Translations under genes and position numbers: made by a program
Notes under the pieces: model-generated
Told to the model about the DNA's origin: nothing
What the model saw: the letters and a program-made list of their open reading frames with translations, nothing else
The model's database searches: none
Shown: positions 1 to 64,000 of the stretch, piece by piece
Numbering within the stretch: the first letter of the stretch is position 1
How the letters are laid out: every line of letters starts with the position of its first letter
NCBI GenBank assembly: GCA_031418215.1
Contig: JANOXC010000119.1
Coordinates: 4,245 to 68,244 of the forward strand
Direction of reading: 5' to 3'
Source: Bacteroidota bacterium
GTDB lineage: Bacteria; Bacteroidota; Bacteroidia; AKYH767-A; OLB10
Length of the DNA stretch: 64,000 nucleotides

Positions 1-69
1 AAGCGAAATCTCTTCTTTAAGCTTATTCAAGTCTCTAATGAAAAAATGTTTCAGTGTTTGTGCTAGCAT
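1..69 (-). CDS. 5' end of a DinB-like/DUF1572-type protein (runs off the left edge of the window)
   Basis: Not in the ORF track. ATG at 69-67 reads MLAQTLKHFFIRDLNKLKEEISL, resembling the 'LF.RDL.KL..EI' N-terminus of Bacteroidota DinB-like proteins. Only 23 codons are visible. Confidence 0.55.
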   Translation of the reverse strand, partial: MLAQTLKHFFIRDLNKLKEEISL

Positions 70-188
70 GTTAAAGTGGTTATAAGTTAAAACTTTCAAA
101 TAAATATAAAATGTAAAATATTTAATTTTAATTTAAGAGAAAGCCCTTGCAATTGATTTGTAAAAATAATTAATATTGTGATTACAAA

Positions 189-827
189 ATGACAAAAAAC
201 CCCTGGATTGATATTACAGTATGTATTGAAGATGGCATGGTCTACTGGCCGGGTGATATTTCTGTCAGAATAACCAAAGCTGCTACCATGGAGCAGGATA
301 AGGTAAATGTTACCAGCCTGCAGCTGAGTGCGCATACTTCCACTCATTTGGATGCCCCACTTCACTTTATCAAGGATGGCAATGATGTTACTAAAATATC
401 ACTTGAGGCACTCATTGGCGTAGCGAGGGTGATTGAAATCAGTAATGAAAGGGAAATCACCATAGAAGCGATTAAAGAAATTCCTATCAATAAAGGCGAT
501 AGGCTTCTTTTTAAAACACGTCATTCATCTGTTGATTGGTCGAAACAACCATTTCAGGAAGATTATGTTTACCTCTCAGAAGAAGCCGCTAATTATCTAG
601 CTGAAAAGGAAATTGCATGTATTGGCATTGATTATTTATCGATTGCCGAATTTGGCAACGGTGCTGTTGTTCATCAGATTTTATTAAAAAAGAACATTGT
701 GATTATAGAAGGGTTAAAATTGACAGGTATTGATGAAGGACTTTATGATATGATCTGTCTTCCTTTAAAAATTAAACATGCAGATGGTTCTCCTGCACGG
801 GTTGTGATACGTAAAATAGAAAATTAA
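189..827 (+). CDS. Cyclase-family metal-dependent hydrolase (kynurenine formamidase-like)
   Basis: HTSTHLDAPLHF matches the HxGTHxDxPxH motif; GIDYLS and C-terminal PLKI..ADGSPARV motifs are present. Confidence 0.9.
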   Translation: MTKNPWIDITVCIEDGMVYWPGDISVRITKAATMEQDKVNVTSLQLSAHTSTHLDAPLHFIKDGNDVTKISLEALIGVARVIEISNEREITIEAIKEIPINKGDRLLFKTRHSSVDWSKQPFQEDYVYLSEEAANYLAEKEIACIGIDYLSIAEFGNGAVVHQILLKKNIVIIEGLKLTGIDEGLYDMICLPLKIKHADGSPARVVIRKIEN

Positions 828-851
828 ATTTAGTGAGATAAATCTATTTTC

Positions 852-1583
852 CTATAGCCCTTCTGCTACTAATTCAGAATATTGAAACTGTTCCATCACT
901 TCCGGCACATTGTTATTTTCCGTTCTTGAAGTGATGCGTTTGGTAATTGAATAGGCTTCCATTAATGATTCATCAAACGGCTTCATAAATGACGTAACCT
1001 CCTCCTTGGAAAGATTTGGCTTGATCCAATCCAATTCCTTTTCTAAAGGAAGAATCAAAGGCATTCTTTTTTTACTGTTATGAATTTTCGACAGCAATGG
1101 ATTGGCAACTGTTGTAAGTATAGAAAAGGAGCTAATGATTTCCCCTGTTTCTTTATCCGTCCAATGATCATAAATGCCGGCTAATGAAAACACTTCTTTG
1201 CTTTTTAAGAAAATATAAAATGGAAATTTCTTTTTTCCGATTGTGTGCCATTCAAAAAAACCGGTAACCGGCACAAGACACCTGTTTCTAGCAATTGCAT
1301 TACGAAATGAAGGCTTTTGAAAAGCTGTAACTGCCACGCAATTTGGAGTCATCAGACTTATTTTAGCTGCATCCTCCTTTGTCTTTGCCCAGTGAGGGAT
1401 AAGACCCCAAGTATAAAAATTAATAGTCCTTTCCGCCCGTTGGGTCACCACAGGCCAATGCGGATGTAAAAATGCCGATACATGATAAACATGCTTGAAT
1501 AAATCACCTTGTGGAAATTGTGCATTATATCTTTTAGACATTTTCTCTGCACGCTTTTCAAGTACCTGTATATTGTAGCACAT
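852..1583 (-). CDS. SOS response-associated peptidase (SRAP; YedK/HMCES family, abasic-site protection)
   Basis: Cys2 after Met (MCYN), WGLIPHW, NRCLVPVTGFFEW, and IHNSKKRMPLIL motifs. Confidence 0.92.
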   Translation of the reverse strand: MCYNIQVLEKRAEKMSKRYNAQFPQGDLFKHVYHVSAFLHPHWPVVTQRAERTINFYTWGLIPHWAKTKEDAAKISLMTPNCVAVTAFQKPSFRNAIARNRCLVPVTGFFEWHTIGKKKFPFYIFLKSKEVFSLAGIYDHWTDKETGEIISSFSILTTVANPLLSKIHNSKKRMPLILPLEKELDWIKPNLSKEEVTSFMKPFDESLMEAYSITKRITSRTENNNVPEVMEQFQYSELVAEGL

Positions 1584-1587
1584 CTTG

Positions 1588-1595
1588 CAAAGTTA
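1588..1595 (-). promoter_or_regulatory. Bacteroidota sigma-70 -7 element (TAACTTTG), near-leaderless SRAP transcript
   Basis: Matches TAnnTTTG and ends 4 nt before the ATG at 1583. Confidence 0.6.
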
Positions 1596-1754
1596 AATTG
1601 ATTATTGTCATTAAAAAAACAATGAACTTCCTTAATCAAGCATTGTTCACCCCAAAAAACATAACTCGAAGTGGTATTCATTTTTTTGAAATATCTTTAC
1701 CTTACTTTAAAGTTACAAACTTTATTAATTATAACCAATTTGACTATTTGATTT

Positions 1755-3008
1755 ATGCTGAAATTGAACAATATCATTTTAATAACATTAATTAATCTTT
1801 TGACTACGAATACCCAAGCTCAACAACGATTGATTACGGGCAACATAAGTGATGCAGCTACAAAAGAGCCATTGCCCTATGCAACAATATCTTTAAAAAA
1901 GCAATTGATTGGCACCATCAGTAATGAATCAGGAAATTTTGATTTTTATATTCCTTCCGATTTGGTAAATGATACCTTGACAATCAGTTCGCTTGGATAT
2001 AAGCCTGTAATGTTTGTCCTGAGTGCGATTACCCAACCATTAATGGTTCGCTTGCAATCAAGTATGGTTGATGTAAAGGAAATTCAAATCCGGCCCTTGC
2101 CTCCAACCTACTACATCAAACAAGCCATTTTAAGCATTAAGGCAAATTATCCTAATTCTCCCTTTCAAACAGAAGCTTATTACCGCGAAAAAGTAACAGA
2201 AAACAATGCATTAATCGATTTTAATGAGGCAATTTTTCGAACTTATTACCAAAACTATACAGATACAGCAACAAAAAACCAACACCAATTACTAATTTTT
2301 CAACAAGCAGATGAAAAAAAGAAAATTGCATTTATGAGTGAACAAAATAAAAAGAAAAAAGAAAAGCAAAAAAAGAAAGGTGGTGATAAAGAAGAAAAGG
2401 AAAGTATATCAATTAGCGGATTAGGCGGCGGTCCTGAAACAATTTTAAGTCTTGATATAGTTCGTGATAAAGAACCATTCCTGGACAGTACTACTTTCAA
2501 ATATTACAATTATTCATTCGCCCCGTCATCCTCTTATCAGAATAAAGAACTGATGGTAATCGATTTTAAATCAAGGCGAGTGCTTGATCATGTAAAAATG
2601 GAAGGGAAAATTTATTTAGATGTTGAATCGAATGCCATTGTGAACATCGAATACAAGGGTCGTTTTATTATTCCTGTGTTAATTAAGCCTCTTCTCTTTT
2701 TATATGGTTTAGATATAGACAATCCCATTATCAGCAAGAAACTAGAATACCAAGGGGTTAATAATAAATGGTACCCAAAAAATATTCAAGTTAATATAAG
2801 TGCTGATCTAACCAAGAAACACTGGTTTAAAGAAAATGAACATTCAACTTTTGAAGCGGAAGGTATTTTCAATGTAAATAAATTGAAAACTGAAAAGGCG
2901 ATTGCAATAGATCCCTCGAAGAGATTCGATTCCAAGAAACCATTAAAGGATCAGGTTCACAATGACGAAGGTAATACCTGGTCAGGTATCAATATAATTA
3001 AAAAATAA
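1755..3008 (+). CDS. Secreted/outer-membrane protein with N-terminal carboxypeptidase-regulatory-like domain
   Basis: Signal peptide, then ITGNISDAATKEPLPYATI...GTISNESGNF...LTISSLGY (CarbopepD_reg_2-like); beta-rich C-terminal half. Confidence 0.8.
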   Translation: MLKLNNIILITLINLLTTNTQAQQRLITGNISDAATKEPLPYATISLKKQLIGTISNESGNFDFYIPSDLVNDTLTISSLGYKPVMFVLSAITQPLMVRLQSSMVDVKEIQIRPLPPTYYIKQAILSIKANYPNSPFQTEAYYREKVTENNALIDFNEAIFRTYYQNYTDTATKNQHQLLIFQQADEKKKIAFMSEQNKKKKEKQKKKGGDKEEKESISISGLGGGPETILSLDIVRDKEPFLDSTTFKYYNYSFAPSSSYQNKELMVIDFKSRRVLDHVKMEGKIYLDVESNAIVNIEYKGRFIIPVLIKPLLFLYGLDIDNPIISKKLEYQGVNNKWYPKNIQVNISADLTKKHWFKENEHSTFEAEGIFNVNKLKTEKAIAIDPSKRFDSKKPLKDQVHNDEGNTWSGINIIKK

Positions 3009-3030
3009 CAAGGCTTTTTTATAAAATTAA

Positions 3031-3056
3031 TAGCCCGGGAATTATTTCCCGGGCTA
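3031..3056. terminator. Bidirectional intrinsic terminator-like hairpin between convergent genes
   Basis: Perfect 11-bp stem TAGCCCGGGAA-ttat-TTCCCGGGCTA between the stops at 3008 (+) and 3090 (-). Confidence 0.8.
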
Positions 3057-3089
3057 CTAATGAAACAAGATTTGATTTATTCAAAATTT

Positions 3090-6000
3090 CTACGGCCTTG
3101 TAAAGTCATAATTTAAAACCTGGTTGTTATAAATAATTGTTTCTTTACTCCATGTTTCAATTGAATTACGATGTCTTAATACAAGGTAATAACGGTGACC
3201 GGATATTAAGCCGGCAAAAGTAAAAGTTCCATATCCTTTGGTATTTATTACACTTGTATCAGAAGATACAATCTGATAGGTTGCAGAATCTGCCATAGAT
3301 AAAATAACGGAATCACAAATTGCAGGAAAATTAAGTGGGTCAAGTACTGCCATCATTGAATCCATTCCGGGAATATAAAATCCCTCTATAAAGGCCCTTA
3401 GATTCAATGTTACATTACAAGTGTTGTTATGATACACTCCGGTAATGGAATCACAGCCATCAATTGTACAGGCATTGTTATCATCAACAAGTATCGGAAT
3501 ATGACTTGGTCCGGTTACTGGGTTACAAGCATCCGCTGTACAAGCATTGGCATCATTAACTGGAATAACTGTATGTAAAGGTCCGGAAACAGAATCACAA
3601 GCGTCCGCAGTACAAACATTAATGTCATCAAATTGTATTAACAAGTGCGTAGGTCCGGCTATTGCATCACATCCATCTATTGTACAAATGTTTGCATCAT
3701 TTATTATTGGAAGATCGATATGTGTTGTCCCGGTTAATGAATCACATCCATCAGTTGTGCAAATATTATTATCATCTACTACCGGCAATGCAATATGTGT
3801 AGGGCCGGTTATTGCATTACAACCATCAGTTGTACAAACATTATGGTCGTTTTCGAAAGGCATTAATATATGTGTAGGCCCTAACAATGGATTACAACCA
3901 TCAGTAGTACATACATTATTGTCGCTAAAATTTACTGGCAAATAGGAATTGGTAATGGAATCAAAGTTTGCCGAAGTACATGCATCAAGTGCCAGTAAAT
4001 TTCCGGTATTGTTATAATAAATGGTATAACTTGCAGGTTGTATAAGTTGCAAATTACCTGGAAGAACTAAATAATTTCCGGGAGGGATGGTATCGGACAA
4101 TACCGGAAGATTTAAACTATCTATAACGGAATAGGTTGGAAGTCCAGCTAAAACCAAACTGTCAACATCATAATAATGATACCCCTTAATGTGATGTGTG
4201 AATACGGGTGTTTGTCCAAAAACAAGTACTGTGTCATTGGAAGATACATTAAGCTCAGCCTTAGTTATTGTTAAAGTTCCAAGATCATAAGAAACATCAT
4301 AGTTATCGGAAAGGTATGCACCCGGAACAATTGCCCAGGTACCTGCCGTAAAGCCGGTGATCATGTTAACGGACCGGAAATCTTCCAATGTATCATAAGA
4401 AGGCGCATTTACGTCGTCAGCATCAATTACAACAACTACATTTTCATTACTGCTATCTGACACCGTGGTTGAATTAAGCAGATTTTTTGCATTAATTAAA
4501 TTCTTGGCATTAATCAGGTTTTTGGCATTTACATAGGCAGATCCATTAATAAGATTTTTTGCATTTACCGCTGCTTTGGCATTGATATTAATAAGATTCC
4601 GTGCATTGATAAGATTTCTTGCATTAATCAACCTGGCGCTGTCTGGTCTTACCTGGTAATTAAAAATACTCTCCGGATCAACATCAATTAATCTGGTTGT
4701 ATCATATACAATTGTATTTGTATTGATCAGATTTTTGGCATTAATAAGGTTCCTGGCATTGATAAGGTTCCTGGCACTTACTAAAAAACTCAAATGTTGA
4801 ATATCAGCATTGATCAGATTACGAGAGTTCACCAGGTTTTTGGAATCAACAAGTACCAATGCATCAGCAATCTGACTACTATGCTCTAGCATCAATCCTG
4901 CACGAATCGCTAGCCTGTCAGTTGTGTCTATCGCAATTGAATCATAAGCATAAACAAATTTAAAATCTGTTAATTTATCTCCATAAACCAAGGTAGTGTC
5001 TTTCGGTTTGATGTTAAGTGGCATTTTTTCAATGCTAAGAAGTCCATTGTCAAACTCGTATGCATACTTATCCAGCAAGATGGATGATAATGAATCAGTA
5101 GGATCCAATGGATCAATAAAAGGCTCAATGAAATAATTACCCACATTACTTAAGGTGACTGCCGAAGTGAGGTACTTTACACTATCCAGTTTTAGTTCTG
5201 CCAATGTAATATTCAACGAATCTATCGGTTGACCGTCAATTTTTACTGAAATTGAAAAAGCAGGAATTTTTTCTCCATATTTTTTCGTTTTGTTGTCGGC
5301 TGTAATGACTATATGCTTCTTGAAAAAATAAATGGTATCAGAATTACCACCATCCAGCGCAAGTGTAGTTACTGCCGGGTTATGTATATATAATGGCGGA
5401 TTCCCTGTAAACGCTGGTATCTGCGCAGTAATCACATTTGAATTTACATAAGTAGAACTAATTAATATTCCATTAAACCATACCTGTGAGTTAGGAATGA
5501 AATAAGCCCCATTAATGGTAACCACAAAGGGTGCAGAACCAGGTGTTATAGAATCAGGCTCAACAAGGCTATCGGCAATTGGTGATCCGGAAACGAGTGA
5601 AGCAATTGCAGAATCGGCCTGCAATAGTCCGTAACCTGTTTCAAAATCAAAACCACCGGCTGCCATATCGCGACTGGTATTTTGAAGAATTGATTTTATT
5701 TCATCAGGCGTCATTCCCAAATTAAAAAACTTTTTCTTTGCCTCAATTAATAATGCTGCAACAGCGGCTGCATGAGGGACTGCAGCGGAAGTACCAAAGA
5801 AATTCGGAAATTTATCATTATCAATATTCTTTCCACCAAGGTTCACTGTAGTATTTACACCATTCGGTGCGATAAAATCTGGTTTGTTTCTTAATAAATT
5901 ATTTACTGTTGTTCCACCTGCAGAAGAAAAATCTTCTACCAAAGCCGGACTCACACCAAATGCAGGTGTTTTTGTGTACCGAGCGGCTCCAACAGTCATT

Positions 6001-9000
6001 GCTCCGATAGCATTTGCCTGACCAACAATTGTTGAATTGTTACTGTTGTATTCAGTAATGGTAAGATCTCCGCGGAAAACAATATATTTAAATCGCATAC
6101 TACCAGTACCGGCTGCACGCACAATCATTATGTTGGCTTCACTGTTTCCTTTTACAACAAAAGGTAATATTTCTACTGGGTCAGCTCCAATATTTGTTCT
6201 GTTGAATCCAAAGAGGCGATTACCAAAATCATCAGCTAAATAGATGTCAAGATCGGTGCTTGCACCTGGATATTGACCCATTGAAAAGAAAGAATCTTCC
6301 CATTGTAATACGATACAATAAGTACCCGACAACAGTTTAACATGTTGAAGAATATCAGTTCCGGTGCTTGCAAAATTGTGTGCCTGACCCACATATCCTG
6401 CGGGTGGAGTTGCGGGTTTAAAAACCGCATCATAGGATTTATCACCAAAATTTCCTGCAGATGTAAAATAGGCAACACCATGTGCTTTGGCGGAATCCAC
6501 AGCTTGCGCTATGATACCATCCTGGAAGAAAGGCTCAGAAGGAAATGTAATATCATCAATTATTATATTACAGGAATCCGCCTCCAGTTCCCTTATACCT
6601 TCAGCCATATTACTGGCTGTTAAAAATCCTGTACGAAAAGCCAATTTAGCTTTTGGTGCAACATCGCGTATAATCTGCATCATGGCCCTGCCCTCATCTG
6701 ATTTTCTTCCGAAAGGATAATCCTGAAGCACATTAATAGATGTTGCAGGCGGTAAATCACCGTTATTAATATCAACTTGTGCAGGGTTGCCGGCTTTCTT
6801 ATTATAACTGTCAGATAAAATTCCAATCTTAATTCCTGAGCCATCAACTTTGAATACCTTTCTTGCTATATCAGCTCTAATGGCAATATCACCTTTTGAA
6901 TAGGCCACACCTATCCCCTTAGGTTTTGCCGCGCCTGAAAATGGAGATAATAATACATGTACTTCATTAATCAATGTAGTAAGCGAATCCAGTAAATTTA
7001 ACTTTGCCTGTGGAAACTTTCCCGTAATGATTAAGGAGTCGTCTCCATTATCAACAATATCTACCATACCATAATCAACACTCTGTAACAAGGTTAATAC
7101 TGAATCGTACATGCCTTCAAAAGGAATTACATTAATAAAAACACTATCAACGCCAAGTACAATCAAACTTGTATTAACCGCATTAGCCGCTGTTGTAGTG
7201 GTATCAGCAATTGAATCAGGGTTATTTTGAATTTGCTGTAATTCACCTATAATGGCGGATGACTTTCCACTGTCGGAAGAAGTAAAATATGGTATAATGC
7301 AATTTACTAACGCCATGGAAATGGATGTTGATGGACCGGTACAACCATTGTTTGTTAGTGTTACACCATAAGTTCCCGGAGTAGTAACAAGAAATGAATC
7401 GGCAACTAAATTGCCGGGTGTCCATACGTAACTGTAATTATTTATTAATCCCGGAGTTGAATCAGTTACAAATAATGTAGAGGTCCCTCCTTCAGCGCAA
7501 AGCGGACTGTTAGGTATGATATGCGCCGTAGGATAGGGAGTTACTCTAACCTCAACAAGCTTAATAGTTGAACATCCTGTATTTGCAAGTCCTTTTATAT
7601 AATAAGTTCCTGAAGCGTTAATAGCTGCCGGAGCTGCTATTGTTGTATAAGCAATACTATCTTTCCAATAGCTGTATGCTAAACCACTTTGCGAACCGGA
7701 TACAATTGTTGAATTTGTTAAATTGACAGTTAATGGTGCACAAACAGTAGCCGGATTGGTGATTTGTATTGATGGTGCAGCGACAACAAATAAATTAACT
7801 GAATCCGTTTTTACACATCCGTTATTCCCTGTTACAGAAACTGAATAATAACCGGAAGTATTGGCATTAGTGTTAGTGATTTTCGGATTTTGTTGGGATG
7901 AAGTAAATCCATTGGGTCCACTCCAAACATATGAAATACCTCCGCCGGCAGTTAAATAAATAGTCGCGCCTGAGCATATCGGACTAATGAAGCTTGCCAA
8001 TGTTATTGGGGCAGGAATATGAGTAATGACCACAGGTTTTATATCATAACAACCAGCAGTCGTGATGCCTTTAATATAATAAGTACCTGCAACAGTAACT
8101 GCATAAGGAATTATAACAGCTGAAGTAGCCTGGATGTTATTCCAATAACTATAAGCAAGTCCATTCGTCGAACCTGAGGTAATTAAAGTGTCAAATAAAC
8201 TCACTTTAACATTTGAGCAAACAGTTGCCGGATTGGTGATTTGAACAACAGGAGTTGGATTAACAGTTATATATATAGAATCGGATTTACTGCAACCATT
8301 GGCATTTGTAATGGTAACTTTATAATATCCTGAATCAGCAACTGCGGGATTAGGTTTAATTGGACTTTGAAGGTTTGAATTAAATCCATTCGGGCCATTC
8401 CAAGAATAAGCTGTTCCTCCTGATGCGGCAGAAAATTTAATAGAATCTCCCGAACATATAGGGCTATTTGTTGTTGGTGAAACGGATGGCAATACCAGAA
8501 TAGTAAAATTCCACGTAGTACAACCCGCTGCTAAGCTAAATCCATTTCGCGGAACTACTTTCCAGGAATAACTGCCAGGAGTAAGTGGAGTTAAAGTTGT
8601 ATAACTTGTATTTGCTTGATTGGTTGAAACCAATGTTACACTGCCTGCAGATGGATATAAATAAACATCGTAACCGGTAGCCGTGGCAACAGCAGGCCAA
8701 CTCAAAGTACTATTTATCGCAATACAAAGTGATGAGCCATTAGATGGAGCTGTTGGTGCTGCAACACAAGTTGGTATTGTTGAAACCACACAAATACTAA
8801 ATGATGCAGGCGCACCAGCTGTTGTGCCTCCAGTTCCTGCATGATAAACTCTTACGTAATAAATATGACCAACAATGGTAGTAAAACCTGATGACTCAGA
8901 TGATCCGGCAGTATTATTTAGATTACGACATAGAATGGAAGTTTTTGAATTGCAATTTCCTGGACCAATACCTCCATAATATACCTGAAATGCTGGATCA

Positions 9001-12000
9001 TAAGCACCACTTCCTGTTACCGTTACAGTATTATAACCAGTACCGGCAAACCAATACCATACATCATCATCAGCAATTCCGCATAATGTAGTATCTGCAG
9101 AAGCTGTTGCATTTGTAGTAGAAACATTTACGATTTGATTAAGCCCAGTATTACAAGTTAAAGAGTTTGCACTGGCAAGCTCCGTTGCATTTGCACACTC
9201 ATCATTACTTGCATCTGGGGACAATACCACTAATGCAAATTCACCTGTAATTCCCCAGTTGGGTGATTCAATATCAACAGTAGGTTGACTTGTATAACCA
9301 TAACCTGCTGTACTAATTGATATCGATGAAACAGTACCTGAACCTTGATTTACTGTTCCAATAGCGCCTATGCCTCCGCCTCCGGAAATAGTAACTCGCC
9401 CACTTGTGCTACCTCCTGATATACTAAATAATGCTGTGTTATATCCACTACCATTATTATTCATAACAATATTGGTAATTCCTCCACCTGGAGAAAAAGA
9501 AGCTGTGGCAGTAGCCTTTACTCCTCCTCTTTCATGATATATCCTAACGTAATATATACTGTCGGGTATTGTCATAATTGCAGAATTAAGAAATACTCCT
9601 GCGCCCGGGTAAGTGGTATTGTTGGCCATACCTGATTCGACTATACCAACTTTACAGGAGATTGAATTGAAGGAATTATTAAGCACTTGTACCCTCGGGA
9701 TATATCCTCCTGATGCGTACACAACAACATTGGTATTGATGTTTTTTGCATTAAATTTAAACCACACATCATCATCATTATTACCGGCACAAACAGCAAC
9801 ATTATTGCTAGCTGTTGCAAACCTCGATGAATAAATATTTCCACAAAGATTATCAGGTAATACAGAAACGGGAGCGATAAAAGTTGCACCGGAATAATCA
9901 TCATTATTCGGAGGAGTTGTGGGTGGAACTGTACCACCTGTATATCCGGTTCCCGGAGTAAATTTTATTGTTGAATTGCAGGATGGCGCAATACTTAGTC
10001 CGGTTGTACCTCTTGCTAATACGTTAGTATTTGTATAGGAAAACACATCAGAATTCTCATATTGCTGTGCTAACACCTGTCCTTGCAATGCAGGATCATT
10101 CACAAAAATTCCCGTAAATCCAACTCCATAACTAAGGCGGGCATCTTGTGTCCCATTAAATGCTTGAAGTGGACCATAATTATAGGAAATACTATTATCG
10201 CTTTCATCAAGTATTACCTGAATGCTTATCAGTGAATTGGATACACCATACATCGTAAAATCTTTCCACTCGGCAATTATTTTCCTTGCGCCGGTTGTTC
10301 CGGTTATTTTCCATTTTGTTTTAACATCATAAATAGCAGTACCGCCTGAGATTGTTGGATCACTTATCAGGTCGGTATAAAAAGGAGCAAGCATAAATGG
10401 AAATGAACTTCCATTCAAAATTGCGGCAGTTGGATTAACAGAAGGTGCAAATCTGTTCGAATAAGTACTGCCGGTTACTGTAAATGCAGGGGTTGCTGTT
10501 GAAACCAATCGAATGATACCATTGGTTAGTAGTTGAAACCCTGTAATCACTTGACCGCAATAAGTAAATGTTGAGCCGGGAATAGTTACAACATTTGAAA
10601 GAGCCTCATCCCCTGATGAACTGATCCAAGTAAAAGTATTGCCTGAATTAATAATTGAATTATAAGTAGTATTCGTTGCGCGGGTTATATTGTATTGCAA
10701 AGGCACAGGAGTGTAAGTACTCAACCATGCATAAAAATCATCACCTGTTGGTACTATGGGGCCAGTTATTGTATCTGCTGTTTGCTTGCTTCCTGTTGCA
10801 CTAAGTGGGGTATTGGCTGTGCCAACGGCAGTACTCCTTGTGGTCCACGGTCCATTTACAGCAGGTGCCTGACCAACAAACAATCCACCCTGATCAGAAA
10901 CTAAACTATCATTCACAGTCCAAAATAATGTAACTAAAGGTTTGGTACCATAAACCATACCCACCGGGATATTTAATCGATTAGTTCTTTTACCAATCGG
11001 TCCACCTGTTCCTGTTGGCCTTCCTAATCGACTGGCAGAAATTTGTGTAATTGTTGAGCCCGTGCTAAGCGAACCTGTACCTGTTGCAACTTGAATTGAT
11101 CCATCAAACGGAAATGTGCGGGTTACACTTCCACCCGGAGCTGTTAATGAAATAACACCATTTGAAACATTTGCACTTACACTTCCTGTTGTTCCGGAAT
11201 AACTATAAAGGGAGCATAAAAGTGTATCGCCATTCAAATCTAAAATACCACTTGAAAATGATAAAGGCGATGAACCAAATAACTCCAGTTTGCCTAATAA
11301 TTTAACGCCGCCAATTGGGCTATTTCCGGAAAGCAATAGAGCGTTAATCTTATTGTTCGAAGGAACTTCAGCGCCGGCTGTCGCAACTCCATTTTGTGAA
11401 TTATTTGCACTTAGTGGAGAAATATTATTGTAAGCAATATTATAAAGTGCAATGCGTGCAGTTGGTGCAGTTGAAGCTACAGTTGTTGCTGTGCCTCCTC
11501 CCAAGCCTACTATTGGAGCAGTTGTAAATCCATATCCGGAATTGGTAATTGCGAAGTTATTGATCTGACGGTTTGTGTTAATAACTACAATTGCTGTCGG
11601 CCAACATCCCCCGGGCCATGCAATCGTACCATTTCCACTAATTGAAATTGTTGGTGGGCTGGAATAAGTAGCAGCAGTTCCTGTATTCAAATAAACAGAA
11701 ACCAATTTGCCCTGACTAACAGTTATGGTAAAATTTGCTGAAGTTAAAGCAGTTCCTGAAACTGGTGTGCCTGTGATCGTAATTGTAGGGGCAACTGTAT
11801 ATCCCGAGCCGCTATTGGTAACTAGGTTTAAAGCCGTAGGGCCAGCGAAACCAACTGTAGGTGCAACGGTGTAATTTACACCTGCACCCGTAACGGAAGT
11901 AGTTGAAATAAACACTTGCCCCACACCGCTACCTTTGGTAATTCCCGAAGCTGTTGCAGGTGCGCCCTGATCATTATTGATTGTTAAACCACCACTGATT

Positions 12001-15000
12001 ATAGCGGTGGCATTTTTTTGCAACAAACTATTTGAAGGGCCATCCATTCGTTGAATCATTACAGGCGTTGCAACCGCTGGTGAAACTACCGTAGCACCTG
12101 TAACTGTGCTGAAAGAAAGTGAGGGAACAACAGAATAACCGCTGCCAGCACTATCCAATTGTAAACTCCTGACTCTTGATGTTGATGCATCGTAATTAAC
12201 TGACACTTTTGCAACAGTACCTACATAAAGCAAGTTAGATACAATACCTGAAGTATGAACCGGAGGCGACGAAGCCGAGCCCGTTTGATTAGATATTGAT
12301 GCTACAACGTAAAGATTATTACGATAGAAATATTGTGTTCCAGCAATTAAACCGCTAGCAGTAATATTAAAAGGATTTCCCAAGGTACCCAACTCACCAA
12401 TATATAATAATGTAGGACCGCTGGTATTAAATGTTGTCGAGGCTGTTGATGTTGGAGGCGTTGTATTAAAATTTGCTGCTGCCGTACATAAATAGACACG
12501 TGTGCCATACCAATAATAGGTACCTACTGTAGTTGTTTGCCCGGCAATATTTCCGGCTGAAGTATCTTTAACTACTGCTGTTCCAAAAACAACAGGCGCA
12601 GCACTATACTGTTGACCCATGTTGGTAACAACAACATTATTGACGCGTGAATTATATCCCTGGCCATAAACCTGTGCAGTATTATCAATTGTAAGTTTAC
12701 CACCTGTATTCAATGTTGCTCCCCACACATTTAATCCGCTCGTTACTAAATTTTCACTTGTATTAATTGTTAAAGAACCAGTACTTGCTACTTGTATCGT
12801 GCGAATGATTCCTTTTGTTCCATCACCTTTGAACGAACCGCTACCAGAAAGAAACTGTACATTATTTCCGCCAGGCAAAGTATTCCCCAGGAAACTTAAA
12901 ATTGTACCGTTTGCTGCGCAGTTTGCAAAACCATTATTTGTGAAGTTGCCCCCGATCTTAATGGTTGCTCCAAACGGGCTTGTGCTGGCAGAATATTGCA
13001 GGAATGAGCCATTGGAATTGATCAATATATTGCCGGTAACCGTCATCTGAGATGTACTACTCCACTGAAGAATGGCTGACCCGCCTCCTCCAACAACACC
13101 AACAGTTAAGCTTTTAATTCCGACCAACACATCTACAGTTACAGTTGCGCCATTTGAAATTACAACTGAGTCATTTACAGTTGGCACTACTCCATTGATC
13201 CAGGTTGATGGGTTACTCCATAATCCGCCGATCGCTGTGGAGCTAACACTGTTGTTGCTAGTCGTTACAAACGAAAAATATTCCCCATTGGCAAGATTAA
13301 AAGGTCCCGGAGAAAATGGTTGTGTTGTCGTTCTATTTCCAACTTGCATTCCATTAGTAACTGAAAACACTGTTGCGGTATCACCGGCACTGACATCTGA
13401 TAAACTTCTCATTGTCCAGGAGCCGGCAGATGAAATTGTTGACTGACCAATAAAAATAGAAGCAAGACGTTGAGATGGACTAAAATTATCATTACCATTC
13501 CATCTTAACTGCAACGTTGGCGTTTCAGCTGTTCCTGAAGTTGTTCCGGCACCAACTCCCAAAGTTCCATTCGCCTGAACACGGTATGATCTGCTACCAA
13601 TTGGATTACCCGATGCAGCGTTGATTGACCCGGTGGCAGCACCTAATTGTGTTACCGTATAACTTGTAGCTGTCGCACCACTCTGGTTTGGTAATGATGC
13701 GTTGGTAGCATTTAGCGTAACAGTAGCATCAAATGGAAAAGCCTTGCTTTGTGTTCCACCCAGTGATTTAAGGGTGATGGGTCCATTCGTCACATATCCA
13801 AATAAAAGATACAACGGAGTGGAAGGTGTGCTTGTTGTTAAACCGGTATAAGAAGGATGTGAAAAAGTTAAAGTGTTTCCACCCAAATTCAATACACTCG
13901 GTGAAACAACAGTTGAAGATGGCAATGATAGGGCAGTAACGGAAGCAGTTAACTCAAGTGGAGCAGTTAGTGTGACATTTGCAAAGTTGGCACCAATACT
14001 ACCATTTACTGTAGTTGTACTTCCAACTACTAATGAATTCATTCTATTACTTACCGGAATTTCAACACCTGTGGTAATGCTTGGATTTGCAACAGTTGCT
14101 GCTGAAGTATTTTGAGAATATGTTAAATTATATAAAGCAATTTTAGCCGTGGGTGTTGTCGTTGCGGCTACAACAGCTATTCCTGCATTCGTTGCTGTTC
14201 CTAATCCAACTGTTGGTGCTGAAGTATAACCAAATCCAGAGTTAGTAATATTAAAATTATTTAGCTGTCCATTGAAGCCTATCACTGCTGTTGCAGTTGG
14301 CAAACATCCGACAGGAAATGCAGCCATAGCCTGGACAGGGCCTGATCCGGTAGGAGCAGAAATAGTGATTGCAGGTAAAGACGAAAACAATGCTGTTCCA
14401 GCACTCGAAATAATTAGCGAAACTACTTTTCCTCCTGCAACTACTGCAGTAAAAGTTGGTAAGGTTGGACTAGCACTGTTATTTATAATTCTACCAGCCG
14501 TATCTGCCGATATTGAAACTGTCGGTGCTGCAATATATCCTGAACCTCCATTAGTTATAAAATTTAACGCCCCAACCGGTAACGTAAAACCAACTTGTGG
14601 TGCAACTGTGTAACCAACACCTGCGCCGGTAGATGAACTAGCTGGAATAACAATACTTCCAACACCACTAAAAGCCGTTGCACCAGCAGTACTATTGATA
14701 GTTAATCCACCTGTTATTGTAGCTGCCGTTCCCTTTGTTGTTGTAAAACTCGATGTCCCCTCAATACGTTGGATAAGAACTGTGGAACCTGAAGCAGAAG
14801 TTGTTGTTGTACCACCATTTTCATTAATTGTTAAACTAGGACTCACTGAATAACCGGATCCTGCATTGGTAAGTGTGACGCTTCTTACATTCAATGTTGC
14901 AGTTGGATCATAGTTAATGGATGCTTTTGCAGGAGATCCTACGTACAATAAATTTCCAACTATTCCTGATGGATGCGTAGGTGGTACAGATCCTGTTTGC

Positions 15001-18000
15001 GTTGCAAGTGAAACATAAAGATTATCACCATAAAAATATTGTGAGCCTAATACTAAACCATTCGTTGATTGATTAAATGGATTTCCCAGTGTACCCAAAG
15101 TACCAATCCATAATAAAGATGGGCCACTTGTATTAAATGTTTGAAAATAATTCGATGGGTTATTTACAGGATTTACTGTTGGCAAACTTGTAAATGTTCC
15201 GGTATCAGTACAGAGGTAAACATTATTTCCGGAAAAGTATCTACTCCCTAAATTTGCAGCTGTTGTTCCTACAGCAATAGGCAGTACAGATGCACCAAAA
15301 ATTACCGGAGGAACGCTGTAATTTCCCATAGTGTTTAATACAACATTGGCCAACCGGTTATTCAGACTTTGTCCATACACCTGTGCAGTATTATCAATTT
15401 TCAGTTTGCCGTTGGTTGAAATATCTCCAACGTAATCATTGAATGTTCCGGCAAGAATAAGGTTTTGTATTGTATTAATATTTAAACTTGAGGCATTAGA
15501 CATGGTCATACCACGAATAATTCCATTAAGGCTATCACCAACAAAATTTCCTGATCCACTGATGATCTGTGGTGAAGCCCCATTAAAAGAAATATTTGCA
15601 AGCGCTAAATTTGCCAATCCATTATTTACAAAGTTTCCTGCAAGGTTTAATGTAACAGTACTTAAACCGGAAGTATAAGGGAAAAATGATCCTCCTTGAT
15701 TGACGGTGAGGTTGCCTCCTACTGTTAAAGCGTTTGATGTACTATTCCATTGAAGCACAGCGCCACTATCAATCGATAAATTGTTCGCTGCTGCTACCGT
15801 ATCAATAGTAACAACTGAAAGACTTAAAATATTTACATCATCGCTTACCGAAGGTACCATTCCATTATTCCAGGTATTGGGATTGCTCCAAAGACCTCCT
15901 TTAATTGTTGAACTAATGCTCGTTGGAATATGGGTTGTAAAAATGTTAACCGTGCACAATGTGGCCGCCCCAAATTGATTTCTGGGAATTACAGTCCAAT
16001 AATAAGTAGCAGCGGAAATAAGCGAGCTTGAAATTGTAAATGATGTTGTAGAAATATTACTAGCAATTTTTACCGTTGCACTTAATGAATTAACTAATGA
16101 TTGACTAGTGCTTAGATATACGTCATAGCCTGTTATATTATCACCGATTACCCCGCTCCATGATAAGACAGGTTTAATAGAAACATTTGTGGTATTGGTG
16201 AGTGGGGAAAAAGTAGTGATGCACCCCGGAACTCTATTTGTATTGGTAGTGGCTGTATCGTTAAGCGGATTCAAAGTCTGATAAATAGGACCAATGCATG
16301 TTCCCGGATTATTGCTCATTGAATAAACATAGAAACGGTAAGTTGTATTTTGAGTTAACCCTGTGGCAACAAATGGAGATGTTGATGCATAATTTCCAAC
16401 AACGACAACAGTACCAAGACCAAGCGTATTTCCGGTCGAATAAGTGGTTTTATCGGAAGGCGGTGTAACTGCAGAACCAACGGGATAAACAACAACTAAA
16501 TATCCATCAGGTAAACTGGGAGCCTGCTGAAAACTACCTGCTATTCGGGTATAATAATTTGCAACAGGAGCAATAGTTAATGAAGTAGGTTGATTGGCAG
16601 GAACAGCACAATCAATTTGCAATGGTGGTTTTGAATAATATATATCCTCAAATGCTCCAATGTCGGGTGTAGTAGCATTTCTCGCGTTTCCGGAATAATC
16701 TCCATTGATAGCAATTGGAGAAGTTATAGGAGCAGCAGTTCCTTCTACATAAGTTGGATTAGCAGCTGAAGTATCAACTTTTAGGAAATTGATATTACTA
16801 TATGAAGTTGACCTAAATACCACATCCTCCGTTAATGAAGATTGGTCACGAGATATCATAAAAGACTGATAGGAAGTGGTACCGTTGAAATTTTGCTTTG
16901 CATTTAAAACCGGATTTGCAGTGCCTTCACAATAAATCAGCTTATTCGGTCCAGGAATACCTGTATAAAAAATATTCTTATTAGAATTGATTGAATAACT
17001 GGAGGTTAATGTGCCGCTTCTTCGGTATGCTGCACTTACACCGCCTGTACCGCCCGATCCGCCAGGACTAATCAAGTTGATGAAAATATTATTGCGTAGG
17101 GTAAGATTTGGCGAAGTTGATGCATTAATTGCACTAGATCCATAAAGCGAACCGCTACCCGACGCACCACTCAATCGTACAGTATTATATGTCACATTAA
17201 CCGTTGTGCCACCCAATACATCAAGTCCAATCACTGAATGCGCACCTGTCGCAGAAACAATAGAATTAATATTACTAACAAGATTATTATAAATATGTAG
17301 CGTGGTACCGCCTGTTATTTCAATGCCTTTTGCAACGGCTGATGATGAACCGCCAATAATGCCACAAATTGCATTTTTATAAATGCTTACAGTCGTCCCA
17401 CCCGAAACTCCAATTCCTCTTACTATTCCTCCTCCCTTAATGGAATCTGTACTGATGGTGTTACCATATATATTAACCGTAGTTCCTCCAGTATTTAGAA
17501 TACCGGTTACATTACCTGTTCCACTTCCCACAACTTCTAAAACAGAATTATTATAAACAGAACTTGTTGTGCCAGAATTACTGATACCTGAAACTGTACC
17601 ACTTCCAATTCCACTGCTTTTCATTCGTGAAACAACATTTGAACTCAGGCTACTAGATGCACCGGAGTTCGAAATGCCGGTAATTGTCACTGAATTAGTA
17701 TTACTGTTTGTAGAGGTAACATCTGTTATAAGATTGGAATCGCAGCTAATGGAAGCAAAGTTGCTTATACCGATTAAAGTTCCAGTTGAACTACTGTTAG
17801 TAGTCAACAACTTAATATTGTTATTTCTTACTATTCCTGTTACAGTGCTTGATATCAACATACCGGTAACTGAACCACTTGTAACAGTTCCTGAAAGCGT
17901 AAGTGAAGTTATTGTATCATTTTGAATATTAACGGCACCAACTACCGTTCCGATTCCAATAATTGATGCATTACCCGAAGCAGATAAATTTGAAACTTTG

Positions 18001-21000
18001 TTTCTTTGAAAAGACTTATTTCCCGCAACCCCAAATTCATAAATACCCCTTATAGTTCCTGCACCTCCTACAGATAAATTCTTTACAATATTGTCGTTTA
18101 TCGTAACATTCACAGCAGAGGTGAAACTGAAAAATCCATTAATAATTCCAATGGAAGATGCATTGCTATAACTATTGTTTTCGACAAGGTTTCCGCTTGC
18201 TGTCCAATTTTGAGGACTGATTGTTTTAATACCGTGCATTGAACCGGATGTTCCTGTGCAAATATTATTTCCTATATAATTATTATTAGATGTTAATGTT
18301 GAACTACCACCTGTTGTACTCCCTGTTTCCATCAAAGTAACCGTACCAGTTCCTCCTATGGTATCATTCATTACAACGTTGTTATTCATAATTGTTGCAA
18401 CCGTTGAAGTTCCCGTTGTTGAAATTCCTGTGAAGGAACCTGTAGTAATGGAATCCATTTTGATTAACATTACCGTATCACTACTCATTGTCATGTTTCT
18501 TGGTGAAGTTCCGGTAGAAGCAATTCCAACAAAGGAACCTGTTTTAGCACCCCTCGTAATATTAGAAACTCGGTTATTACTACATATAACATCAATGTTG
18601 GTAGAACTACTGTTCAAGATTCCATTGAATGCAGCTGTGGACGCCTGTGGTTGATTTACGTTGCCAACAAAATTGTTATTCATTGTAAGCGTTGAGCCGG
18701 TAAGCAAAGCAGTTCCTGAACCCGGTTCCACTGTTATCCCTGTAATGACACCTCCTAATGAAGAATTATTGCAATTAGTAATTGTATTGCTATTTATATT
18801 GATGATTTCTTTCCAGTTAGGAATACTGTTTGTTGGCCAATTTACACAAATCATTCTGTTAGAACCAGCACTTGATCCAGAGAAAGTATTTCCTGAAAAA
18901 ACATTGCCAATTATATTTAAAGAATCATGGGCAAACTGATCAAGAATTCCATTCATAGCTATACTTGAAGTTGTAATGTTAGAAGTATTGCTGTTGTTGA
19001 GTACCTGATTATTACTGATTGTCATTTTCGCGGCTGACATTGAATCTGTAATCAGCTTATTAATTAGAATTGACATAAAAAAAGCATTAGCTGTAGGAGG
19101 TATATAACAATTTTGAATGATGTTACTGTCAATTAGTATTGTATTGCTTGGCGCTCCAACTCTTGTCGTACGATTGCCGGCAAGAGAATAAATACCAGTG
19201 ACGCCATAACCTGATGGTCCACCTGATGGTCCACAATTTGTCGTTAATGAAATTGTGTTTTTCGAAATTGTCGCATTGGCATTTTGAGATGACCACAATC
19301 TCATTCCTTCCACCCAGGCGCTGTGTATCACACCGGTAAGATTGGTAATGGCATTTCCTACAATTGAAAAATTATTGTTATTGCCTATTTCAATTCCTAT
19401 GGCAGCATTAGCTGTATCACCCCCTCTTCCGAAATCGGAAATCGTATTTCCTTCTCCGGCTCTTCCAATTTCATTATCCTGATCATAAAAAGTAAAGGGT
19501 GCTACATCAGCATAACCATACATATTAATTCCCTGGAAACAATTGCTGATGGTGTTACTATAAAACTTATTGTACGAATTGGTGCCTGACAAATTTGTAA
19601 TTGTAGGATAAATATAATTTGCATCGTATGCCCTGGTCATAATACCAAAGGTGGAAGCTAAATTTGATTTATCAAGCGTGATGGAACAGTTCCTGATGGT
19701 ATTGTGTTGTGCTCCATCAGTTCCGGAACATAATACAAATTCAAAGCCTACTTCAGCTTTTGTAGCGTCAGTTGTATTGGCTGCATTCTCACGCAAATCA
19801 AGACCGTTGAAAGTGATATAGTCTGAACCAACCAATCTAAATATCCGATCAAAACCGCCAGGACCAGCACCGGCATATATAATCGGATTGGCACCGGCGC
19901 CTGATTTTTGAAAAGTAACTGTTTGTGCAGCATTTGATTTCAATGAATCATTCAAGCTGCACATATTAATAACCAATCCGCCTGAAGGTGCTGTTTCAAT
20001 ATGACCCGTCTCCAAATTAAAAATCACATTGCCATTTACACCGCGTGAATTTAAATCACTGATTGAAGCGGCCAACGATGTGTAATTGGTGCAGGAGGCA
20101 GATAATGCACTGTTTATTGTATAGGTTCCTGATAAAGGAATGCTTCCATTTACACTCATCACTATCATATTGGAAATTGCAACAGAATCACCTGAATTAC
20201 AAACAGGAACAGAGGTCATTTCACAGGATATGGTATCAAAATTTAAAATAGAAGACGTGGTATAAATGGTATCATTAGTTCCCACATTTACACCATTTTT
20301 TTTCCACTGAAAAGAGGGATTGGCTCCAGCATTGTTCCTTAATGCGACAAATGTTACAGATCCTCCGATGCAAAGATTATTCTGAACAACACTGATAATT
20401 AATGATGATGATTGGGTAATATTTATATTCGTACCATTGTTATTTCCAATTACTGCGGGATTACTTCCCACCACCCTGATTCTATATGCATTGCCGCTTG
20501 AAGCATTAAACGGAATAGTACACGCAATATTATTGCTTGTTAAACTGGATATACTTCCGATTGCTATTGGGTTTGAAAAACTGCCCATTGAATCACTCAG
20601 TTGGGCAGTGAATATATTTCCTGAAATAAATGTCCCGGTAATTGTGTAGAAAACATTCAACGCATTACCTGAACAAAAAGAAGTATCAACAAAACTAGTT
20701 GTAATGGTTGATGGTATCGGAATAGAAATGTTGCACCCAAAAGTACTGGTACTGGTTGTTGTTCCATCACCCAATTGGCCGAATGAATTAAGTCCTGTCA
20801 TACAAATGTTATCACGATGTGCTTTAATAACACCAGTATGATAGGAACCAGCAGAAACAGCAACAACATCTGTTTGAGAAGATATGAGCGTAGGAATGAT
20901 TTTATTAATTATTGTTCCATCACCCAATTCCCCGTCTGCATTGTTACCCCAGGACCAAAGGCTGCCACTTGTTTGCATGGCAAACGAATTACCATTACCA

Positions 21001-22949
21001 CATGAAGTTGAAATCCAATTTACATTACTGCCAATTTGAACAGGGCTTGAACTATTGGTAGTTGTTCCAATTCCAAGTTCTCCACTGCCGCCACTTCCCC
21101 AACCCCATAAAGTTCCATTCGCTTTTACAGCAAGATTATGATATCGTCCGCAAGAAATAATATGCCATGTATGTTCCGTACCTATTTGGGCCGGGCTATG
21201 GATCTCAGTAGTTGTTCCATTGCCCAATTGACTAAAATCATTTCTACCCCAGGTCCATAAGGTACCATCTGCTTTGCGCGCAATGGTATGCCCCCAACCG
21301 CATTCAACATTTATCCAGTCAGTGGCAGATCCAATCTGAACTGGTGCATTATGATTTGTTGTTGTACCATCCCCCAATTGTCCCTTACCATTATACCCCC
21401 ATGCCCATAGAGTGCCGTCTGATCTCAAAGCAAGTGTATGCGCTTCACCGGTGGAAACATGAGTCCAATTTGTTCCACTGCCAACTTGCACCGGACTATT
21501 ACGCTGTATATTATTTCCATCACCTAATTGACCGCTTCCATTTGCTCCCCATGCCCAAAGTGTCCCATCAGATTTGATAGCTAATGTGTGATCAAATCCA
21601 CAAACAACAGAAATCCAATTATTTGAATTTCCTATTTGTACGGGAATTGATCGGTTAACTGTTGAGCCATCACCCAAATGCCCGGTTGTATTTTGTCCCC
21701 ATGCCCAAAGTGTACCATCTGTTCTGATACCAACAGAATGAAACATCCCATATGCTACCATTAACCATTCTGTTAAAGCATCTCTTGTTTGAACAGGGCT
21801 ATTTCGCAGGACTGTGCTACCATCGCCTAATTGTCCGAATGCATTATCTCCCCATACCCAAAGTGTACCATCTGATTTTAATGCCATTGAATGATTGTAC
21901 CCACCGGTAACGCTTACCCATTTGTTATCACTACCAACCTGAACAGGGTTTGCATGTGTACTGTTATCTGTTGATCCAATGCCTAGTTCTCCACTTGAAT
22001 TCAATCCCCATGTCCAGAGGGTTCCGTTAGATTTCAATGCCAGCAATTGATTTCCGCCTGAGGCTATAGTTACCCAGTTGTTATCTGTTCCGACTTGTGT
22101 AGGAGTTGGATGTGTATTGAAATCGGAACTTCCATTTCCTAATTGCCCCTGGCTGTTTCGTCCCCATGCCCATAATGTACCGTTTGATTTAATTGCCAAA
22201 GTATATTGCGATAAACCTGCAGCAAATTCTTTCCAGTTATTTTCAATTCCTACTTGTAAAGGAGAAGGATGAGTATTTGCATCAGCAACACCATTACCTA
22301 ATTCTCCAGTATTATTATCACCCCATGCCCAAAGCGTACCATCTGATTTTAATGCTAAAGTGTGATATACACCAGCGGAGATCAACATCCAATTGTTATC
22401 TACTCCTACCTGCACAGGACTATTTCGTTGTGTCGTAGTGCTATCACCTAATTGCCCGAAGGAATTATCACCCCATGCCCATAATGTACCATCGGTTTTT
22501 AATGCATGTATACAATAACCGGCTGTTGAAACACTCACCCATTTGTTATCACTCCCTACCTGGGTAGGATTTGTATGTGCAGATCCATCGGCAGATCCAG
22601 ATCCTAATTCTCCTTCAGCATTTCTTCCCCATGCCCAAAGCGTGCCATTAGATTTTATAGCCACTGAGTAAAGTTTTCCTGCTGATATAGTTACCCAATT
22701 ACTATCGCTGCCAACTTGAACTGGATTGCTGGAATTTGAATTTGTGCCATTGCCCAACTGACCAAATCCATTAGAACCCCAGGCCCAAAGAGCTCCATTC
22801 CTTATCTCAAGAGTATGAAAATCCCCTGTTGACATTCTCTGAAAGTTGTTGCGGTATGCGACAGAGGTACTGTTACTCGCTCTGTTGTATTGCGCACTGA
22901 CAGAAAAGAACAAGGAAATAAAATACAATGTAAGTAGAGTTTTCTTCAT
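3090..22949 (-). CDS. Giant 6619-aa secreted multidomain surface protein (RCC1 double propeller, beta-helix, phage-like repeat cassettes, subtilase-fold protease, MBG, Cys repeats)
   Basis: One 19.86-kb ORF with a Sec signal peptide (MKKTLLTLYFISLFFSVSAQ) and recognisable domain motifs along its whole length; detailed in findings. Confidence 0.95.
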   Translation of the reverse strand: MKKTLLTLYFISLFFSVSAQYNRASNSTSVAYRNNFQRMSTGDFHTLEIRNGALWAWGSNGFGQLGNGTNSNSSNPVQVGSDSNWVTISAGKLYSVAIKSNGTLWAWGRNAEGELGSGSADGSAHTNPTQVGSDNKWVSVSTAGYCIHALKTDGTLWAWGDNSFGQLGDSTTTQRNSPVQVGVDNNWMLISAGVYHTLALKSDGTLWAWGDNNTGELGNGVADANTHPSPLQVGIENNWKEFAAGLSQYTLAIKSNGTLWAWGRNSQGQLGNGSSDFNTHPTPTQVGTDNNWVTIASGGNQLLALKSNGTLWTWGLNSSGELGIGSTDNSTHANPVQVGSDNKWVSVTGGYNHSMALKSDGTLWVWGDNAFGQLGDGSTVLRNSPVQTRDALTEWLMVAYGMFHSVGIRTDGTLWAWGQNTTGHLGDGSTVNRSIPVQIGNSNNWISVVCGFDHTLAIKSDGTLWAWGANGSGQLGDGNNIQRNSPVQVGSGTNWTHVSTGEAHTLALRSDGTLWAWGYNGKGQLGDGTTTNHNAPVQIGSATDWINVECGWGHTIARKADGTLWTWGRNDFSQLGNGTTTEIHSPAQIGTEHTWHIISCGRYHNLAVKANGTLWGWGSGGSGELGIGTTTNSSSPVQIGSNVNWISTSCGNGNSFAMQTSGSLWSWGNNADGELGDGTIINKIIPTLISSQTDVVAVSAGSYHTGVIKAHRDNICMTGLNSFGQLGDGTTTSTSTFGCNISIPIPSTITTSFVDTSFCSGNALNVFYTITGTFISGNIFTAQLSDSMGSFSNPIAIGSISSLTSNNIACTIPFNASSGNAYRIRVVGSNPAVIGNNNGTNINITQSSSLIISVVQNNLCIGGSVTFVALRNNAGANPSFQWKKNGVNVGTNDTIYTTSSILNFDTISCEMTSVPVCNSGDSVAISNMIVMSVNGSIPLSGTYTINSALSASCTNYTSLAASISDLNSRGVNGNVIFNLETGHIETAPSGGLVINMCSLNDSLKSNAAQTVTFQKSGAGANPIIYAGAGPGGFDRIFRLVGSDYITFNGLDLRENAANTTDATKAEVGFEFVLCSGTDGAQHNTIRNCSITLDKSNLASTFGIMTRAYDANYIYPTITNLSGTNSYNKFYSNTISNCFQGINMYGYADVAPFTFYDQDNEIGRAGEGNTISDFGRGGDTANAAIGIEIGNNNNFSIVGNAITNLTGVIHSAWVEGMRLWSSQNANATISKNTISLTTNCGPSGGPSGYGVTGIYSLAGNRTTRVGAPSNTILIDSNIIQNCYIPPTANAFFMSILINKLITDSMSAAKMTISNNQVLNNSNTSNITTSSIAMNGILDQFAHDSLNIIGNVFSGNTFSGSSAGSNRMICVNWPTNSIPNWKEIININSNTITNCNNSSLGGVITGITVEPGSGTALLTGSTLTMNNNFVGNVNQPQASTAAFNGILNSSSTNIDVICSNNRVSNITRGAKTGSFVGIASTGTSPRNMTMSSDTVMLIKMDSITTGSFTGISTTGTSTVATIMNNNVVMNDTIGGTGTVTLMETGSTTGGSSTLTSNNNYIGNNICTGTSGSMHGIKTISPQNWTASGNLVENNSYSNASSIGIINGFFSFTSAVNVTINDNIVKNLSVGGAGTIRGIYEFGVAGNKSFQRNKVSNLSASGNASIIGIGTVVGAVNIQNDTITSLTLSGTVTSGSVTGMLISSTVTGIVRNNNIKLLTTNSSSTGTLIGISNFASISCDSNLITDVTSTNSNTNSVTITGISNSGASSSLSSNVVSRMKSSGIGSGTVSGISNSGTTSSVYNNSVLEVVGSGTGNVTGILNTGGTTVNIYGNTISTDSIKGGGIVRGIGVSGGTTVSIYKNAICGIIGGSSSAVAKGIEITGGTTLHIYNNLVSNINSIVSATGAHSVIGLDVLGGTTVNVTYNTVRLSGASGSGSLYGSSAINASTSPNLTLRNNIFINLISPGGSGGTGGVSAAYRRSGTLTSSYSINSNKNIFYTGIPGPNKLIYCEGTANPVLNAKQNFNGTTSYQSFMISRDQSSLTEDVVFRSTSYSNINFLKVDTSAANPTYVEGTAAPITSPIAINGDYSGNARNATTPDIGAFEDIYYSKPPLQIDCAVPANQPTSLTIAPVANYYTRIAGSFQQAPSLPDGYLVVVYPVGSAVTPPSDKTTYSTGNTLGLGTVVVVGNYASTSPFVATGLTQNTTYRFYVYSMSNNPGTCIGPIYQTLNPLNDTATTNTNRVPGCITTFSPLTNTTNVSIKPVLSWSGVIGDNITGYDVYLSTSQSLVNSLSATVKIASNISTTSFTISSSLISAATYYWTVIPRNQFGAATLCTVNIFTTHIPTSISSTIKGGLWSNPNTWNNGMVPSVSDDVNILSLSVVTIDTVAAANNLSIDSGAVLQWNSTSNALTVGGNLTVNQGGSFFPYTSGLSTVTLNLAGNFVNNGLANLALANISFNGASPQIISGSGNFVGDSLNGIIRGMTMSNASSLNINTIQNLILAGTFNDYVGDISTNGKLKIDNTAQVYGQSLNNRLANVVLNTMGNYSVPPVIFGASVLPIAVGTTAANLGSRYFSGNNVYLCTDTGTFTSLPTVNPVNNPSNYFQTFNTSGPSLLWIGTLGTLGNPFNQSTNGLVLGSQYFYGDNLYVSLATQTGSVPPTHPSGIVGNLLYVGSPAKASINYDPTATLNVRSVTLTNAGSGYSVSPSLTINENGGTTTTSASGSTVLIQRIEGTSSFTTTKGTAATITGGLTINSTAGATAFSGVGSIVIPASSSTGAGVGYTVAPQVGFTLPVGALNFITNGGSGYIAAPTVSISADTAGRIINNSASPTLPTFTAVVAGGKVVSLIISSAGTALFSSLPAITISAPTGSGPVQAMAAFPVGCLPTATAVIGFNGQLNNFNITNSGFGYTSAPTVGLGTATNAGIAVVAATTTPTAKIALYNLTYSQNTSAATVANPSITTGVEIPVSNRMNSLVVGSTTTVNGSIGANFANVTLTAPLELTASVTALSLPSSTVVSPSVLNLGGNTLTFSHPSYTGLTTSTPSTPLYLLFGYVTNGPITLKSLGGTQSKAFPFDATVTLNATNASLPNQSGATATSYTVTQLGAATGSINAASGNPIGSRSYRVQANGTLGVGAGTTSGTAETPTLQLRWNGNDNFSPSQRLASIFIGQSTISSAGSWTMRSLSDVSAGDTATVFSVTNGMQVGNRTTTQPFSPGPFNLANGEYFSFVTTSNNSVSSTAIGGLWSNPSTWINGVVPTVNDSVVISNGATVTVDVLVGIKSLTVGVVGGGGSAILQWSSTSQMTVTGNILINSNGSFLQYSASTSPFGATIKIGGNFTNNGFANCAANGTILSFLGNTLPGGNNVQFLSGSGSFKGDGTKGIIRTIQVASTGSLTINTSENLVTSGLNVWGATLNTGGKLTIDNTAQVYGQGYNSRVNNVVVTNMGQQYSAAPVVFGTAVVKDTSAGNIAGQTTTVGTYYWYGTRVYLCTAAANFNTTPPTSTASTTFNTSGPTLLYIGELGTLGNPFNITASGLIAGTQYFYRNNLYVVASISNQTGSASSPPVHTSGIVSNLLYVGTVAKVSVNYDASTSRVRSLQLDSAGSGYSVVPSLSFSTVTGATVVSPAVATPVMIQRMDGPSNSLLQKNATAIISGGLTINNDQGAPATASGITKGSGVGQVFISTTSVTGAGVNYTVAPTVGFAGPTALNLVTNSGSGYTVAPTITITGTPVSGTALTSANFTITVSQGKLVSVYLNTGTAATYSSPPTISISGNGTIAWPGGCWPTAIVVINTNRQINNFAITNSGYGFTTAPIVGLGGGTATTVASTAPTARIALYNIAYNNISPLSANNSQNGVATAGAEVPSNNKINALLLSGNSPIGGVKLLGKLELFGSSPLSFSSGILDLNGDTLLCSLYSYSGTTGSVSANVSNGVISLTAPGGSVTRTFPFDGSIQVATGTGSLSTGSTITQISASRLGRPTGTGGPIGKRTNRLNIPVGMVYGTKPLVTLFWTVNDSLVSDQGGLFVGQAPAVNGPWTTRSTAVGTANTPLSATGSKQTADTITGPIVPTGDDFYAWLSTYTPVPLQYNITRATNTTYNSIINSGNTFTWISSSGDEALSNVVTIPGSTFTYCGQVITGFQLLTNGIIRLVSTATPAFTVTGSTYSNRFAPSVNPTAAILNGSSFPFMLAPFYTDLISDPTISGGTAIYDVKTKWKITGTTGARKIIAEWKDFTMYGVSNSLISIQVILDESDNSISYNYGPLQAFNGTQDARLSYGVGFTGIFVNDPALQGQVLAQQYENSDVFSYTNTNVLARGTTGLSIAPSCNSTIKFTPGTGYTGGTVPPTTPPNNDDYSGATFIAPVSVLPDNLCGNIYSSRFATASNNVAVCAGNNDDDVWFKFNAKNINTNVVVYASGGYIPRVQVLNNSFNSISCKVGIVESGMANNTTYPGAGVFLNSAIMTIPDSIYYVRIYHERGGVKATATASFSPGGGITNIVMNNNGSGYNTALFSISGGSTSGRVTISGGGGIGAIGTVNQGSGTVSSISISTAGYGYTSQPTVDIESPNWGITGEFALVVLSPDASNDECANATELASANSLTCNTGLNQIVNVSTTNATASADTTLCGIADDDVWYWFAGTGYNTVTVTGSGAYDPAFQVYYGGIGPGNCNSKTSILCRNLNNTAGSSESSGFTTIVGHIYYVRVYHAGTGGTTAGAPASFSICVVSTIPTCVAAPTAPSNGSSLCIAINSTLSWPAVATATGYDVYLYPSAGSVTLVSTNQANTSYTTLTPLTPGSYSWKVVPRNGFSLAAGCTTWNFTILVLPSVSPTTNSPICSGDSIKFSAASGGTAYSWNGPNGFNSNLQSPIKPNPAVADSGYYKVTITNANGCSKSDSIYITVNPTPVVQITNPATVCSNVKVSLFDTLITSGSTNGLAYSYWNNIQATSAVIIPYAVTVAGTYYIKGITTAGCYDIKPVVITHIPAPITLASFISPICSGATIYLTAGGGISYVWSGPNGFTSSQQNPKITNTNANTSGYYSVSVTGNNGCVKTDSVNLFVVAAPSIQITNPATVCAPLTVNLTNSTIVSGSQSGLAYSYWKDSIAYTTIAAPAAINASGTYYIKGLANTGCSTIKLVEVRVTPYPTAHIIPNSPLCAEGGTSTLFVTDSTPGLINNYSYVWTPGNLVADSFLVTTPGTYGVTLTNNGCTGPSTSISMALVNCIIPYFTSSDSGKSSAIIGELQQIQNNPDSIADTTTTAANAVNTSLIVLGVDSVFINVIPFEGMYDSVLTLLQSVDYGMVDIVDNGDDSLIITGKFPQAKLNLLDSLTTLINEVHVLLSPFSGAAKPKGIGVAYSKGDIAIRADIARKVFKVDGSGIKIGILSDSYNKKAGNPAQVDINNGDLPPATSINVLQDYPFGRKSDEGRAMMQIIRDVAPKAKLAFRTGFLTASNMAEGIRELEADSCNIIIDDITFPSEPFFQDGIIAQAVDSAKAHGVAYFTSAGNFGDKSYDAVFKPATPPAGYVGQAHNFASTGTDILQHVKLLSGTYCIVLQWEDSFFSMGQYPGASTDLDIYLADDFGNRLFGFNRTNIGADPVEILPFVVKGNSEANIMIVRAAGTGSMRFKYIVFRGDLTITEYNSNNSTIVGQANAIGAMTVGAARYTKTPAFGVSPALVEDFSSAGGTTVNNLLRNKPDFIAPNGVNTTVNLGGKNIDNDKFPNFFGTSAAVPHAAAVAALLIEAKKKFFNLGMTPDEIKSILQNTSRDMAAGGFDFETGYGLLQADSAIASLVSGSPIADSLVEPDSITPGSAPFVVTINGAYFIPNSQVWFNGILISSTYVNSNVITAQIPAFTGNPPLYIHNPAVTTLALDGGNSDTIYFFKKHIVITADNKTKKYGEKIPAFSISVKIDGQPIDSLNITLAELKLDSVKYLTSAVTLSNVGNYFIEPFIDPLDPTDSLSSILLDKYAYEFDNGLLSIEKMPLNIKPKDTTLVYGDKLTDFKFVYAYDSIAIDTTDRLAIRAGLMLEHSSQIADALVLVDSKNLVNSRNLINADIQHLSFLVSARNLINARNLINAKNLINTNTIVYDTTRLIDVDPESIFNYQVRPDSARLINARNLINARNLININAKAAVNAKNLINGSAYVNAKNLINAKNLINAKNLLNSTTVSDSSNENVVVVIDADDVNAPSYDTLEDFRSVNMITGFTAGTWAIVPGAYLSDNYDVSYDLGTLTITKAELNVSSNDTVLVFGQTPVFTHHIKGYHYYDVDSLVLAGLPTYSVIDSLNLPVLSDTIPPGNYLVLPGNLQLIQPASYTIYYNNTGNLLALDACTSANFDSITNSYLPVNFSDNNVCTTDGCNPLLGPTHILMPFENDHNVCTTDGCNAITGPTHIALPVVDDNNICTTDGCDSLTGTTHIDLPIINDANICTIDGCDAIAGPTHLLIQFDDINVCTADACDSVSGPLHTVIPVNDANACTADACNPVTGPSHIPILVDDNNACTIDGCDSITGVYHNNTCNVTLNLRAFIEGFYIPGMDSMMAVLDPLNFPAICDSVILSMADSATYQIVSSDTSVINTKGYGTFTFAGLISGHRYYLVLRHRNSIETWSKETIIYNNQVLNYDFTRP
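3425..3930 (-). repeat. Seven tandem ~24-25-aa Cys repeats (DxNxCTxDxC..G..H), Dictyostelium CTDC-like
   Basis: e.g. DDNNICTTDGCDSLTGTTH, DDNNACTIDGCDSITGVYH; one further degenerate copy precedes them. Confidence 0.85.
4476..4850 (-). repeat. NA[RK]NL[IL] hexapeptide array within the giant protein
   Basis: About 11 close copies plus degenerate ones, in two blocks (SARNLINARNLINAKNLIN; NAKNLINAKNLINAKNLLN). Confidence 0.9.
20740..22835 (-). repeat. Fourteen RCC1-like repeats (two 7-bladed propellers)
   Basis: 14 copies of a ~51-aa unit, G..H.LA.K.DGTLWAWG.N..GQLG.G......P.Q.G...W; the last is degenerate. Confidence 0.92.
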
Positions 22950-23015
22950 GGTTGAGTGACTAAAAATAAATATATTGGGAATATATATAGATATAACTTA
23001 TTATTTATAGGCTAA

Positions 23016-23023
23016 CAAATCTA
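23016..23023 (-). promoter_or_regulatory. Candidate -7 promoter element (TAGATTTG) for the giant gene, proximal
   Basis: Matches TAnnTTTG about 66 nt upstream of the ATG at 22949. Confidence 0.55.
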
Positions 23024-23102
23024 CCAATTTTAACTGACAAAAACTAATACGCTTGCAGAGTAAAATCGCAATAAAAATAGGCTTACTAAAAGACATTAAT
23101 AG

Positions 23103-23177
23103 TCATACTAAAGTATTAATTATTCGCCTCTTTTGCCAAATCTAGCTAAGAAAAGCACTAATTTATCATACTAAAGT
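23103..23177. promoter_or_regulatory. 12-bp direct repeat TCATACTAAAGT x2 flanking a second TAGATTTG box (23137-23144, minus)
   Basis: Identical 12-mers at 23103-23114 and 23166-23177, starts 63 bp apart. Confidence 0.5.
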
Positions 23178-23250
23178 GTGACTCCGACTGCTTTAAAAAG
23201 GCGAATGATTAGGCAGTTTAGAAAAAAATAAATTTCACACCAAGTCAACT

Positions 23251-23979
23251 TTAAGGCGTCGAAAATGCCACAGGAATAATTTTTCCATTCATCACCGTGT
23301 GAGCTTCATTCGCAAAACGGGAAATATATTCAGCCATTTCCTTTGTTGAAACTGATGCCTGATACCCTGGAAACGCTTCCTTCAGCATCTCCGTATCCAC
23401 CGATCCCAGACATAAACAATTACATCTAATATTCGTGGATTTTAATTCTTCTGCAATACATTCAGTGATACAGACCAAAGCGGCCTTCGCAGAACTGTAA
23501 GCAACAAGACCGGAGAATTTTGTAGCGCCCTGAAAACCACCCATACTGCTGATGTTGACGATATGTGCTTGTTTTGCATTTTTTAAAAAAGGAAGTAGCT
23601 GCTGAACCAGTAACAATGGTGCAATTGCATTAACTTTATAGGAGTTGAAAAGATCGTTATGTTGAAGATCAGTGAATGGCTTATTGATCAGCAAACCAGC
23701 ATTGTTGATCAGCACATCTAATGAGGTTATTTTATGTTCTTTTAATAAACCGCTGACAGGACTAAAGTCCTGGTCTAATAAATCTAATGTTAAAGTGATT
23801 ATTTTTCCACCTACCGCTTCGGCCTCCTCTTTCAACAATTGCAACAGCGTTGCATTGCGTGAAATTGCAATAACATAATACTTATACTCGACAGCCAGTT
23901 TTAAAGCCGTCTCCCTGCCAATGCCGCTGCTTGCGCCTGTAATTAATGCTGTTTTATTCATTTCTATTAATAATAACAA
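23251..23979 (-). CDS. SDR family oxidoreductase (probable start 23961)
   Basis: TGASSGIG, NNAG and YSSAK motifs; TACATTTG promoter box at 23984-23991 (minus). Confidence 0.92.
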   Translation of the reverse strand: MLLLIEMNKTALITGASSGIGRETALKLAVEYKYYVIAISRNATLLQLLKEEAEAVGGKIITLTLDLLDQDFSPVSGLLKEHKITSLDVLINNAGLLINKPFTDLQHNDLFNSYKVNAIAPLLLVQQLLPFLKNAKQAHIVNISSMGGFQGATKFSGLVAYSSAKAALVCITECIAEELKSTNIRCNCLCLGSVDTEMLKEAFPGYQASVSTKEMAEYISRFANEAHTVMNGKIIPVAFSTP

Positions 23980-24088
23980 GCCCCAAATGTAGTTTTAATA
24001 GGCGAAAAAACGATTTGCAAAACACATGTATCAGTTACTTCAACAAATCGCCAAATAAGTATATTTACCCCCTAACAAATGCCGTTTT

Positions 24089-24661
24089 ATGAGGAATAAA
24101 ATAATACTATTATCATTGGTTTCAATGTTCTTTTCTATCGATTCTGCCTTAAGTCAGGAAACGATATACTACCCGGATAACAAGCCTCCTTCTCAGCCCG
24201 CTAAGGTTCCTTTTAAGGACAGAATATTTATCAGTCCTGACCTGGGACTTCAATTTGGAACAGTTACCCTGATTATGTTAGCACCAAAAGTCGGCTATAG
24301 AATCACAGAAAAATTCGCAGCAGGGCTCGGCGCATCTTATGTTTACGTAAAAGATAAAAGTTACCCCGGCTATACTTTTGAGTCAAACACCTATGGCGGG
24401 AGTATTTTTGCACAATACCAACTCTTCGAAAGTATCAGGGCCTATTCAGAATATGAAGTACTTAATCTTGAGATTTATGATCCATACCTGAATAACACCA
24501 GACGCGAAAATATTCCAAGTCTTTTAGTTGGTGGAGGTTATTCTCAACAGATAGGTGGTAACAGCGGTTTTTTTATCATGGCTTTGTATAACCTGCTCGA
24601 CGGACCAAATTCAATTTACAGCAACCCCGTAATAAGAATTGGATTTAATGTTGGGTTTTAA
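24089..24661 (+). CDS. Hypothetical outer-membrane beta-barrel protein
   Basis: Signal peptide, alternating amphipathic strands, C-terminal aromatic residue (IRIGFNVGF). Confidence 0.65.
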   Translation: MRNKIILLSLVSMFFSIDSALSQETIYYPDNKPPSQPAKVPFKDRIFISPDLGLQFGTVTLIMLAPKVGYRITEKFAAGLGASYVYVKDKSYPGYTFESNTYGGSIFAQYQLFESIRAYSEYEVLNLEIYDPYLNNTRRENIPSLLVGGGYSQQIGGNSGFFIMALYNLLDGPNSIYSNPVIRIGFNVGF

Positions 24662-24825
24662 AACAGCAGCAGTTGAGGGAAATCGGTAAATTTTAACAAG
24701 AAAAAGTAAGCAACAACTGTAGAAATTTATAGTTTTCAAAAATCAATCAACAAAAATATTCTTCAAACAAAATCAAACTGATTTAAACAATAAACATTAA
24801 ACCCCAAACTTTAAACCTTAAACTT

Positions 24826-25512
24826 TTAAAACTCTTTCACATCCATATACTGCATATGCCTTAATATCCAGCTCTTCTTTTTCTGAATATATAAGCTTGG
24901 TTTTGATGCCGACCATTTAATGGGATTGGGAAGTATGGCAGCAATGGCGGCCGCCTCGCTGTTGTTCAATTTTTTAGCAGGTTTGTGAAAATAATATTGC
25001 GATGCAGCTTCCGCTCCATAAATGCCGGGTCCCATTTCAATTACATTAAGGTAAACTTCCATGATGCGTTCTTTACTCCATAATATCTCAATAATAAAAG
25101 TAAAATAAACCTCAAATCCTTTTCGGATCCAACTTCTCGAAGGCCATAAAAAAACATTCTTTGCCGTTTGTTGAGAAATGGTTGAAGCACCTTTTACCTT
25201 TTTACCTTTATGCCTTTCATTGTATGCCTGGGCTTTTTCAATGGCTTTTAAATCGAAACCAAAATGCTCTTCAAAATTCTGGTCTTCTGAAGTAATAACT
25301 GCCAACGGCATAAAAGGAGATATTTCTTCCAATGAAACCCAATCCTTTATTAATTTAGCTTCCTTCCCATCCATCTTCTGTTCTAAAACACGTGCAATCA
25401 TCAATGGCGTAACCGGAATCGGAACAAAACGAAAAATAATAGTGGACACGACACTTAAAATAAAAAACCATAAAGCAATTTTCAACAGAACCTTGCCAAT
25501 TTTCTTAAGCAT
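24826..25512 (-). CDS. mtgA: Monofunctional biosynthetic peptidoglycan transglycosylase
   Basis: SEDQNFEEHFGFD, GASTISQQTAKNVFL, KERIMEVYLN and LPNP GT51 motifs; no transpeptidase domain. Confidence 0.95.
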   Translation of the reverse strand: MLKKIGKVLLKIALWFFILSVVSTIIFRFVPIPVTPLMIARVLEQKMDGKEAKLIKDWVSLEEISPFMPLAVITSEDQNFEEHFGFDLKAIEKAQAYNERHKGKKVKGASTISQQTAKNVFLWPSRSWIRKGFEVYFTFIIEILWSKERIMEVYLNVIEMGPGIYGAEAASQYYFHKPAKKLNNSEAAAIAAILPNPIKWSASKPSLYIQKKKSWILRHMQYMDVKEF

Positions 25513-25546
25513 AAATAAAATTGTATGTTGCTTCTAAATTGATAAT

Positions 25547-25633
25547 TAAAATCTGTGTAATCAGTTAAAATCAAAGGTCATTTTTTAAAATCTGTGTAAT
25601 CAGTTTAATCAGCTAAAATCAGTGGTCATTTTA
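25547..25633. repeat. Tandem ~39-bp duplication containing TAAAATCTGTGTAATCAGTT x2, overlapping the purL 3' end
   Basis: Identical 20-mers at 25547-25566 and 25586-25605; related TAAAATCAAAGGTCATTTT and TAAAATCAGTGGTCATTTT. Confidence 0.8.
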
Positions 25634-27858
25634 TTTGCCAAGGCATTATCATAAGGCTCCTTGAATTCAGCAATTGAACCAATGTTATTACCATCAATGA
25701 TAATACTTCCATTTGTCACTTCACCCAAATTAATAAAATCGACATCATCAGCGGCTAACACTTCCACAAAATCATCCAACTGTTCACTGCTAACAGTAAC
25801 TACTACCCTGCTTTGTGATTCACCAAATAAGAATGCATCCTTACGAATTTCATCATCACAGTCAATGGAAAAACCGAGGTTTCTATGCATGGCACTTTCC
25901 AACAAAGTGGTGATCAATCCGCCATCTGAAACATCATGTGCTGATTGAATTAACTGCTCTCGAATAAGTGATTGTACTGTCTTTTGCACATCAAACTCCT
26001 CATCAAGATTTAGATATGGCGCTGGCGAATTTTTAACTCCACAATAAGAAAATAAATATTCCGATGCATTAATATCACTATGCGAGGAGCCTATTAAAAA
26101 AACATGATCCCCGGCATTTTTAAAATCCAAGGTCATCACTTTACTCTTATCATGTACAATGCCCACCATTCCAATTGTTGGTGTTGGAAAAATGGGAACT
26201 TCACCAGATTCATTTTTTGACTGATTGTAAAAACTTACATTTCCACCTGTAACCGGTGTTGCAAATTTCAAACAAGCCTTGCTCATTCCTTTAATGGCAT
26301 GCACAAACTGCCAATAAACTTCGGGGTTATATGGATTACCAAAATTCAAACAGTTAGTAACAGCTGATGGATCGCCGCCGGCACAAACAATATTTCTTGC
26401 GGCTTCAGCCACTGCAATAGCACATCCCTGTTCTGGATCAGCATGCACATAGCGTGAATTACAATCAACCGTTAATGCCAATGCTTTATGCGTTCCCCTT
26501 ACTTCAACTACAGCAGCATCGCTCATTCTATTGGTAGTCATGTTGATTGCTCCAACCATGCTGTCGTATTGATTATACACCCAACGTTTAGAACAAATAT
26601 TCGGATGCGAAATAAGATGCAGCATCACAGCTTTGATATTTTCAGGCTGTTTCACACTGTTTAAATCAAATGCCTGATTTTGTTTTATATATAAAGGCTC
26701 TTTGTATTCCCTTGTATAAATTGGGGCACCGCCACCTAAAACAAGGCTATCAGCATGTACATCAGCAATTAATTCATCATACATATAAAAATGCAACCGC
26801 TCGCCATTTGTTACCTCACCTATTTGCGTACAATTTAAATCCCATTTTTCGAAAACCTGCTTTACTTCTTGCTCCATTCCTTTCTTCACCACAACAAGCA
26901 TTCTTTCCTGCGATTCACTCAACAAGATTTCCCAACCTTTCATATTAACCTGACGCGTTGGTACCTGATTCAAATTGATCTTCATCCCATGCTTACCTTT
27001 CGCACTCATTTCAGAAGTGGAACAAATAATACCTGCTGCACCCATATCCTGCATACCGATTACTGCACCGGTTTTAATAACTTCTAATGTTGCTTCCAAC
27101 AATAATTTTTCCATGAATGGATCTCCAACCTGTACTGAAGGAAGGTCTTCGTGTGAATGATCATGCAAATCACCGGAAGCAAAAGTGGCACCATGAATAC
27201 CATCTTTTCCCGTAGAGGAACCTACTATAAAAACAGGATTTCCGGCTCCATAAGAAATTGCAGACACTGTTTTCCCTTCTTCAACAAGACCAACAGACAT
27301 TGCATTCACCAATATGTTAACGTTAAAACAATCATCAAAAAATACTTCACCGCCAACGGTAGGAACACCAAATGCATTTCCATAATCGCCAATACCTTTC
27401 ACCACGCCGCGCATCAGCCATTTGGTACGTTCTAAATCAATATTTCCGAATCGCAATGAATTTAATTGCGCTATCGGACGGGCACCCATCGTAAAAATGT
27501 CACGATTAATGCCTCCTACACCTGTTGCAGCACCCTGGTAAGGCTCAATTGCAGAAGGATGATTGTGTGATTCAATCTTGAAAGCGCAAGCCAATCCATC
27601 TCCAATAGCAACAAGACCGGCATTTTCCTCTCCTGCTTTAGCCAAAAGATGTGGGCCATCTTTAGGCAGCGTTTTTAACCAAGAGATGGAGTTTTTGTAA
27701 GAACAATGCTCACTCCACATCACAGAATAAATGCTTAATTCTGTAAAATTAGGCGTGCGGCCGAGGATCTCCTTAATTTTTTCAAACTCCTCATTTAAGA
27801 GCCCGAGTTTTGCTGCTGTTTCGAAATTTACTGCCTGATCTTGTGCTGTAAGACTCAT
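25609..27858 (-). CDS. purL: Phosphoribosylformylglycinamidine synthase subunit PurL (small type)
   Basis: [38 protein letters not shown] and SESQERM motifs; TATTTTTG box at 27960-27967 (minus). Confidence 0.97.
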
Positions 27859-28010
27859 AGAATGACTAGATTACTATTAATTATGTTAGTTAATTATTGA
27901 TGGAAAAGTCCAATTCGTTTTTCCACAGATTGAAGCTGTCAGCAGAGACAATTCACCTGCAAAAATAGCTTTTCTAAACGCCAACAAAAGCTTTGTTGAA
28001 AGAAAGATGA

Positions 28011-28018
28011 TACCTTTG
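28011..28018 (+). promoter_or_regulatory. -7 promoter element (TACCTTTG) for the 28036-35215 same-strand cluster
   Basis: Matches TAnnTTTG 17 nt before the ATG at 28036, with TTTG/TTG motifs upstream. Confidence 0.55.
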
Positions 28019-28035
28019 GCTTCTTACACCAAATT

Positions 28036-29343
28036 ATGCTTGAAACCGCACTATCAATCGGTTATATTAGTTTCTTTTTTTGGATCATCGGCAAATCTTC
28101 TTTTTTCCAAACCAATGAAGTTTCAAAGAAGTCTTTTAAATGGCTATTTCTTCTGAAACTAGCAGCAGGTTTTGCGCTCTTTTTGGTTTACACACGCTTT
28201 TATCCCGATAGAAAATATGCTGATATTTTCAGATACTATGACGATAGCGGAATAATATTTAAGTCAGCATTTTCAAAGCCTTTTGATTTCTTCCGTATGC
28301 TGACAGGCTATCATCAAAACGACAAGGACCTGATGGTATATTACAATGCCATGCACAACTGGTTTAACAGTGAAATGGTTTTTAATGATGCAAGGACAAT
28401 GATTCGGCTAAATGTATTATTCCGTTTTTTTAGTGTTGGCACCTATTATCCACACGGTATTTTCTTTTGTTTTATGGCGTTTACTGGTCTAACAGGATTG
28501 TTTAAAGTTGCTGCAAAAGAAATTAAAGAAAGAAATATACTTTTGCTACTGGCAATATTTTGTATGCCCTCTGTATTATTCTGGACATCAGGTGTAATTA
28601 AAGAATCCTTTCTGGTATTTGCCATCGGACTGATGATATATTTCGTAAACAGCATTGTTGAAAAACAGGGTAATAACATCAAAAACATTATTGGTGCAGC
28701 AGTAAGCATGTTTTGTTTGTTGAATATTAAATCATATGTCTTTTTTGCGTTACTTCCCGGACTCGTGGCTTATTTTTGGGTTAAGAAATACAGCAATAAA
28801 GCGTTTTGGAAATTTTCATTCGTTCATCTTTTATATCTCATTACTTTATATAATCTCTCAACTTCCTTTACACATCATCCTGTCCCTCAATTGCTGGCAG
28901 ATAAGCAACAGGAGTTTAACAACCTGGCTCAAAAAGAACAGGCTAAAAGTTTAATTCATCTTCCGGAAATTAAACCTGAATTAGCAAGTGTATTGCACAA
29001 TGCACCAAATGCATTTATTGTAACTCTTTTAAGACCTCACTTATTGGAAGCACATAATAGTATGATGTTGCTTTCCGCAATAGAAAATCTTCTGATCTTT
29101 TTGTTGATTTTAATTAATCTGCTACTTCTTTTAAAAAGGAAGATTAATAATTTAAGTATTACTCCCATAATATTACTATCTATTTTTTTTGTCATCATTA
29201 CCTTCTGCCTGATTGGACTTGTAACACCTGTTTTAGGAGCAGTTGTACGGTATAAGGTTGCTGCATTACCCTTTTTAATGCTGCTGTTATTTTACCAGGA
29301 AAGATGGAAAAAACCATTGAAATTGTTTACTCCAAATAAATAA
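28036..29343 (+). CDS. Polytopic membrane protein, GT-C/Wzy-like (paralogue 1)
   Basis: About 10 hydrophobic segments; acidic loop after the early TM helices (YADIFRYYDD); PSVLFWTSGVIKE and TPVLGAVVRYK. Confidence 0.6.
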   Translation: MLETALSIGYISFFFWIIGKSSFFQTNEVSKKSFKWLFLLKLAAGFALFLVYTRFYPDRKYADIFRYYDDSGIIFKSAFSKPFDFFRMLTGYHQNDKDLMVYYNAMHNWFNSEMVFNDARTMIRLNVLFRFFSVGTYYPHGIFFCFMAFTGLTGLFKVAAKEIKERNILLLLAIFCMPSVLFWTSGVIKESFLVFAIGLMIYFVNSIVEKQGNNIKNIIGAAVSMFCLLNIKSYVFFALLPGLVAYFWVKKYSNKAFWKFSFVHLLYLITLYNLSTSFTHHPVPQLLADKQQEFNNLAQKEQAKSLIHLPEIKPELASVLHNAPNAFIVTLLRPHLLEAHNSMMLLSAIENLLIFLLILINLLLLLKRKINNLSITPIILLSIFFVIITFCLIGLVTPVLGAVVRYKVAALPFLMLLLFYQERWKKPLKLFTPNK

Positions 29344-29348
29344 AACAA

Positions 29349-30629
29349 ATGGAATGGATGCTTTTTATATTTTACTTTCTACTATTTCTCTACCTATTAA
29401 AGAAATGGAACTTTTTTAATAACACGTTACAATTTCCACTATTAGCTGCTATTTTTATTATTAAAATTGCTGCAGGAGCATTTATAGCTTTTATATATAG
29501 TCATTTTTATAAGGATGGCGATACTTATAGCTTAATGAAAGATGTAAACCTCATTTTTGGCACACTTTCAAATAACCCATCGATTTACTTCCAATTTATC
29601 ACAGGTCTGGAAATTGATAAGGATGCTTTTTCATATTATTATCAGCATTTTAAATCCATTAATGTAATTGATTTTAATAAGTCTTTCAAAGACCCTTTGA
29701 TTATGTTAAGATTCAATTCCTTTTTATGCATTTTCACATTTGGCTATTATTATGTGCAATTACTTTTCATGTGTTTATTTTCTATGATAGGACTGACAGC
29801 CTTGTATAAAACCGCTTTAAAAATTTCCGGTTGCAATGAATGGTTATTAATTACTGCTTGTTTCGGTATTCCATCAGTGTTGGCATGGGGATCATCAGTA
29901 TTAAAGGAACCTATGATACTTTTCTTATTGGGAACAATGATTTTTAGCTTTTACAATTGGCTGGGTGAAGGAAAAAAAACAAACGGTTTCCTTTTTATTG
30001 CAACAGGATTACTGCTCTTCGGAATGAAACCGTACATAGCAATTAGTTTGTTACCTGGTATGGTGGCATGGTGGATTTATTCGAAAAGAAAAAATCATCT
30101 CACATTAACTATTCTGGCAACTTACCTGTTGTTCTTTCTAGGAGCAATCATACTAAGTAATATTAGTATCAGATTAAACATCTTCCGCCTTCTTAATGAT
30201 CAGCAGATTATTTATATGAAGAATGCAGTATTTTATCCAGCCAATAGTTTGGTAGAACTTATTCCTTTCGCTCCAAGCCCTGTTAGTGTTGTAAGAAGAA
30301 TCCCCGATGGATTATTAATGTCATTAACAAGACCTTATTTTAGCGAATGCAAAAACAAACTGCAACAATTATCCGCTTTGGAAAACTGGATGATACTGGC
30401 ATTTATAGGTTTTCTACTGTTTAAGTTAGATATTAAGAAATTACACGCAAATCCATTAGCTCAACTTTCAATCATTTCAGGCCTTCTTATTTTAGTGATT
30501 GCTGCATACACAACACCTGTGTTGGGAACACTTGTCAGGATTAAAATGCCCGGTGTTTTACTATTACTATTTGGCTTGGCTGCAGGCAGTAAAATTTCTA
30601 AAATCAACTTCACAAAAGCAATAAAATGA
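29349..30629 (+). CDS. Polytopic membrane protein, GT-C/Wzy-like (paralogue 2)
   Basis: Collinear with paralogue 1: DGDTY, PSVLAWGSSVLKE, TPVLGTLVRIK. Confidence 0.6.
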   Translation: MEWMLFIFYFLLFLYLLKKWNFFNNTLQFPLLAAIFIIKIAAGAFIAFIYSHFYKDGDTYSLMKDVNLIFGTLSNNPSIYFQFITGLEIDKDAFSYYYQHFKSINVIDFNKSFKDPLIMLRFNSFLCIFTFGYYYVQLLFMCLFSMIGLTALYKTALKISGCNEWLLITACFGIPSVLAWGSSVLKEPMILFLLGTMIFSFYNWLGEGKKTNGFLFIATGLLLFGMKPYIAISLLPGMVAWWIYSKRKNHLTLTILATYLLFFLGAIILSNISIRLNIFRLLNDQQIIYMKNAVFYPANSLVELIPFAPSPVSVVRRIPDGLLMSLTRPYFSECKNKLQQLSALENWMILAFIGFLLFKLDIKKLHANPLAQLSIISGLLILVIAAYTTPVLGTLVRIKMPGVLLLLFGLAAGSKISKINFTKAIK

Positions 30630-30674
30630 CATTATGCTATTTTAGTTTTACTTTGTAAACAGCAACCATCTCCT

Positions 30675-32621
30675 ATGAACCTATTTCGCAAAAAATCAGT
30701 ACAGTCTATTTTAGACCGCGTTTCAAAGGATGAATCAGGGTCAACCCATAAATTAAGTAAACATTTAGGTGTACGCGATTTAACAGCGATGGGCATTGCT
30801 GCTATTATTGGTGCAGGTATTTTTAGCACAATAGGACAGGCTAGTGCTGATGGAGGCCCGGGAGTCGTTTTATTGTTTTTATTTACTGCTGTCGCTTGTA
30901 GTTTCGCAGCCTTTTGTTATGCTGAATTTGCCAGTATGGTCCCCGTTTCAGGAAGTGCCTATACCTATTCCTATGTTGCGTTTGGTGAAATGTTAGCATG
31001 GATCATTGGATGGGCTTTAATAATGGAATATGGAATCGGAAATATTACTGTTGCAATATCTTGGAGTGATTATTTTACCGGTTTGTTAGAGATTATACGA
31101 ATACCACCTATTTGCCCAAATGGAATTCATTTACCGGCATGGTCAACAATGGATTTTTTGTCTGCACACAATGGTTATAAAAAGGCAGACCTTCTTATGC
31201 ATAGTGGTAAGCCATTTAATAGTCTTGATTCAAATCTGCAAACAGCTTTTATTGCCTGGACAACTGCTCCAACTTTAGGTTTTTTCCATTTTGTTGCCGA
31301 CATCCCTGCATTACTCATCATCATTTTCATAACCGGTTTGGTTTACAGAGGAATTAAAGAATCAAAAAATGCAACCAATGTAATGGTGATTGTAAAATTG
31401 TCAATAGTACTATTGGTGATTGCCGTTGGTGTTTTTTATGTAGACACTTCCAATTGGAATCCATTTTTACCCAATGGAATTTCAGGTGTACTGAAAGGAG
31501 TTTCCGCCGTGTTCTTCGCTTACATCGGATTTGATGCTATTTCCACTACAGCTGAGGAATGTAAAAACCCTCAACGCGATCTGCCTCGTGGTATGATGTG
31601 GGCCATCATTATATGCACCTTTTTATATATCGTTATTGCGCTGGTGCTTACCGGAATGGTTAAGTACAATTTACTAGCCGTTGGCGACCCGCTGGCATTT
31701 GTATTCCACAAATTAAATCTAACCTGGATGAGCGGCATCATTGCAGTTAGTGCAATCTTTGCGATGGCCAGTGTATTATTAGTTTTCCAGTTGGGACAAC
31801 CGCGCATCTGGATGAGTATGAGCCGTGATGGTCTATTACCTAAACAATTTGCAAAAGTTCATCCTAAATTTCACACTCCATCCTTTGCTACAATTGTAAC
31901 AGGATTTGTTGTTGCTGTACCGGCTCTGTTTTTAAATTTAACTATTGTTACTGACTTATGCAGTATTGGAACTTTATTCGCCTTTGTACTTGTATGCGGT
32001 GGCGTACTCATGCTACAAAATAAAAAAGACTTGCCTCGCGGAAAATTTCGCACTCCTTATTTCAATGGTGCTATTTTTATTCCGCTCCTTTCAATAACAA
32101 TTTTGCTTTATCTATTTAATTTTCAGCGTACCTCGGTAACCGATTTTATTTTGAATAAACCAGTTCCGATTAACAGCAGTAAACTGGTATCCATAATGGA
32201 TAAAAATGAAATTGATCAGTTAAAATTATATATAATTTCAAATGATAAGGAAGGTCTGCTTGAGGCAGGCAACGATGTAGAAGCTTACATCACCTCCATG
32301 CAAGCCGATCAGTTTTCATCATTTGTATACAAGGCCAAAATCGATCCTGATAAATTAACCAGCAAAGGATGGCAACTATTTAAATACAAAATTCCTATGT
32401 GGATATTTATTATCGTTTGCTTGGTGCTTACTGTACTTTCAATATTAAATAAATTATCCGTCATCCCTGTTTTAGGAGTAGTCAGTTGCCTATATATGAT
32501 GGCGCAGATTGAATTAAAAAACTGGATTGGATTTACCATATGGTTAATTATTGGTCTGCTAATTTATTTCTTATATAGTTACAAAAACAGCAAGTTAAAT
32601 ATTCAACAAAGTGGTAGTTGA
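30675..32621 (+). CDS. APC-family amino acid permease
   Basis: GIAAIIGAGIF, YAEFASMVPVSGSAYTY and FFAYIGFDAISTTAEE motifs. Confidence 0.95.
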   Translation: MNLFRKKSVQSILDRVSKDESGSTHKLSKHLGVRDLTAMGIAAIIGAGIFSTIGQASADGGPGVVLLFLFTAVACSFAAFCYAEFASMVPVSGSAYTYSYVAFGEMLAWIIGWALIMEYGIGNITVAISWSDYFTGLLEIIRIPPICPNGIHLPAWSTMDFLSAHNGYKKADLLMHSGKPFNSLDSNLQTAFIAWTTAPTLGFFHFVADIPALLIIIFITGLVYRGIKESKNATNVMVIVKLSIVLLVIAVGVFYVDTSNWNPFLPNGISGVLKGVSAVFFAYIGFDAISTTAEECKNPQRDLPRGMMWAIIICTFLYIVIALVLTGMVKYNLLAVGDPLAFVFHKLNLTWMSGIIAVSAIFAMASVLLVFQLGQPRIWMSMSRDGLLPKQFAKVHPKFHTPSFATIVTGFVVAVPALFLNLTIVTDLCSIGTLFAFVLVCGGVLMLQNKKDLPRGKFRTPYFNGAIFIPLLSITILLYLFNFQRTSVTDFILNKPVPINSSKLVSIMDKNEIDQLKLYIISNDKEGLLEAGNDVEAYITSMQADQFSSFVYKAKIDPDKLTSKGWQLFKYKIPMWIFIIVCLVLTVLSILNKLSVIPVLGVVSCLYMMAQIELKNWIGFTIWLIIGLLIYFLYSYKNSKLNIQQSGS

Positions 32622-32649
32622 AATTGCCAATTCCAGTTTAAAAAAATAA

Positions 32650-32713
32650 TTTCAAACCACTTAACTGTCAAACTAAAAACCAGAAACTTTAAACCTTAAA
32701 CCTTTAAACTTAA
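32650..32713. repeat. Degenerate TTAAACC/TTCAAAC heptamer tract
   Basis: Shares the 18-mer AAACTTTAAACCTTAAAC (32684-32701) with 24806-24823. Confidence 0.7.
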
Positions 32714-33481
32714 ATGAAAATCGTTTTAGTTACCGGTGCAACATCCGGATTTGGAAAAGCCATTGCATTAAAATTTGCGCAGCACGGGTTCAGTGTCATT
32801 ATCACCGGAAGAAGAACAGAAAAGCTGGCTGCTTTAGAAGATGAAATTAAGCAAACCTTTGAAACGAAGGTTTTTACACTACCATTTGATGTTCGAGATA
32901 AAAAAGCTGTAAACAATGCGCTTAATTCATTACCTCATGATTGGAAAAAAATTGATGTCTTGGTCAACAATGCCGGACTTGCACAGGGGCTTTCTACTTT
33001 TCAAGATGGAGATATCGAAGATTGGGACACCATGATCGACACTAATATTAAAGGGTTGTTGTATGTTTCAAGAGTCATAATGCCTTGGATGGTAGAACAA
33101 AAACAGGGGCATATTATCAATATCAGTTCCATTGCCGGAAAAGAAGCTTATGCAAAAGGAAATGTCTATTGCGCAACTAAGCATGCCGTTGACGCAATCT
33201 CCAAATCAATGCGTATTGATCTTTTGCCTTATGGCATTAAAGTGACTGCCATCAATCCGGGTGCAGCAGAAACAGAATTTTCGATTGCGCGTTTCAAAGG
33301 TGATGCTGAGAGAGCGAAAAGCGTTTATCAGGGCTATGAACCTTTGCATGCAGAAGACATCGCTGAAGTGGCTTATTTTGCCGCCAGCAGACCGGCTAAT
33401 GTTGTATTGAATGATATTACAATTACGCCATTGGCTCAAGCAAACACATCGCATCTTATTAGAAAGGAAGTGAAGAGTTAA
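32714..33481 (+). CDS. SDR family NAD(P)-dependent oxidoreductase (YdfG-like)
   Basis: TGATSGFG, NNAGLAQG, YCATK and PGAAETEF motifs. Confidence 0.93.
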   Translation: MKIVLVTGATSGFGKAIALKFAQHGFSVIITGRRTEKLAALEDEIKQTFETKVFTLPFDVRDKKAVNNALNSLPHDWKKIDVLVNNAGLAQGLSTFQDGDIEDWDTMIDTNIKGLLYVSRVIMPWMVEQKQGHIINISSIAGKEAYAKGNVYCATKHAVDAISKSMRIDLLPYGIKVTAINPGAAETEFSIARFKGDAERAKSVYQGYEPLHAEDIAEVAYFAASRPANVVLNDITITPLAQANTSHLIRKEVKS

Positions 33482-33506
33482 GGAGAAACTTATCGTAGTT
33501 GGTAAT

Positions 33507-33541
33507 AATATTGAATATTGAATATTAAATATTAAATATTG
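33507..33541. repeat. (AATATTR)5 heptamer tandem repeat
   Basis: AATATTG AATATTG AATATTA AATATTA AATATTG. Confidence 0.85.
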
Positions 33542-33595
33542 AAATCTGTTCATTGCCACTGACGATACAAATTAATTTTGCCAATTGTAAATTGA

Positions 33596-35215
33596 ATGAA
33601 AATACATCAAGTTATATATATATTTCTATTATTCACCTCTTGTCGGCAAAAACAGGAAGCTGATAGTATTTTTTATAATGGACATATATATACCGTTGAC
33701 AGCGCTTTCAGTAAAGCAGAAGCCTTTGCAATCAAGGATGGTAAAATTCTGGCTGTTGGAAGCAATATGGAAATGGAAAAGTTTTCCTGCAATAATAAAA
33801 TTGACCTCCAAGGAAAGTTTGTATTTCCCGGATTTATTGACGCACACTGTCATTTTTTTCATTATGGAATTGATCTAAAAAAAATAGTACTTTACGGCAC
33901 AAAATCATTTGAAGAAATTATTGATTCGCTTGTTGTAAATAAAAATAACCGATTCATGGGTTGGCTTTTTGCCCGTGGTTGGGATCAAAATGACTGGGTG
34001 GATCAATCTTATCCTGTTAAAACAAAACTCGATGAATTGTTTCCTGATGTTCCGGTTTTCCTGATGCGCATTGATGGCCATGCCGCTTTAGTGAATCAGA
34101 AAGCACTTGATATAGCAGGCATCACTGCCAATACAAAAGTTAATGGCGGCGAAGTTGTTCTCAAGAATGGAAAACCTACCGGATTACTAATTGACAATGC
34201 TGTTGATATTGTTAAAAATAAAATACCTGAGCCAACCCTTGCAACCCAGCAAGAGGCTTTGTTAAATGCTCAACAAAATTGTTTTGCCGTAGGTTTAACA
34301 ACGGTTGATGATGCAGGATTGGAGCTAAAAGAGATTAACCTAATACAGGACTTTCAAAAAGAAGGATTATTGAAGATGCGTATTTATGCAATGATCATGT
34401 ACAATTCAAAAAATGCTGATTACTTCTTTAAGCACGGCAAAATCAAAACAGAAAGACTTAATGCTTGTTCCTTTAAAATATATGCAGATGGTGCTTTAGG
34501 TTCTCGGGGAGCAGCACTTTTACAATCTTATAGTGATCAGCCCAATCATAATGGATTTTTGTTACAAAATACGGACTCTCTCCTTATTGCGGCTAAGGAA
34601 ATTGCAGCCCATGACTTTCAATTCAATACACATTGCATCGGCGATTCTGCCAATCGTTTAATGCTGCATTATTATCATGTAGCACTTAAAGGGAAAAAAA
34701 ATCAACGATGGAGGATTGAACATGCACAGGTTGTTGCTCCTGAAGATTTCAAATTGTTTAAAGAGTACGAAGTTATTCCATCGGTTCAGCCAACACATGC
34801 CACCAGTGATATGAATTGGGCTGATGAAAGACTTGGACCCATTCGGATCAAAAGCGCATATGCATACAAAAAGCTGCTGGGACAAAATAATATGATTGCA
34901 ACTGGTAGCGATTTCCCGGTAGAAGACATTAATCCGCTCTATGGTTTTTATGCAGCAGTTGTAAGAAAAGATAAAAACAATTTTCCACCAGAAGGATTTC
35001 AGATAGAGAATCGTCTCACAAGAGAAGAAGCGCTGAAAGCTATGACGATTTGGGCCGCTTATGCCAATTTTGAGGAATTAGAAAAAGGCAGTCTTGAAAA
35101 AAGCAAGTTTGCTGATTTTGTCGTACTTGAAAATGATATTATGAAATGCAATCCCGAAAATATTTATTCTGTAAAAGTATTACAAACCTATGTCAATGGA
35201 GAAAAAGTTTATTAG
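33596..35215 (+). CDS. Amidohydrolase-3 family (YtcJ-like) lipoprotein
   Basis: Lipobox-like FTSC; PGFIDAHCH, DGALGSRGA, HCIGD, RIEHAQ and GSDFP motifs. Confidence 0.9.
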   Translation: MKIHQVIYIFLLFTSCRQKQEADSIFYNGHIYTVDSAFSKAEAFAIKDGKILAVGSNMEMEKFSCNNKIDLQGKFVFPGFIDAHCHFFHYGIDLKKIVLYGTKSFEEIIDSLVVNKNNRFMGWLFARGWDQNDWVDQSYPVKTKLDELFPDVPVFLMRIDGHAALVNQKALDIAGITANTKVNGGEVVLKNGKPTGLLIDNAVDIVKNKIPEPTLATQQEALLNAQQNCFAVGLTTVDDAGLELKEINLIQDFQKEGLLKMRIYAMIMYNSKNADYFFKHGKIKTERLNACSFKIYADGALGSRGAALLQSYSDQPNHNGFLLQNTDSLLIAAKEIAAHDFQFNTHCIGDSANRLMLHYYHVALKGKKNQRWRIEHAQVVAPEDFKLFKEYEVIPSVQPTHATSDMNWADERLGPIRIKSAYAYKKLLGQNNMIATGSDFPVEDINPLYGFYAAVVRKDKNNFPPEGFQIENRLTREEALKAMTIWAAYANFEELEKGSLEKSKFADFVVLENDIMKCNPENIYSVKVLQTYVNGEKVY

Positions 35216-35231
35216 GAAATAAAATGTAAGG

Positions 35232-36473
35232 CTATGGAAGTTCATCTATTTTCTCAATTAATAATAGCGTAGGCTTGAAGTCGACTCCGGATTTCTGACC
35301 TAGTTCCAAAGCATGCTCTGCTACCTTTTTTGCTTCGGCCTTTTTACCCATCTTTTGTTGAATAAATGCAAGATTGTAATTATGTTTATATATATCCAAA
35401 AGGACTACTGATTGTTTAGCCCAAACTTCTGCATTGGCAAGTAATAAAGTATCGTAGGATCTGTCGCACACTTCTTTGGCTACTTCACTCAATTTACGGG
35501 CGTCATCCATGCAATACTTTTCAATAAAGGATGGTGCGGCTTTAGCATACTCTGTATAATTTCCTTTGAGCCTAAGAACATTTAATTCAACATATGCTAA
35601 AATCTTTTGATTAATGTCCAAACCACTATTTAAAAGATTTTTTTTCAATAATGCAAATTTTACACTATCCAATTGTTGAGTTGCCTTCATCATTGATGAA
35701 TTATAAATGGCCATCATTTTCATGTTTACACTATCAGCAGTAAACTTTTTTTCGAAAGCCGGCTTATTCGCAATAAAAGTTTTCATTACAGGTTGCAAAG
35801 GGTCCAACAAAACATCCCATATTAAACGCCAGTTATCATTTTTGGTAAGGTCTTCAACCGGGACTTTTGAAAAGTAATCACTTAACTCCTTCTGACTGCT
35901 AATACCTGCTCGCTCTCTCATTATAAAATAAGTGCGGATTTGATCTGTCGTAGCAGTACCATCATTAAATTTCTTTTCAAATGTCCTATATTGTTTTTCA
36001 GGATTCATGGCATCTTTACCAAGCTGAAGCATTTCAGGGATTTTTTGTTCACCGGTTGTACGGTGTACAATGTTTCCGGATGCATCTAAAAAAAGCAATC
36101 CTGGATACTTGGTAATACGATAACTTCTTGCAAGTTCCTTTCCTTCTTTTTCCATATCTAGCTTAATGCAAACAAAGTTAGCATTGTAAAAAACGCCTAA
36201 AGCAGAATCAAGATACACAGTTTCAGCCATTGTTTTACAATGTCCGCACCAATCTGCAAAACCATGAAGGAAAACCATTTTATTTTCTTTCTTAGCCAAA
36301 CTCAGTGCTTCCTGAAAGGTAATATGACGAAACAAAATACCATTAATAGTATCAGCCTTAACTAAATTAGCAAAGTAAAACAGCGATATACAAGCGACTA
36401 CAATTTTTTTCATAATCCTTCTACTTATTAAATTATTTATTGTTTTCAAAGTTATGTTAATTGCTATTTTCAA
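35232..36473 (-). CDS. Thioredoxin-fold (CxxC) periplasmic protein with helical C-terminus (probable start 36413)
   Basis: FADWCGHCK; signal peptide beginning at MKKIVV. Confidence 0.85.
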   Translation of the reverse strand: MKIAINITLKTINNLISRRIMKKIVVACISLFYFANLVKADTINGILFRHITFQEALSLAKKENKMVFLHGFADWCGHCKTMAETVYLDSALGVFYNANFVCIKLDMEKEGKELARSYRITKYPGLLFLDASGNIVHRTTGEQKIPEMLQLGKDAMNPEKQYRTFEKKFNDGTATTDQIRTYFIMRERAGISSQKELSDYFSKVPVEDLTKNDNWRLIWDVLLDPLQPVMKTFIANKPAFEKKFTADSVNMKMMAIYNSSMMKATQQLDSVKFALLKKNLLNSGLDINQKILAYVELNVLRLKGNYTEYAKAAPSFIEKYCMDDARKLSEVAKEVCDRSYDTLLLANAEVWAKQSVVLLDIYKHNYNLAFIQQKMGKKAEAKKVAEHALELGQKSGVDFKPTLLLIEKIDELP

Positions 36474-36607
36474 GTATGAATTAAGTGTGAATGAAATTCA
36501 ACTATCAACTAAATAATTTTAACGAATTAGCTGGTTTTCAAGCATATATTTATATAGTTTGTATAAAAGCAAAGTTTGATTTTAAAAATTTTGCTCCCAG
36601 ATCTTGT

Positions 36608-37042
36608 CTATTTCCCACTAAAAAACATCATGGCTTTAGCCAACGCAAAGCAGAAAAAATGCAATTGCTCCTGCTTATTATCCGTTTCACCGTTTAGTGT
36701 TGCACGAAATTGATCCCATAAAGCTTCAGGGGCATCAGGCGTTGGAATGCAATAGTATTCAGGAGCACTTCTTACTTTTTGATAAACCAATATCACTGCA
36801 CAAGGACTTGTTTCTCCAACCCTGAATAATCCTTTGAACTCAGCTTTCCGTTCACCATATTCATAAGTCGCCAGATCCGAAACAGAGTATCCTCCTTTCA
36901 GATCCACCTTCATTGTCAATAACATTCTATATCCAATACTTCCAATCTTGTACTCCGCTTCTGTTGTTTGTTTTATCTGCGCCGAAGAAATATATCCTAA
37001 GCTTAAGAAAATTACAAGTAATATTATTTTAGTTTGTTTCAT
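36608..37042 (-). CDS. Hypothetical secreted protein
   Basis: 144-aa ORF with a signal peptide; no family recognised. Confidence 0.7.
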   Translation of the reverse strand: MKQTKIILLVIFLSLGYISSAQIKQTTEAEYKIGSIGYRMLLTMKVDLKGGYSVSDLATYEYGERKAEFKGLFRVGETSPCAVILVYQKVRSAPEYYCIPTPDAPEALWDQFRATLNGETDNKQEQLHFFCFALAKAMMFFSGK

Positions 37043-37079
37043 AACATTGATTTTAATTTTGCGAATTTAACGGATTGGT

Positions 37080-37586
37080 TTAAATTTTAGTTTTAACGGC
37101 ATCCCATGTTTTTATTTGCCAAATTGGAAAGCCTATACAGATGAGATTGTTTTTCCCATCAAAAACCTCGATATTTAATTCCTTTACCAAGGAGCCTGCA
37201 GATTGCAATGGGATAATTATTTCATCTGAAATCCATTTTGCAGGCAATTGAAACCTGGCAAACACATCCTGCTTAGCCTGGTATTTATAAACAATATTCA
37301 ATTGCTGCAATATGAAACGGTATTTTGATGTGTCAATCGTCCTAGCAAGAGTTATGCCTGAAATATATTCACATAAGGTGGCCAAGGCGCATGCATGTAT
37401 ACTATTGATGTGATTTTTATTGCTTCTTATGAAGGGCAAAATCATTGTAATAGCGTCATCTTCTACGCTTACAATTTTAATATGATGCGGGTTGTTAAAC
37501 GGAATTTTTCGTTGCAATAGTAGGTTAAGCAACCAGCGATGAACAACAGATTTCTGTGCATTATCAATCAATTTTGCAATCATCAT
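37080..37586 (-). CDS. Hot-dog-fold thioesterase-like protein (DUF4442/YiiD C-terminal type)
   Basis: IPFN.PH.I and NKNHINSIHACALATLCE motifs. Confidence 0.8.
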   Translation of the reverse strand: MMIAKLIDNAQKSVVHRWLLNLLLQRKIPFNNPHHIKIVSVEDDAITMILPFIRSNKNHINSIHACALATLCEYISGITLARTIDTSKYRFILQQLNIVYKYQAKQDVFARFQLPAKWISDEIIIPLQSAGSLVKELNIEVFDGKNNLICIGFPIWQIKTWDAVKTKI

Positions 37587-37638
37587 TGTAAATAAAAATT
37601 ATTATTCATTGGAAAATAAATCACACTTAATCAATAAG

Positions 37639-38643
37639 TCACTTAATGACATTCGACAGTTTTTCATAAGCCTTTAAAAGTTCTTGTTCCATCCTGTCAA
37701 CAATTTCTTTACAGCTCGCGATATCATCAATCATTTCAACGCTCTGCCCTGCACACCATAATGTCTGATAATTGCCCGGCTTAACAGCCCTTTCCAATTT
37801 TTGAAGGCCTCTCACTTGTACCAGCATTTTAAAATATTTTTTTGTGAATGAATTTCTATTCATCCATCGCTCGAGCCAGTTTTGGTGAAGCCCAATTTTT
37901 TGCGCATAAGGTGTATTAATAACTGAGCATGGCGTTCCTGAAAGTCTTTCAGTCATTACAATATCTTCCATGCCTGAATCCACTACTGACTGTTTATATT
38001 CCTCACTTACCTTCGCTTCAATAGTTGCGATAAAACGGGTTCCTATACTTACACCCTGAGCACCACAAGCCAGCATGGATAGCATTGCTTCCCCTGTGGC
38101 CACGCCACCGGCAGCAACCACAGGAATATTCGGAAAATGCTTTTTCAACGAAGGGATCAATATATAATTTGGATGAGGCCCTGCATGTCCGCCTGCTCCC
38201 AAACCTACAGCAATAAAACCATCACATCCTAATGAAGCTGCTTTCTTAGCATGAACCAGATTGGTGACATCACAAAACACTTTTGCACCGTAAGCATGTG
38301 CCTTTTCGATTACTTCTGAAGGATTGCCAAGGCTGGTAATGAAAAAAGGCACCTTTCGTGATATGCAAATTTCAAGGTGTTTTTTATAAAGCGGATTCGT
38401 TTGCTGAACAATAATGTTAACTCCAAAGTTGCCAGGCTTCCCCTGCTGGGACAGCATGGACAGGTGAAGATTATCAATGATGTCTTCCAGCGCTCCTTCT
38501 TTTCGGTAATTTAACGTTGGAAAAGTGCTCATGATCCCGGATTGAATCCCGGCAATCATCATTTCCTCATTGGAAACCAAAAACATGGGTGCCATTATTA
38601 CAGGGAACCTGATGTTTAATAACCTTGTCAATTCATTTTGCAC
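37639..38643 (-). CDS. Nitronate monooxygenase/FabK-like flavoprotein
   Basis: APMFLVS, GAGGHAG, VVAAGG and GVSIGTRFIAT.EA motifs. Confidence 0.9.
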   Translation of the reverse strand: MQNELTRLLNIRFPVIMAPMFLVSNEEMMIAGIQSGIMSTFPTLNYRKEGALEDIIDNLHLSMLSQQGKPGNFGVNIIVQQTNPLYKKHLEICISRKVPFFITSLGNPSEVIEKAHAYGAKVFCDVTNLVHAKKAASLGCDGFIAVGLGAGGHAGPHPNYILIPSLKKHFPNIPVVAAGGVATGEAMLSMLACGAQGVSIGTRFIATIEAKVSEEYKQSVVDSGMEDIVMTERLSGTPCSVINTPYAQKIGLHQNWLERWMNRNSFTKKYFKMLVQVRGLQKLERAVKPGNYQTLWCAGQSVEMIDDIASCKEIVDRMEQELLKAYEKLSNVIK

Positions 38644-38774
38644 GTGCTATGTCCGTTTTTAACATTGATAGTGTAAATCTCTTTCTTTTTATACTATTGA
38701 AGGCGTCCCTTTAAATAATTTTATTTTAGTTTTATCAACTGGAAAAAGGTCATCAATCAACTATAAGAAAAATC

Positions 38775-40538
38775 ATGGAAGTTAAGCGCTTGTTTGATCT
38801 AATAGCAAATTATCTCGAAGCATTCCCCGGAAAGAAGGATGCTTTAGCCAGTAAGGAGAACGGTGCATGGCAGACTTATAGTATTGACACCTTTGCCGAA
38901 AACGTTGCGTTGGTGAGTTATGGCCTGATGGCTATGGGCCTGAAAAAGGGTGATAAGATCGTCACTTTAAGTAATAACCGGCCTGAATGGAACTTTCTCG
39001 ATCTAGGCATGTTGCAGATTGGCTGTGTACATGTTCCTATTTATCCAACTATCAGCGATATCGACTTAAAATATATATTGCACGATGCAGATGTAAAATT
39101 GATTGTGGTGTCAAGTATTGAGCTGTGGGACAAAATACAAACAGCCATAGAAGGAATAACCCTTAAAGGTGCTTTTACTTTTAATGATATTCCGGGCAAA
39201 CCGCATTGGACAGCAATTCTTGATGAAGGAAGAAAGAATCAGCAGCAGAACGAACTTGAAACAATAAAAAACTCGATTGATGCCGATGATCTGGCTACTT
39301 TGCTCTATACTTCTGGAACAACAGGTGTTCCAAAAGGAGTAATGTTATCTCATAACAATATTGTAAGTCAACTTTATGCTGCCTGGAAATTATGCCCTGT
39401 TGGTGTAAATGGAAAGGCATTAAGTTTTTTACCGCTTAATCATGTATATGAAAGGGTTCTAACCTATTTATATATGTTTAAAGGTGTTTCCATTTATTAT
39501 GCGGAGAGTATTGAAAAGGTATCCGACAATCTCAAAGAAGTGCAACCTCATATTTTCGGCTGTGTGCCACGTTTGTTTGAGCGGGTATATGATAGGATTG
39601 TAGCCAAAGGCAGTGAATTGTCGGGTATTAAAAGTAAACTTTTTTTATGGGCGCTAAATCTTGGATTAAGGTATGAAATCAACGGTGCGAATGGCTGGTG
39701 GTATGGACTGCAATTATATATAGCACGAAAACTGGTCTTCGTCAAATGGCAGGAAGCGCTGGGCGGCAATGTGCAGGTTGCCATCAGCGGCGGTGCTGCA
39801 TTACAACCACGTTTGGCAAGGGTGTTTTGGGCAGCAGGCATTCCTTTGTTGGAAGGATATGGACTTACAGAAACAAGTCCGGTAATTACCGTGAATACAT
39901 TAGAGCCGGGCGGACTTCGTTTTGGCACCGTTGGCAAACCATTAGATAAAGTAACAGTCAAAATCGCTGAAGATGGCGAAGTGCTTTGCAAAGGACCCAA
40001 TGTCATGCTAGGATATTATAAACATCCTGAATTAACTGCTGAAGTTATTGATAAAGATGGCTGGTTTCATACAGGAGACATTGGTGAAATGGAAGAAAAC
40101 TTTTACCTGAAAATTACAGATCGCAAGAAAGAGATTTTTAAAACCTCAGGAGGAAAATATATTATTCCACAGATGCTGGAAAATAAACTCAAGGAATCAC
40201 GTTTTGTTGAGCAGGCTATGGTAATAGGTGAAAATCAGAAATATGCTGCAGCCTTTATTGTTCCTGCATTCGTTTTTGTAAAAGACTGGGCTGAGAAAAA
40301 AGGAATGAAATTTAATTCCAATGAAGATATTATTCAGAACAAAGTAGTTCGTGAAAAAATCAAAGAGGAAATTGAACAAATAAACAAGTCGCTGGGAAAT
40401 TTTGAAACGATAAAGAAATTTGAGTTGCTCCCAACTGAATGGACAGTTGATGCCGGCGAGCTAACCCCGAAATTAAGTTTGAAGCGCAGAGTAATTTCAG
40501 ATCGAAATAAGGAGTTATTTGATAAGATTTATATTTAA
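38775..40538 (+). CDS. Long-chain fatty acid-CoA ligase
   Basis: YTSGTTGVPKG, EGYGLTETSP and GWFHTGDIG adenylation motifs. Confidence 0.95.
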   Translation: MEVKRLFDLIANYLEAFPGKKDALASKENGAWQTYSIDTFAENVALVSYGLMAMGLKKGDKIVTLSNNRPEWNFLDLGMLQIGCVHVPIYPTISDIDLKYILHDADVKLIVVSSIELWDKIQTAIEGITLKGAFTFNDIPGKPHWTAILDEGRKNQQQNELETIKNSIDADDLATLLYTSGTTGVPKGVMLSHNNIVSQLYAAWKLCPVGVNGKALSFLPLNHVYERVLTYLYMFKGVSIYYAESIEKVSDNLKEVQPHIFGCVPRLFERVYDRIVAKGSELSGIKSKLFLWALNLGLRYEINGANGWWYGLQLYIARKLVFVKWQEALGGNVQVAISGGAALQPRLARVFWAAGIPLLEGYGLTETSPVITVNTLEPGGLRFGTVGKPLDKVTVKIAEDGEVLCKGPNVMLGYYKHPELTAEVIDKDGWFHTGDIGEMEENFYLKITDRKKEIFKTSGGKYIIPQMLENKLKESRFVEQAMVIGENQKYAAAFIVPAFVFVKDWAEKKGMKFNSNEDIIQNKVVREKIKEEIEQINKSLGNFETIKKFELLPTEWTVDAGELTPKLSLKRRVISDRNKELFDKIYI

Positions 40539-40637
40539 TTCATTCAGGGTTATATATTAACTCGTTCAACTATCTGTAGTGCTTAACAACTCTTATTCGG
40601 TTACTGGCTTTCTAATTATAAACTGTTTAATATAATA

Positions 40638-41018
40638 ATGCCTAAAACTGAAATGCAAAGCTCTTTTAGTATGAAGCAAAGGTTGCTGAGTTTTAAATAT
40701 GCTGTTAATGGATTGGTCGTTTTATTCAAGTCGGAGCATAATGCACACATCCATACAATAGCCGCTGTAGTAGCGATTTTTCTTGGTTGGTTTTTAAAAA
40801 TTGAAAAGGGTGAATGGCTTTGGATCATTTTAGCAATTGGAATGGTATTTATTACAGAGCTGCTAAATTCAGCAATAGAATATTTAGCCGATGTTGTAAG
40901 TCCGGGGCAGCATGAGAAAATTGGTAAAGTGAAGGACCTTTCAGCCGGCGCAGTGCTGGTCGCAGCAATTATTGCCTTACTTATTGGTTGCATGATTTTT
41001 ATTCCCAAACTGGCTTAA
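40638..41018 (+). CDS. dgkA: Diacylglycerol/undecaprenol kinase family protein
   Basis: ELLNSAIEYLAD and KVKDLSAGAVL motifs; three TM segments. Confidence 0.88.
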   Translation: MPKTEMQSSFSMKQRLLSFKYAVNGLVVLFKSEHNAHIHTIAAVVAIFLGWFLKIEKGEWLWIILAIGMVFITELLNSAIEYLADVVSPGQHEKIGKVKDLSAGAVLVAAIIALLIGCMIFIPKLA

Positions 41019-41157
41019 CCTTTTTCTTAAAAAATCTGAATCAACAACTAATACTTCTTCACTATTAACGGTTGGTATTTTCAAGTTTTTTACTTTAGCG
41101 TTCACGCCACATTGAGAACAGATTCTTATCTTCACCTTATTAAATAAATCAGCAGCA

Positions 41158-42225
41158 ATGTCAAGTGTAAAATTCCTTCATCAAAACAGTGCATTTTATG
41201 ATACTGTAAAAAAACGTGTGGATGAGTATTTCATACAAAACAAAATTTCCACCTATGGCAATTGGAAACTATACAGTAAAACGTTAACGTTGATTCCTGC
41301 AGCTATTATCATTTATTTTTCTGTACTCTTCATATCGCTGCCTCCTGTAATTGCCATTTTACTTTGCGGGTTGCTAGGTTTTGTGATGGCCAGTATTGGT
41401 TTTAATGTAATGCATGATGCTTGCCATGGGAGCTACTCTTCTAAAAAGTGGCTTAATAATATACTTGGATTGACATTGAATTGCCTAGGGGGAAACGCCT
41501 TTCTTTGGAAAATAAAACACAACATCGTTCATCACACCTACCCCAATGTCGATGGCATGGATGATGACATTGCCAAGTTTCCTGTTATCCGTCAATGCCA
41601 CTCTCAGCCTTATGTAAAAATACACCGCTACCAACATATTTATAGTGTGCTGGTGTATGCACTCTCCTCCTTCCTTTGGGCTTTTGTGATGGATTTCGTT
41701 AAATACTTCGGTCAGAAAATATATACTACGCCAATTAGTAAAATAAGCAGAAAGGAGCATTTTATTTTCTGGGGCAGTAAAATATTGTATGTGTGTTTTT
41801 ATGTTGCACTGCCCATTTATTTATTGGGATTTACTCCATGGCTCATTGGTTTTACTGCCATGCATTTGGTTATGGGTCTTACTTTGGCAATGGTATTCCA
41901 ATTGGCACATGTTGTTGAAGACACTCATTTTGAAGACGCTGAAAAATCAAAAACGATTGAAGTAGAATGGGCTGTTCACCAAGTGCGGTCTACAGCCAAT
42001 TTTGCCATGAACAATAAGTTTATCTCCTGGCTGGTGGGTGGCTTAAATTTCCAGATTGAACATCATCTTTTCCCACGAATCAGCCATGTGCACTACCCGG
42101 CCATCAGTAAATTTGTTCAGGAAAGTTGTGAGCAATACCATATTAAATACGTTCACTTCCCAACGATGGGTGCTGCAATTAATTCGCATTTTCGGTTTAT
42201 GAGAGCACTTGGTGCCGGGCATTAA
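41158..42225 (+). CDS. Membrane acyl-CoA/fatty acid desaturase
   Basis: His boxes HDACH, HNIVHH and QIEHHLFP. Confidence 0.93.
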   Translation: MSSVKFLHQNSAFYDTVKKRVDEYFIQNKISTYGNWKLYSKTLTLIPAAIIIYFSVLFISLPPVIAILLCGLLGFVMASIGFNVMHDACHGSYSSKKWLNNILGLTLNCLGGNAFLWKIKHNIVHHTYPNVDGMDDDIAKFPVIRQCHSQPYVKIHRYQHIYSVLVYALSSFLWAFVMDFVKYFGQKIYTTPISKISRKEHFIFWGSKILYVCFYVALPIYLLGFTPWLIGFTAMHLVMGLTLAMVFQLAHVVEDTHFEDAEKSKTIEVEWAVHQVRSTANFAMNNKFISWLVGGLNFQIEHHLFPRISHVHYPAISKFVQESCEQYHIKYVHFPTMGAAINSHFRFMRALGAGH

Positions 42226-42283
42226 TGATTGGCAAATGTAAACTGAATCCAAAAGTTGTTTCAGCAGTTAAATTACCCTACTT

Positions 42284-42408
42284 TGTCATGCTGAGGAACG
42301 AAGCATCTAGAGTATTTACTTCAAGAATATTACATCTTTAAAATCAACAAATTTGACAACAACAAGGTTCAGAGATTCTTCACCGGGGTGAAGCTTGTTT
42401 AGAATTGA
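42284..42408. repeat. Degenerate REP-like palindromic element
   Basis: Left arm TGTCATGCTGAGGAACGAAGCATCT; right part GAGATTCTTCAC... with a perfect 7-bp stem CTTCACC-gg-GGTGAAG (42378-42393). Confidence 0.6.
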
Positions 42409-42483
42409 AGATGGTTACAACTGGCAGTTTGAATTTTATTCAATCAAACCACTTAAACTATTTTATACCATTCAACCCTCATT

Positions 42484-45411
42484 CTAATACCCAAAAATAT
42501 TCTCCAACCCCATTTCATTCACTTCACCATACTTCTCCAGTGATTTGAAATCCAGTCTTTCTTTCTTTCCAAGCACCATGATGGTGTAACTTTTATTCTT
42601 AATATATTGTTCTTGGAATTTGCTTATGTCGCTTAAAGTTAATGATTGCGCATTTTTGTAAATGTCTTTTCTTCTGTCATAATCATAACCTAACTTTTTA
42701 TAACTGTCACGCACAAATAATACATCGCCTTTAGTGATTCTTTCTGTTTGTATGGATTTTAACAATGCATCCTTTGCCTGATTAAACCCTGATTCTGTCA
42801 ATGGCATATCATTTAGTAGTTCAGTCATGCCGGCCATCGCTTCCGGAAGTTTATCAGCCTGTGAACCAATGTATGCAAAGTTGAAATAGGACTTATATCG
42901 ATCAAGTGGTTCGCGAATGGTAGAGCTCACTGAATACGCCAGTGCTTTGCTTTCCCGCAAGGTCTGAAACACCAGACTTGACATACTGCCTCCGAAATAT
43001 TCATTATATAAAGCAACTTTGGGGCTTAGGTCTTTATTAAATAAATCTCCCTTTGACATCATAATGATCTCCGCTTGTTTCATATCGTAATTGAATACAA
43101 ACAAACGGTTTACATCACTCTTCATTTCTTCAAATTTTACCGGTGGCATAATAGCCTGGAATCCTTTTGGCACTTTGTGATATTTGTTCAATAGTGTTGT
43201 TAGTAATTCCACTTTCTCAGGACCGTAATAACTGATACGATGATCAAAACCTGTCAGGTTTTTAATAATATTAGTAAGTTCTACCGCACGAATAGCTCTT
43301 AACTCCTGCTCAGAAAGCAAATTGGTACTGGGATTTTTTGCTCCATATTTCGCATACTGCTGCATCAATCCAAGTATGGCGCGTTTATTTAATTTGGCAT
43401 CGCTACGTCTTTTCAATACATCATCGATATAATTTTCCAGCGCTTCTTCATCGGGCTTCGGGTTGGTAATAAATTCTTCAAATAATAATAATGCAGAAGC
43501 AAAATTTTCCTTTAAACCTGATAGCGAAATATAGCACTGATCTTCAGAACGAGAAACGGTATAATCGCATCCTAACTTGTAAAACTCCTGTTTTAGCTGA
43601 GCTGCTGTCAATGTTGTTGAACCAAGGTACTCCAGATAATCAATAGCCAAACCCAATTTTTTATTGTGATTGGTACCCATGTCCAATATATAATATAGGT
43701 CGAACAGGTTATTCTCTTTATTCTGAACATAACTCACTTCTATGCCACTTGTTAATTTGAATTTTTGAATTGCTTTATCAAAATCTACAAATTCAGGTTG
43801 AACGGGATTCACTTTCGCTGTAACAATGCTTTTTAAAAAGGGTGACTGATCATCACGGTTCACAGCGATAGGCGTAATTTGCGGCTTCGCAACTTTTACA
43901 ACGCTTTTATCTTCACCGGTACGTTTATATACAATCACGTAATTATTGTTGTAATTTGCCTTTACGAAATCAATGATTTGTTGCTTTGTGATTTTCGACA
44001 TGCGATCAAGCTGGTTCACTGCATCTGCATAGGGTACGCCTGACACCTCTGATTCCATCATAAAGGAAGACCGTCCCGAATTTGATTCGAAACTCTTGGA
44101 CTGCTCCAGTTTTAACTGGTTGATGACAGCTATTAAAATCCAGTTGGGGAAATTTCCTTTTTTCATTTCTTCCAATTGACCAAGCAACAGATCGCGCACC
44201 TCTTCTAAATTTTGTCCATCGCGAGCCCGTCCCGACAATGAATGCACACTATAATCTTTCATAGTATTTGTAGAAGAACCTGATGTTAAAACTTTTTGTG
44301 CCTGATTAAGATTTAAATCAAGTAATCCGGCTTGTCCGTTGCTTAGTATCATATCCACCATGGTCATCATATCAGCATCGTTACTTGATGCGCCATTGAA
44401 ACGATAATTTATGGTTACACTTTCTGCATCCGGACCATAAACATTCTTAATGATGGGTGCTGTGATTGGTTTCTCAGGCGTAAATGTAAATGCAGGAATT
44501 TCTTTACGCGGCATCCCACCAAACTTTTCGTCAATTACCTTAATCATTTCATCCGGATTAAAATCTCCGGAAAATGAAATCACCATGTTATTGGGTACAT
44601 AATAGGTATTAAAATACTCCTGGATTTTTTTCAATGATGGATTTTTCAAATGCTCCACTGTTCCGATAGTTGTTTGCGTACCATAAGGATGTGATTGAAA
44701 AAGTGATGCGTTTGAAGTCTCATAAATCTTACGGCCATCATTATCCAAAGCCCTGTTTTTTTCCTCATAAACCGCCTCCAACTCAGTATGAAAACCACGC
44801 ATCACCGGTTTACGAAATCGTTCAGCGGAAACCGAAAGAAATGGCACCATATAATTTGAAGGAACATCATTAACATAAACAGTTTGCTCAACTGAGGTAA
44901 AAGCATTCGTTCCTTCAACTCCCATAGCCGTCATCATTTTATCAAATTCATTCGGAATGGCAAATTGAGATGCCAAGCCTGAAACTGCATCTATCTGGCG
45001 GTAGGCAGCAACTCTTTGCAAACTATCTGTAATCTTACCGTAAGCATCGTATAAATTGTAAATGGAATCGAGATATACCTTTTCTTTAGTAAAATCCTTT
45101 GTTCCATATTGATCTGTTCCTTTAAAAAGCATATGCTCAAGGTAATGCGCCAAGCCTGTTGCATCAGCCGGATCTGTCTTACTTCCAGCCTTAACGCCAA
45201 TCATCGATTGAAAGCGAGGCTCATCTTTATATACAGAAAGATAAACCTTCAGACCGTTCTTCAATTCATAAATTCTGGCTTTCAAAGGATCGCCCGGAAT
45301 GGTAATGTATTGATAATCCCTAGCAAGAGGTGGTTTTGCAGGCTGAGAAAATGAGGTTGTGCCGGTAAAAATCATTACTGCTGCTGCGATGATAAACTTG
45401 AGTACTTTCAT
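42484..45411 (-). CDS. M16 (insulinase-family) zinc peptidase
   Basis: Inverted zincin motif HYLEH, NAFTS and ELEAVYEE; TATATTTG box at 45434-45441 (minus). Confidence 0.95.
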   Translation of the reverse strand: MKVLKFIIAAAVMIFTGTTSFSQPAKPPLARDYQYITIPGDPLKARIYELKNGLKVYLSVYKDEPRFQSMIGVKAGSKTDPADATGLAHYLEHMLFKGTDQYGTKDFTKEKVYLDSIYNLYDAYGKITDSLQRVAAYRQIDAVSGLASQFAIPNEFDKMMTAMGVEGTNAFTSVEQTVYVNDVPSNYMVPFLSVSAERFRKPVMRGFHTELEAVYEEKNRALDNDGRKIYETSNASLFQSHPYGTQTTIGTVEHLKNPSLKKIQEYFNTYYVPNNMVISFSGDFNPDEMIKVIDEKFGGMPRKEIPAFTFTPEKPITAPIIKNVYGPDAESVTINYRFNGASSNDADMMTMVDMILSNGQAGLLDLNLNQAQKVLTSGSSTNTMKDYSVHSLSGRARDGQNLEEVRDLLLGQLEEMKKGNFPNWILIAVINQLKLEQSKSFESNSGRSSFMMESEVSGVPYADAVNQLDRMSKITKQQIIDFVKANYNNNYVIVYKRTGEDKSVVKVAKPQITPIAVNRDDQSPFLKSIVTAKVNPVQPEFVDFDKAIQKFKLTSGIEVSYVQNKENNLFDLYYILDMGTNHNKKLGLAIDYLEYLGSTTLTAAQLKQEFYKLGCDYTVSRSEDQCYISLSGLKENFASALLLFEEFITNPKPDEEALENYIDDVLKRRSDAKLNKRAILGLMQQYAKYGAKNPSTNLLSEQELRAIRAVELTNIIKNLTGFDHRISYYGPEKVELLTTLLNKYHKVPKGFQAIMPPVKFEEMKSDVNRLFVFNYDMKQAEIIMMSKGDLFNKDLSPKVALYNEYFGGSMSSLVFQTLRESKALAYSVSSTIREPLDRYKSYFNFAYIGSQADKLPEAMAGMTELLNDMPLTESGFNQAKDALLKSIQTERITKGDVLFVRDSYKKLGYDYDRRKDIYKNAQSLTLSDISKFQEQYIKNKSYTIMVLGKKERLDFKSLEKYGEVNEMGLENIFGY

Positions 45412-45481
45412 TGTGTAGATTTTAAATGGAAGGCAAATATAATCACTTGTTCAATGCTTTATTTATTCGCAATTTCGCAGG

Positions 45482-46576
45482 GTGAGAATCCGGATACTCC
45501 TCTTGACAGTTTGTCTATTATTTTCCTTGTCATCTGATGCATCGGGTACATTTAGCAATGCTAAAAATCCATTATCAATTGAAGATCAATCCATTTCAAC
45601 TATTCGATTGGTTGGCACATCAGTAATTGCTGATTTTCAATATGATGACACTTGCCAAAACAGCCCAACACAATTTACATTGATTTTTAGCGGGCCGGAT
45701 TCTGTTTTCTGGAATTTTGGAGATCTTCCGAGTGGCGCATTAAATAACTCAACGGTTTTAAATCCACAACATATATATACTACTTCGGGCAATAAAACAG
45801 TGCAATGCATTGTGTATGCAGGCGGCTTCCCGGATACAGCAATAAAAACAATCAACATCATATCCGAACCATTAATTTTTCCTACAACTGATTCAACTAT
45901 TTGCAGTGGAAACACCGTTTTTCTCGATGTTACCAATATCGTTCCCGGTTTTTCTTTTCAATGGAATGATGGCTATCCTGACCCTTACCGTTTTATTGAT
46001 ACAGATGGCACCTATATAGCAACTGTTAGCATTGGTAGTTGCACAAAGACATCCGCTTTTACCTTACACACCCTTGATGAACCCAATGTTTATCTTGGAG
46101 AAGATACCGTTTTATGTAGTGGGGGAAGTTGGTTGCTGAATGCATCTTTTCCTTCATCAAATTATCTTTGGCAAGATGGTAGCACTGCACCTACATATAC
46201 AGCCTATTCAACCAGGACTTATGGTGTTCAGGTAAGTAATCAATGTGGTATTGCTGCTGATTCAATCTACCTGGAATTTGATGAATGCAGCTGTAATGTA
46301 TACTTTCCAAGTGCATTTACCCCAAACAGCGACAATCACAATGAACAATTCAACTTCAATTATGATTGCCTCGATTTTCAATCAAACATTAAAATATTCA
46401 GTCGCTGGGGTAATTTGGTTTTCGAAAGCGATGATGCTGCAGTTGGATGGGATGGTACTTATAAAGGTAAAGACGCAATTGAAGATATATATATATATAT
46501 TCTTAAATATAGCGGTGTTATTGACGGCACCTCTCAGGAAATTGTTAAACGGGGTACTTTTTTGCTGATGCGTTAG
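45482..46576 (+). CDS. PKD-domain protein with T9SS type B (gliding motility-associated) C-terminal domain
   Basis: WNFGD PKD motif, Ig repeats, and C-terminal FPSAFTPNSD.HNE.F...IFSRWG..VF...GWDG. Confidence 0.9.
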   Translation: MRIRILLLTVCLLFSLSSDASGTFSNAKNPLSIEDQSISTIRLVGTSVIADFQYDDTCQNSPTQFTLIFSGPDSVFWNFGDLPSGALNNSTVLNPQHIYTTSGNKTVQCIVYAGGFPDTAIKTINIISEPLIFPTTDSTICSGNTVFLDVTNIVPGFSFQWNDGYPDPYRFIDTDGTYIATVSIGSCTKTSAFTLHTLDEPNVYLGEDTVLCSGGSWLLNASFPSSNYLWQDGSTAPTYTAYSTRTYGVQVSNQCGIAADSIYLEFDECSCNVYFPSAFTPNSDNHNEQFNFNYDCLDFQSNIKIFSRWGNLVFESDDAAVGWDGTYKGKDAIEDIYIYILKYSGVIDGTSQEIVKRGTFLLMR

Positions 46577-46655
46577 AAAAGGGTTTAAGGTTTTGTGATT
46601 AAAGTTTAGGGTTTAAAATAGTTTGTATTAGTTTGAATTGTTTTGAAATGTTAAA
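46577..46655. repeat. Degenerate GGTTTAA/GTTTGAA heptamer tract (reverse complement of the TTAAACC family)
   Basis: AAGGGTTTAAGGTTTTGTG...AAAGTTTAGGGTTTAAA...GTTTGAATTGTTTTGAA directly after the stop codon. Confidence 0.65.
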
Positions 46656-46716
46656 AAATAACAATAGAAGTTAATGCTATTTTTAGCAGCACATATTTCA
46701 AATACACTCCCTACAA

Positions 46717-46796
46717 CTTCATCGCTTCATCGCTTCATCGCTTAATCGCTTAATCGCTTAATCGCTTAATCACTTCATCACCTCATCGCTTAATCA
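46717..46796. repeat. Octamer tandem array (CTTMATCR)x10
   Basis: CTTCATCG x3, CTTAATCG x3, CTTAATCA, CTTCATCA, CCTCATCG, CTTAATCA; the last unit contains the TGA stop of the 46794-47504 gene. Confidence 0.92.
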
Positions 46797-47504
46797 CTTC
46801 AACAACTCCTCCTCCCCATTTTTATAAATAACTTCTTTTACAACAACACCGGTCTCGTCAAACTGCTGCCATTTACCATCGCGTTCACCGTTTTTATAAA
46901 TTCCTTTTTCACGTAACTTGCCTTCAGGATAATATAAAACTGATGGCCCATTCTCTTTTCCGTTTTTATATTGGATTTCAAAAATGAGTCTCCCTTCATC
47001 ATTATACTCTTTTACAATGCCATCTTTTTCACCTTTGGAATAGCTCACCTCATGAGCCAGCACTCCATTTTGATAAAAAACTTTCCATACCCCATCGGCA
47101 GCACCATTTTTATAATGTTCTATTGTACTGATTGAATCAGTTGCTGCCTGATAATAAATCCAGACACTATCCTTTAATTGGTTGTTGTAAAATCCTTTTG
47201 CTAAAATCTTTCCACTTTCAAAATAGGTAGTGACTTTCGCTAATTTTCCCTTGCCTTCAAAACGAACCTCCCCCTTTAATTTCCCTGATTCATACCAAGT
47301 GCGTGTAATGCCAACAGGCTTATCATCTTTGAAAATCGTTTCACTGCAAAGCGTATCAGTACGGTAATATTTCTGCCATTTCCCTTGCTTCATTCCTTTA
47401 CTATCTTTTCTATTGATGGTATCACCTTTATAAACCTGGAATGACTGACTGAAAGAAAAGACTGAATAAATGCTCAATAAAGCTGCTAAAATGATCCGTT
47501 TCAT
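46794..47504 (-). CDS. MORN-variant repeat protein (YwqK-like annotation class), secreted
   Basis: Repeated G.W..YY.NG.L...G.YKNG...G units; signal peptide; TAAATTTG box at 47510-47517 (minus). Confidence 0.85.
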   Translation of the reverse strand: MKRIILAALLSIYSVFSFSQSFQVYKGDTINRKDSKGMKQGKWQKYYRTDTLCSETIFKDDKPVGITRTWYESGKLKGEVRFEGKGKLAKVTTYFESGKILAKGFYNNQLKDSVWIYYQAATDSISTIEHYKNGAADGVWKVFYQNGVLAHEVSYSKGEKDGIVKEYNDEGRLIFEIQYKNGKENGPSVLYYPEGKLREKGIYKNGERDGKWQQFDETGVVVKEVIYKNGEEELLK

Positions 47505-47656
47505 AGTTGCAAATTTATGTTAACTACGGAATAATAAATTAAAAATTGAATATAATCGTTGTCAGATTGAACCGGTTTATCAACAAAATCAATAACAAGA
47601 AAAAGTTGCCCTCATTGTTCAATGTTGGAAGTTAATCTAAAAAAACTATTTTTGGG

Positions 47657-50503
47657 TTGACAAGCCGGCCAATGAAGAGACTTAACCTTTTATTGATATC
47701 CCAATTCATTACCTTTTTTTCATTTGGACAAATCATTAATGGAAGCATTCTTGACAAAAAAACCAATGACCCATTAATTGGGGCAACCATATCAATTAAA
47801 GGTACTGCCACGGGCTCCTCTGCAAATGTATCGGGTGATTTTACGCTTAATATTAACCAACCACTACCTGTCATTCTAATTTGCTCCTATATTGGATATA
47901 TCACCCAGGAAATCACTGTAAGCGATACAAAAAAGCTGATTGTTAAAATGGTCGAGCAGCAAACATTGCTCAAGGAAATAAGCATATCTGATACACGTCT
48001 CACTGACAAACAACGCGAATCACCGCTAACCGTTGAAGCGATGGACATCATTGCCATCAGGGAAACGCCGGCAGCCAATTTTTATGAAGGTCTGGGCCAA
48101 TTAAAAGGAGTTGATGTTACTTCGGCAAGCATTGGTTTTAAAGTTATCAATACCAGAGGTTTTAACAGTACATCTCCTGTACGCTCATTGCAGATTATTG
48201 ATGGTGTAGACAATCAGTCACCAGGTCTCAATTTTTCCTTGGGTAATTTCTTAGGAAGTTCTGAACTTGATGTTTTAAAAGTCGACATCGTAGCCGGTGC
48301 CAGTTCTGCCTATTATGGACCTAATGCTTTCAACGGTGTTATCAGTATGACAACAAGAAGTCCGTTTGTTAAACCGGGTTTTGAAATAACCGCCAAGACC
48401 GGTACAAGGAACCTGCTGGAGACATCGATGCGTTATTCTGCTATAATTAAAAATAAAGAAGGCCTTGACAAAGTTGGTTTTAAATTAAATGCCTATTTCA
48501 TGAAAGCAAGGGATTGGGAAGCCAATAACCTTTCACCTACGCCTCAGTCTCGCAGCACCGTGTCAAACCCAGGTGGCTATGATGCTGTAAATATTTACGG
48601 TGATGAATACCTTGCAAGTGCTGATGCAACAGCTTCTTTAAAAACCAGTCCTGGACTAGGGGTATATTACCGCAAAGGTTATGCTGAGAAAGACTTAGTT
48701 GATTACAATACACAAAACATTAAACTGAATGCAGCTGTTCATTACCTTGTAAAACCTGACAATGAAATTATATATAGCTCTAATTTTGGTTATGGCACCA
48801 CCATTTACCAGGGTGATAACAGGTACAGCTTAAAAGACATTAAATTTTTTCAGAATAGGATTGAGTACCGAAAGAACAATAAATTTTTTATCCGCTTTTA
48901 TGCCACCAATGAAGATGCGGGTAAATCTTATGATGCATATTTTACTGCCTTGCTTTTGCAAAGGGCTGCAAAAGATGATTTACTATGGGCCAAGGAATAC
49001 AGAACTTATTATGATACTGCAATCGTTAGGTTAGTACAGGCCTTACCCGGTTATCCTGTTGCTTTTCAAGGATTCGGCAACCCTTATCTAGACAGCCTTA
49101 GAACTTTTTTAGGGGGATATAATGAATTGCTTACCTCCTATCACCAACAAACCAGTAATTTCGTTAGTAATTATATTACACCGGGGCACCAAGCTTATCT
49201 GGAACCGGGAACAGCACGTTTCGATTCCGCTTTTGCTGCAATTACTACCAAGGAGTCATATTCGCAGGGAGGATCATTGTTCTTTGATCGTTCAGCATTA
49301 TATCACGGGCACGGTGAATATAAGTTTACTCCAGGTTGGATGGACATTACGATTGGTGCCAATGCAAGGCTGTACAAGCCAAATTCCCATGGCACCATTT
49401 TCAGTGACACCTCTTATTATGAATACAACACCGTTTATAATTCCGACAATAGTGTATTAAGAGTTGATTCCACTTTAAAATATAAAAAGATTACGAACTA
49501 TGAATGGGGAGCATACCTTGGATTGGAAAAACGGTTTTTTAAGGATAAATTAAAATTAAATGCCACGGCCAGAGTTGATAAAAATGAAAATTTTCCTTAC
49601 CTATTTTCTCCTGCACTTTCAGCCGTTTATTCTCCTCATAAGAATCATACAATACGGGTCACTTTTTCCTCTGCCATACGCAACCCTACACTTTCCGATC
49701 AATATTTATATTACCCCGTTGGCCGGGCAATTCTTATTGGAAATTTAAATGGCTATGACTCGTTGGTTACTGTTGAATCTTTTGTGAATTATCTGAATAT
49801 TAATGATGTGAGTTTGTTACGTTTTTTTAATGTAAAACCCGTTGTGCCTGAAAAAGTAAAAACAATTGAATTGGGCTATCGAACGTCAGTTTTTGATCAT
49901 CTGTATTTAGATCTCAATGCTTATTATAGCGAATACCATGACTTTATCGGCTATAAAATTGGCACCAACCTCGATATTATTAATATTTATAATGGTCCAT
50001 TTTTCCCAGCTACAAAGAAAGTATTGTTCAATAACTTCTATCGTGTGGCAACTAACTCTGAAGAGGTGGTCACTACTTCCGGTGTCAGCGTTGGGTTGAG
50101 TTATTTTTTCAAGAATTTTTATGCCATTACCGGTAATTATTCCTTTAATCAATTGAATAAAGATGCGGAAGACCCCCTCATCCCTGCCTATAACACTCCG
50201 AAAAACAAATACAATATTGGTTTTAGCGGACGCGATATTATTACCTCGAAAATTAAGAATTGGGGATTCAGCATCAATTATAAATGGGTCGAGGGATTCT
50301 TATTTGAAGGTTCTCCTCAATTTACCGGATCTATCGAAACTTACGATATGGTAGATTTACAGGTCAATAAGAAATTCCCTCAATTGCAAACCACTTTTAA
50401 GTTCGGCATTCAAAACCTCTTAAATAATGAACATTATGAAGTTTATGGTGGGCCATTAGTTGGACGAATGGCATACTTTCAGGTAGCTGTCTCGCTTGAT
50501 TAA
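47657..50503 (+). CDS. TonB-dependent receptor (probable start 47672)
   Basis: N-terminal carboxypeptidase-regulatory-like domain, plug (INTRGFNS, GASSAYYGPNAFNGVI), C-terminal QNLLN...GR..YFQ. Confidence 0.93.
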   Translation: MTSRPMKRLNLLLISQFITFFSFGQIINGSILDKKTNDPLIGATISIKGTATGSSANVSGDFTLNINQPLPVILICSYIGYITQEITVSDTKKLIVKMVEQQTLLKEISISDTRLTDKQRESPLTVEAMDIIAIRETPAANFYEGLGQLKGVDVTSASIGFKVINTRGFNSTSPVRSLQIIDGVDNQSPGLNFSLGNFLGSSELDVLKVDIVAGASSAYYGPNAFNGVISMTTRSPFVKPGFEITAKTGTRNLLETSMRYSAIIKNKEGLDKVGFKLNAYFMKARDWEANNLSPTPQSRSTVSNPGGYDAVNIYGDEYLASADATASLKTSPGLGVYYRKGYAEKDLVDYNTQNIKLNAAVHYLVKPDNEIIYSSNFGYGTTIYQGDNRYSLKDIKFFQNRIEYRKNNKFFIRFYATNEDAGKSYDAYFTALLLQRAAKDDLLWAKEYRTYYDTAIVRLVQALPGYPVAFQGFGNPYLDSLRTFLGGYNELLTSYHQQTSNFVSNYITPGHQAYLEPGTARFDSAFAAITTKESYSQGGSLFFDRSALYHGHGEYKFTPGWMDITIGANARLYKPNSHGTIFSDTSYYEYNTVYNSDNSVLRVDSTLKYKKITNYEWGAYLGLEKRFFKDKLKLNATARVDKNENFPYLFSPALSAVYSPHKNHTIRVTFSSAIRNPTLSDQYLYYPVGRAILIGNLNGYDSLVTVESFVNYLNINDVSLLRFFNVKPVVPEKVKTIELGYRTSVFDHLYLDLNAYYSEYHDFIGYKIGTNLDIINIYNGPFFPATKKVLFNNFYRVATNSEEVVTTSGVSVGLSYFFKNFYAITGNYSFNQLNKDAEDPLIPAYNTPKNKYNIGFSGRDIITSKIKNWGFSINYKWVEGFLFEGSPQFTGSIETYDMVDLQVNKKFPQLQTTFKFGIQNLLNNEHYEVYGGPLVGRMAYFQVAVSLD

Positions 50504-50610
50504 TGATTCTCTTATATTTTTGTATCTAAATTGTTCTTGCAAATATTCTCCATAAATAAACAATCCTATTTCAATTTAATTAATTTTACAGAACTAAAAA
50601 CCATAACATC

Positions 50611-52152
50611 ATGATGAAACGCCTACTCATATTTATCTTCATTGCTGCTACCAGCTGTATTACAGCCAATGCACAACGGTATTTAACACAAATTTTTACC
50701 GATGCCCAAATTACTTACACGCCCAACATTGTGTATGCTAATAATTTCAGTTTTTTAACCGGAGCACCAGTAGCTACCGATTTATACATGGATCTTTATG
50801 CTCCTAATGCATCCATTGACCCGGGCATTAAACCATTGATTGTTTATTTGCATACCGGAAGCTTTCTCCCAACAATCGTGAATGGTACACCTACAGGGAA
50901 TAAAACAGACAGCGCCACTGTAGAAATGTGCCGTCAATTTGCAAAAAGAGGCTATGTTGTTGCGGCTATGAGCTATCGCGTGGGCTGGAATCCAATTGCA
51001 ACCTATGAAGGTATCCGTACCGGAACTTTATTAAACGCCGTTTATCGCTCTCTTCAAGATGTAAAATGCTGCGTTCGATTTTTAAATAAATCTGTTATTT
51101 CAGGTAATCCTTACTTAATTGATAGTAGTAAAATTGTTTTATGCGGACAAGGATCGGGCGGATATGTTGCGCTTGCTTATGCAACACTCGATAAAACAGC
51201 TGAAATAAATCTACCGAAATTCCTGGCTGATTCTACTGTTGTTGCTTATGGATTTGTTCAGGGTCAATCGTATGTCAACCCTGCTGTTTCAGGTGATTTT
51301 GATGGTTACGGAGGTGTGTCTATTTACAATAATCCAAATAATAGTGTTGGATTTAGTTCTAAAGTTCATTTCGTTATTAATCTTGGTGGCGCTTTAGCTG
51401 ACAGTTCCTGGCTTGAACCAGGGGATGCACCAATGACATCTTTGCATGTAATGGGTGATCCCTTTGCTCCTTATGGCGATGGGCCTGTAATTGTGCCTAC
51501 TACAGGTGGTTTTGTAGTAAATGTAAGCGGTAGCAAAACTGTTGTCACAAAAGCAAATGCAATAGGCAATAACAATTGTTTCATCAATGCAGGTTTTACC
51601 GATCCTTATACGTTAAGGGCTAATCAACTAAATATAGGGCAAGATGGTTTGTTTCCATTCGATATGAATCCTCCTACCCAGGCTGGTCCATGGGAGTGGT
51701 TTGATTTACAAGCTACCAGGAACTTGGCACAGTTGATAGGTTATCCGCCTTCTGAGGGGGACAGTGTATATAATGATGCATTACTCACCAACCCAAATAT
51801 GAGTAAAGCAAAAGCGTTGGCACATATTGATACCATTCAAAACTATGTAAACCCACGTATTGTTTATTGTCTTGGCTTGTTGACAAGCATCAATGACAAT
51901 TCCGCGGTAGCCGCCAGCATAGTGGCAATGCCCAACCCTTCCAATGATGGGATGAATATTGAACTTCGTCAAAGAGATAACCAAATTGTTTCCATTGAAT
52001 TATTTGACATTACAGGAAGAATAATCAACCATCACGACGGAATTGCAACTTCAACTTACCGAATTGCCCGAAAAGGAATTGAGCCGGGTATATATATTGC
52101 AAGGGTGAGGACTGAAAAAGGAGAAGCTTCTATCCGAATCTGCTTTAATTAG
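50611..52152 (+). CDS. Alpha/beta-hydrolase-fold protein with T9SS type A C-terminal domain
   Basis: DLYAP...KPLIVYLHTGSF, FAKRGYVVAAMSYRVGW; C-terminal MPNPS...ELFDITGR...PGIYIARV. Confidence 0.85.
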   Translation: MMKRLLIFIFIAATSCITANAQRYLTQIFTDAQITYTPNIVYANNFSFLTGAPVATDLYMDLYAPNASIDPGIKPLIVYLHTGSFLPTIVNGTPTGNKTDSATVEMCRQFAKRGYVVAAMSYRVGWNPIATYEGIRTGTLLNAVYRSLQDVKCCVRFLNKSVISGNPYLIDSSKIVLCGQGSGGYVALAYATLDKTAEINLPKFLADSTVVAYGFVQGQSYVNPAVSGDFDGYGGVSIYNNPNNSVGFSSKVHFVINLGGALADSSWLEPGDAPMTSLHVMGDPFAPYGDGPVIVPTTGGFVVNVSGSKTVVTKANAIGNNNCFINAGFTDPYTLRANQLNIGQDGLFPFDMNPPTQAGPWEWFDLQATRNLAQLIGYPPSEGDSVYNDALLTNPNMSKAKALAHIDTIQNYVNPRIVYCLGLLTSINDNSAVAASIVAMPNPSNDGMNIELRQRDNQIVSIELFDITGRIINHHDGIATSTYRIARKGIEPGIYIARVRTEKGEASIRICFN

Positions 52153-52170
52153 TAAAAACACTTCATTCAT

Positions 52171-52204
52171 AAACTGTCTCAAGAGGATACTTTTGAGACA
52201 GTTT
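52171..52204 (+). terminator. Intrinsic terminator-like hairpin
   Basis: 12-bp stem AAACTGTCTCAA/TTGAGACAGTTT followed by CTTTTATT, 18 nt after the stop at 52152. Confidence 0.75.
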
Positions 52205-52264
52205 CTTTTATTGCCCAATCAATATATTTAAGTTATTAACGTTTACTGCTAAATAAGTATATAA

Positions 52265-53008
52265 GTGAAAGTTCGCATTCCTTTTAAATTCATTACCTTA
52301 ATCTTATTTCTTTTTTCCAATGAGATAAAAGCACAAAAGGATGTTACCACATTTGGTTTTGTGATGAAACCTATTTTCTCCAGCAAATATTTCCGAACAG
52401 GACCAACAGATATTGCTGATAATGGTATTAATTTCAATTTAGCACAGCAATCAGGATTTAGTGCCGGTGGTGTGCTTCGCTGGGGTTTAACCAAGTCACT
52501 TTCTTTTGAAACAGGTATTAACTATGTAAAGCGTAATTATCAACTAAAAATCACAGATTCAACTTCTACCCGTAAATCAGATTTTAAAATTGTTGGTTAC
52601 GAAGTACCGCTCCAGGCACTAATTTTTATTCAATTGAGTGAAGATATCTGGATGAATGCAGCGCTTGGACCGTCAATTGATATGTTTCCTTCTGACGTAA
52701 GTACATCTGATGATTATTTTGCTCAGCAGAGTATTCGAAATAGTAATACCGGCGTTTTTAATCTGGGCATAATAGCTAACCTTGGATGGGAATGGCGAAC
52801 AAAAAAAAATGGATATATATATTTAGGCGCATGTTATCACCGTTCTTTTAACGATACCTATACCACTACCATTGGTTACATCAACGACCCTAAAGCAAAA
52901 GAACCTTATGCCCAGGTACAAACAGGGCTTACAGGTGATTATCTAACTTTCGACATCCGTTATTATTTTCACGAAGACCCGGAGAAGAAGGCGAAAAAGA
53001 AAAAATAG
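52265..53008 (+). CDS. Outer-membrane beta-barrel protein (PorT/OmpW-like small barrel)
   Basis: Signal peptide; FETGINYVKRNY, YEVPLQALIFIQL and C-terminal FDIRYYF. Confidence 0.7.
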   Translation: MKVRIPFKFITLILFLFSNEIKAQKDVTTFGFVMKPIFSSKYFRTGPTDIADNGINFNLAQQSGFSAGGVLRWGLTKSLSFETGINYVKRNYQLKITDSTSTRKSDFKIVGYEVPLQALIFIQLSEDIWMNAALGPSIDMFPSDVSTSDDYFAQQSIRNSNTGVFNLGIIANLGWEWRTKKNGYIYLGACYHRSFNDTYTTTIGYINDPKAKEPYAQVQTGLTGDYLTFDIRYYFHEDPEKKAKKKK

Positions 53009-53194
53009 CAGCAGTGGCAGTTGATTCCTATAGCAATCGGGATTGCAGTTAAAAAATGTCCTCACCTTTCTTAAACAATTTCAAACCATTTCAAACAAAA
53101 TCAAACCAGTATATATGGTTGCTTTTACTACAGTTTCAATCATTAAGTTAAATTAGCTTCAGGAGGCAAAAAAATACGATTTGACTCCTTACTG

Positions 53195-54100
53195 TCAAAA
53201 CCCGAACATTTGAAATTCAGCATGACGTTTTTCAGACCATTTTACTGCAGGAAGCGGAAATTTAACAAAACCAATAACCTCTGAAATGCCACGCATTGTT
53301 TTTGAATGCCATTTTATTTTGGTGAGGTCAATATCTGCAGAAATATAATATTCTCGTTTTCTTTCAGCTTCCGGAAAAATAACCTGATCAATTTCATATA
53401 CCTGCTCATAAGCCGTTACCAATCCACTTGTACCATAGCCTCCTGCTAAATTGAGCCATTTTGGAAAACGAGAATCTTTATTCAGAAAAGAATATATATT
53501 GAAACTTAACCAATAAGTCTGTCCATTATAATCCTTAAACAAACGTTCAAGTGATGTTTCACCCAATACATCAGGACGATACTTTGCAAATTCAGAAGGT
53601 ACATAGGAGAATTTCATTGTTATGCGCTGCTCCTTCCATCCTAATTGTTGTCCTAGAAAGAGTGCGCATCCGGCAGTATTGGCAACCATATCGGAAGAAG
53701 AAAATCCCCAGTTTGTTGAATAAGCATCAAACAATTCAATAGTGGAAAGAAAAAGAAAACTGATACCCGTTCCAATCAAAGCACTTTTTTTCTGGCTTGT
53801 TCCAGTCCATAAAACAATATTATTACACCAGCGACTGATATAATAAGCTGAACCCACATGACCTAATTTATCCATTCCCTTCCACTCATGACTGTCATCG
53901 AATGCGTGAAAAGTTGTTGAAGGATAATCATCATACCACAATTTATACAAGCCTGTCATGGAGGCTGCATAGGTTACACCCAAACCTATTCCGGCAATCC
54001 TTGCTCGTTGTGGATTGAAAGTGGAAATGCTGTCGGCATCACCGGCCCTGCAGTGTATGTTTACCAGCAATAGAAAAAACAATAGAAAATATTTTATCAT
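53195..54100 (-). CDS. DUF2279/YfiM-family protein
   Basis: W.GMDKLGH, GFSSSDMVAN.AG and KDYNGQTYWLS motifs. Confidence 0.85.
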   Translation of the reverse strand: MIKYFLLFFLLLVNIHCRAGDADSISTFNPQRARIAGIGLGVTYAASMTGLYKLWYDDYPSTTFHAFDDSHEWKGMDKLGHVGSAYYISRWCNNIVLWTGTSQKKSALIGTGISFLFLSTIELFDAYSTNWGFSSSDMVANTAGCALFLGQQLGWKEQRITMKFSYVPSEFAKYRPDVLGETSLERLFKDYNGQTYWLSFNIYSFLNKDSRFPKWLNLAGGYGTSGLVTAYEQVYEIDQVIFPEAERKREYYISADIDLTKIKWHSKTMRGISEVIGFVKFPLPAVKWSEKRHAEFQMFGF

Positions 54101-54214
54101 TCTTACTGTAGCTGTATGTTTATGATAAAATAATTAGTTGCCAATCGATCCGTATTATTTCTGATAACTGAATGTTGCCTTTTACAAATTTAATGTTTTT
54201 GGGAATGAATAGGT

Positions 54215-54273
54215 CCCTTTGAGAAAGGGTTATGATAACATAATGACGTCACGATGCTTTCATTGTCAGCATG
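54215..54273 (-). repeat. Second degenerate REP-like element (same family as 42284)
   Basis: Minus-strand CATGCTGACAATGAAAGCATC vs CATGCTGAGGAACGAAGCATC at 42287; adjacent CCCTTT-gag-AAAGGG hairpin. Confidence 0.5.
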
Positions 54274-54319
54274 TAAAATTACAAACTCCAAATGTAATCC
54301 CGATAACTAACGATATCAG

Positions 54320-54354
54320 AATGTAAAATGTAAAATTCTAAATGCAAAATGTAA
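54320..54354. repeat. (AATGTAA)5 degenerate heptamer tract
   Basis: AATGTAA AATGTAA AATTCTA AATGCAA AATGTAA. Confidence 0.75.
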
Positions 54355-54493
54355 AAGTTCAATTAAAATCCGACATTTAGCTGTAGCAAAAAATAATTAG
54401 TCCCGTAAGCTAAAAATGAGCGAATTGATTAAAATTTTTCCCTTAACCCAGTAGGGGTAAAATATCACTAACAACAAATGAAGTAATTAGTTA

Positions 54494-54510
54494 CGATCCC
54501 AAAGGGATCG
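54494..54510. terminator. Hairpin downstream of the phosphohexomutase gene (terminator or REP-like palindrome)
   Basis: CGATCCC-aaa-GGGATCG, 16 nt past the stop at 54527. Confidence 0.5.
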
Positions 54511-54526
54511 AACATTGAAAACACGA

Positions 54527-55942
54527 TCAATTCAATAAAGTAGCCTTGCTATCATTCAAAATATCGAATGCTGAATCCTTGGTACTCGATTCTGCATACA
54601 ACCGCAAAACAGGTTCTGTACCGGAAGCACGTATCATCATCCAGTCACCATTCTCAAAAAAGTATTTATATCCATCAAGATCTTCTATATGATCTACCTT
54701 ATACTTTCCAAAACTTTTATATTGACCACTTTTACAATTGGCCAATATCTTTTGTTTTACTTCTTCTTTCAGATGAACATCATTTCGCTCAAAAGAAAAC
54801 TGACCAACAATTTCATATACTTCAGCAATAAGATCATTTAATGTCTTGCCACTACGGGCCATAAACTCCCAAAGTGTGAGACCCATCCAGATGCCATCAC
54901 GCTCTGGAATATGTCCTTTGATGGCAATACCGCCGGACTCTTCACCACCAAGCAATACATCTTCCTTAATCATTATCTCTGCAATATATTTAAATCCAAT
55001 TTTCACAGTTTCAATTTCCAGTCCATAATGCTTGCACAACTTGGCTACTTTCGGTGTTGTGGAAAAAGCAGTACAAACCTTACCGCGCAAACCTTTGTAC
55101 TTATAGAGATAGTGAATTAAAAGTAAAATAATATGATGTGAATCTACAAAATTTCCCTGTGCGTCATAAAATCCAAGACGGTCAGCATCACCATCGGTTA
55201 CTAAACCGGAACTGATCTTTCCTCCTGCATTCTTTATCAAATTTGAAAACTCAGTAAGATTCTTATGAATAGGTTCTGGTGCTTGTCCCATAAAGGATGG
55301 GTTATAATCGCTATGCAACATAATTAAGTCAGGCAGAATTCTTTTCATCACATTTTGACCTGAACCATACATAGCATCATAAGCCAATACCATTCCGGAT
55401 TTACGAATAGCATCCAGATCAAAGTTCTTAATTACATGATCTGTATACATGGTCTCCAGATCAGTATAAGACAACAACTTATTTTTCTCAAAAACTTCTA
55501 AAGAAATATTACTAAGATCGATAGTACATTGGTCCGGAATTAGTTTCTCAATTTCTTCCACCATTGCCGGCAATAATGGACCACCATACCATCCTTTCAG
55601 TTTAAAACCGTTGTATTCTGGGGGATTATGGCTAGCTGTAATGATAATTCCCAGATCAGTTTTCAAATTCACAGCACCCAGGGAAATCATTGGCGTGGAA
55701 ACAAATCCTTTTGCCAGCTCTACCCTGATTCCTTTACTGCATAGAACATGAGCTATTGTATGGCAAAATAATTCACCGGCAAAGCGGCAATCATGGCCCA
55801 GCACAACAGCAGGTTTTTCGCCCCTGTTTTGTAAAAGCCATTTGGCAGTGCCTTCTGCTACACGCGCTACATTAGCAACAGTAAAATCTTTGGCGATGAT
55901 AGCACGCCAGCCATCGGTTCCAAATTTTATTTTATCTACCAT
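54527..55942 (-). CDS. Phosphoglucomutase/phosphomannomutase family protein
   Basis: FGTDGWR, TASHNP, DGDADR, GEESGG and RASGTEP motifs; TACATTTG box at 56010-56017 (minus). Confidence 0.96.
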   Translation of the reverse strand: MVDKIKFGTDGWRAIIAKDFTVANVARVAEGTAKWLLQNRGEKPAVVLGHDCRFAGELFCHTIAHVLCSKGIRVELAKGFVSTPMISLGAVNLKTDLGIIITASHNPPEYNGFKLKGWYGGPLLPAMVEEIEKLIPDQCTIDLSNISLEVFEKNKLLSYTDLETMYTDHVIKNFDLDAIRKSGMVLAYDAMYGSGQNVMKRILPDLIMLHSDYNPSFMGQAPEPIHKNLTEFSNLIKNAGGKISSGLVTDGDADRLGFYDAQGNFVDSHHIILLLIHYLYKYKGLRGKVCTAFSTTPKVAKLCKHYGLEIETVKIGFKYIAEIMIKEDVLLGGEESGGIAIKGHIPERDGIWMGLTLWEFMARSGKTLNDLIAEVYEIVGQFSFERNDVHLKEEVKQKILANCKSGQYKSFGKYKVDHIEDLDGYKYFFENGDWMMIRASGTEPVLRLYAESSTKDSAFDILNDSKATLLN

Positions 55943-56103
55943 AAAACAAGAAATTTAATGCGTTTAATTTATAACTAATAAGGATAATGGATTTAGAAAA
56001 TCCATCTCGCAAATGTAAAATATAAGCTTAAATATTGCTAACAATCAATAAAAATATTGTATGCCTCTTTTTACCTTCAAAACCTTCTTATAAAAAGGCA
56101 CTA

Positions 56104-57204
56104 TTAATAATACTTCACAAATTCAGTTAGCCTGCGCCAATCGTATGTCTGCAAGGCTTTAAGGTATATAAATGACTGAGCCGGGCTTATTTCCTGGGTA
56201 TTGATCTTTTTAACAATATAATAAAACTGTTTCTCCCTAATGAAATCAATCCAGGATTTTAATCCGACAGCGATATCCATTTTTACCATATCGCGATACA
56301 ATATCTCTGATAATGCGGTATCATTCACATAAACCGTTACTGACACAGGGTCATATTCTACTTTATCATTAATTTTTTTCCAGATCTCCTTCACTTCAAT
56401 CTTTGTAATCAAGAGTTTTGGTTTTTCAGAAATATGAGAGCCAATCTTATCTCCTCCAAGATTATAATACACTTCCTTGTTAGTAGAAAGAAAATCCTGG
56501 ACGGCATTTTCAAAACGCCTGGAATTGATAAATTTCTGGCTGTCGGAATTATCATTGACGTCCAGCATCCAGGTAACAATCTTCTGTTGAATTTCAGCAA
56601 ATGAAGCCGATGAGTTTGGAAAGCGGCCTGTGCCGGCCGTAACATCATTCTTAATTTGGTCTGATTTGGTCACATTATCTATCACATTTCCTCCGAATTG
56701 AATGATGTGATAGGTATAATTCTTCCCATTTAAATAATATGCAAGTGTGGTATTGAAATTTCCATTTGCATTACTTTTTACAGTAGTACTAAATACCAAA
56801 TCCTGAATATCTTTGAAATCAACATAACCAAAACTGACTTCTTCACCAGTCTTGCTCTTTGAAGAGAAAGAAAATCCACTTGTCTCAGACTTTAAAGATT
56901 TACCAACCCCCGTCCAATACTCATATACATATATAATTTCCTGATTGGTAAAAGAAGTATAGCTTGATCGTTCAATTTCAAGAAGTGAAAGGCCGGTAAT
57001 CTTAATTTCTTTATCAGGGGAGTCCCACAATTTAACTTTTCCGTTAACCACTTGTTTATATACCAAAGCCGTAACCTCTGATACAACATTGCAACCCAAC
57101 GTATCATGTTGTTCTCCTCTAACTACACGAATCAGCACTGGAGTTTGGGTAAATCCATCAACAAAAAAAACACAGGAAAAAAGCAACATCAATAAAAATC
57201 TCAT
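56104..57204 (-). CDS. Hypothetical secreted protein, possibly a two-repeat GldN/PorN-like protein
   Basis: Signal peptide; weak pattern similarity to GldN in both halves (by eye only). Confidence 0.6.
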   Translation of the reverse strand: MRFLLMLLFSCVFFVDGFTQTPVLIRVVRGEQHDTLGCNVVSEVTALVYKQVVNGKVKLWDSPDKEIKITGLSLLEIERSSYTSFTNQEIIYVYEYWTGVGKSLKSETSGFSFSSKSKTGEEVSFGYVDFKDIQDLVFSTTVKSNANGNFNTTLAYYLNGKNYTYHIIQFGGNVIDNVTKSDQIKNDVTAGTGRFPNSSASFAEIQQKIVTWMLDVNDNSDSQKFINSRRFENAVQDFLSTNKEVYYNLGGDKIGSHISEKPKLLITKIEVKEIWKKINDKVEYDPVSVTVYVNDTALSEILYRDMVKMDIAVGLKSWIDFIREKQFYYIVKKINTQEISPAQSFIYLKALQTYDWRRLTEFVKYY

Positions 57205-57308
57205 AACTAAATTGATCTAAATCGGGTCTCTAACAACCAGTGCGCTAAGTTACTGATTAGTGCTGACCTTAGAAAACGCGGAACCCCAATGAATACAGGC
57301 ATTCTGAC

Positions 57309-58388
57309 CTAAAAATGATAGGCAGTTACCTGTTTATTTAATTTTCCAAAAACAGCTTCTGCCCTGCCCTTATGGGTGTCAGTTACAAAGAGTTGACCAA
57401 AAGTTTCAGCACTTACCAAGGCTAGCAATCTTTCCATTCGCATATCATCCAGCTTTTCAAAGATATCATCCAGTAAAAGAAGCGGCCTTTTATGGGTAAG
57501 TTGCTTTATATATTCGAACTGCGCTAACTTCAGTGAAACCACAAAAGATTTTTGCTGACCCTGTGAGCCAAAACGCCTTACTGATTTACCTCCAATTAAA
57601 AACTCAAGGTCATCTTTATGAATTCCTGCAGTGGTGTGTTGCAGTAACTTGTCACGATGGCTGTGTCGATGTAATAAACTGATTAAATCGCCCTGTTCTA
57701 ACTGTGATTCATAAAGAACTGATGCATCCTCCTGCCCATCCGTTATTATTTGGTAGTAATGATTAAATAATAACTTGAATTCTTCCAAAAATAATTTACG
57801 TGACTGGTAAATTGGTGAAGCATAAGCGTTTAATTGTTCATCCAAAATCTCTAAAGTACCAGTATCCGATGAACGGCTGGCTGCCAATTGTTTTAATAAT
57901 GCATTCCGTTGCTGCAATACACGCTGATAAGCAGTCAGGTTTTGTAAGTAATCTCTATTTACCTGACAAATTATGCTATCTAAAAACTTACGTCGTACCT
58001 CGCTGCTGCCGTTGATCAATTCCTGATCGCCCGGAGCAATCATTACAATAGGGATCAAACCGATGTGATCGGCAATACGTTGATATTCTTTTTGATTGCG
58101 CTTTACTATTTTCTTCTGACCCTGTTTCAAACCACAGTAAATAGCTTCTTCATAACCATCAAGATCAAAAACGCCATGAATAGTGAAGTAATGTTGTCCT
58201 TCCTGTATGTTCAGGCTGTCGGTATTACTGAAATAACTTTTAGAAAGTGAAAGATAATGAATAGCGTCCAACACGTTCGTTTTTCCACTGCCGTTAGGGC
58301 CGGTAAAGCAATTGATTTCTTCACTGAAAGCAAACTCCGCTTCAGTATGGTTTTTAAAATGAAAGAGCTTCAGTTGTTTTAAATACAC
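57309..58388 (-). CDS. recF: DNA replication and repair protein RecF
   Basis: Walker A GPNGSGKTN, GSQGQQKS and LLLDDIFEKLD motifs; GTG start. Confidence 0.97.
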   Translation of the reverse strand: MYLKQLKLFHFKNHTEAEFAFSEEINCFTGPNGSGKTNVLDAIHYLSLSKSYFSNTDSLNIQEGQHYFTIHGVFDLDGYEEAIYCGLKQGQKKIVKRNQKEYQRIADHIGLIPIVMIAPGDQELINGSSEVRRKFLDSIICQVNRDYLQNLTAYQRVLQQRNALLKQLAASRSSDTGTLEILDEQLNAYASPIYQSRKLFLEEFKLLFNHYYQIITDGQEDASVLYESQLEQGDLISLLHRHSHRDKLLQHTTAGIHKDDLEFLIGGKSVRRFGSQGQQKSFVVSLKLAQFEYIKQLTHKRPLLLLDDIFEKLDDMRMERLLALVSAETFGQLFVTDTHKGRAEAVFGKLNKQVTAYHF

Positions 58389-58613
58389 TTTTTTACCTGA
58401 AAGAGTGATGTGGATAAGTCAATTAACTTTAGGAGCAAAGAAAGTAAAGTTTAATCTAAAAATTAAGATCATAGGAAATGATAATTTTTACTTTAAATAA
58501 ACGTTTTGCCATTTAGTTGTCTACTCTTGGAAAAAGCCAAAAATTAACCTCCTATTTTTGGAAACCCCAAAATTGTTAAAAATCAATTAAATTTGATGCT
58601 AAATTAAATATTC

Positions 58614-60218
58614 ATGATATTCAAATTACAAAGCACCTTTGTTTTTCTTTTTTTAGTTAGCAATACATTTGCTCAGCAGCCAATTATTATTGAAAAAACT
58701 GATTTAACCGAGGTGAAGCTATATCAAAACGGAGCTTACATCAGTCGTTCGGCTAAAACACAGTTGAATGAGGGATTTAATGAAGTGGTATTTAAAAATC
58801 TTTCGCCCTATATCAATTCGCAGACCTTAACAGTTAAAGGAATGGGTGATGCAACCATATTAAATGTTTCCTTTAAACAGAATTATCTGAAAGACAAATA
58901 TAAGCCGAAAGAAATTACTATGTTGGAATCCAACCTGGATACGCTTAATTACAAATACCAACAAGTACTCAATACTTCAGCTATTTTAAAAGAGAAAGAA
59001 AGTCTTTTATTGGCTAATAAATCTATTGGTGGTGCCAACAATGGCGTGCTGGCTGATGAGTTAGAGCCGATGATGGATTATTTTTCTGCTAAATTGACTG
59101 AAATTAAAGATGACATGTTAAATAATAGTCTGAAAGAAAAAAAATTGCGTGAGCAAATTGAAAAAATTAAAAATGAACTTAACAATCGTAATAACAAAAA
59201 CAATTTACCTGAAGGAAATATTGTGATTGAAGTAAACGCAAAAGGAAAAGGAAATGCAACATTCGAATTAGGATATTTAATTGCTACAGAGGCTACCTGG
59301 TATAGCTTTTATGATATCAGGACAAAAGACGTCAACAGTCCGGTTCAAATTATATATAAGGCGAAAATCATACAAAATACAGGAGAGAATTGGGAAAACA
59401 CCAAATTACGTCTTTCTACTGCCAACCCACAAGCCGGAAGTGTAAAACCCGAACTTTATCCATGGTATCTCAATTTTAATGTTCCACAAGTTTTATTAAA
59501 AGGCACAAGAGATATGAGACAAAATTATCAAATACAAGGTGATGCTCCTGCAGTAATGTCAACAGCTACACCCGAAATGAAATCAGTTGAGGTTACGTTA
59601 AGCCAAAGTCAATTGAGTAGTGAATTCACTGTTGCAATACCATATACCATCATGAGTGATGGGCAAGAACACCAGGTTGACATACAATCATTTTCACTCC
59701 CTGCTGTTTTTGAATACGTAGCACTTCCCAAACTGGATGTTGATGCTTTTTTAACTGCAAGAATTGCAGGATGGGAAGACCTAAGCCTTACACCCGGTGC
59801 TGCCAATATATATTTTGACGGAGCTTATGTTGGGGAATCTTACATCAATCCTTTAGAGACTGGTGACACGCTTACCCTCTCTTTGGGCAGGGATAAAAAA
59901 ATTATTGTCAAACGTGAAAAACTGAAGGAGTTCAGCAGCTCAAAACTATTCGGCAACATTAAAGAGCGCTCTTTTACTTATGAAATCAGTGTAAAAAACA
60001 CGAAGAAAGAAGCTTTGAATATTGTAATACAGGATCAGGTTCCGATTTCACAGGATAAGGAAATTGAAGTGAAAATAACCGAACTTTCAAATGGTGTTTT
60101 GAATGATGTTACAGGAAAAACAGAATGGCGATTGGCAATACAACCCAATGAAAATAAAAAAGTCCGACTGTCTTACACTGTGAAATTTCCTAAAAACAAA
60201 CAAGTTTCAGGTTTATAG
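58614..60218 (+). CDS. DUF4140/DUF4139 (MuiA-like) secreted protein
   Basis: V.LYQNGA.I, ATWYSFYDIR, QNTGENWENTKLRLSTANP and DQVPIS motifs. Confidence 0.88.
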   Translation: MIFKLQSTFVFLFLVSNTFAQQPIIIEKTDLTEVKLYQNGAYISRSAKTQLNEGFNEVVFKNLSPYINSQTLTVKGMGDATILNVSFKQNYLKDKYKPKEITMLESNLDTLNYKYQQVLNTSAILKEKESLLLANKSIGGANNGVLADELEPMMDYFSAKLTEIKDDMLNNSLKEKKLREQIEKIKNELNNRNNKNNLPEGNIVIEVNAKGKGNATFELGYLIATEATWYSFYDIRTKDVNSPVQIIYKAKIIQNTGENWENTKLRLSTANPQAGSVKPELYPWYLNFNVPQVLLKGTRDMRQNYQIQGDAPAVMSTATPEMKSVEVTLSQSQLSSEFTVAIPYTIMSDGQEHQVDIQSFSLPAVFEYVALPKLDVDAFLTARIAGWEDLSLTPGAANIYFDGAYVGESYINPLETGDTLTLSLGRDKKIIVKREKLKEFSSSKLFGNIKERSFTYEISVKNTKKEALNIVIQDQVPISQDKEIEVKITELSNGVLNDVTGKTEWRLAIQPNENKKVRLSYTVKFPKNKQVSGL

Positions 60219-60292
60219 TTTTTGATTTAAAGTCTAAGGTTTTAATTTAGTTTTCAAAGCTATTAAATACTTAATTTTATCTCCTGGTATTT

Positions 60293-60390
60293 ATACTCAA
60301 TACTCAATACTCAATACTCAATACGCAATACTCAATACTCAATACCCAATACCCAATACTCAATACCCAATACTCAATACTCAATACTCG
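60293..60390. repeat. Heptamer tandem array (ATACYCA)x14
   Basis: 14 units of ATACTCA with ATACGCA, ATACCCA and ATACTCG variants, ending 6 nt from the stop at 60397. Confidence 0.95.
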
Positions 60391-60396
60391 AAAAAG

Positions 60397-60771
60397 TCAC
60401 AAATCAAAACGAACAGGATCTATAAAGCAAGAACTCTTTTTCACTTCCTCCCTTGTGCCATCAGGATATATTACATCCAATTTAACACGTTGCCCCTTTT
60501 TATAATTATCCATTACAACCCTTGTTCCATCTATGTTTAATCTTCCTCTGATAGGCTCACCGGATTGATCATATCGTAAATTTTCTATCCTTTCAACAGG
60601 TTTTTCAAGATTGAACTGATATTGCTTAACTGCTGCTGGTACAAACATAGAATCACTCTTCAGACTCTGTGCAGAAGAATAGGAAAGTCCAATCAATAAA
60701 AAAACAGCAGTCAAATACCAATTTCCCCTCATTCTTTCTTTTGAATAAATTTGCATTGCTAAGGTAGGCAA
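60397..60771 (-). CDS. Hypothetical secreted protein (probable start 60732)
   Basis: Signal peptide from MRGNW; no family recognised. Confidence 0.65.
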   Translation of the reverse strand: MPTLAMQIYSKERMRGNWYLTAVFLLIGLSYSSAQSLKSDSMFVPAAVKQYQFNLEKPVERIENLRYDQSGEPIRGRLNIDGTRVVMDNYKKGQRVKLDVIYPDGTREEVKKSSCFIDPVRFDL

Positions 60772-60878
60772 AGTAATTGGTTAATTGTTATTTGTTAATC
60801 GTTATTGCTAAAAGGTTAGTGCTAAAGGTAAAAATAAGTTAATAGTTAAATATGGTTAATATTTATGTATAGCTTTTC

Positions 60879-62786
60879 ATGAGTATCCAGTCGGAAATAT
60901 TAAAGGAGTATTGGGGCTATTCGGCTTTCCGTCCTTTGCAGGAAGACATTATACATTCTGCTATGGAAGGGATTGATACATTGGCTTTGCTGCCAACCGG
61001 TGGCGGAAAATCAGTTTGTTATCAGGTCCCTGCGCTAACCAAAGAGGGAATTTGCATTGTGATTTCCCCATTGATTGCCTTGATGAAAGACCAGGTAGAG
61101 AATCTCAGGAAAAGGAATATTAAAGCCATGGCATTGGTTTCTGGAATGACTTACCGTGAAATTGACATAGCACTTGATAATTGTGTTTACGGAAACTATA
61201 AATTTTTATATGTATCACCTGAACGATTGGCTTCCGATCTATTTATTGAAAGGATAAAAAAAATGAATATCAATTTGCTTGCTGTTGATGAAGCGCATTG
61301 CATCAGTCAATGGGGACATGATTTTCGCCCACCCTATCGAAAGATTGCCGAGATCAGGCAATATATTCCCAAAGTTCCGGTAATAGCATTAACTGCAACC
61401 GCAACAGCTGAAGTACGTCTGGATATTATTCGTCAGCTGGAATTGGAAAAGCCAAACATATTCACTGCAAGCTTTGCAAGAACCAACCTGACGTATGCTG
61501 CCATACACGCCGAAAACAAATTACAGCGTATGGAAAAAATATTTAGAAATGTACAAGGTTGCGGTATTGTATATGTACGTAACAGAAGAAGAACACAAGA
61601 GATAAGTGATTGGTTGAATAAAAATAAAATCAATGCTTCTTTTTATCATGCAGGTTTACCACGTGAAGTAAGAAACAGCAGGCAAGATGACTGGATGAAC
61701 AATACAACAAGAGTGATTGTGGCGACCAACGCTTTTGGAATGGGGATTGACAAACCAGATGTTAGAATTGTTGTTCATTATGATCTACCTGACAATATCG
61801 AAAGCTATTACCAGGAAGCAGGTCGAGGTGGTCGTGATGGCAAATTAGCATATGCGGTAGCATTGTATAATCAATCTGATTTGCTGGAACTTACAGAACG
61901 TGCTGAAAACGCAGTACCGAAGAAGGAAGAAATTGTACGTGTTTATAATGCCTTATGCAATTATCTGCAAGTTGCATTTCAGTCAGGCATGGGAGAATCG
62001 TATGCATTTGATATAACAAAATTTTCTGCAGCTTACCTGTTACAACCTATACAAACATTAAATTGTTTAAAAATTCTGGAACTGGAAAATTATCTTTCCT
62101 TTACCGAAAATGTATATCTCCCTTCTCGTATTCACTTTGAAATCCAAAGCAAAGAGCTTTATAATTTCCAGGTGGCAAATGTTTATTTCGATCATGTGAT
62201 CAAAACAATACTTCGTTCATGCGAAGGCATTTTCGACCGTTATATCGATATACATGAATCTGATCTGGCTAAGAAAGCAAACATCTCGCTTGACGACTTA
62301 ATCAATCAACTCAAACAACTTCAGCAGTTAAATGTTATTACTTATCAACCTAAAACAGATCAGCCACAAGTTGTTTTTACGCAGCCTCGTGTCGACGGAA
62401 AAGACCTTTTGCTACGGAAGGAGCTCATTCAGGATCGTCAACAACGCTTTAAATTAAATGCAGAGAAATTAAAACGATACATCGTTGATAAAAATCATTG
62501 TCGAAGCCTCATGCTTCTCGAATATTTTGATGAGCGTGCTGAGCAGCGTTGTGGCACCTGTGACTATTGCAGGCAACGCAATAAACTGGAGTTAAGCGAT
62601 TATGAATTCAACACCATTGCCAATAAAATTAAATTAATACTGAATGGCCAATTGCTTTCACCTGATGAATTATGTCGAAAAACAGATGTTTTTAATCAAC
62701 AAAAAGCCACAAGAGTTATGCAATGGATGCTTGATAATAATTTGATTCAAACCAATAGCTTTGGCCAATTATCACTCGTGGAATAA
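60879..62786 (+). CDS. recQ: RecQ-family ATP-dependent DNA helicase (no evident HRDC domain)
   Basis: PTGGGKS, DEAHCISQWGHDFRP and QEAGRGGRDG motifs; C-terminal Zn site CRS...CGTCDYC. Confidence 0.95.
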   Translation: MSIQSEILKEYWGYSAFRPLQEDIIHSAMEGIDTLALLPTGGGKSVCYQVPALTKEGICIVISPLIALMKDQVENLRKRNIKAMALVSGMTYREIDIALDNCVYGNYKFLYVSPERLASDLFIERIKKMNINLLAVDEAHCISQWGHDFRPPYRKIAEIRQYIPKVPVIALTATATAEVRLDIIRQLELEKPNIFTASFARTNLTYAAIHAENKLQRMEKIFRNVQGCGIVYVRNRRRTQEISDWLNKNKINASFYHAGLPREVRNSRQDDWMNNTTRVIVATNAFGMGIDKPDVRIVVHYDLPDNIESYYQEAGRGGRDGKLAYAVALYNQSDLLELTERAENAVPKKEEIVRVYNALCNYLQVAFQSGMGESYAFDITKFSAAYLLQPIQTLNCLKILELENYLSFTENVYLPSRIHFEIQSKELYNFQVANVYFDHVIKTILRSCEGIFDRYIDIHESDLAKKANISLDDLINQLKQLQQLNVITYQPKTDQPQVVFTQPRVDGKDLLLRKELIQDRQQRFKLNAEKLKRYIVDKNHCRSLMLLEYFDERAEQRCGTCDYCRQRNKLELSDYEFNTIANKIKLILNGQLLSPDELCRKTDVFNQQKATRVMQWMLDNNLIQTNSFGQLSLVE

Positions 62787-63398
62787 ATGAAACTCCGAAA
62801 AAGTTTTTATAATAGGGAAAATGTTGTTGAAATAGCATGTGATTTAATCGGCAAAGTGCTGGTAACAAAAATTAATAATATATATACCAGCGGGATTATT
62901 ACAGAAACCGAGGCCTATAATGGCGTATTCGACAAAGCTTGTCATGCGTATAACGGTAGACGTACGGAGAGGACAGAAGTGATGTATAGCGAAGCGGGTA
63001 CTTCTTATATTTATCTATGCTATGGTATTCATCATTTATTTAATGTGGTAACCAATAATAAAAATATCCCTGATGCAATTTTAATAAGGGCAATCTATCC
63101 TTTGGAAGGTATTCAAATGATGATGAAAAGAAGAAATAAAAACAAAGTAGATAAAACCCTTTCAGGTGGTCCTGGAACCGTTGCACAATCGCTGGGATTA
63201 CATACTGGATTAAACGGAACATCATTGTTTCAAAATCAAATTTGGATTGAAGACAGGGGAATTGTAATCAATTCAAAAATAATTAATATCACCCCCCGTA
63301 TTGGTGTTGAAAGCGCAGGTGACGCAGCATTGTTTCCATATAGGTTTGTATTGCCATTTAATTACGTCTCAAGTCTTGTTAAAGAACAGCATGTTTAG
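62787..63398 (+). CDS. mpg: DNA-3-methyladenine glycosylase (MPG/AAG family)
   Basis: ITETEAY, YIYLCYGIHHLFNVV, GPGTVAQSLG and PRIGV motifs; ATG abuts the recQ stop. Confidence 0.93.
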   Translation: MKLRKSFYNRENVVEIACDLIGKVLVTKINNIYTSGIITETEAYNGVFDKACHAYNGRRTERTEVMYSEAGTSYIYLCYGIHHLFNVVTNNKNIPDAILIRAIYPLEGIQMMMKRRNKNKVDKTLSGGPGTVAQSLGLHTGLNGTSLFQNQIWIEDRGIVINSKIINITPRIGVESAGDAALFPYRFVLPFNYVSSLVKEQHV

Positions 63399-63452
63399 AA
63401 TGGAATTCGAATATCTAATGTCTTGGCTCTTGATTCTTACCTCTAAATCATA

Positions 63453-63480
63453 ATTCTGCATTCTTAATTCTTAATTCTGC
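63453..63480. repeat. (ATTCTKM)4 heptamer tract upstream of cdaA
   Basis: ATTCTGC ATTCTTA ATTCTTA ATTCTGC. Confidence 0.7.
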
Positions 63481-63498
63481 ATTTGTTATCTTCGTCAC

Positions 63499-64000
63499 AT
63501 GGAATTATTTCGCATTGGCTTCCTGAGTATTCGATTACTTGATATTCTAGACATCCTGCTAGTTGCCTTCCTACTATTCAAGATCTATGAATTGCTGAAA
63601 GGAACTTCGGCTATGAATGTTTTTATCGGCATTGTAGCTATTTATATATTATGGTGGTTATTTGTAAAGGTCTTCGAGATGCAGTTACTAGGTGCCATAC
63701 TCGGACAAGTAATGAGCGTTGGTGTGCTGGCCCTTATAATTGTCTTTCAACAGGAAGTGCGTCGATTTTTAATCTTATTGGGATCCAATAGCCTTATTGG
63801 AAAAAACATCATACCCAAGAAAATATTCAGTTGGAGTTATAATCCAAAAGAAGTAACTTCTTTGAATATTGCTCCTATTGTAAAAGCCTGTTCATCAATG
63901 GCCAAAACAAAAACAGGTGCTTTGATAGTCATAGCCCGTACCACGGACATGAAATTTTATGAAAGTACGGGCGACCTAATGGATGCAGATGTTTCCAAGC
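63499..64000 (+). CDS. cdaA: Diadenylate cyclase CdaA/DacA (5' part; runs off the right edge of the window)
   Basis: Not in the ORF track. My translation from ATG 63499 gives MELFRIGFLSIRLLDILDILLVAFLLFKIYELLKGTSAM...IVFQQEVRRFL...KTKTGALIVI; three TM helices then the start of a DAC domain. Confidence 0.9.
   Translation, partial: MELFRIGFLSIRLLDILDILLVAFLLFKIYELLKGTSAMNVFIGIVAIYILWWLFVKVFEMQLLGAILGQVMSVGVLALIIVFQQEVRRFLILLGSNSLIGKNIIPKKIFSWSYNPKEVTSLNIAPIVKACSSMAKTKTGALIVIARTTDMKFYESTGDLMDADVSK

What the first reader, a model, noticed from the sequence alone, without database searches (positions are those of the whole stretch)
3090..22949. A 6619-aa mosaic surface protein combining binding propellers, phage-like virion repeats and a distal-from-tip protease
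Seen: one intact 19.9-kb ORF with a signal peptide and at least ten module types, with its own promoter boxes and terminator, flanked by ordinary genes. Known: Bacteroidota export very large adhesins (e.g. SprB), but those are mostly one repeat type with a canonical T9SS CTD. Inference: this is a stand-alone filament-like surface machine (RCC1 binding tip, long stalk, basal protease) for attachment to or attack on prey, host cells, particles or phage. I do not recognise this domain combination from any characterised protein.
Basis: partly seen in the sequence, partly recalled or inferred. Interest (0 to 1): 0.85.

Follow-up and report, generated by a model that had tools for sequence, protein, structure and literature searches.

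The report
Giant mosaic surface protein, Bacteroidia
An uncultured freshwater-sediment Bacteroidia bacterium encodes one intact 6,619-residue secreted protein stitched together from modules that other Bacteroidota carry on three separate families of secreted surface proteins; it is an unusual build of a familiar kind of protein, not a new kind of machine.

Summary
The ORF is real: window 3090..22949, minus strand, 6,619 aa, no internal stop. Contigs from seven sediment metagenomes in two studies tile it at 99% identity or more, with even depth. No frameshift or stop was seen in the four runs laid over the whole gene.

It is a mosaic, in this order:
- Sec signal peptide
- two RCC1 propellers
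- 2 Ig domains
- a 1,150-aa beta-helix
- fn3
- a duplicated 890-aa "unit A"
- an unknown domain
- 2 PPC-like domains
- about 5 SprB/GhpA-type Ig domains
- an S8-like subtilase with TIG and MBG domains
- Dicty Cys-rich repeats
- an orphan beta-sandwich at the end

Three blocks each match a separate Bacteroidota family at 30-49% identity. Most members of these families end in a T9SS type A sorting domain (CTD). The giant has no type A, B or C CTD and no PorP/PorE neighbour.

Its strong hit to the Aureispira grappling-hook protein GhpA covers only about 480 aa of shared Ig repeats, so it is not a GhpA homologue. The "protease" has an invariant Glu where the catalytic His should be. The phage likeness is real but weak.

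Most likely it is a C-terminally tethered surface fibre with a distal binding head. How it crosses the outer membrane is unresolved. I rate it a new variant of a known kind, of moderate interest.

The parts
22890..22949 (-). Start codon and Sec signal peptide (aa 1-20, MKKTLLTLYFISLFFSVSAQ)
   Evidence: The n/h/c layout was judged by inspection; no predictor was run.
20730..22862 (-). RCC1-like repeats, 13-14 blades, enough for two seven-bladed propellers (aa ~30-740)
   Evidence: WD40_RLD 582 bits, RCC1 x13. UVR8, HERC1/2 and RCC1 structures, E down to 6e-50.
20130..20729 (-). Two Ig-like domains (aa 741-940). No Pfam model matches them, but they recur in other Bacteroidota giants.
   Evidence: 39-49% identity to repeats in P0144, P0226, P0181 and P0275; no Pfam hit.
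16650..20129 (-). Beta-helix-type module of about 1,150 aa (aa 941-2100) with a conserved N-cap and C-cap
   Evidence: 342 homologues at 28-48% identity, some named right-handed parallel beta-helix or T9SS type A sorting domain proteins. In them the module follows the signal peptide directly. No Pfam hit in the giant itself.
15930..16649 (-). fn3-like pair (aa 2101-2340)
   Evidence: fn3 E 6.5e-6; similar to the fn3 at aa 4725-4826.
13272..15941 (-). Unit A copy 1 (aa 2337-3226): a G8-like beta-helix cap followed by all-beta modules carrying GSGY motifs
   Evidence: duplication; 20 homologues; AF2: residues 10-180 confident, the rest low; weak phage likeness.
10680..13271 (-). Unit A copy 2 (aa 3227-4090), 33-55% identical to copy 1
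   Evidence: G8 E 4e-4; 34-49% identity to metagenome giants.
9960..10679 (-). Unknown domain "x4090" (aa 4091-4330), part of the conserved cassette
   Evidence: 30-44% identity, in the same position, in L082, L153, L154, L155, L107/108, L157 and L150. No Pfam or NCBIfam hit.
8760..9959 (-). Two PPC / galactose-binding-like domains with a GSGY module between them (aa 4331-4730)
   Evidence: internal repeat, 36%. GBD_T9SS_assoc E 1.5e-3. PHROG 460, 438 and 701..
7305..8777 (-). fn3 plus about 5 Ig-like domains of the SprB/CHU_C-associated type (aa 4725-5215). This is the only part similar to the GhpA stem.
   Evidence: Ig_7 E 2e-11, PKD. GhpA (9flp) 753 bits in 19 stretches over GhpA residues 1154-4673; no other segment hits GhpA.
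5580..7304 (-). S8-like subtilase with an upstream propeptide-like region (aa 5216-5790). Ser5721 and Asn5500 are conserved; Glu5419 sits at the His position.
   Evidence: mirolase, AprV2. (family at 40-49% identity). (residue conservation, 30/30).
4011..5579 (-). TIG/CoaZ domain, MBG domain, ARNLIN short repeats, second MBG domain (aa 5791-6313)
   Evidence: colinear with the S8-MBG family up to aa ~6313.
3435..4010 (-). Cys-rich Dicty_CTDC repeats, period about 43 aa (aa 6314-6505)
   Evidence: 83 bits.; the same repeats sit directly upstream of the terminal domain in P0206, P0227, P0258 and P0265.
3093..3434 (-). Orphan terminal beta-sandwich (aa 6506-6619), ending ...YDFTRP
   Evidence: 2,402 cluster representatives; position classes; pLDDT 92; no specific structural relative; no homology to the type A CTD; no family model.
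3026..3061 (.). Perfect 16-bp GC-rich hairpin between the convergent genes; a probable bidirectional terminator
   Evidence: MFE -36 kcal/mol for the 106-nt stretch, z -6.6.

Best explanation
The gene encodes a giant Sec-exported extracellular or cell-surface protein of an uncultured freshwater-sediment Bacteroidia bacterium.

How it was built. It arose by end-to-end fusion of modules that elsewhere form three separate families of Bacteroidota secreted proteins, most of them T9SS type A cargo:
1. a beta-helix "head" family;
2. a family of 2.4-4.9-kaa proteins built on the cassette fn3 - unit A - x4090 - PPC - Ig, with unit A duplicated here;
3. an S8-like - TIG - MBG family.
The fusion is capped N-terminally by a double RCC1 propeller. 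It is capped C-terminally by Cys-rich Dicty repeats and an orphan beta-sandwich.

How it most likely works (inferred). The C-terminal end holds the protein at the cell envelope. The beta-helices and Ig/fn3-type domains form an extended stalk. The propellers and beta-helix at the far end bind a ligand such as a particle, a polysaccharide or another cell. The S8-like domain sits near the cell-proximal end, where it either processes substrates or processes the protein itself.

Shown: the ORF, its modules, their homologies and the independent assemblies. Inferred: surface location, orientation, binding function and enzymatic activity.
For: - The ORF is intact and recovered independently in seven metagenomes from two studies. 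Contigs span every junction and show no frameshift. The 22 SNPs comprise 9 synonymous and 13 non-synonymous changes and no stops.
- The S8-MBG block (aa ~5170-6313) is colinear at 40-49% identity over 1,050-1,500 aa with 1,400-2,400-aa proteins carrying PF00082, PF18676 and PF18962.
- The beta-helix block has 342 homologues, most with PF18962. In them the module follows the signal peptide directly.
- The central cassette (aa ~2240-5000) is colinear at 37-49% identity with complete 2,800-3,800-aa metagenome ORFs. Two of these end in PF18962.
- The host genome encodes T9SS type A cargo (window 50611-52152).
- An RCC1-repeat protein with a type A CTD has been detected on the Flavobacterium psychrophilum surface, dependent on gldD/gldG (PMC5682007).
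- GhpA sets a precedent for a giant Bacteroidota protein with an N-terminal distal binding module and C-terminal anchoring (bioRxiv 10.1101/2024.01.29.577165).
Against: - No type A, B or C T9SS sorting domain is detectable by HMM, by profile-profile comparison (probability 0.2%) or by fold.
- No PorP/SprF or PorE gene is adjacent.
- Passage through the outer membrane and anchoring are therefore unexplained.
- The terminal domain also occurs N-terminal to a true CTD in small proteins, so it is not demonstrably a sorting signal.
- No transcript evidence was found.
- The S8-like active site lacks the canonical His.
- Most of aa 940-4330 has no structural or functional assignment.
Confidence: 0.55

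Rival explanations
1. It is a GhpA-like grappling hook: a T9SS-exported protein that multimerises into a rigid fibre and catches prey for ixotrophic predation.
For: - Strong PDB hit to GhpA (9flp): 560-753 bits in 18-22 stretches.
- Comparable size, 6,619 against 5,898 aa.
- A signal peptide and an N-terminal binding-type module.
- The source paper reports GhpA relatives widely in Bacteroidota.
Against: - The similarity is confined to aa ~4731-5215, about 7% of the protein. These Ig repeats match GhpA's stem repeats many times over.
- Segments aa 741-2340, 2337-4730 and 5210-6619 give no GhpA hit.
- The N-terminus is made of RCC1 propellers, not the GhpA hook.
- There is no T9SS CTD.
- There are no ghpB/ghpC-like neighbours.
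- The stalk is heterogeneous, not a run of Ig domains.
Confidence: 0.08
2. It is a self-processing precursor. The S8-like domain, with its propeptide-like region at aa ~5216-5350, cuts the chain and sheds the N-terminal ~5,200-aa adhesin/beta-helix part into the medium or onto a partner. The protein would then work as a released binding or degradative factor rather than a tethered fibre.
For: - The region upstream of the catalytic core is conserved across the family and lies where subtilase propeptides lie.
- Autocatalytic propeptide cleavage in subtilases is established knowledge.
- No anchor signal was found.
- Beta-helix modules are common in polysaccharide-active enzymes (general knowledge).
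Against: - The catalytic His position is Glu in 30/30 members and the Asp position is D or N, so activity is uncertain.
- No cleavage site can be predicted.
- No catalytic motif was found in the beta-helix.
Confidence: 0.15
3. It is an assembly chimera or a decaying pseudogene with no function.
For: - Short-read metagenome origin.
- Contig-graph joints in the repeats.
- No RNA evidence.
Against: - Runs from two studies hold 93-100% of sampled words.
- Contigs tile the gene with even 5-9x depth and cover every junction, including a 4,547-nt contig across the only recurrent break.
- No indels or stops were found.
- A 19.9-kb open frame at about 39% GC cannot arise by chance.
- Each block keeps its family's invariant residues.
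Confidence: 0.04

Closest known systems
GhpA, grappling hook protein A of Aureispira sp. CCB-QB1 (PDB 9flp; bioRxiv 10.1101/2024.01.29.577165)
   Same: Giant Bacteroidota protein with a Sec signal peptide. Shares the ~80-aa Ig-like repeat type (753 bits over 19 stretches). The likely general logic is also shared: a distal N-terminal binding module and a cell-proximal C-terminus.
   Different: Only about 480 of 6,619 aa are homologous. The N-terminus is RCC1 propellers, not a hook. The stalk is a mix of beta-helices and unknown domains. There is an S8-like domain, no T9SS CTD and no PorP/PorE genes downstream. Heptamer formation is unknown.
Uncharacterised Bacteroidota S8-TIG-MBG proteins (for example Owenweeksia hongkongensis 'MBG domain-containing protein', 1,902 aa; Solitalea longa C3K47_16135; Ferruginibacter and Niastella 'S8 family serine peptidase')
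   Same: Colinear at 40-49% identity over aa ~5170-6313, including the propeptide-like region, the DEGRAM, AGN and GTSAA motifs, TIG, MBG and the short Asn-rich repeats.
   Different: Those proteins are 1.4-2.4 kaa. They start with a ~370-aa module plus PKD/Ig domains and end in a T9SS type A CTD. The giant has about 5,200 aa in front and Dicty repeats plus an orphan domain behind.
Metagenomic giants with the cassette fn3 - unit A - x4090 - PPC - Ig (loci L082, L153, L154, L155, L107/108; freshwater metagenomes)
   Same: Same module order at 37-49% identity over giant aa ~2240-5000. Large size, 2.4 to at least 4.9 kaa.
   Different: In them the cassette begins about 200-500 aa from the N-terminus and unit A is single. 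None of those examined carries RCC1, the long beta-helix or the S8-MBG block. Their ends vary: PF18962, GEVED, or terminal domain plus dockerin.
SprB gliding adhesin of Flavobacterium johnsoniae
   Same: Giant Bacteroidota surface protein (about 6,500 aa) rich in Ig-like repeats.
   Different: SprB has SprB repeats (PF13573), a type B CTD and a cognate sprF gene. None of these was found here.
Mirolase (Tannerella forsythia, PDB 8ehe) and AprV2 (3lpd), T9SS-type or extracellular subtilases
   Same: Best solved relatives of the Ser-containing half of the S8-like domain (E 3e-11 to 9e-16).
   Different: They have the canonical Asp-His-Ser triad and are about 350-aa enzymes. Here the His position is Glu, and a ~190-aa insert splits the fold.

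Membership tests
GhpA grappling-hook family | Full-length colinear homology to GhpA | tested here: not met
   Segment-wise PDB searches: only aa ~4731-5215 hits 9flp. Segments aa 741-2340, 2337-4730 and 5210-6619 do not.
GhpA grappling-hook family | N-terminal adhesin-like hook module | tested here: not met
   aa 1-760 matches RCC1-type propellers (UVR8, HERC2; E 6e-50) and not GhpA.
GhpA grappling-hook family | Stem made of successive Ig-like domains | tested here: not met
   Only about 5 such domains are present, roughly 7% of the length. The rest is beta-helix, unit A, PPC and S8-like.
GhpA grappling-hook family | C-terminal T9SS sorting domain, with ghpB (PorP-like) and ghpC (PorE-like) downstream | tested here: not met
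   No CTD. The neighbours are a CarboxypepD_reg protein, SRAP and an SDR.
GhpA grappling-hook family | Heptameric assembly | not testable with these tools
   No multimer prediction or imaging is available.
T9SS cargo | Sec signal peptide | tested here: met
   MKKTLLTLYFISLFFSVSAQ at the N-terminus. Judged by inspection only.
T9SS cargo | Type A CTD (PF18962 / TIGR04183) | tested here: not met
   No hit at E <= 1 on the last 115 aa, or at E <= 0.01 on the last 2,019 aa. hhalign against a type A CTD alignment gives probability 0.2%. Foldseek returned no CTD structure.
T9SS cargo | Type B CTD (PF13585 / TIGR04131) with an adjacent PorP/SprF gene | tested here: not met
   No hit. No PorP/SprF neighbour. 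Definitions follow PMC10202324.
T9SS cargo | Type C CTD (NF033708, ChiA type) | tested here: not met
   No NCBIfam hit at E <= 1. The model is in the library, because it scored on a neighbouring gene.
T9SS cargo | Host organism has a T9SS | tested here: inconclusive
   Window gene 50611-52152 carries a type A CTD, which implies a T9SS. No T9SS component gene lies in the window.
Bacteroidota S8-TIG-MBG family (uncharacterised) | Colinear core: propeptide-like region, S8-like, TIG, MBG, Asn-rich repeats, MBG | tested here: met
   40-49% identity over 1,050-1,500 aa. The invariant motifs are shared.
Bacteroidota S8-TIG-MBG family (uncharacterised) | Family-typical ends: a ~370-aa N-terminal module and a C-terminal PF18962 | tested here: not met
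   Replaced by about 5,200 aa in front and by Dicty repeats plus the orphan domain behind.
Peptidase S8 (subtilases), catalytically canonical | Asp-His-Ser triad plus the oxyanion Asn | tested here: not met
   Ser5721 and Asn5500 are invariant. The His64 position is Glu5419 in 30/30 members, and the Asp32 position is D in 24 and N in 6. Pfam matched only profile positions 138-288.
SprB-type gliding adhesins | SprB repeats (PF13573), type B CTD, sprF neighbour | tested here: not met
   None found.
fn3 - unit A - x4090 - PPC - Ig cassette giants (uncharacterised) | The same five modules in the same order | tested here: met
   Giant aa ~2240-5000 against L082, L153, L154, L155, L107/108, L157 and L150, at 30-49% identity per module.
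RCC1-like domain proteins | Seven-bladed propeller built of RCC1 repeats | tested here: met
   13 RCC1 stretches and WD40_RLD at 582 bits. Structures at E 6e-50.

The most novel reading that the evidence does not exclude
The orphan terminal beta-sandwich (aa 6506-6619) is a fourth, unrecognised C-terminal sorting or docking module of Bacteroidota secreted proteins. The giant would use it in place of a T9SS type A, B or C domain.

The module has 2,402 cluster representatives and no Pfam, NCBIfam or PDB relative. It closes diverse signal-peptide-bearing enzymes, including an M23 peptidase, a GH26, a nuclease/phosphatase and several propellers. Among the 150 best hits it is at the very C-terminus in 75 and followed only by a dockerin-like tail in 62. 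Homologues of the giant's blocks end in PF18962 where the giant ends in this domain.

Small proteins made of this domain, a dockerin-like module and a true T9SS CTD could be its surface-anchored partners.
Probability: 0.15. Interest if true: 0.75.

Novelty: new variant of a known kind. Interest (0 to 1): 0.45.

Why it matters
Giant modular surface proteins shape how environmental Bacteroidota attach to particles, polymers and other cells. Almost none has been characterised apart from SprB and GhpA. This one shows how far module shuffling can go, with three normally separate cargo families fused into one 690-kDa chain.

It also exposes three uncharted pieces that a specialist could test directly:
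- A very common C-terminal beta-sandwich with no family model. It replaces the T9SS sorting domain in many secreted proteins.
- A widespread subtilase-like family whose catalytic His is always Glu.
- A conserved "unit A" cassette that defines a family of 2.4 to at least 4.9-kaa freshwater proteins.

None of this is a new class of machine, and the biological role remains inferred.

Tried and rejected
Searches that failed or found nothing:
- Whole-protein and 5,000-aa homology searches failed, one for length and one on time-out.
- The search for homologous proteins never returned anything longer than 2,445 aa. Its silence on full-length relatives is therefore not evidence of absence.
- A GTDB genome scan with the beta-helix block found no close relative. 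The second scan went to PurL for taxonomy, so the nearest MAGs were not checked for an ortholog.
- Searching for RNA runs found none.
- Looking for a conserved neighbour of terminal-domain proteins found only ordinary T9SS cargo next door.

Structure comparisons that led nowhere:
- Foldseek of the 890-aa unit A model (pLDDT 66) against the PDB gave nothing significant.
- Foldseek of the terminal domain gave only generic beta-sandwiches with TM below 0.5. Its profile has no PDB sequence relative.

Readings considered and rejected:
- "GhpA homologue" was rejected once segment-wise searches confined the hit to the Ig repeats.
- "The terminal domain is a T9SS CTD" was rejected.
- "The terminal domain is itself proven to be a sorting signal" was rejected, because it also occurs upstream of a real CTD.

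Methods that proved uninformative:
- The sigma-70 promoter scan is uninformative for Bacteroidota and did not exceed shuffles.
- A global hhalign to subtilisin misaligned across the ~190-aa insert. The local N-terminal alignment was used instead.
Full report
**The observation**

The window holds one open reading frame at 3090..22949 on the minus strand. It has an ATG start, 6,619 codons and no internal stop. The N-terminus, MKKTLLTLYFISLFFSVSAQ, has the charged, hydrophobic and small-residue layout of a Bacteroidota Sec signal. I judged this by inspection.

The flanking genes are unrelated housekeeping-type genes: a cyclase, an SRAP, a CarboxypepD_reg-domain protein, an SDR, a transglycosylase and PurL.

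A perfect 16-bp GC-rich hairpin at 3026-3061 sits in the 81-nt gap between the giant and the convergent gene. The promoter boxes are not above chance.

**Is it an assembly artefact?**

The central 6 kb is present at 93-100% of sampled words in seven sediment metagenomes from two studies. Contigs of four runs tile 3040-23030 at 99% identity or more. Depth is even at 5-9x, and there are no insertions, deletions or stops.

Every boundary between module types is spanned by a contig in at least one run. The one recurrent break near 8,700 is bridged by a 4,547-nt contig in another run.

Of 22 SNPs, 9 are synonymous and 13 are not, and none is a nonsense change. Within the limits of short-read contigs, the ORF is genuine.

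**Whose gene is it?**

PurL, encoded next door, is 70-81% identical to PurL of uncultured Bacteroidia and Bacteroidota MAGs only. A gene in the window carries a T9SS type A sorting domain. The host is therefore an uncultured Bacteroidia bacterium from freshwater sediment that almost certainly has a T9SS.

**Anatomy**

| aa range | Module |
|---|---|
| ~30-740 | 13-14 RCC1 blades, enough for two propellers; nearest structures UVR8 and HERC2, E 6e-50 |
| 741-940 | two Ig-like domains |
| 941-2100 | beta-helix-type module |
| 2101-2340 | fn3-like pair |
| 2337-3226 and 3227-4090 | "unit A", an ~890-aa unit duplicated at 33-55% identity |
| 4091-4330 | unknown domain |
| 4331-4730 | two PPC / galactose-binding-like domains with a GSGY module between |
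| 4725-5215 | fn3 plus about 5 Ig domains of the CHU_C-associated / PKD type |
| 5216-5790 | S8-like domain preceded by a propeptide-like stretch |
| 5791-6313 | TIG/CoaZ, MBG, ARNLIN repeats, MBG |
| 6314-6505 | Dicty_CTDC Cys-rich repeats |
| 6506-6619 | compact beta-sandwich; AF2 pLDDT 92 |

About 3,400 residues (aa 940-4330) match no Pfam or NCBIfam model above threshold and no PDB sequence.

**The GhpA lead and why it fails**

PDB sequence searches gave a striking hit to GhpA, the 5,898-aa grappling-hook protein of Aureispira (9flp), at E 1e-166 to 1e-226.

According to its paper, GhpA is a T9SS substrate. It forms heptameric 240-nm hooks that catch prey flagella. It has an N-terminal hook, a stem of Ig-like domains, a C-terminal T9SS domain, and PorP- and PorE-like genes downstream.

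Segment-wise searches show that the similarity lies entirely in aa ~4731-5215. These Ig repeats match 19 or more stretches along GhpA residues 1154-4673. The other segments give no GhpA hit. The giant also lacks the hook, the CTD and the ghpB/C neighbours. It shares a repeat type with GhpA, not an architecture.

**A mosaic of three families**

1. *S8-MBG block.* The C-terminal block (aa ~5170-6313) is colinear at 40-49% identity with hundreds of 1.4-2.4-kaa Bacteroidota proteins. They are annotated as S8 family serine peptidase or MBG domain-containing protein. Hosts include Owenweeksia, Solitalea, Ferruginibacter and Niastella. They carry PF00082, PF18676 and a T9SS type A CTD.
2. *Beta-helix block.* It has 342 homologues. 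Most carry PF18962, and in them the module follows the signal peptide directly.
3. *Unit A cassette.* Unit A has few hits in the protein database. A metagenome scan, however, found 80 loci in which it sits near the start of large ORFs. Complete ORFs run to 2,400-4,356 aa, and truncated ones reach at least 4,872 aa.

In several of these loci the whole order fn3 - unit A - x4090 - PPC - Ig matches giant aa ~2240-5000 at 30-49% identity per module. Their C-termini vary:
- L155 and L153 end in PF18962.
- L154 ends in the orphan domain plus a dockerin-like tail.
- L082 carries GEVED domains.

The giant is thus a head-to-tail fusion of three otherwise separate cargo families. RCC1 propellers are added in front and a Dicty-repeat-plus-beta-sandwich cassette behind. 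RCC1 cargo is itself known on a Flavobacterium surface (PMC5682007).

**The missing sorting signal**

None of the three recognised T9SS C-terminal domain types is present (definitions in PMC10202324). There are no HMM hits even at E <= 1 on the last 115 aa. Profile-profile comparison with a type A alignment gives probability 0.2%. Foldseek finds only generic sandwiches.

The terminal domain nevertheless belongs to a very large family, with 2,402 cluster representatives. Among the best 150:
- 75 carry it at the extreme C-terminus;
- 62 carry it followed by an 80-93-aa dockerin-like tail.

Its carriers are signal-peptide proteins with M23, GH26, nuclease/phosphatase, propeller, SprB and PKD modules. 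The Dicty repeats often sit directly upstream. That distribution looks like a sorting or docking module.

Against this, ~295-aa proteins exist that consist of this domain, a dockerin-like module and a genuine PF18962 CTD. The domain is therefore not by itself shown to be a secretion signal. How the giant crosses or attaches to the outer membrane remains open.

**The "protease"**

Ser5721 (GTSAA) and the oxyanion Asn5500 (AGN) are invariant in the giant and 29 relatives. The position that aligns with the catalytic His of subtilisin is an invariant Glu (DEGRAM). The Asp position is D in 24 members and N in 6.

Pfam matched only the C-terminal half of the S8 profile. A ~190-aa insert splits the fold.

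The domain may be a Ser-Glu enzyme, as the sedolisins are. That comparison rests on my own knowledge. It may instead be a self-processing module or be inactive.

**The phage likeness**

The GSGY modules hit several phage sources:
- T4-like cyanophage "structural proteins" (31% identity, E 1e-4, 53 records);
- PHROG head-closure, baseplate-wedge and virion-structural families (E 2e-7 to 7e-5);
- a cyanophage "endosialidase" model (E 9e-6, but TM 0.13).

The Ig block hits a phage tail family (E 5e-9). These are shared decoration-type domains and do not indicate a phage origin.

**Mechanism**

The best-supported reading is a Sec-exported surface fibre held by its C-terminal end. The beta-helix and Ig/fn3-type modules would act as an extended spacer. 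The propellers and beta-helix would be the distal binding head, and the S8-like domain would lie near the cell. I give this a confidence of about 0.55.

The modules and their homologies are shown. Location, orientation, ligand and enzymatic activity are inferred from the families each block belongs to and from the GhpA and SprB precedents.

The rivals are:
- a self-cleaving precursor that sheds its N-terminal 5,200 aa (0.15);
- a true GhpA-like multimeric hook (0.08);
- an artefact or pseudogene (0.04).

**Verdict**

This is a real and unusually composite member of the known class of giant Bacteroidota surface proteins. I rate it a new variant of a known kind, with interest of about 0.45. The most valuable by-products are the orphan C-terminal domain family, the Glu-for-His subtilase-like family and the unit A cassette family.

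Noticed in passing
window 5580-7304 (aa 5216-5790) and homologues P0001-P0120: In the whole S8-like family (30/30 sequences examined) an invariant Glu (motif DEGRAM) occupies the catalytic His position, and the Asp position is D or N. Ser and the oxyanion Asn are invariant. A ~190-aa insert splits the fold. This may be a Ser-Glu subtilase variant or a non-protease.
   Followed up: partly
window 3093-3434 (aa 6506-6619); proteins P0141-P0290: The terminal beta-sandwich has 2,402 cluster representatives but no Pfam, NCBIfam or PDB relative. It occurs in three contexts: at the very C-terminus, followed by a dockerin-like tail, or in ~295-aa proteins followed by a dockerin-like module and a T9SS type A CTD.
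   Followed up: partly
window 3549-3895: Contig-graph joints in several runs skip 129, 132 or 267 nt. That is the period of the Dicty_CTDC repeats (about 43-44 aa) or twice it. The cause may be repeat-number polymorphism between strains or de Bruijn graph ambiguity. The supporting sides are only 21-24 nt long.
   Followed up: no
loci L082-L161 (metagenome contigs): Unit A defines a family of very large ORFs in metagenomes, apparently mostly freshwater. Complete ORFs are 2,400-4,356 aa and truncated ones reach at least 4,872 aa. Most of their length beyond the cassette matches none of the giant's modules.
   Followed up: partly
window 50611-52152 (+): A BD-FAE-type esterase with a T9SS type A sorting domain (PF18962 / TIGR04183). 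It shows that the host genome encodes T9SS cargo.
   Followed up: yes
window 28036-29343 and 29349-30629 (+): Two adjacent ORFs of 435 and 426 aa with no Pfam or NCBIfam match, even at lenient thresholds.
   Followed up: no
window 1755-3008 (+): A convergent neighbour of 417 aa. It has an N-terminal CarboxypepD_reg-like domain, as at the start of SusC-type proteins, followed by about 300 unassigned residues. It is not a recognisable PorP/SprF.
   Followed up: partly
window 8000-16000 compared with the flanks: The centre of the giant gene has G+C of 0.39-0.42, against 0.34-0.36 in the flanking genes.
   Followed up: no
tool behaviour: the search for homologous proteins returned no protein longer than 2,445 aa in any search, and it did not return the giant itself. 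Giant relatives may be invisible to that tool.
   Followed up: no

Follow-up and report, generated by a model that had tools for sequence, protein, structure and literature searches.

Repeat cassettes shared with cyanomyophage virion proteins form a conserved part of a putative surface-binding module in Bacteroidota

Introduction

Small beta-rich domains of the Ig-like, FN3 and BACON types are promiscuous, being found on phage virions (T4 Hoc, for example) as well as on bacterial surface proteins, and their spread implies horizontal exchange and weak glycan binding. Promiscuous Ig-like domains on virions were reportedly described by Fraser et al. in 2006. The virion proteins of T4-like cyanomyophages bear another small unit, the GSGY repeat, which occurs in the C-terminal extension of neck gp14 (PF11649 proteins P0009, P0046 and P0063), in PHROG families 460, 701, 4406, 19630, 5342 and 1922, and in a giant protein of phage ACG-2014d.

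Here we analyse two cassettes of this repeat held by a giant ORF in a 64,000-nt stretch of Bacteroidota DNA (the window). We propose, with a probability of about 0.6, that each cassette is the middle third of an ~890-aa extracellular module assembled from promiscuous blocks and acting as a polysaccharide- or cell-surface-binding unit.

Results

Beginning with a signal-peptide-like sequence, the giant ORF encodes 13 RCC1 repeats and a long region of beta-strand repeats, the two ~890-aa modules in tandem, Ig/PKD-like domains, one subtilase (S8) and one MBG domain, and Cys-rich Dicty_CTDC-like repeats. The absence of phage genes from the window, stated in an earlier note on this DNA, was confirmed; no tRNA was found in it either, and the window is ordinary chromosome. 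Seven independent freshwater/sediment metagenome assemblies contained 91-100% of the region's sampled 31-mers (22% for an eighth listed run); since the 31-mers recur in seven independent assemblies, the region is not an assembly artefact.

The boundaries of the cassettes (Table 1) agree within ~50 nt with those first reported, ~14140-15350 and ~11450-12650. The four peptides quoted at the time are all found in the giant ORF, and the flanks described for the cassettes do bound each of them: IDNTAQVYGQ at aa 2518-2527 and 3421-3430, KIALYNL at aa 2936-2942 and RIALYNI at aa 3832-3838. The four to five motif copies counted per cassette are real repeats, but their number rises to ~6 when degenerate units are included.

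Table 1. Features of the giant ORF and its modules (window positions in nt)
Feature	Residues (aa)	Window position	Strand	Remarks
Giant ORF		3090..22949	-	6,619 aa; holds both cassettes
Module 1	2345-3235	13245..15917	-	G8-like beta-helix domain, cassette 1, C-terminal beta domain; AF2 modelled
N-terminal G8-like beta-helix domain, module 1	2345-2517	15399..15917	-	Stops just ahead of IDNTAQVYGQ
Cassette 1	2518-2942	14124..15398	-	From IDNTAQVYGQ to KIALYNL
Degenerate GSGY unit 0, cassette 1	2528-2552	15294..15368	-	...VVLNTMGNYSVPPVIFG; hhalign vs GSGY profile, weak, E ~1e-3
Two tandem ~55-aa aromatic HTSG domains, cassette 1	2553-2675	14925..15293	-	RYFSGNNVYLC... and QYFYGDNLY...PPTHPSG
GSGY units 1-5, cassette 1	2676-2923	14181..14924	-	Unit 4 degenerate (GTALFSSLPAITI)
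C-terminal beta-rich domain, module 1	2943-3235	13245..14123	-
Module 2	3236-4100	10650..13244	-	Tandem paralogue of module 1, 44-46% identity
N-terminal G8-like domain, module 2	3236-3420	12690..13244	-	Pfam G8 match aa 3249-3332
Cassette 2	3421-3838	11436..12689	-	From IDNTAQVYGQ to RIALYNI
Degenerate unit 0, cassette 2	3431-3456	12582-12659	-	Just before HTSG pair
Two HTSG domains, cassette 2	3457-3586	12192..12581	-
GSGY units 1-5, cassette 2	3587-3827	11469..12191	-
C-terminal beta-rich domain, module 2	3839-4100	10650..11435	-
Third GSGY site	4475-4564	9258..9527	-	Two near-canonical units: NNNGSGYNTALFSI, STAGYGYTSQPTVDI

One might suspect that the motif arises by chance in T/S/G/A-rich sequence: these four residues are enriched in the region, and the BLAST low-complexity filter masks the canonical repeat when it is used as query. 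However, a strict form of the motif (G.G[YF]..[AVS]P.[VIL].[IFL]) matched seven times in the protein, every time inside the two cassettes, against a mean of 0.0035 and a maximum of 1 in 2,000 shuffles. An HMM trained solely on nine repeats taken from P0009, an unrelated gp14-type phage protein, fell exactly on the copies, with significant matches at three sites only (aa 2676-2914, 3587-3814 and 4479-4558). The copies align in register with phage and bacterial modules, the AF2 model of module 1 is of high confidence (mean pLDDT 80, pTM 0.83 over 891 aa), and the region is kept in 49 species. The low-complexity reading is refuted by these results, and we give it practically no credence.

The third site, aa 4479-4558, was absent from the earlier note's list; it scored an iE of 7.7e-9 with the independent phage-derived HMM and 2.2e-12 in a second search.

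Each module consists of four parts in a fixed order, namely a G8-like right-handed beta-helix, a degenerate unit followed by two HTSG domains, five GSGY units and a C-terminal beta domain, which are predicted from the AF2 model to form one rigid body. The GSGY units are beta-repeats of ~38 aa (~38-45), and the HTSG pair is nested after the first of them. A unit runs from a beta-hairpin through a G-x-G-Y turn to a short P-x-V-x-I strand, and the N-terminal hairpin of a canonical unit corresponds to the 'TATAVIG..GQL.NF.I' strand. Unit 0 of cassette 1 was found with the start of part A as the hhalign query, and the HTSG pair that follows it is an internal duplication (E 1.5e-11). The two cassettes, 44-48% identical, both lie within the ~890-aa tandem duplication.

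The earlier note considered the repeat typical of T4-like phages, and PHROGs, tblastn and BFVD all place it in virion proteins of mainly cyanomyophages. Among PHROGs, phrog_460 ('head closure Hc2') was matched at 4.8e-9, as were tail fibre, baseplate hub, virion structural and neck families, while the cassettes had no match in Pfam or NCBIfam. The 51 phage records matched by tblastn are all of Synechococcus, Prochlorococcus or marine phages; in ACG-2014d, the sole record inspected, the match lies inside a ~6,800-aa virion protein adjoining gp6. A BFVD fold search with the AF2 model likewise matched cyanophage structural proteins. Taken together, the surface-exposed virion proteins in which the GSGY and HTSG families occur include T4-type neck gp14, gp8/gp6-like baseplate wedge, sheath, hub, tail fibre, giant structural proteins and the tailspike of cyanophage Pam1, whose residues 493-547 (PDB 7EEA_A) match the HTSG domain at a profile E of 1.6e-7.

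These data bear on the possibility that a Bacteroidota ancestor took a receptor-binding HTSG-GSGY block from the virion protein of a T4-like phage and now uses it as an adhesin. Every isolate-phage match is a cyanomyophage virion protein, PHROG families are matched where Pfam and NCBIfam are not, the receptor-binding domain of the Pam1 tailspike contains an HTSG domain, and T4-like baseplate wedge proteins show the same collinear arrangement of HTSG nested among GSGY units (36% identity, ~135 aa). Moreover, outside the Bacteroidota module the HTSG+GSGY pairing was seen, within our sample, in phage virion proteins and in P0236, whose origin is unassigned, but the sampled GSGY proteins of the bacterial secreted kind all lacked it. 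Since the sample holds no bacterial secreted example of the pairing, a phage origin of the block stays plausible.

On the other hand, no close viral relative emerged: IMG/VR yielded only four viral matches, all partial, of which the best covered at most 136 residues at 36-39% identity, and the complete module had no viral counterpart there. The GSGY repeat is also abundant in non-viral bacterial proteins. At 50% identity, its family comprises 22,209, 10,716 and 1,996 clusters at E<=1e-3, 1e-10 and 1e-30, respectively, and we found no Pfam, NCBIfam or PDB entry for it. Although many of the top 150 GSGY proteins have no phage-or-bacterium assignment, the repeat occurs in 19 multicopper-oxidase-like proteins (several with signal-peptide-like N-termini, one in a Bryobacteraceae chromosomal context), in 17 Bacteroidota lipoproteins (one with a bacterial gene context) and in proteins with pilin-like or planctomycete-type N-termini, and the bacterial secreted members span several phyla. 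The earlier note had named widespread non-viral bacterial domains as the contrary outcome, and this is half of what we see, GSGY being common in bacterial secreted proteins with bacterial neighbourhoods. As for the proposed phage derivation, which holds in part, the window's copies are no nearer to phage than to bacterial copies (30-44% identity to both).

A genome scan with peptide patterns inside the cassette, which is blind to homologues without it, returned loci from 49 species of Bacteroidota, which include members of both Flavobacteriales and Chitinophagales. Module residues ~1-886 were matched in them at 35-53% identity, and all 46 complete loci have the N-A-GSGY-C architecture. Comparison with homologues lacking the insert had been suggested, but none of the 97 homologues scanned has the C-terminal domain without the cassette; the N-terminal domain alone, with neither cassette nor C-terminal domain, is present in ~22 other bacterial proteins. 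Two loci (L002 and L003) carry two tandem modules, as in the window. Module 1 is nearer to their first copy (51-53% identity), the second being only 40-42% identical, which places the duplication before the divergence of these closest relatives. One module homologue adjoins rpoB/rpoC, and Ig_7 or Por_Secre_tail domains are present in module homologues.

We conclude that the cassettes have long been conserved as a fixed component of a bacterial surface module and are not a recently captured phage fibre. Of the 'domesticated insert' initially envisaged, the phage link is retained, whereas a lineage-specific insertion is not. Any capture of the block must be ancient, since it is fixed from Flavobacteriales to Chitinophagales; transfer from bacterium to phage fits the same data, and prophage context is lacking. 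Derivation from a phage virion protein is therefore unlikely in our opinion. Sharing domains with virion proteins is also the one observation in favour of a decoy, in which phage-like receptor-binding domains on the cell surface would block phage receptors or mop up host-range determinants. Such a role, which is unsupported but not disproved, appears highly improbable, as no defence-island context was seen in the window, the hosts of the phage relatives are cyanobacteria and not Bacteroidota, and the repeat also occurs in oxidases and lipoproteins, where a decoy would be implausible.

The module might instead be a glycan-cleaving beta-helix enzyme, with the cassette as its substrate-binding appendage; G8-PbH1 proteins and phage tailspikes offer parallels. 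Consistent with this are the Pfam G8 match at the start of module 2 (25 bits, cut-off 22.9), short strands of beta-helix-like pattern in the AF2 model, and the fold searches, in which the top BFVD match was an 'endosialidase' of Synechococcus virus S-PRM1 (895 columns, E 4.6e-7), more BFVD matches were pectate-lyase-type phage proteins and the top PDB match was the Pam1 tailspike. However, the TM-scores are very low (0.05-0.13), no PDB fold match reached E<=1e-3, and the BFVD matches are probably driven by the repeats that they share with the module. Furthermore, Pfam and NCBIfam show no catalytic family, and conserved acidic catalytic residues were not identified. We regard an enzymatic function as doubtful.

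Discussion

Our preferred reading is that the small GSGY and HTSG domains are extracellular blocks that phages and bacteria would have swapped long ago. The HTSG pair may provide an aromatic carbohydrate-binding surface, and the homologous sub-domain presumably plays the same part in the tailspike receptor-binding domain. The GSGY units, in turn, could serve as a rigid beta scaffold holding this surface beside the G8-capped beta-helix. With such a surface and scaffold, the module would work as a polysaccharide- or cell-surface-binding unit, adhesin-like, within a multi-domain surface protein that also bears a protease. Extracellular glycan or surface binding is thus its most likely function.

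The HTSG domain resembles CBM family 5/12 (chitin-binding domain type 3) in size and in its aromatic 'Y.G..V.Y.....P' pattern. Fold searches linked it repeatedly, though weakly, to the paired CBM12 domains of Vibrio chitin oligosaccharide deacetylases (probability 0.3-0.4, E~1 for CBM12 of chitin deacetylases), as well as to phage proteins with a ChiC_BD or CBM5/12 annotation. At E<=10 it reached no model in Pfam, not even CBM_5_12, and the conserved HTSG motif is not known to belong to the CBM5/12 signature. With the receptor-binding domain of the tailspike of Pam1, a cyanopodophage, the module has one ~55-aa sub-domain in common by sequence, whereas over the whole fold the match falls short of significance (E 0.06, TM 0.07-0.09).

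Like G8-domain beta-helix proteins (PF10162; CEMIP/TMEM2/PKHD1-type and bacterial homologues), the module has a G8-like domain at its start and beta-helix-like strands after it, but the cassette and C-terminal domain are missing from the bacterial secreted proteins that have the N-domain. The full-module homologues P0017, P0019 and P0023, which NCBI names 'beta strand repeat-containing protein', also bear Ig_7 (CHU_C-associated) or Por_Secre_tail domains. The window protein far exceeds them in length and contains two modules, and searches of it revealed no T9SS C-terminal domain.

The cyanomyophage repeats share with the window the ~38-aa unit A.A.A.v..G.v..i.itN.G.GYt.aPtVti in register and the nested HTSG domain. 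The window protein differs from the virion proteins in lacking any virion core domain, be it gp14, gp8, sheath or another, and in the greater degeneracy and irregular spacing of its units. These units are embedded in a conserved bacterial module that also comprises a G8-like beta-helix and a C-terminal domain private to it, and the gene, which starts with a signal-peptide-like sequence, has chromosomal surroundings. Compared with Ig-like, FN3 and BACON domains, GSGY is shorter, has a G-x-G-Y turn and lacks a solved structure or a Pfam/NCBIfam model. Nonetheless, it resembles them in being a small, beta-rich extracellular unit found at many virion positions and in bacterial envelope proteins.

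A giant, probably secreted protein with two repeat-bearing cassettes

We confirmed that the giant ORF, which encodes a putative secreted protein, contains two repeat-bearing cassettes, as an earlier note had claimed, and we found a third GSGY site that was not listed there (GSGY being a beta-repeat unit of ~38 residues with a G-x-G-Y turn). All seven strict motif matches of the giant ORF fall within the two cassettes, against 0.0035 expected from shuffles, and an HMM made from the nine repeats of P0009, an unrelated phage protein of the gp14 type, recovers the same sites, including all seven motifs. These two results rule out a low-complexity artefact as the source of the repeats.

In the cassettes, the core motif [ND]-x-G-x-G-[YF]-x-x-x-P-x-[VI]-x-[IFL] follows a beta-hairpin (A.A.v..G.v..i.i), and three consecutive units of each cassette align in register with three canonical 38-residue repeats (consensus A.A.A.v..G.v..i.itN.G.GYt.aPtVtfsGGGG.G), the middle one being degenerate in the window. 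We did not find a regular head-to-tail array of ~38-residue units joined by G-rich linkers (GGGG.GA), since the cassette spacing is irregular and ranges from 25 to ~105 residues. Moreover, unit 4 has lost its G-x-G-Y turn, and poly-Gly linkers are absent. Only the third site, with units reading NNNGSGYNTALFSISGG and GGGGIGAIGTVNQGSGTVSSISISTAGYGYTSQPTVDI, looks canonical; it falls outside both modules and is flanked by segments whose D-D-D-V-W-[FY]-x-F motifs mark them as candidate pre-peptidase C-terminal (PPC) domains.

Beyond the cassettes, the giant ORF starts with a signal-peptide-like N-terminus (MKKTLLTLYFISLFFSVSAQ) and contains 13 RCC1 repeats, G8, Ig/PKD-like, subtilase and MBG domains and Dicty_CTDC-like Cys repeats, the last being unusual for a bacterial protein. 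We conclude that it is an adhesin-like protein with promiscuous surface-repeat domains, which is a known kind. Since the subtilase is embedded in the same polypeptide, adhesion and proteolysis may be joined in it. A T9SS C-terminal sorting domain (Por_Secre_tail/CHU_C) was undetected in the giant ORF, including its last ~100 residues (window 3093-3400); the protein does carry an Ig_7 'CHU_C associated' domain. Its homologues have a sorting domain, and module homologues bear PF18962 or PF19081.

Two further observations concern its repeats. The 'A[RK]NLIN' run includes SARNLINARNLINAKNLIN and, further on, NAKNLINAKNLINAKNLLN. RCC1-like 'GxLGxG' repeats also stand at the start of the GSGY-rich proteins P0157 and P0206, while P0152, from the same cluster, has NHL repeats. 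Because the giant ORF and at least these two others show both, RCC1-type propellers and GSGY repeats may recur together.

Features of the giant ORF and of neighbouring genes with sorting domains (positions in the window)
Feature	Window	Residues	Strand	Remarks
Giant ORF	3090..22949	6,619 aa	minus	One ORF containing both cassettes
Thirteen RCC1 repeats	20730-22832	~40-740		N-terminus of giant ORF; RCC1-like domain, E 4.7e-173
Cassette 1	14124-15398	2518-2942	minus	Bounded by IDNTAQVYGQ and [KR]IALYN[LI]
Cassette 2	11436-12689	3421-3838	minus	Bounded by IDNTAQVYGQ and [KR]IALYN[LI]
Third GSGY site	9258-9527	4475-4564 (P0009 HMM: 4479-4558)	minus	Two near-canonical units
Subtilase (Peptidase_S8)	5628-6152	5600-5774		Giant ORF; E 4.7e-18
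'Choice-of-anchor Z repeating domain'		~5792-5846		Giant ORF, after subtilase; NCBIfam
Short tandem heptad-like repeats 'A[RK]NLIN'	4470-4844	~6036-6160		MBG-domain region near C-terminus
~7 Cys-rich repeats 'N.CT.DGC[ND]..TG..H'	3420-3962	~6330-6510		Pfam Dicty_CTDC (Dictyostelium repeat), E 5.7e-22
Neighbour gene with CHU_C	45482-46576			
Neighbour gene with Por_Secre_tail	50611-52152			

The cassettes are part of an old surface module

The two cassettes are paralogous and form the centre of a tandem duplication of ~890 residues (residues 2345-3235 and 3236-4100; 44-48% identity). We divided this module into four profiles, N (~173 residues), A (~145), GSGY (~270) and C (~290), and both copies in the window show the fixed order N-A-GSGY-C over ~820-890 residues. 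Part N is a G8-like beta-helix domain and part C a beta-rich domain. Part A consists of a degenerate GSGY unit followed by two copies of a ~55-residue aromatic domain, here called HTSG (consensus W/Y..Y.sGnNvY.c......ap.HTSG; hhalign E 1.5e-11), and the GSGY part adds five further units.

An AlphaFold2 model from a 29-sequence alignment reached a mean pLDDT of 80 and a pTM of 0.83 across all 891 module residues, so that the four parts are predicted to form one rigid body, with every GSGY unit modelled as a hairpin, a G-x-G-Y turn and a short strand. Comparison of the C-terminal domain with the N-terminal beta-helix domain by hhalign gave a probability of 11%, a value that neither supports nor refutes one beta-helix split by an insert.

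This module is widely conserved. We scanned one GTDB genome per species with peptide patterns drawn from part A itself, by which homologues without the cassette could not show up. The module was present in 49 species of Bacteroidota, mostly freshwater MAGs (Flavobacteriales, Chitinophagales, Crocinitomicaceae, Cryomorphaceae and Ferruginibacter), at 35-53% identity over residues ~1-886. All 46 complete loci, those that no contig end truncates, kept the N-A-GSGY-C order and a near-constant size. Two of the loci, L002 and L003, likewise have two tandem modules, and since module 1 of the window resembles the first of these (51-53% identity) more than the second (40-42%), the duplication predates these species. 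Among 97 homologous proteins, part C never occurred without the GSGY part, whereas ~22 other secreted bacterial proteins have the N domain by itself. P0030 shows N-GSGY-C with no HTSG pair, and only 47 residues separate its N part from the first complete GSGY unit, which shows that this pair is a separable sub-insert in the GSGY array.

The genomic setting is equally bacterial. The neighbours of the giant ORF are ordinary Bacteroidota chromosomal genes, encoding a cyclase, SRAP, SDR, a transglycosylase, PurL, an amino-acid permease, an amidohydrolase, an acyl-CoA ligase, an M16 peptidase, a TonB receptor, two T9SS substrates and a phosphoglucomutase; one module homologue elsewhere adjoins rpoB/rpoC. 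The 64-kb window contains no phage gene and no tRNA, in agreement with the earlier observation that phage genes are absent, and thus lacks the phage structural, replication or integrase genes and the tRNA attachment site that would mark a prophage or phage-derived island. Two adjacent plus-strand ORFs (window 28036-29343, 435 residues, and 29349-30629, 426 residues) matched no Pfam family at E<=1e-3. Furthermore, 91-100% of the sampled 31-mers of the region are present in seven independent freshwater or sediment metagenome assemblies, with 22% in an eighth listed run.

Altogether, we read the cassette as part of an old surface module that has been passed on stably, rather than as a phage insert. 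The earlier proposal of a domesticated insert acting as adhesin or decoy is thus partly supported at best: the domains are indeed shared with phages, but the module is fixed in 46 of 46 loci, and we found no support for a decoy role.

Phage relatives of the cassettes

The phage connection of the cassettes is nevertheless real, and the link to T4-like phages and cyanomyophages drawn in the earlier note was confirmed. First, Pfam (E<=10) and NCBIfam (E<=1) named no family in either cassette, and the PHROGs returned phrog_460 'head closure Hc2' (4.8e-9) as well as tail fibre, baseplate hub/lysozyme and virion structural families. The phrog_460 match is confined to profile positions 221-315, the repeat extension, and the gp14 core domain PF11649 is absent from the entire giant ORF. 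Second, tblastn against 50,697 phage records matched 51, all from Synechococcus, Prochlorococcus or marine phages, among them a ~6,800-residue virion protein of phage ACG-2014d encoded directly after baseplate gp6. Modules with canonical repeats gave 0 and 1 matches to isolate phages by tblastn, the 0 probably reflecting BLAST's low-complexity filter, and these counts are no valid survey of phage distribution. Third, the AlphaFold2 module model matched 15 BFVD entries at E<=1e-3, with cyanophage structural proteins on top, and had no significant match among PDB folds. Fourth, the HTSG profile matched residues 493-547 of PDB 7EEA_A (E 1.6e-7), which belong to the receptor-binding domain on the tailspike of cyanophage Pam1.

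The whole-module profile retrieved 54 proteins beyond the close family, which share the GSGY part only and include 14 gp14 neck proteins (PF11649), a gp8 group, one sheath protein and one baseplate wedge protein. In IMG/VR, just four matches to the module were found, all partial and covering module residues 251-386 at 36-39% identity. We examined two of them, L055 and L058, both baseplate wedge proteins of the T4-like type; one was aligned, and its HTSG domain is again nested between GSGY units. Outside the Bacteroidota module, our protein sample shows HTSG and GSGY together in phage virion proteins and in P0236, whose origin is unknown.

Two more groups of GSGY proteins map to a 188-kb T4-like contig and a 103-kb phage-like contig. 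The former (L052, JGI Ga0673006_0000016) encodes a 1,055-residue GSGY-repeat protein at 10001-13168, and such proteins may form a distinct virion component in this phage. Its gene lies just after that of a DUF4815 protein and before that of a pectate-lyase-type beta-helix protein, upstream of gp25/gp6-like baseplate genes.

The GSGY repeat beyond phages

With a profile of three units (A5), a search of 1.84 billion representatives found 22,209 clusters (counted at 50% identity) at E<=1e-3, 10,716 at E<=1e-10 and 1,996 at E<=1e-30. Single proteins from this search (P0107-P0255) reach up to 30 matched stretches and 1,178 bits.

When 202 GSGY proteins were grouped by their non-repeat parts, 19 proved to be multicopper-oxidase-like, as confirmed by NCBIfam and Pfam, several of them with a signal-peptide-like start and one in a Bryobacteraceae chromosomal context. 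A further 17 are Bacteroidota lipoproteins (one with bacterial context), and planctomycete-type and pilin-like proteins were found alongside the phage groups. Scanning the non-repeat parts against PHROG and Pfam named only some of the remaining clusters (Hc3 connector, phrog_511 core, tail-fibre-like, NHL), leaving six without assignment. At 30-44% identity, the window module stands equally far from phage modules and from bacterial ones. Judged by these sequence matches, the GSGY repeat is not virus-specific.

Neither Pfam nor NCBIfam has a model for the repeat, as seen with proteins carrying perfect canonical repeats, and PDB sequence searches with cassette 1 and a single-unit profile (A2) returned nothing but chance matches to the K+ channel filter 'TVGYGYT'. 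Literature string searches on the motif and on repeats of giant cyanophage proteins gave nothing relevant.

A putative binding role

We propose that GSGY and HTSG are two families of promiscuous extracellular domains which have passed between phages and bacteria, and that one combination, HTSG within GSGY units, became fixed long ago in a Bacteroidota surface module. All phage carriers of the domains are exposed virion proteins, and all bacterial carriers with classifiable N-termini look secreted. For this reason, and because HTSG forms part of the receptor-binding domain of a tailspike and bears a weak resemblance to CBM12, we infer that the module probably has a binding role. Alternatively, its G8 beta-helix might cleave glycans. 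The G8 family (PF10162) reaches its Pfam gathering score in module 2 (25.0 bits, cut-off 22.9; residues 3249-3332), and module 1, which is 44-46% identical to module 2, has no direct G8 match; we regard cleavage as a weaker alternative to binding.

It is also conceivable, though we think it improbable, that HTSG-GSGY is an exchanged receptor-binding cassette, directed at the same glycan class in T4-like baseplates and necks and in the Bacteroidota module, with GSGY as an undescribed fold. If so, the glycan could be one found, for example, on cyanobacteria or algae of freshwater sediment or plankton, and the bacterium would attach to prey or partner cells by phage-type receptor recognition.

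Under the reading of mobile surface domains that we favour, even a conspicuous 'phage-like' run of sequence within a bacterial gene is not necessarily a captured phage part. Phages and bacteria would both deploy these domains outside the cell. The GSGY repeat occurs on the necks, baseplates, sheaths and fibres of phages as well as on oxidases, lipoproteins and giant adhesin-like proteins of bacteria. As a by-product, which may outweigh the finding itself in use, a very large family emerges that is unannotated, having neither a Pfam or NCBIfam model nor a solved structure, while the HTSG domain can be tied to the solved tailspike 7EEA. Defining both families could improve the annotation of many entries now named 'virion structural protein' or 'beta strand repeat-containing protein' and give a handle on the ligands of exposed cyanophage virion decorations.

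Comparison with known systems

With T4 gp14 and PHROG 460, the giant ORF shares the repeat extension and not the gp14 core. The likeness to the Pam1 tailspike is confined in sequence to the 55-residue sub-domain (E 1.6e-7), whereas the whole-module fold match is insignificant (E 0.063, TM 0.07). Nothing placed the module in CBM5/12: no Pfam CBM_5_12 match was obtained at E<=10, and Foldseek aligned it with CBM12-bearing deacetylases at E 0.8-2.4 and a probability of 0.18-0.41. The conserved Bacteroidota module ('beta strand repeat-containing protein') is present in the giant ORF, with its four parts in the N-A-GSGY-C order.
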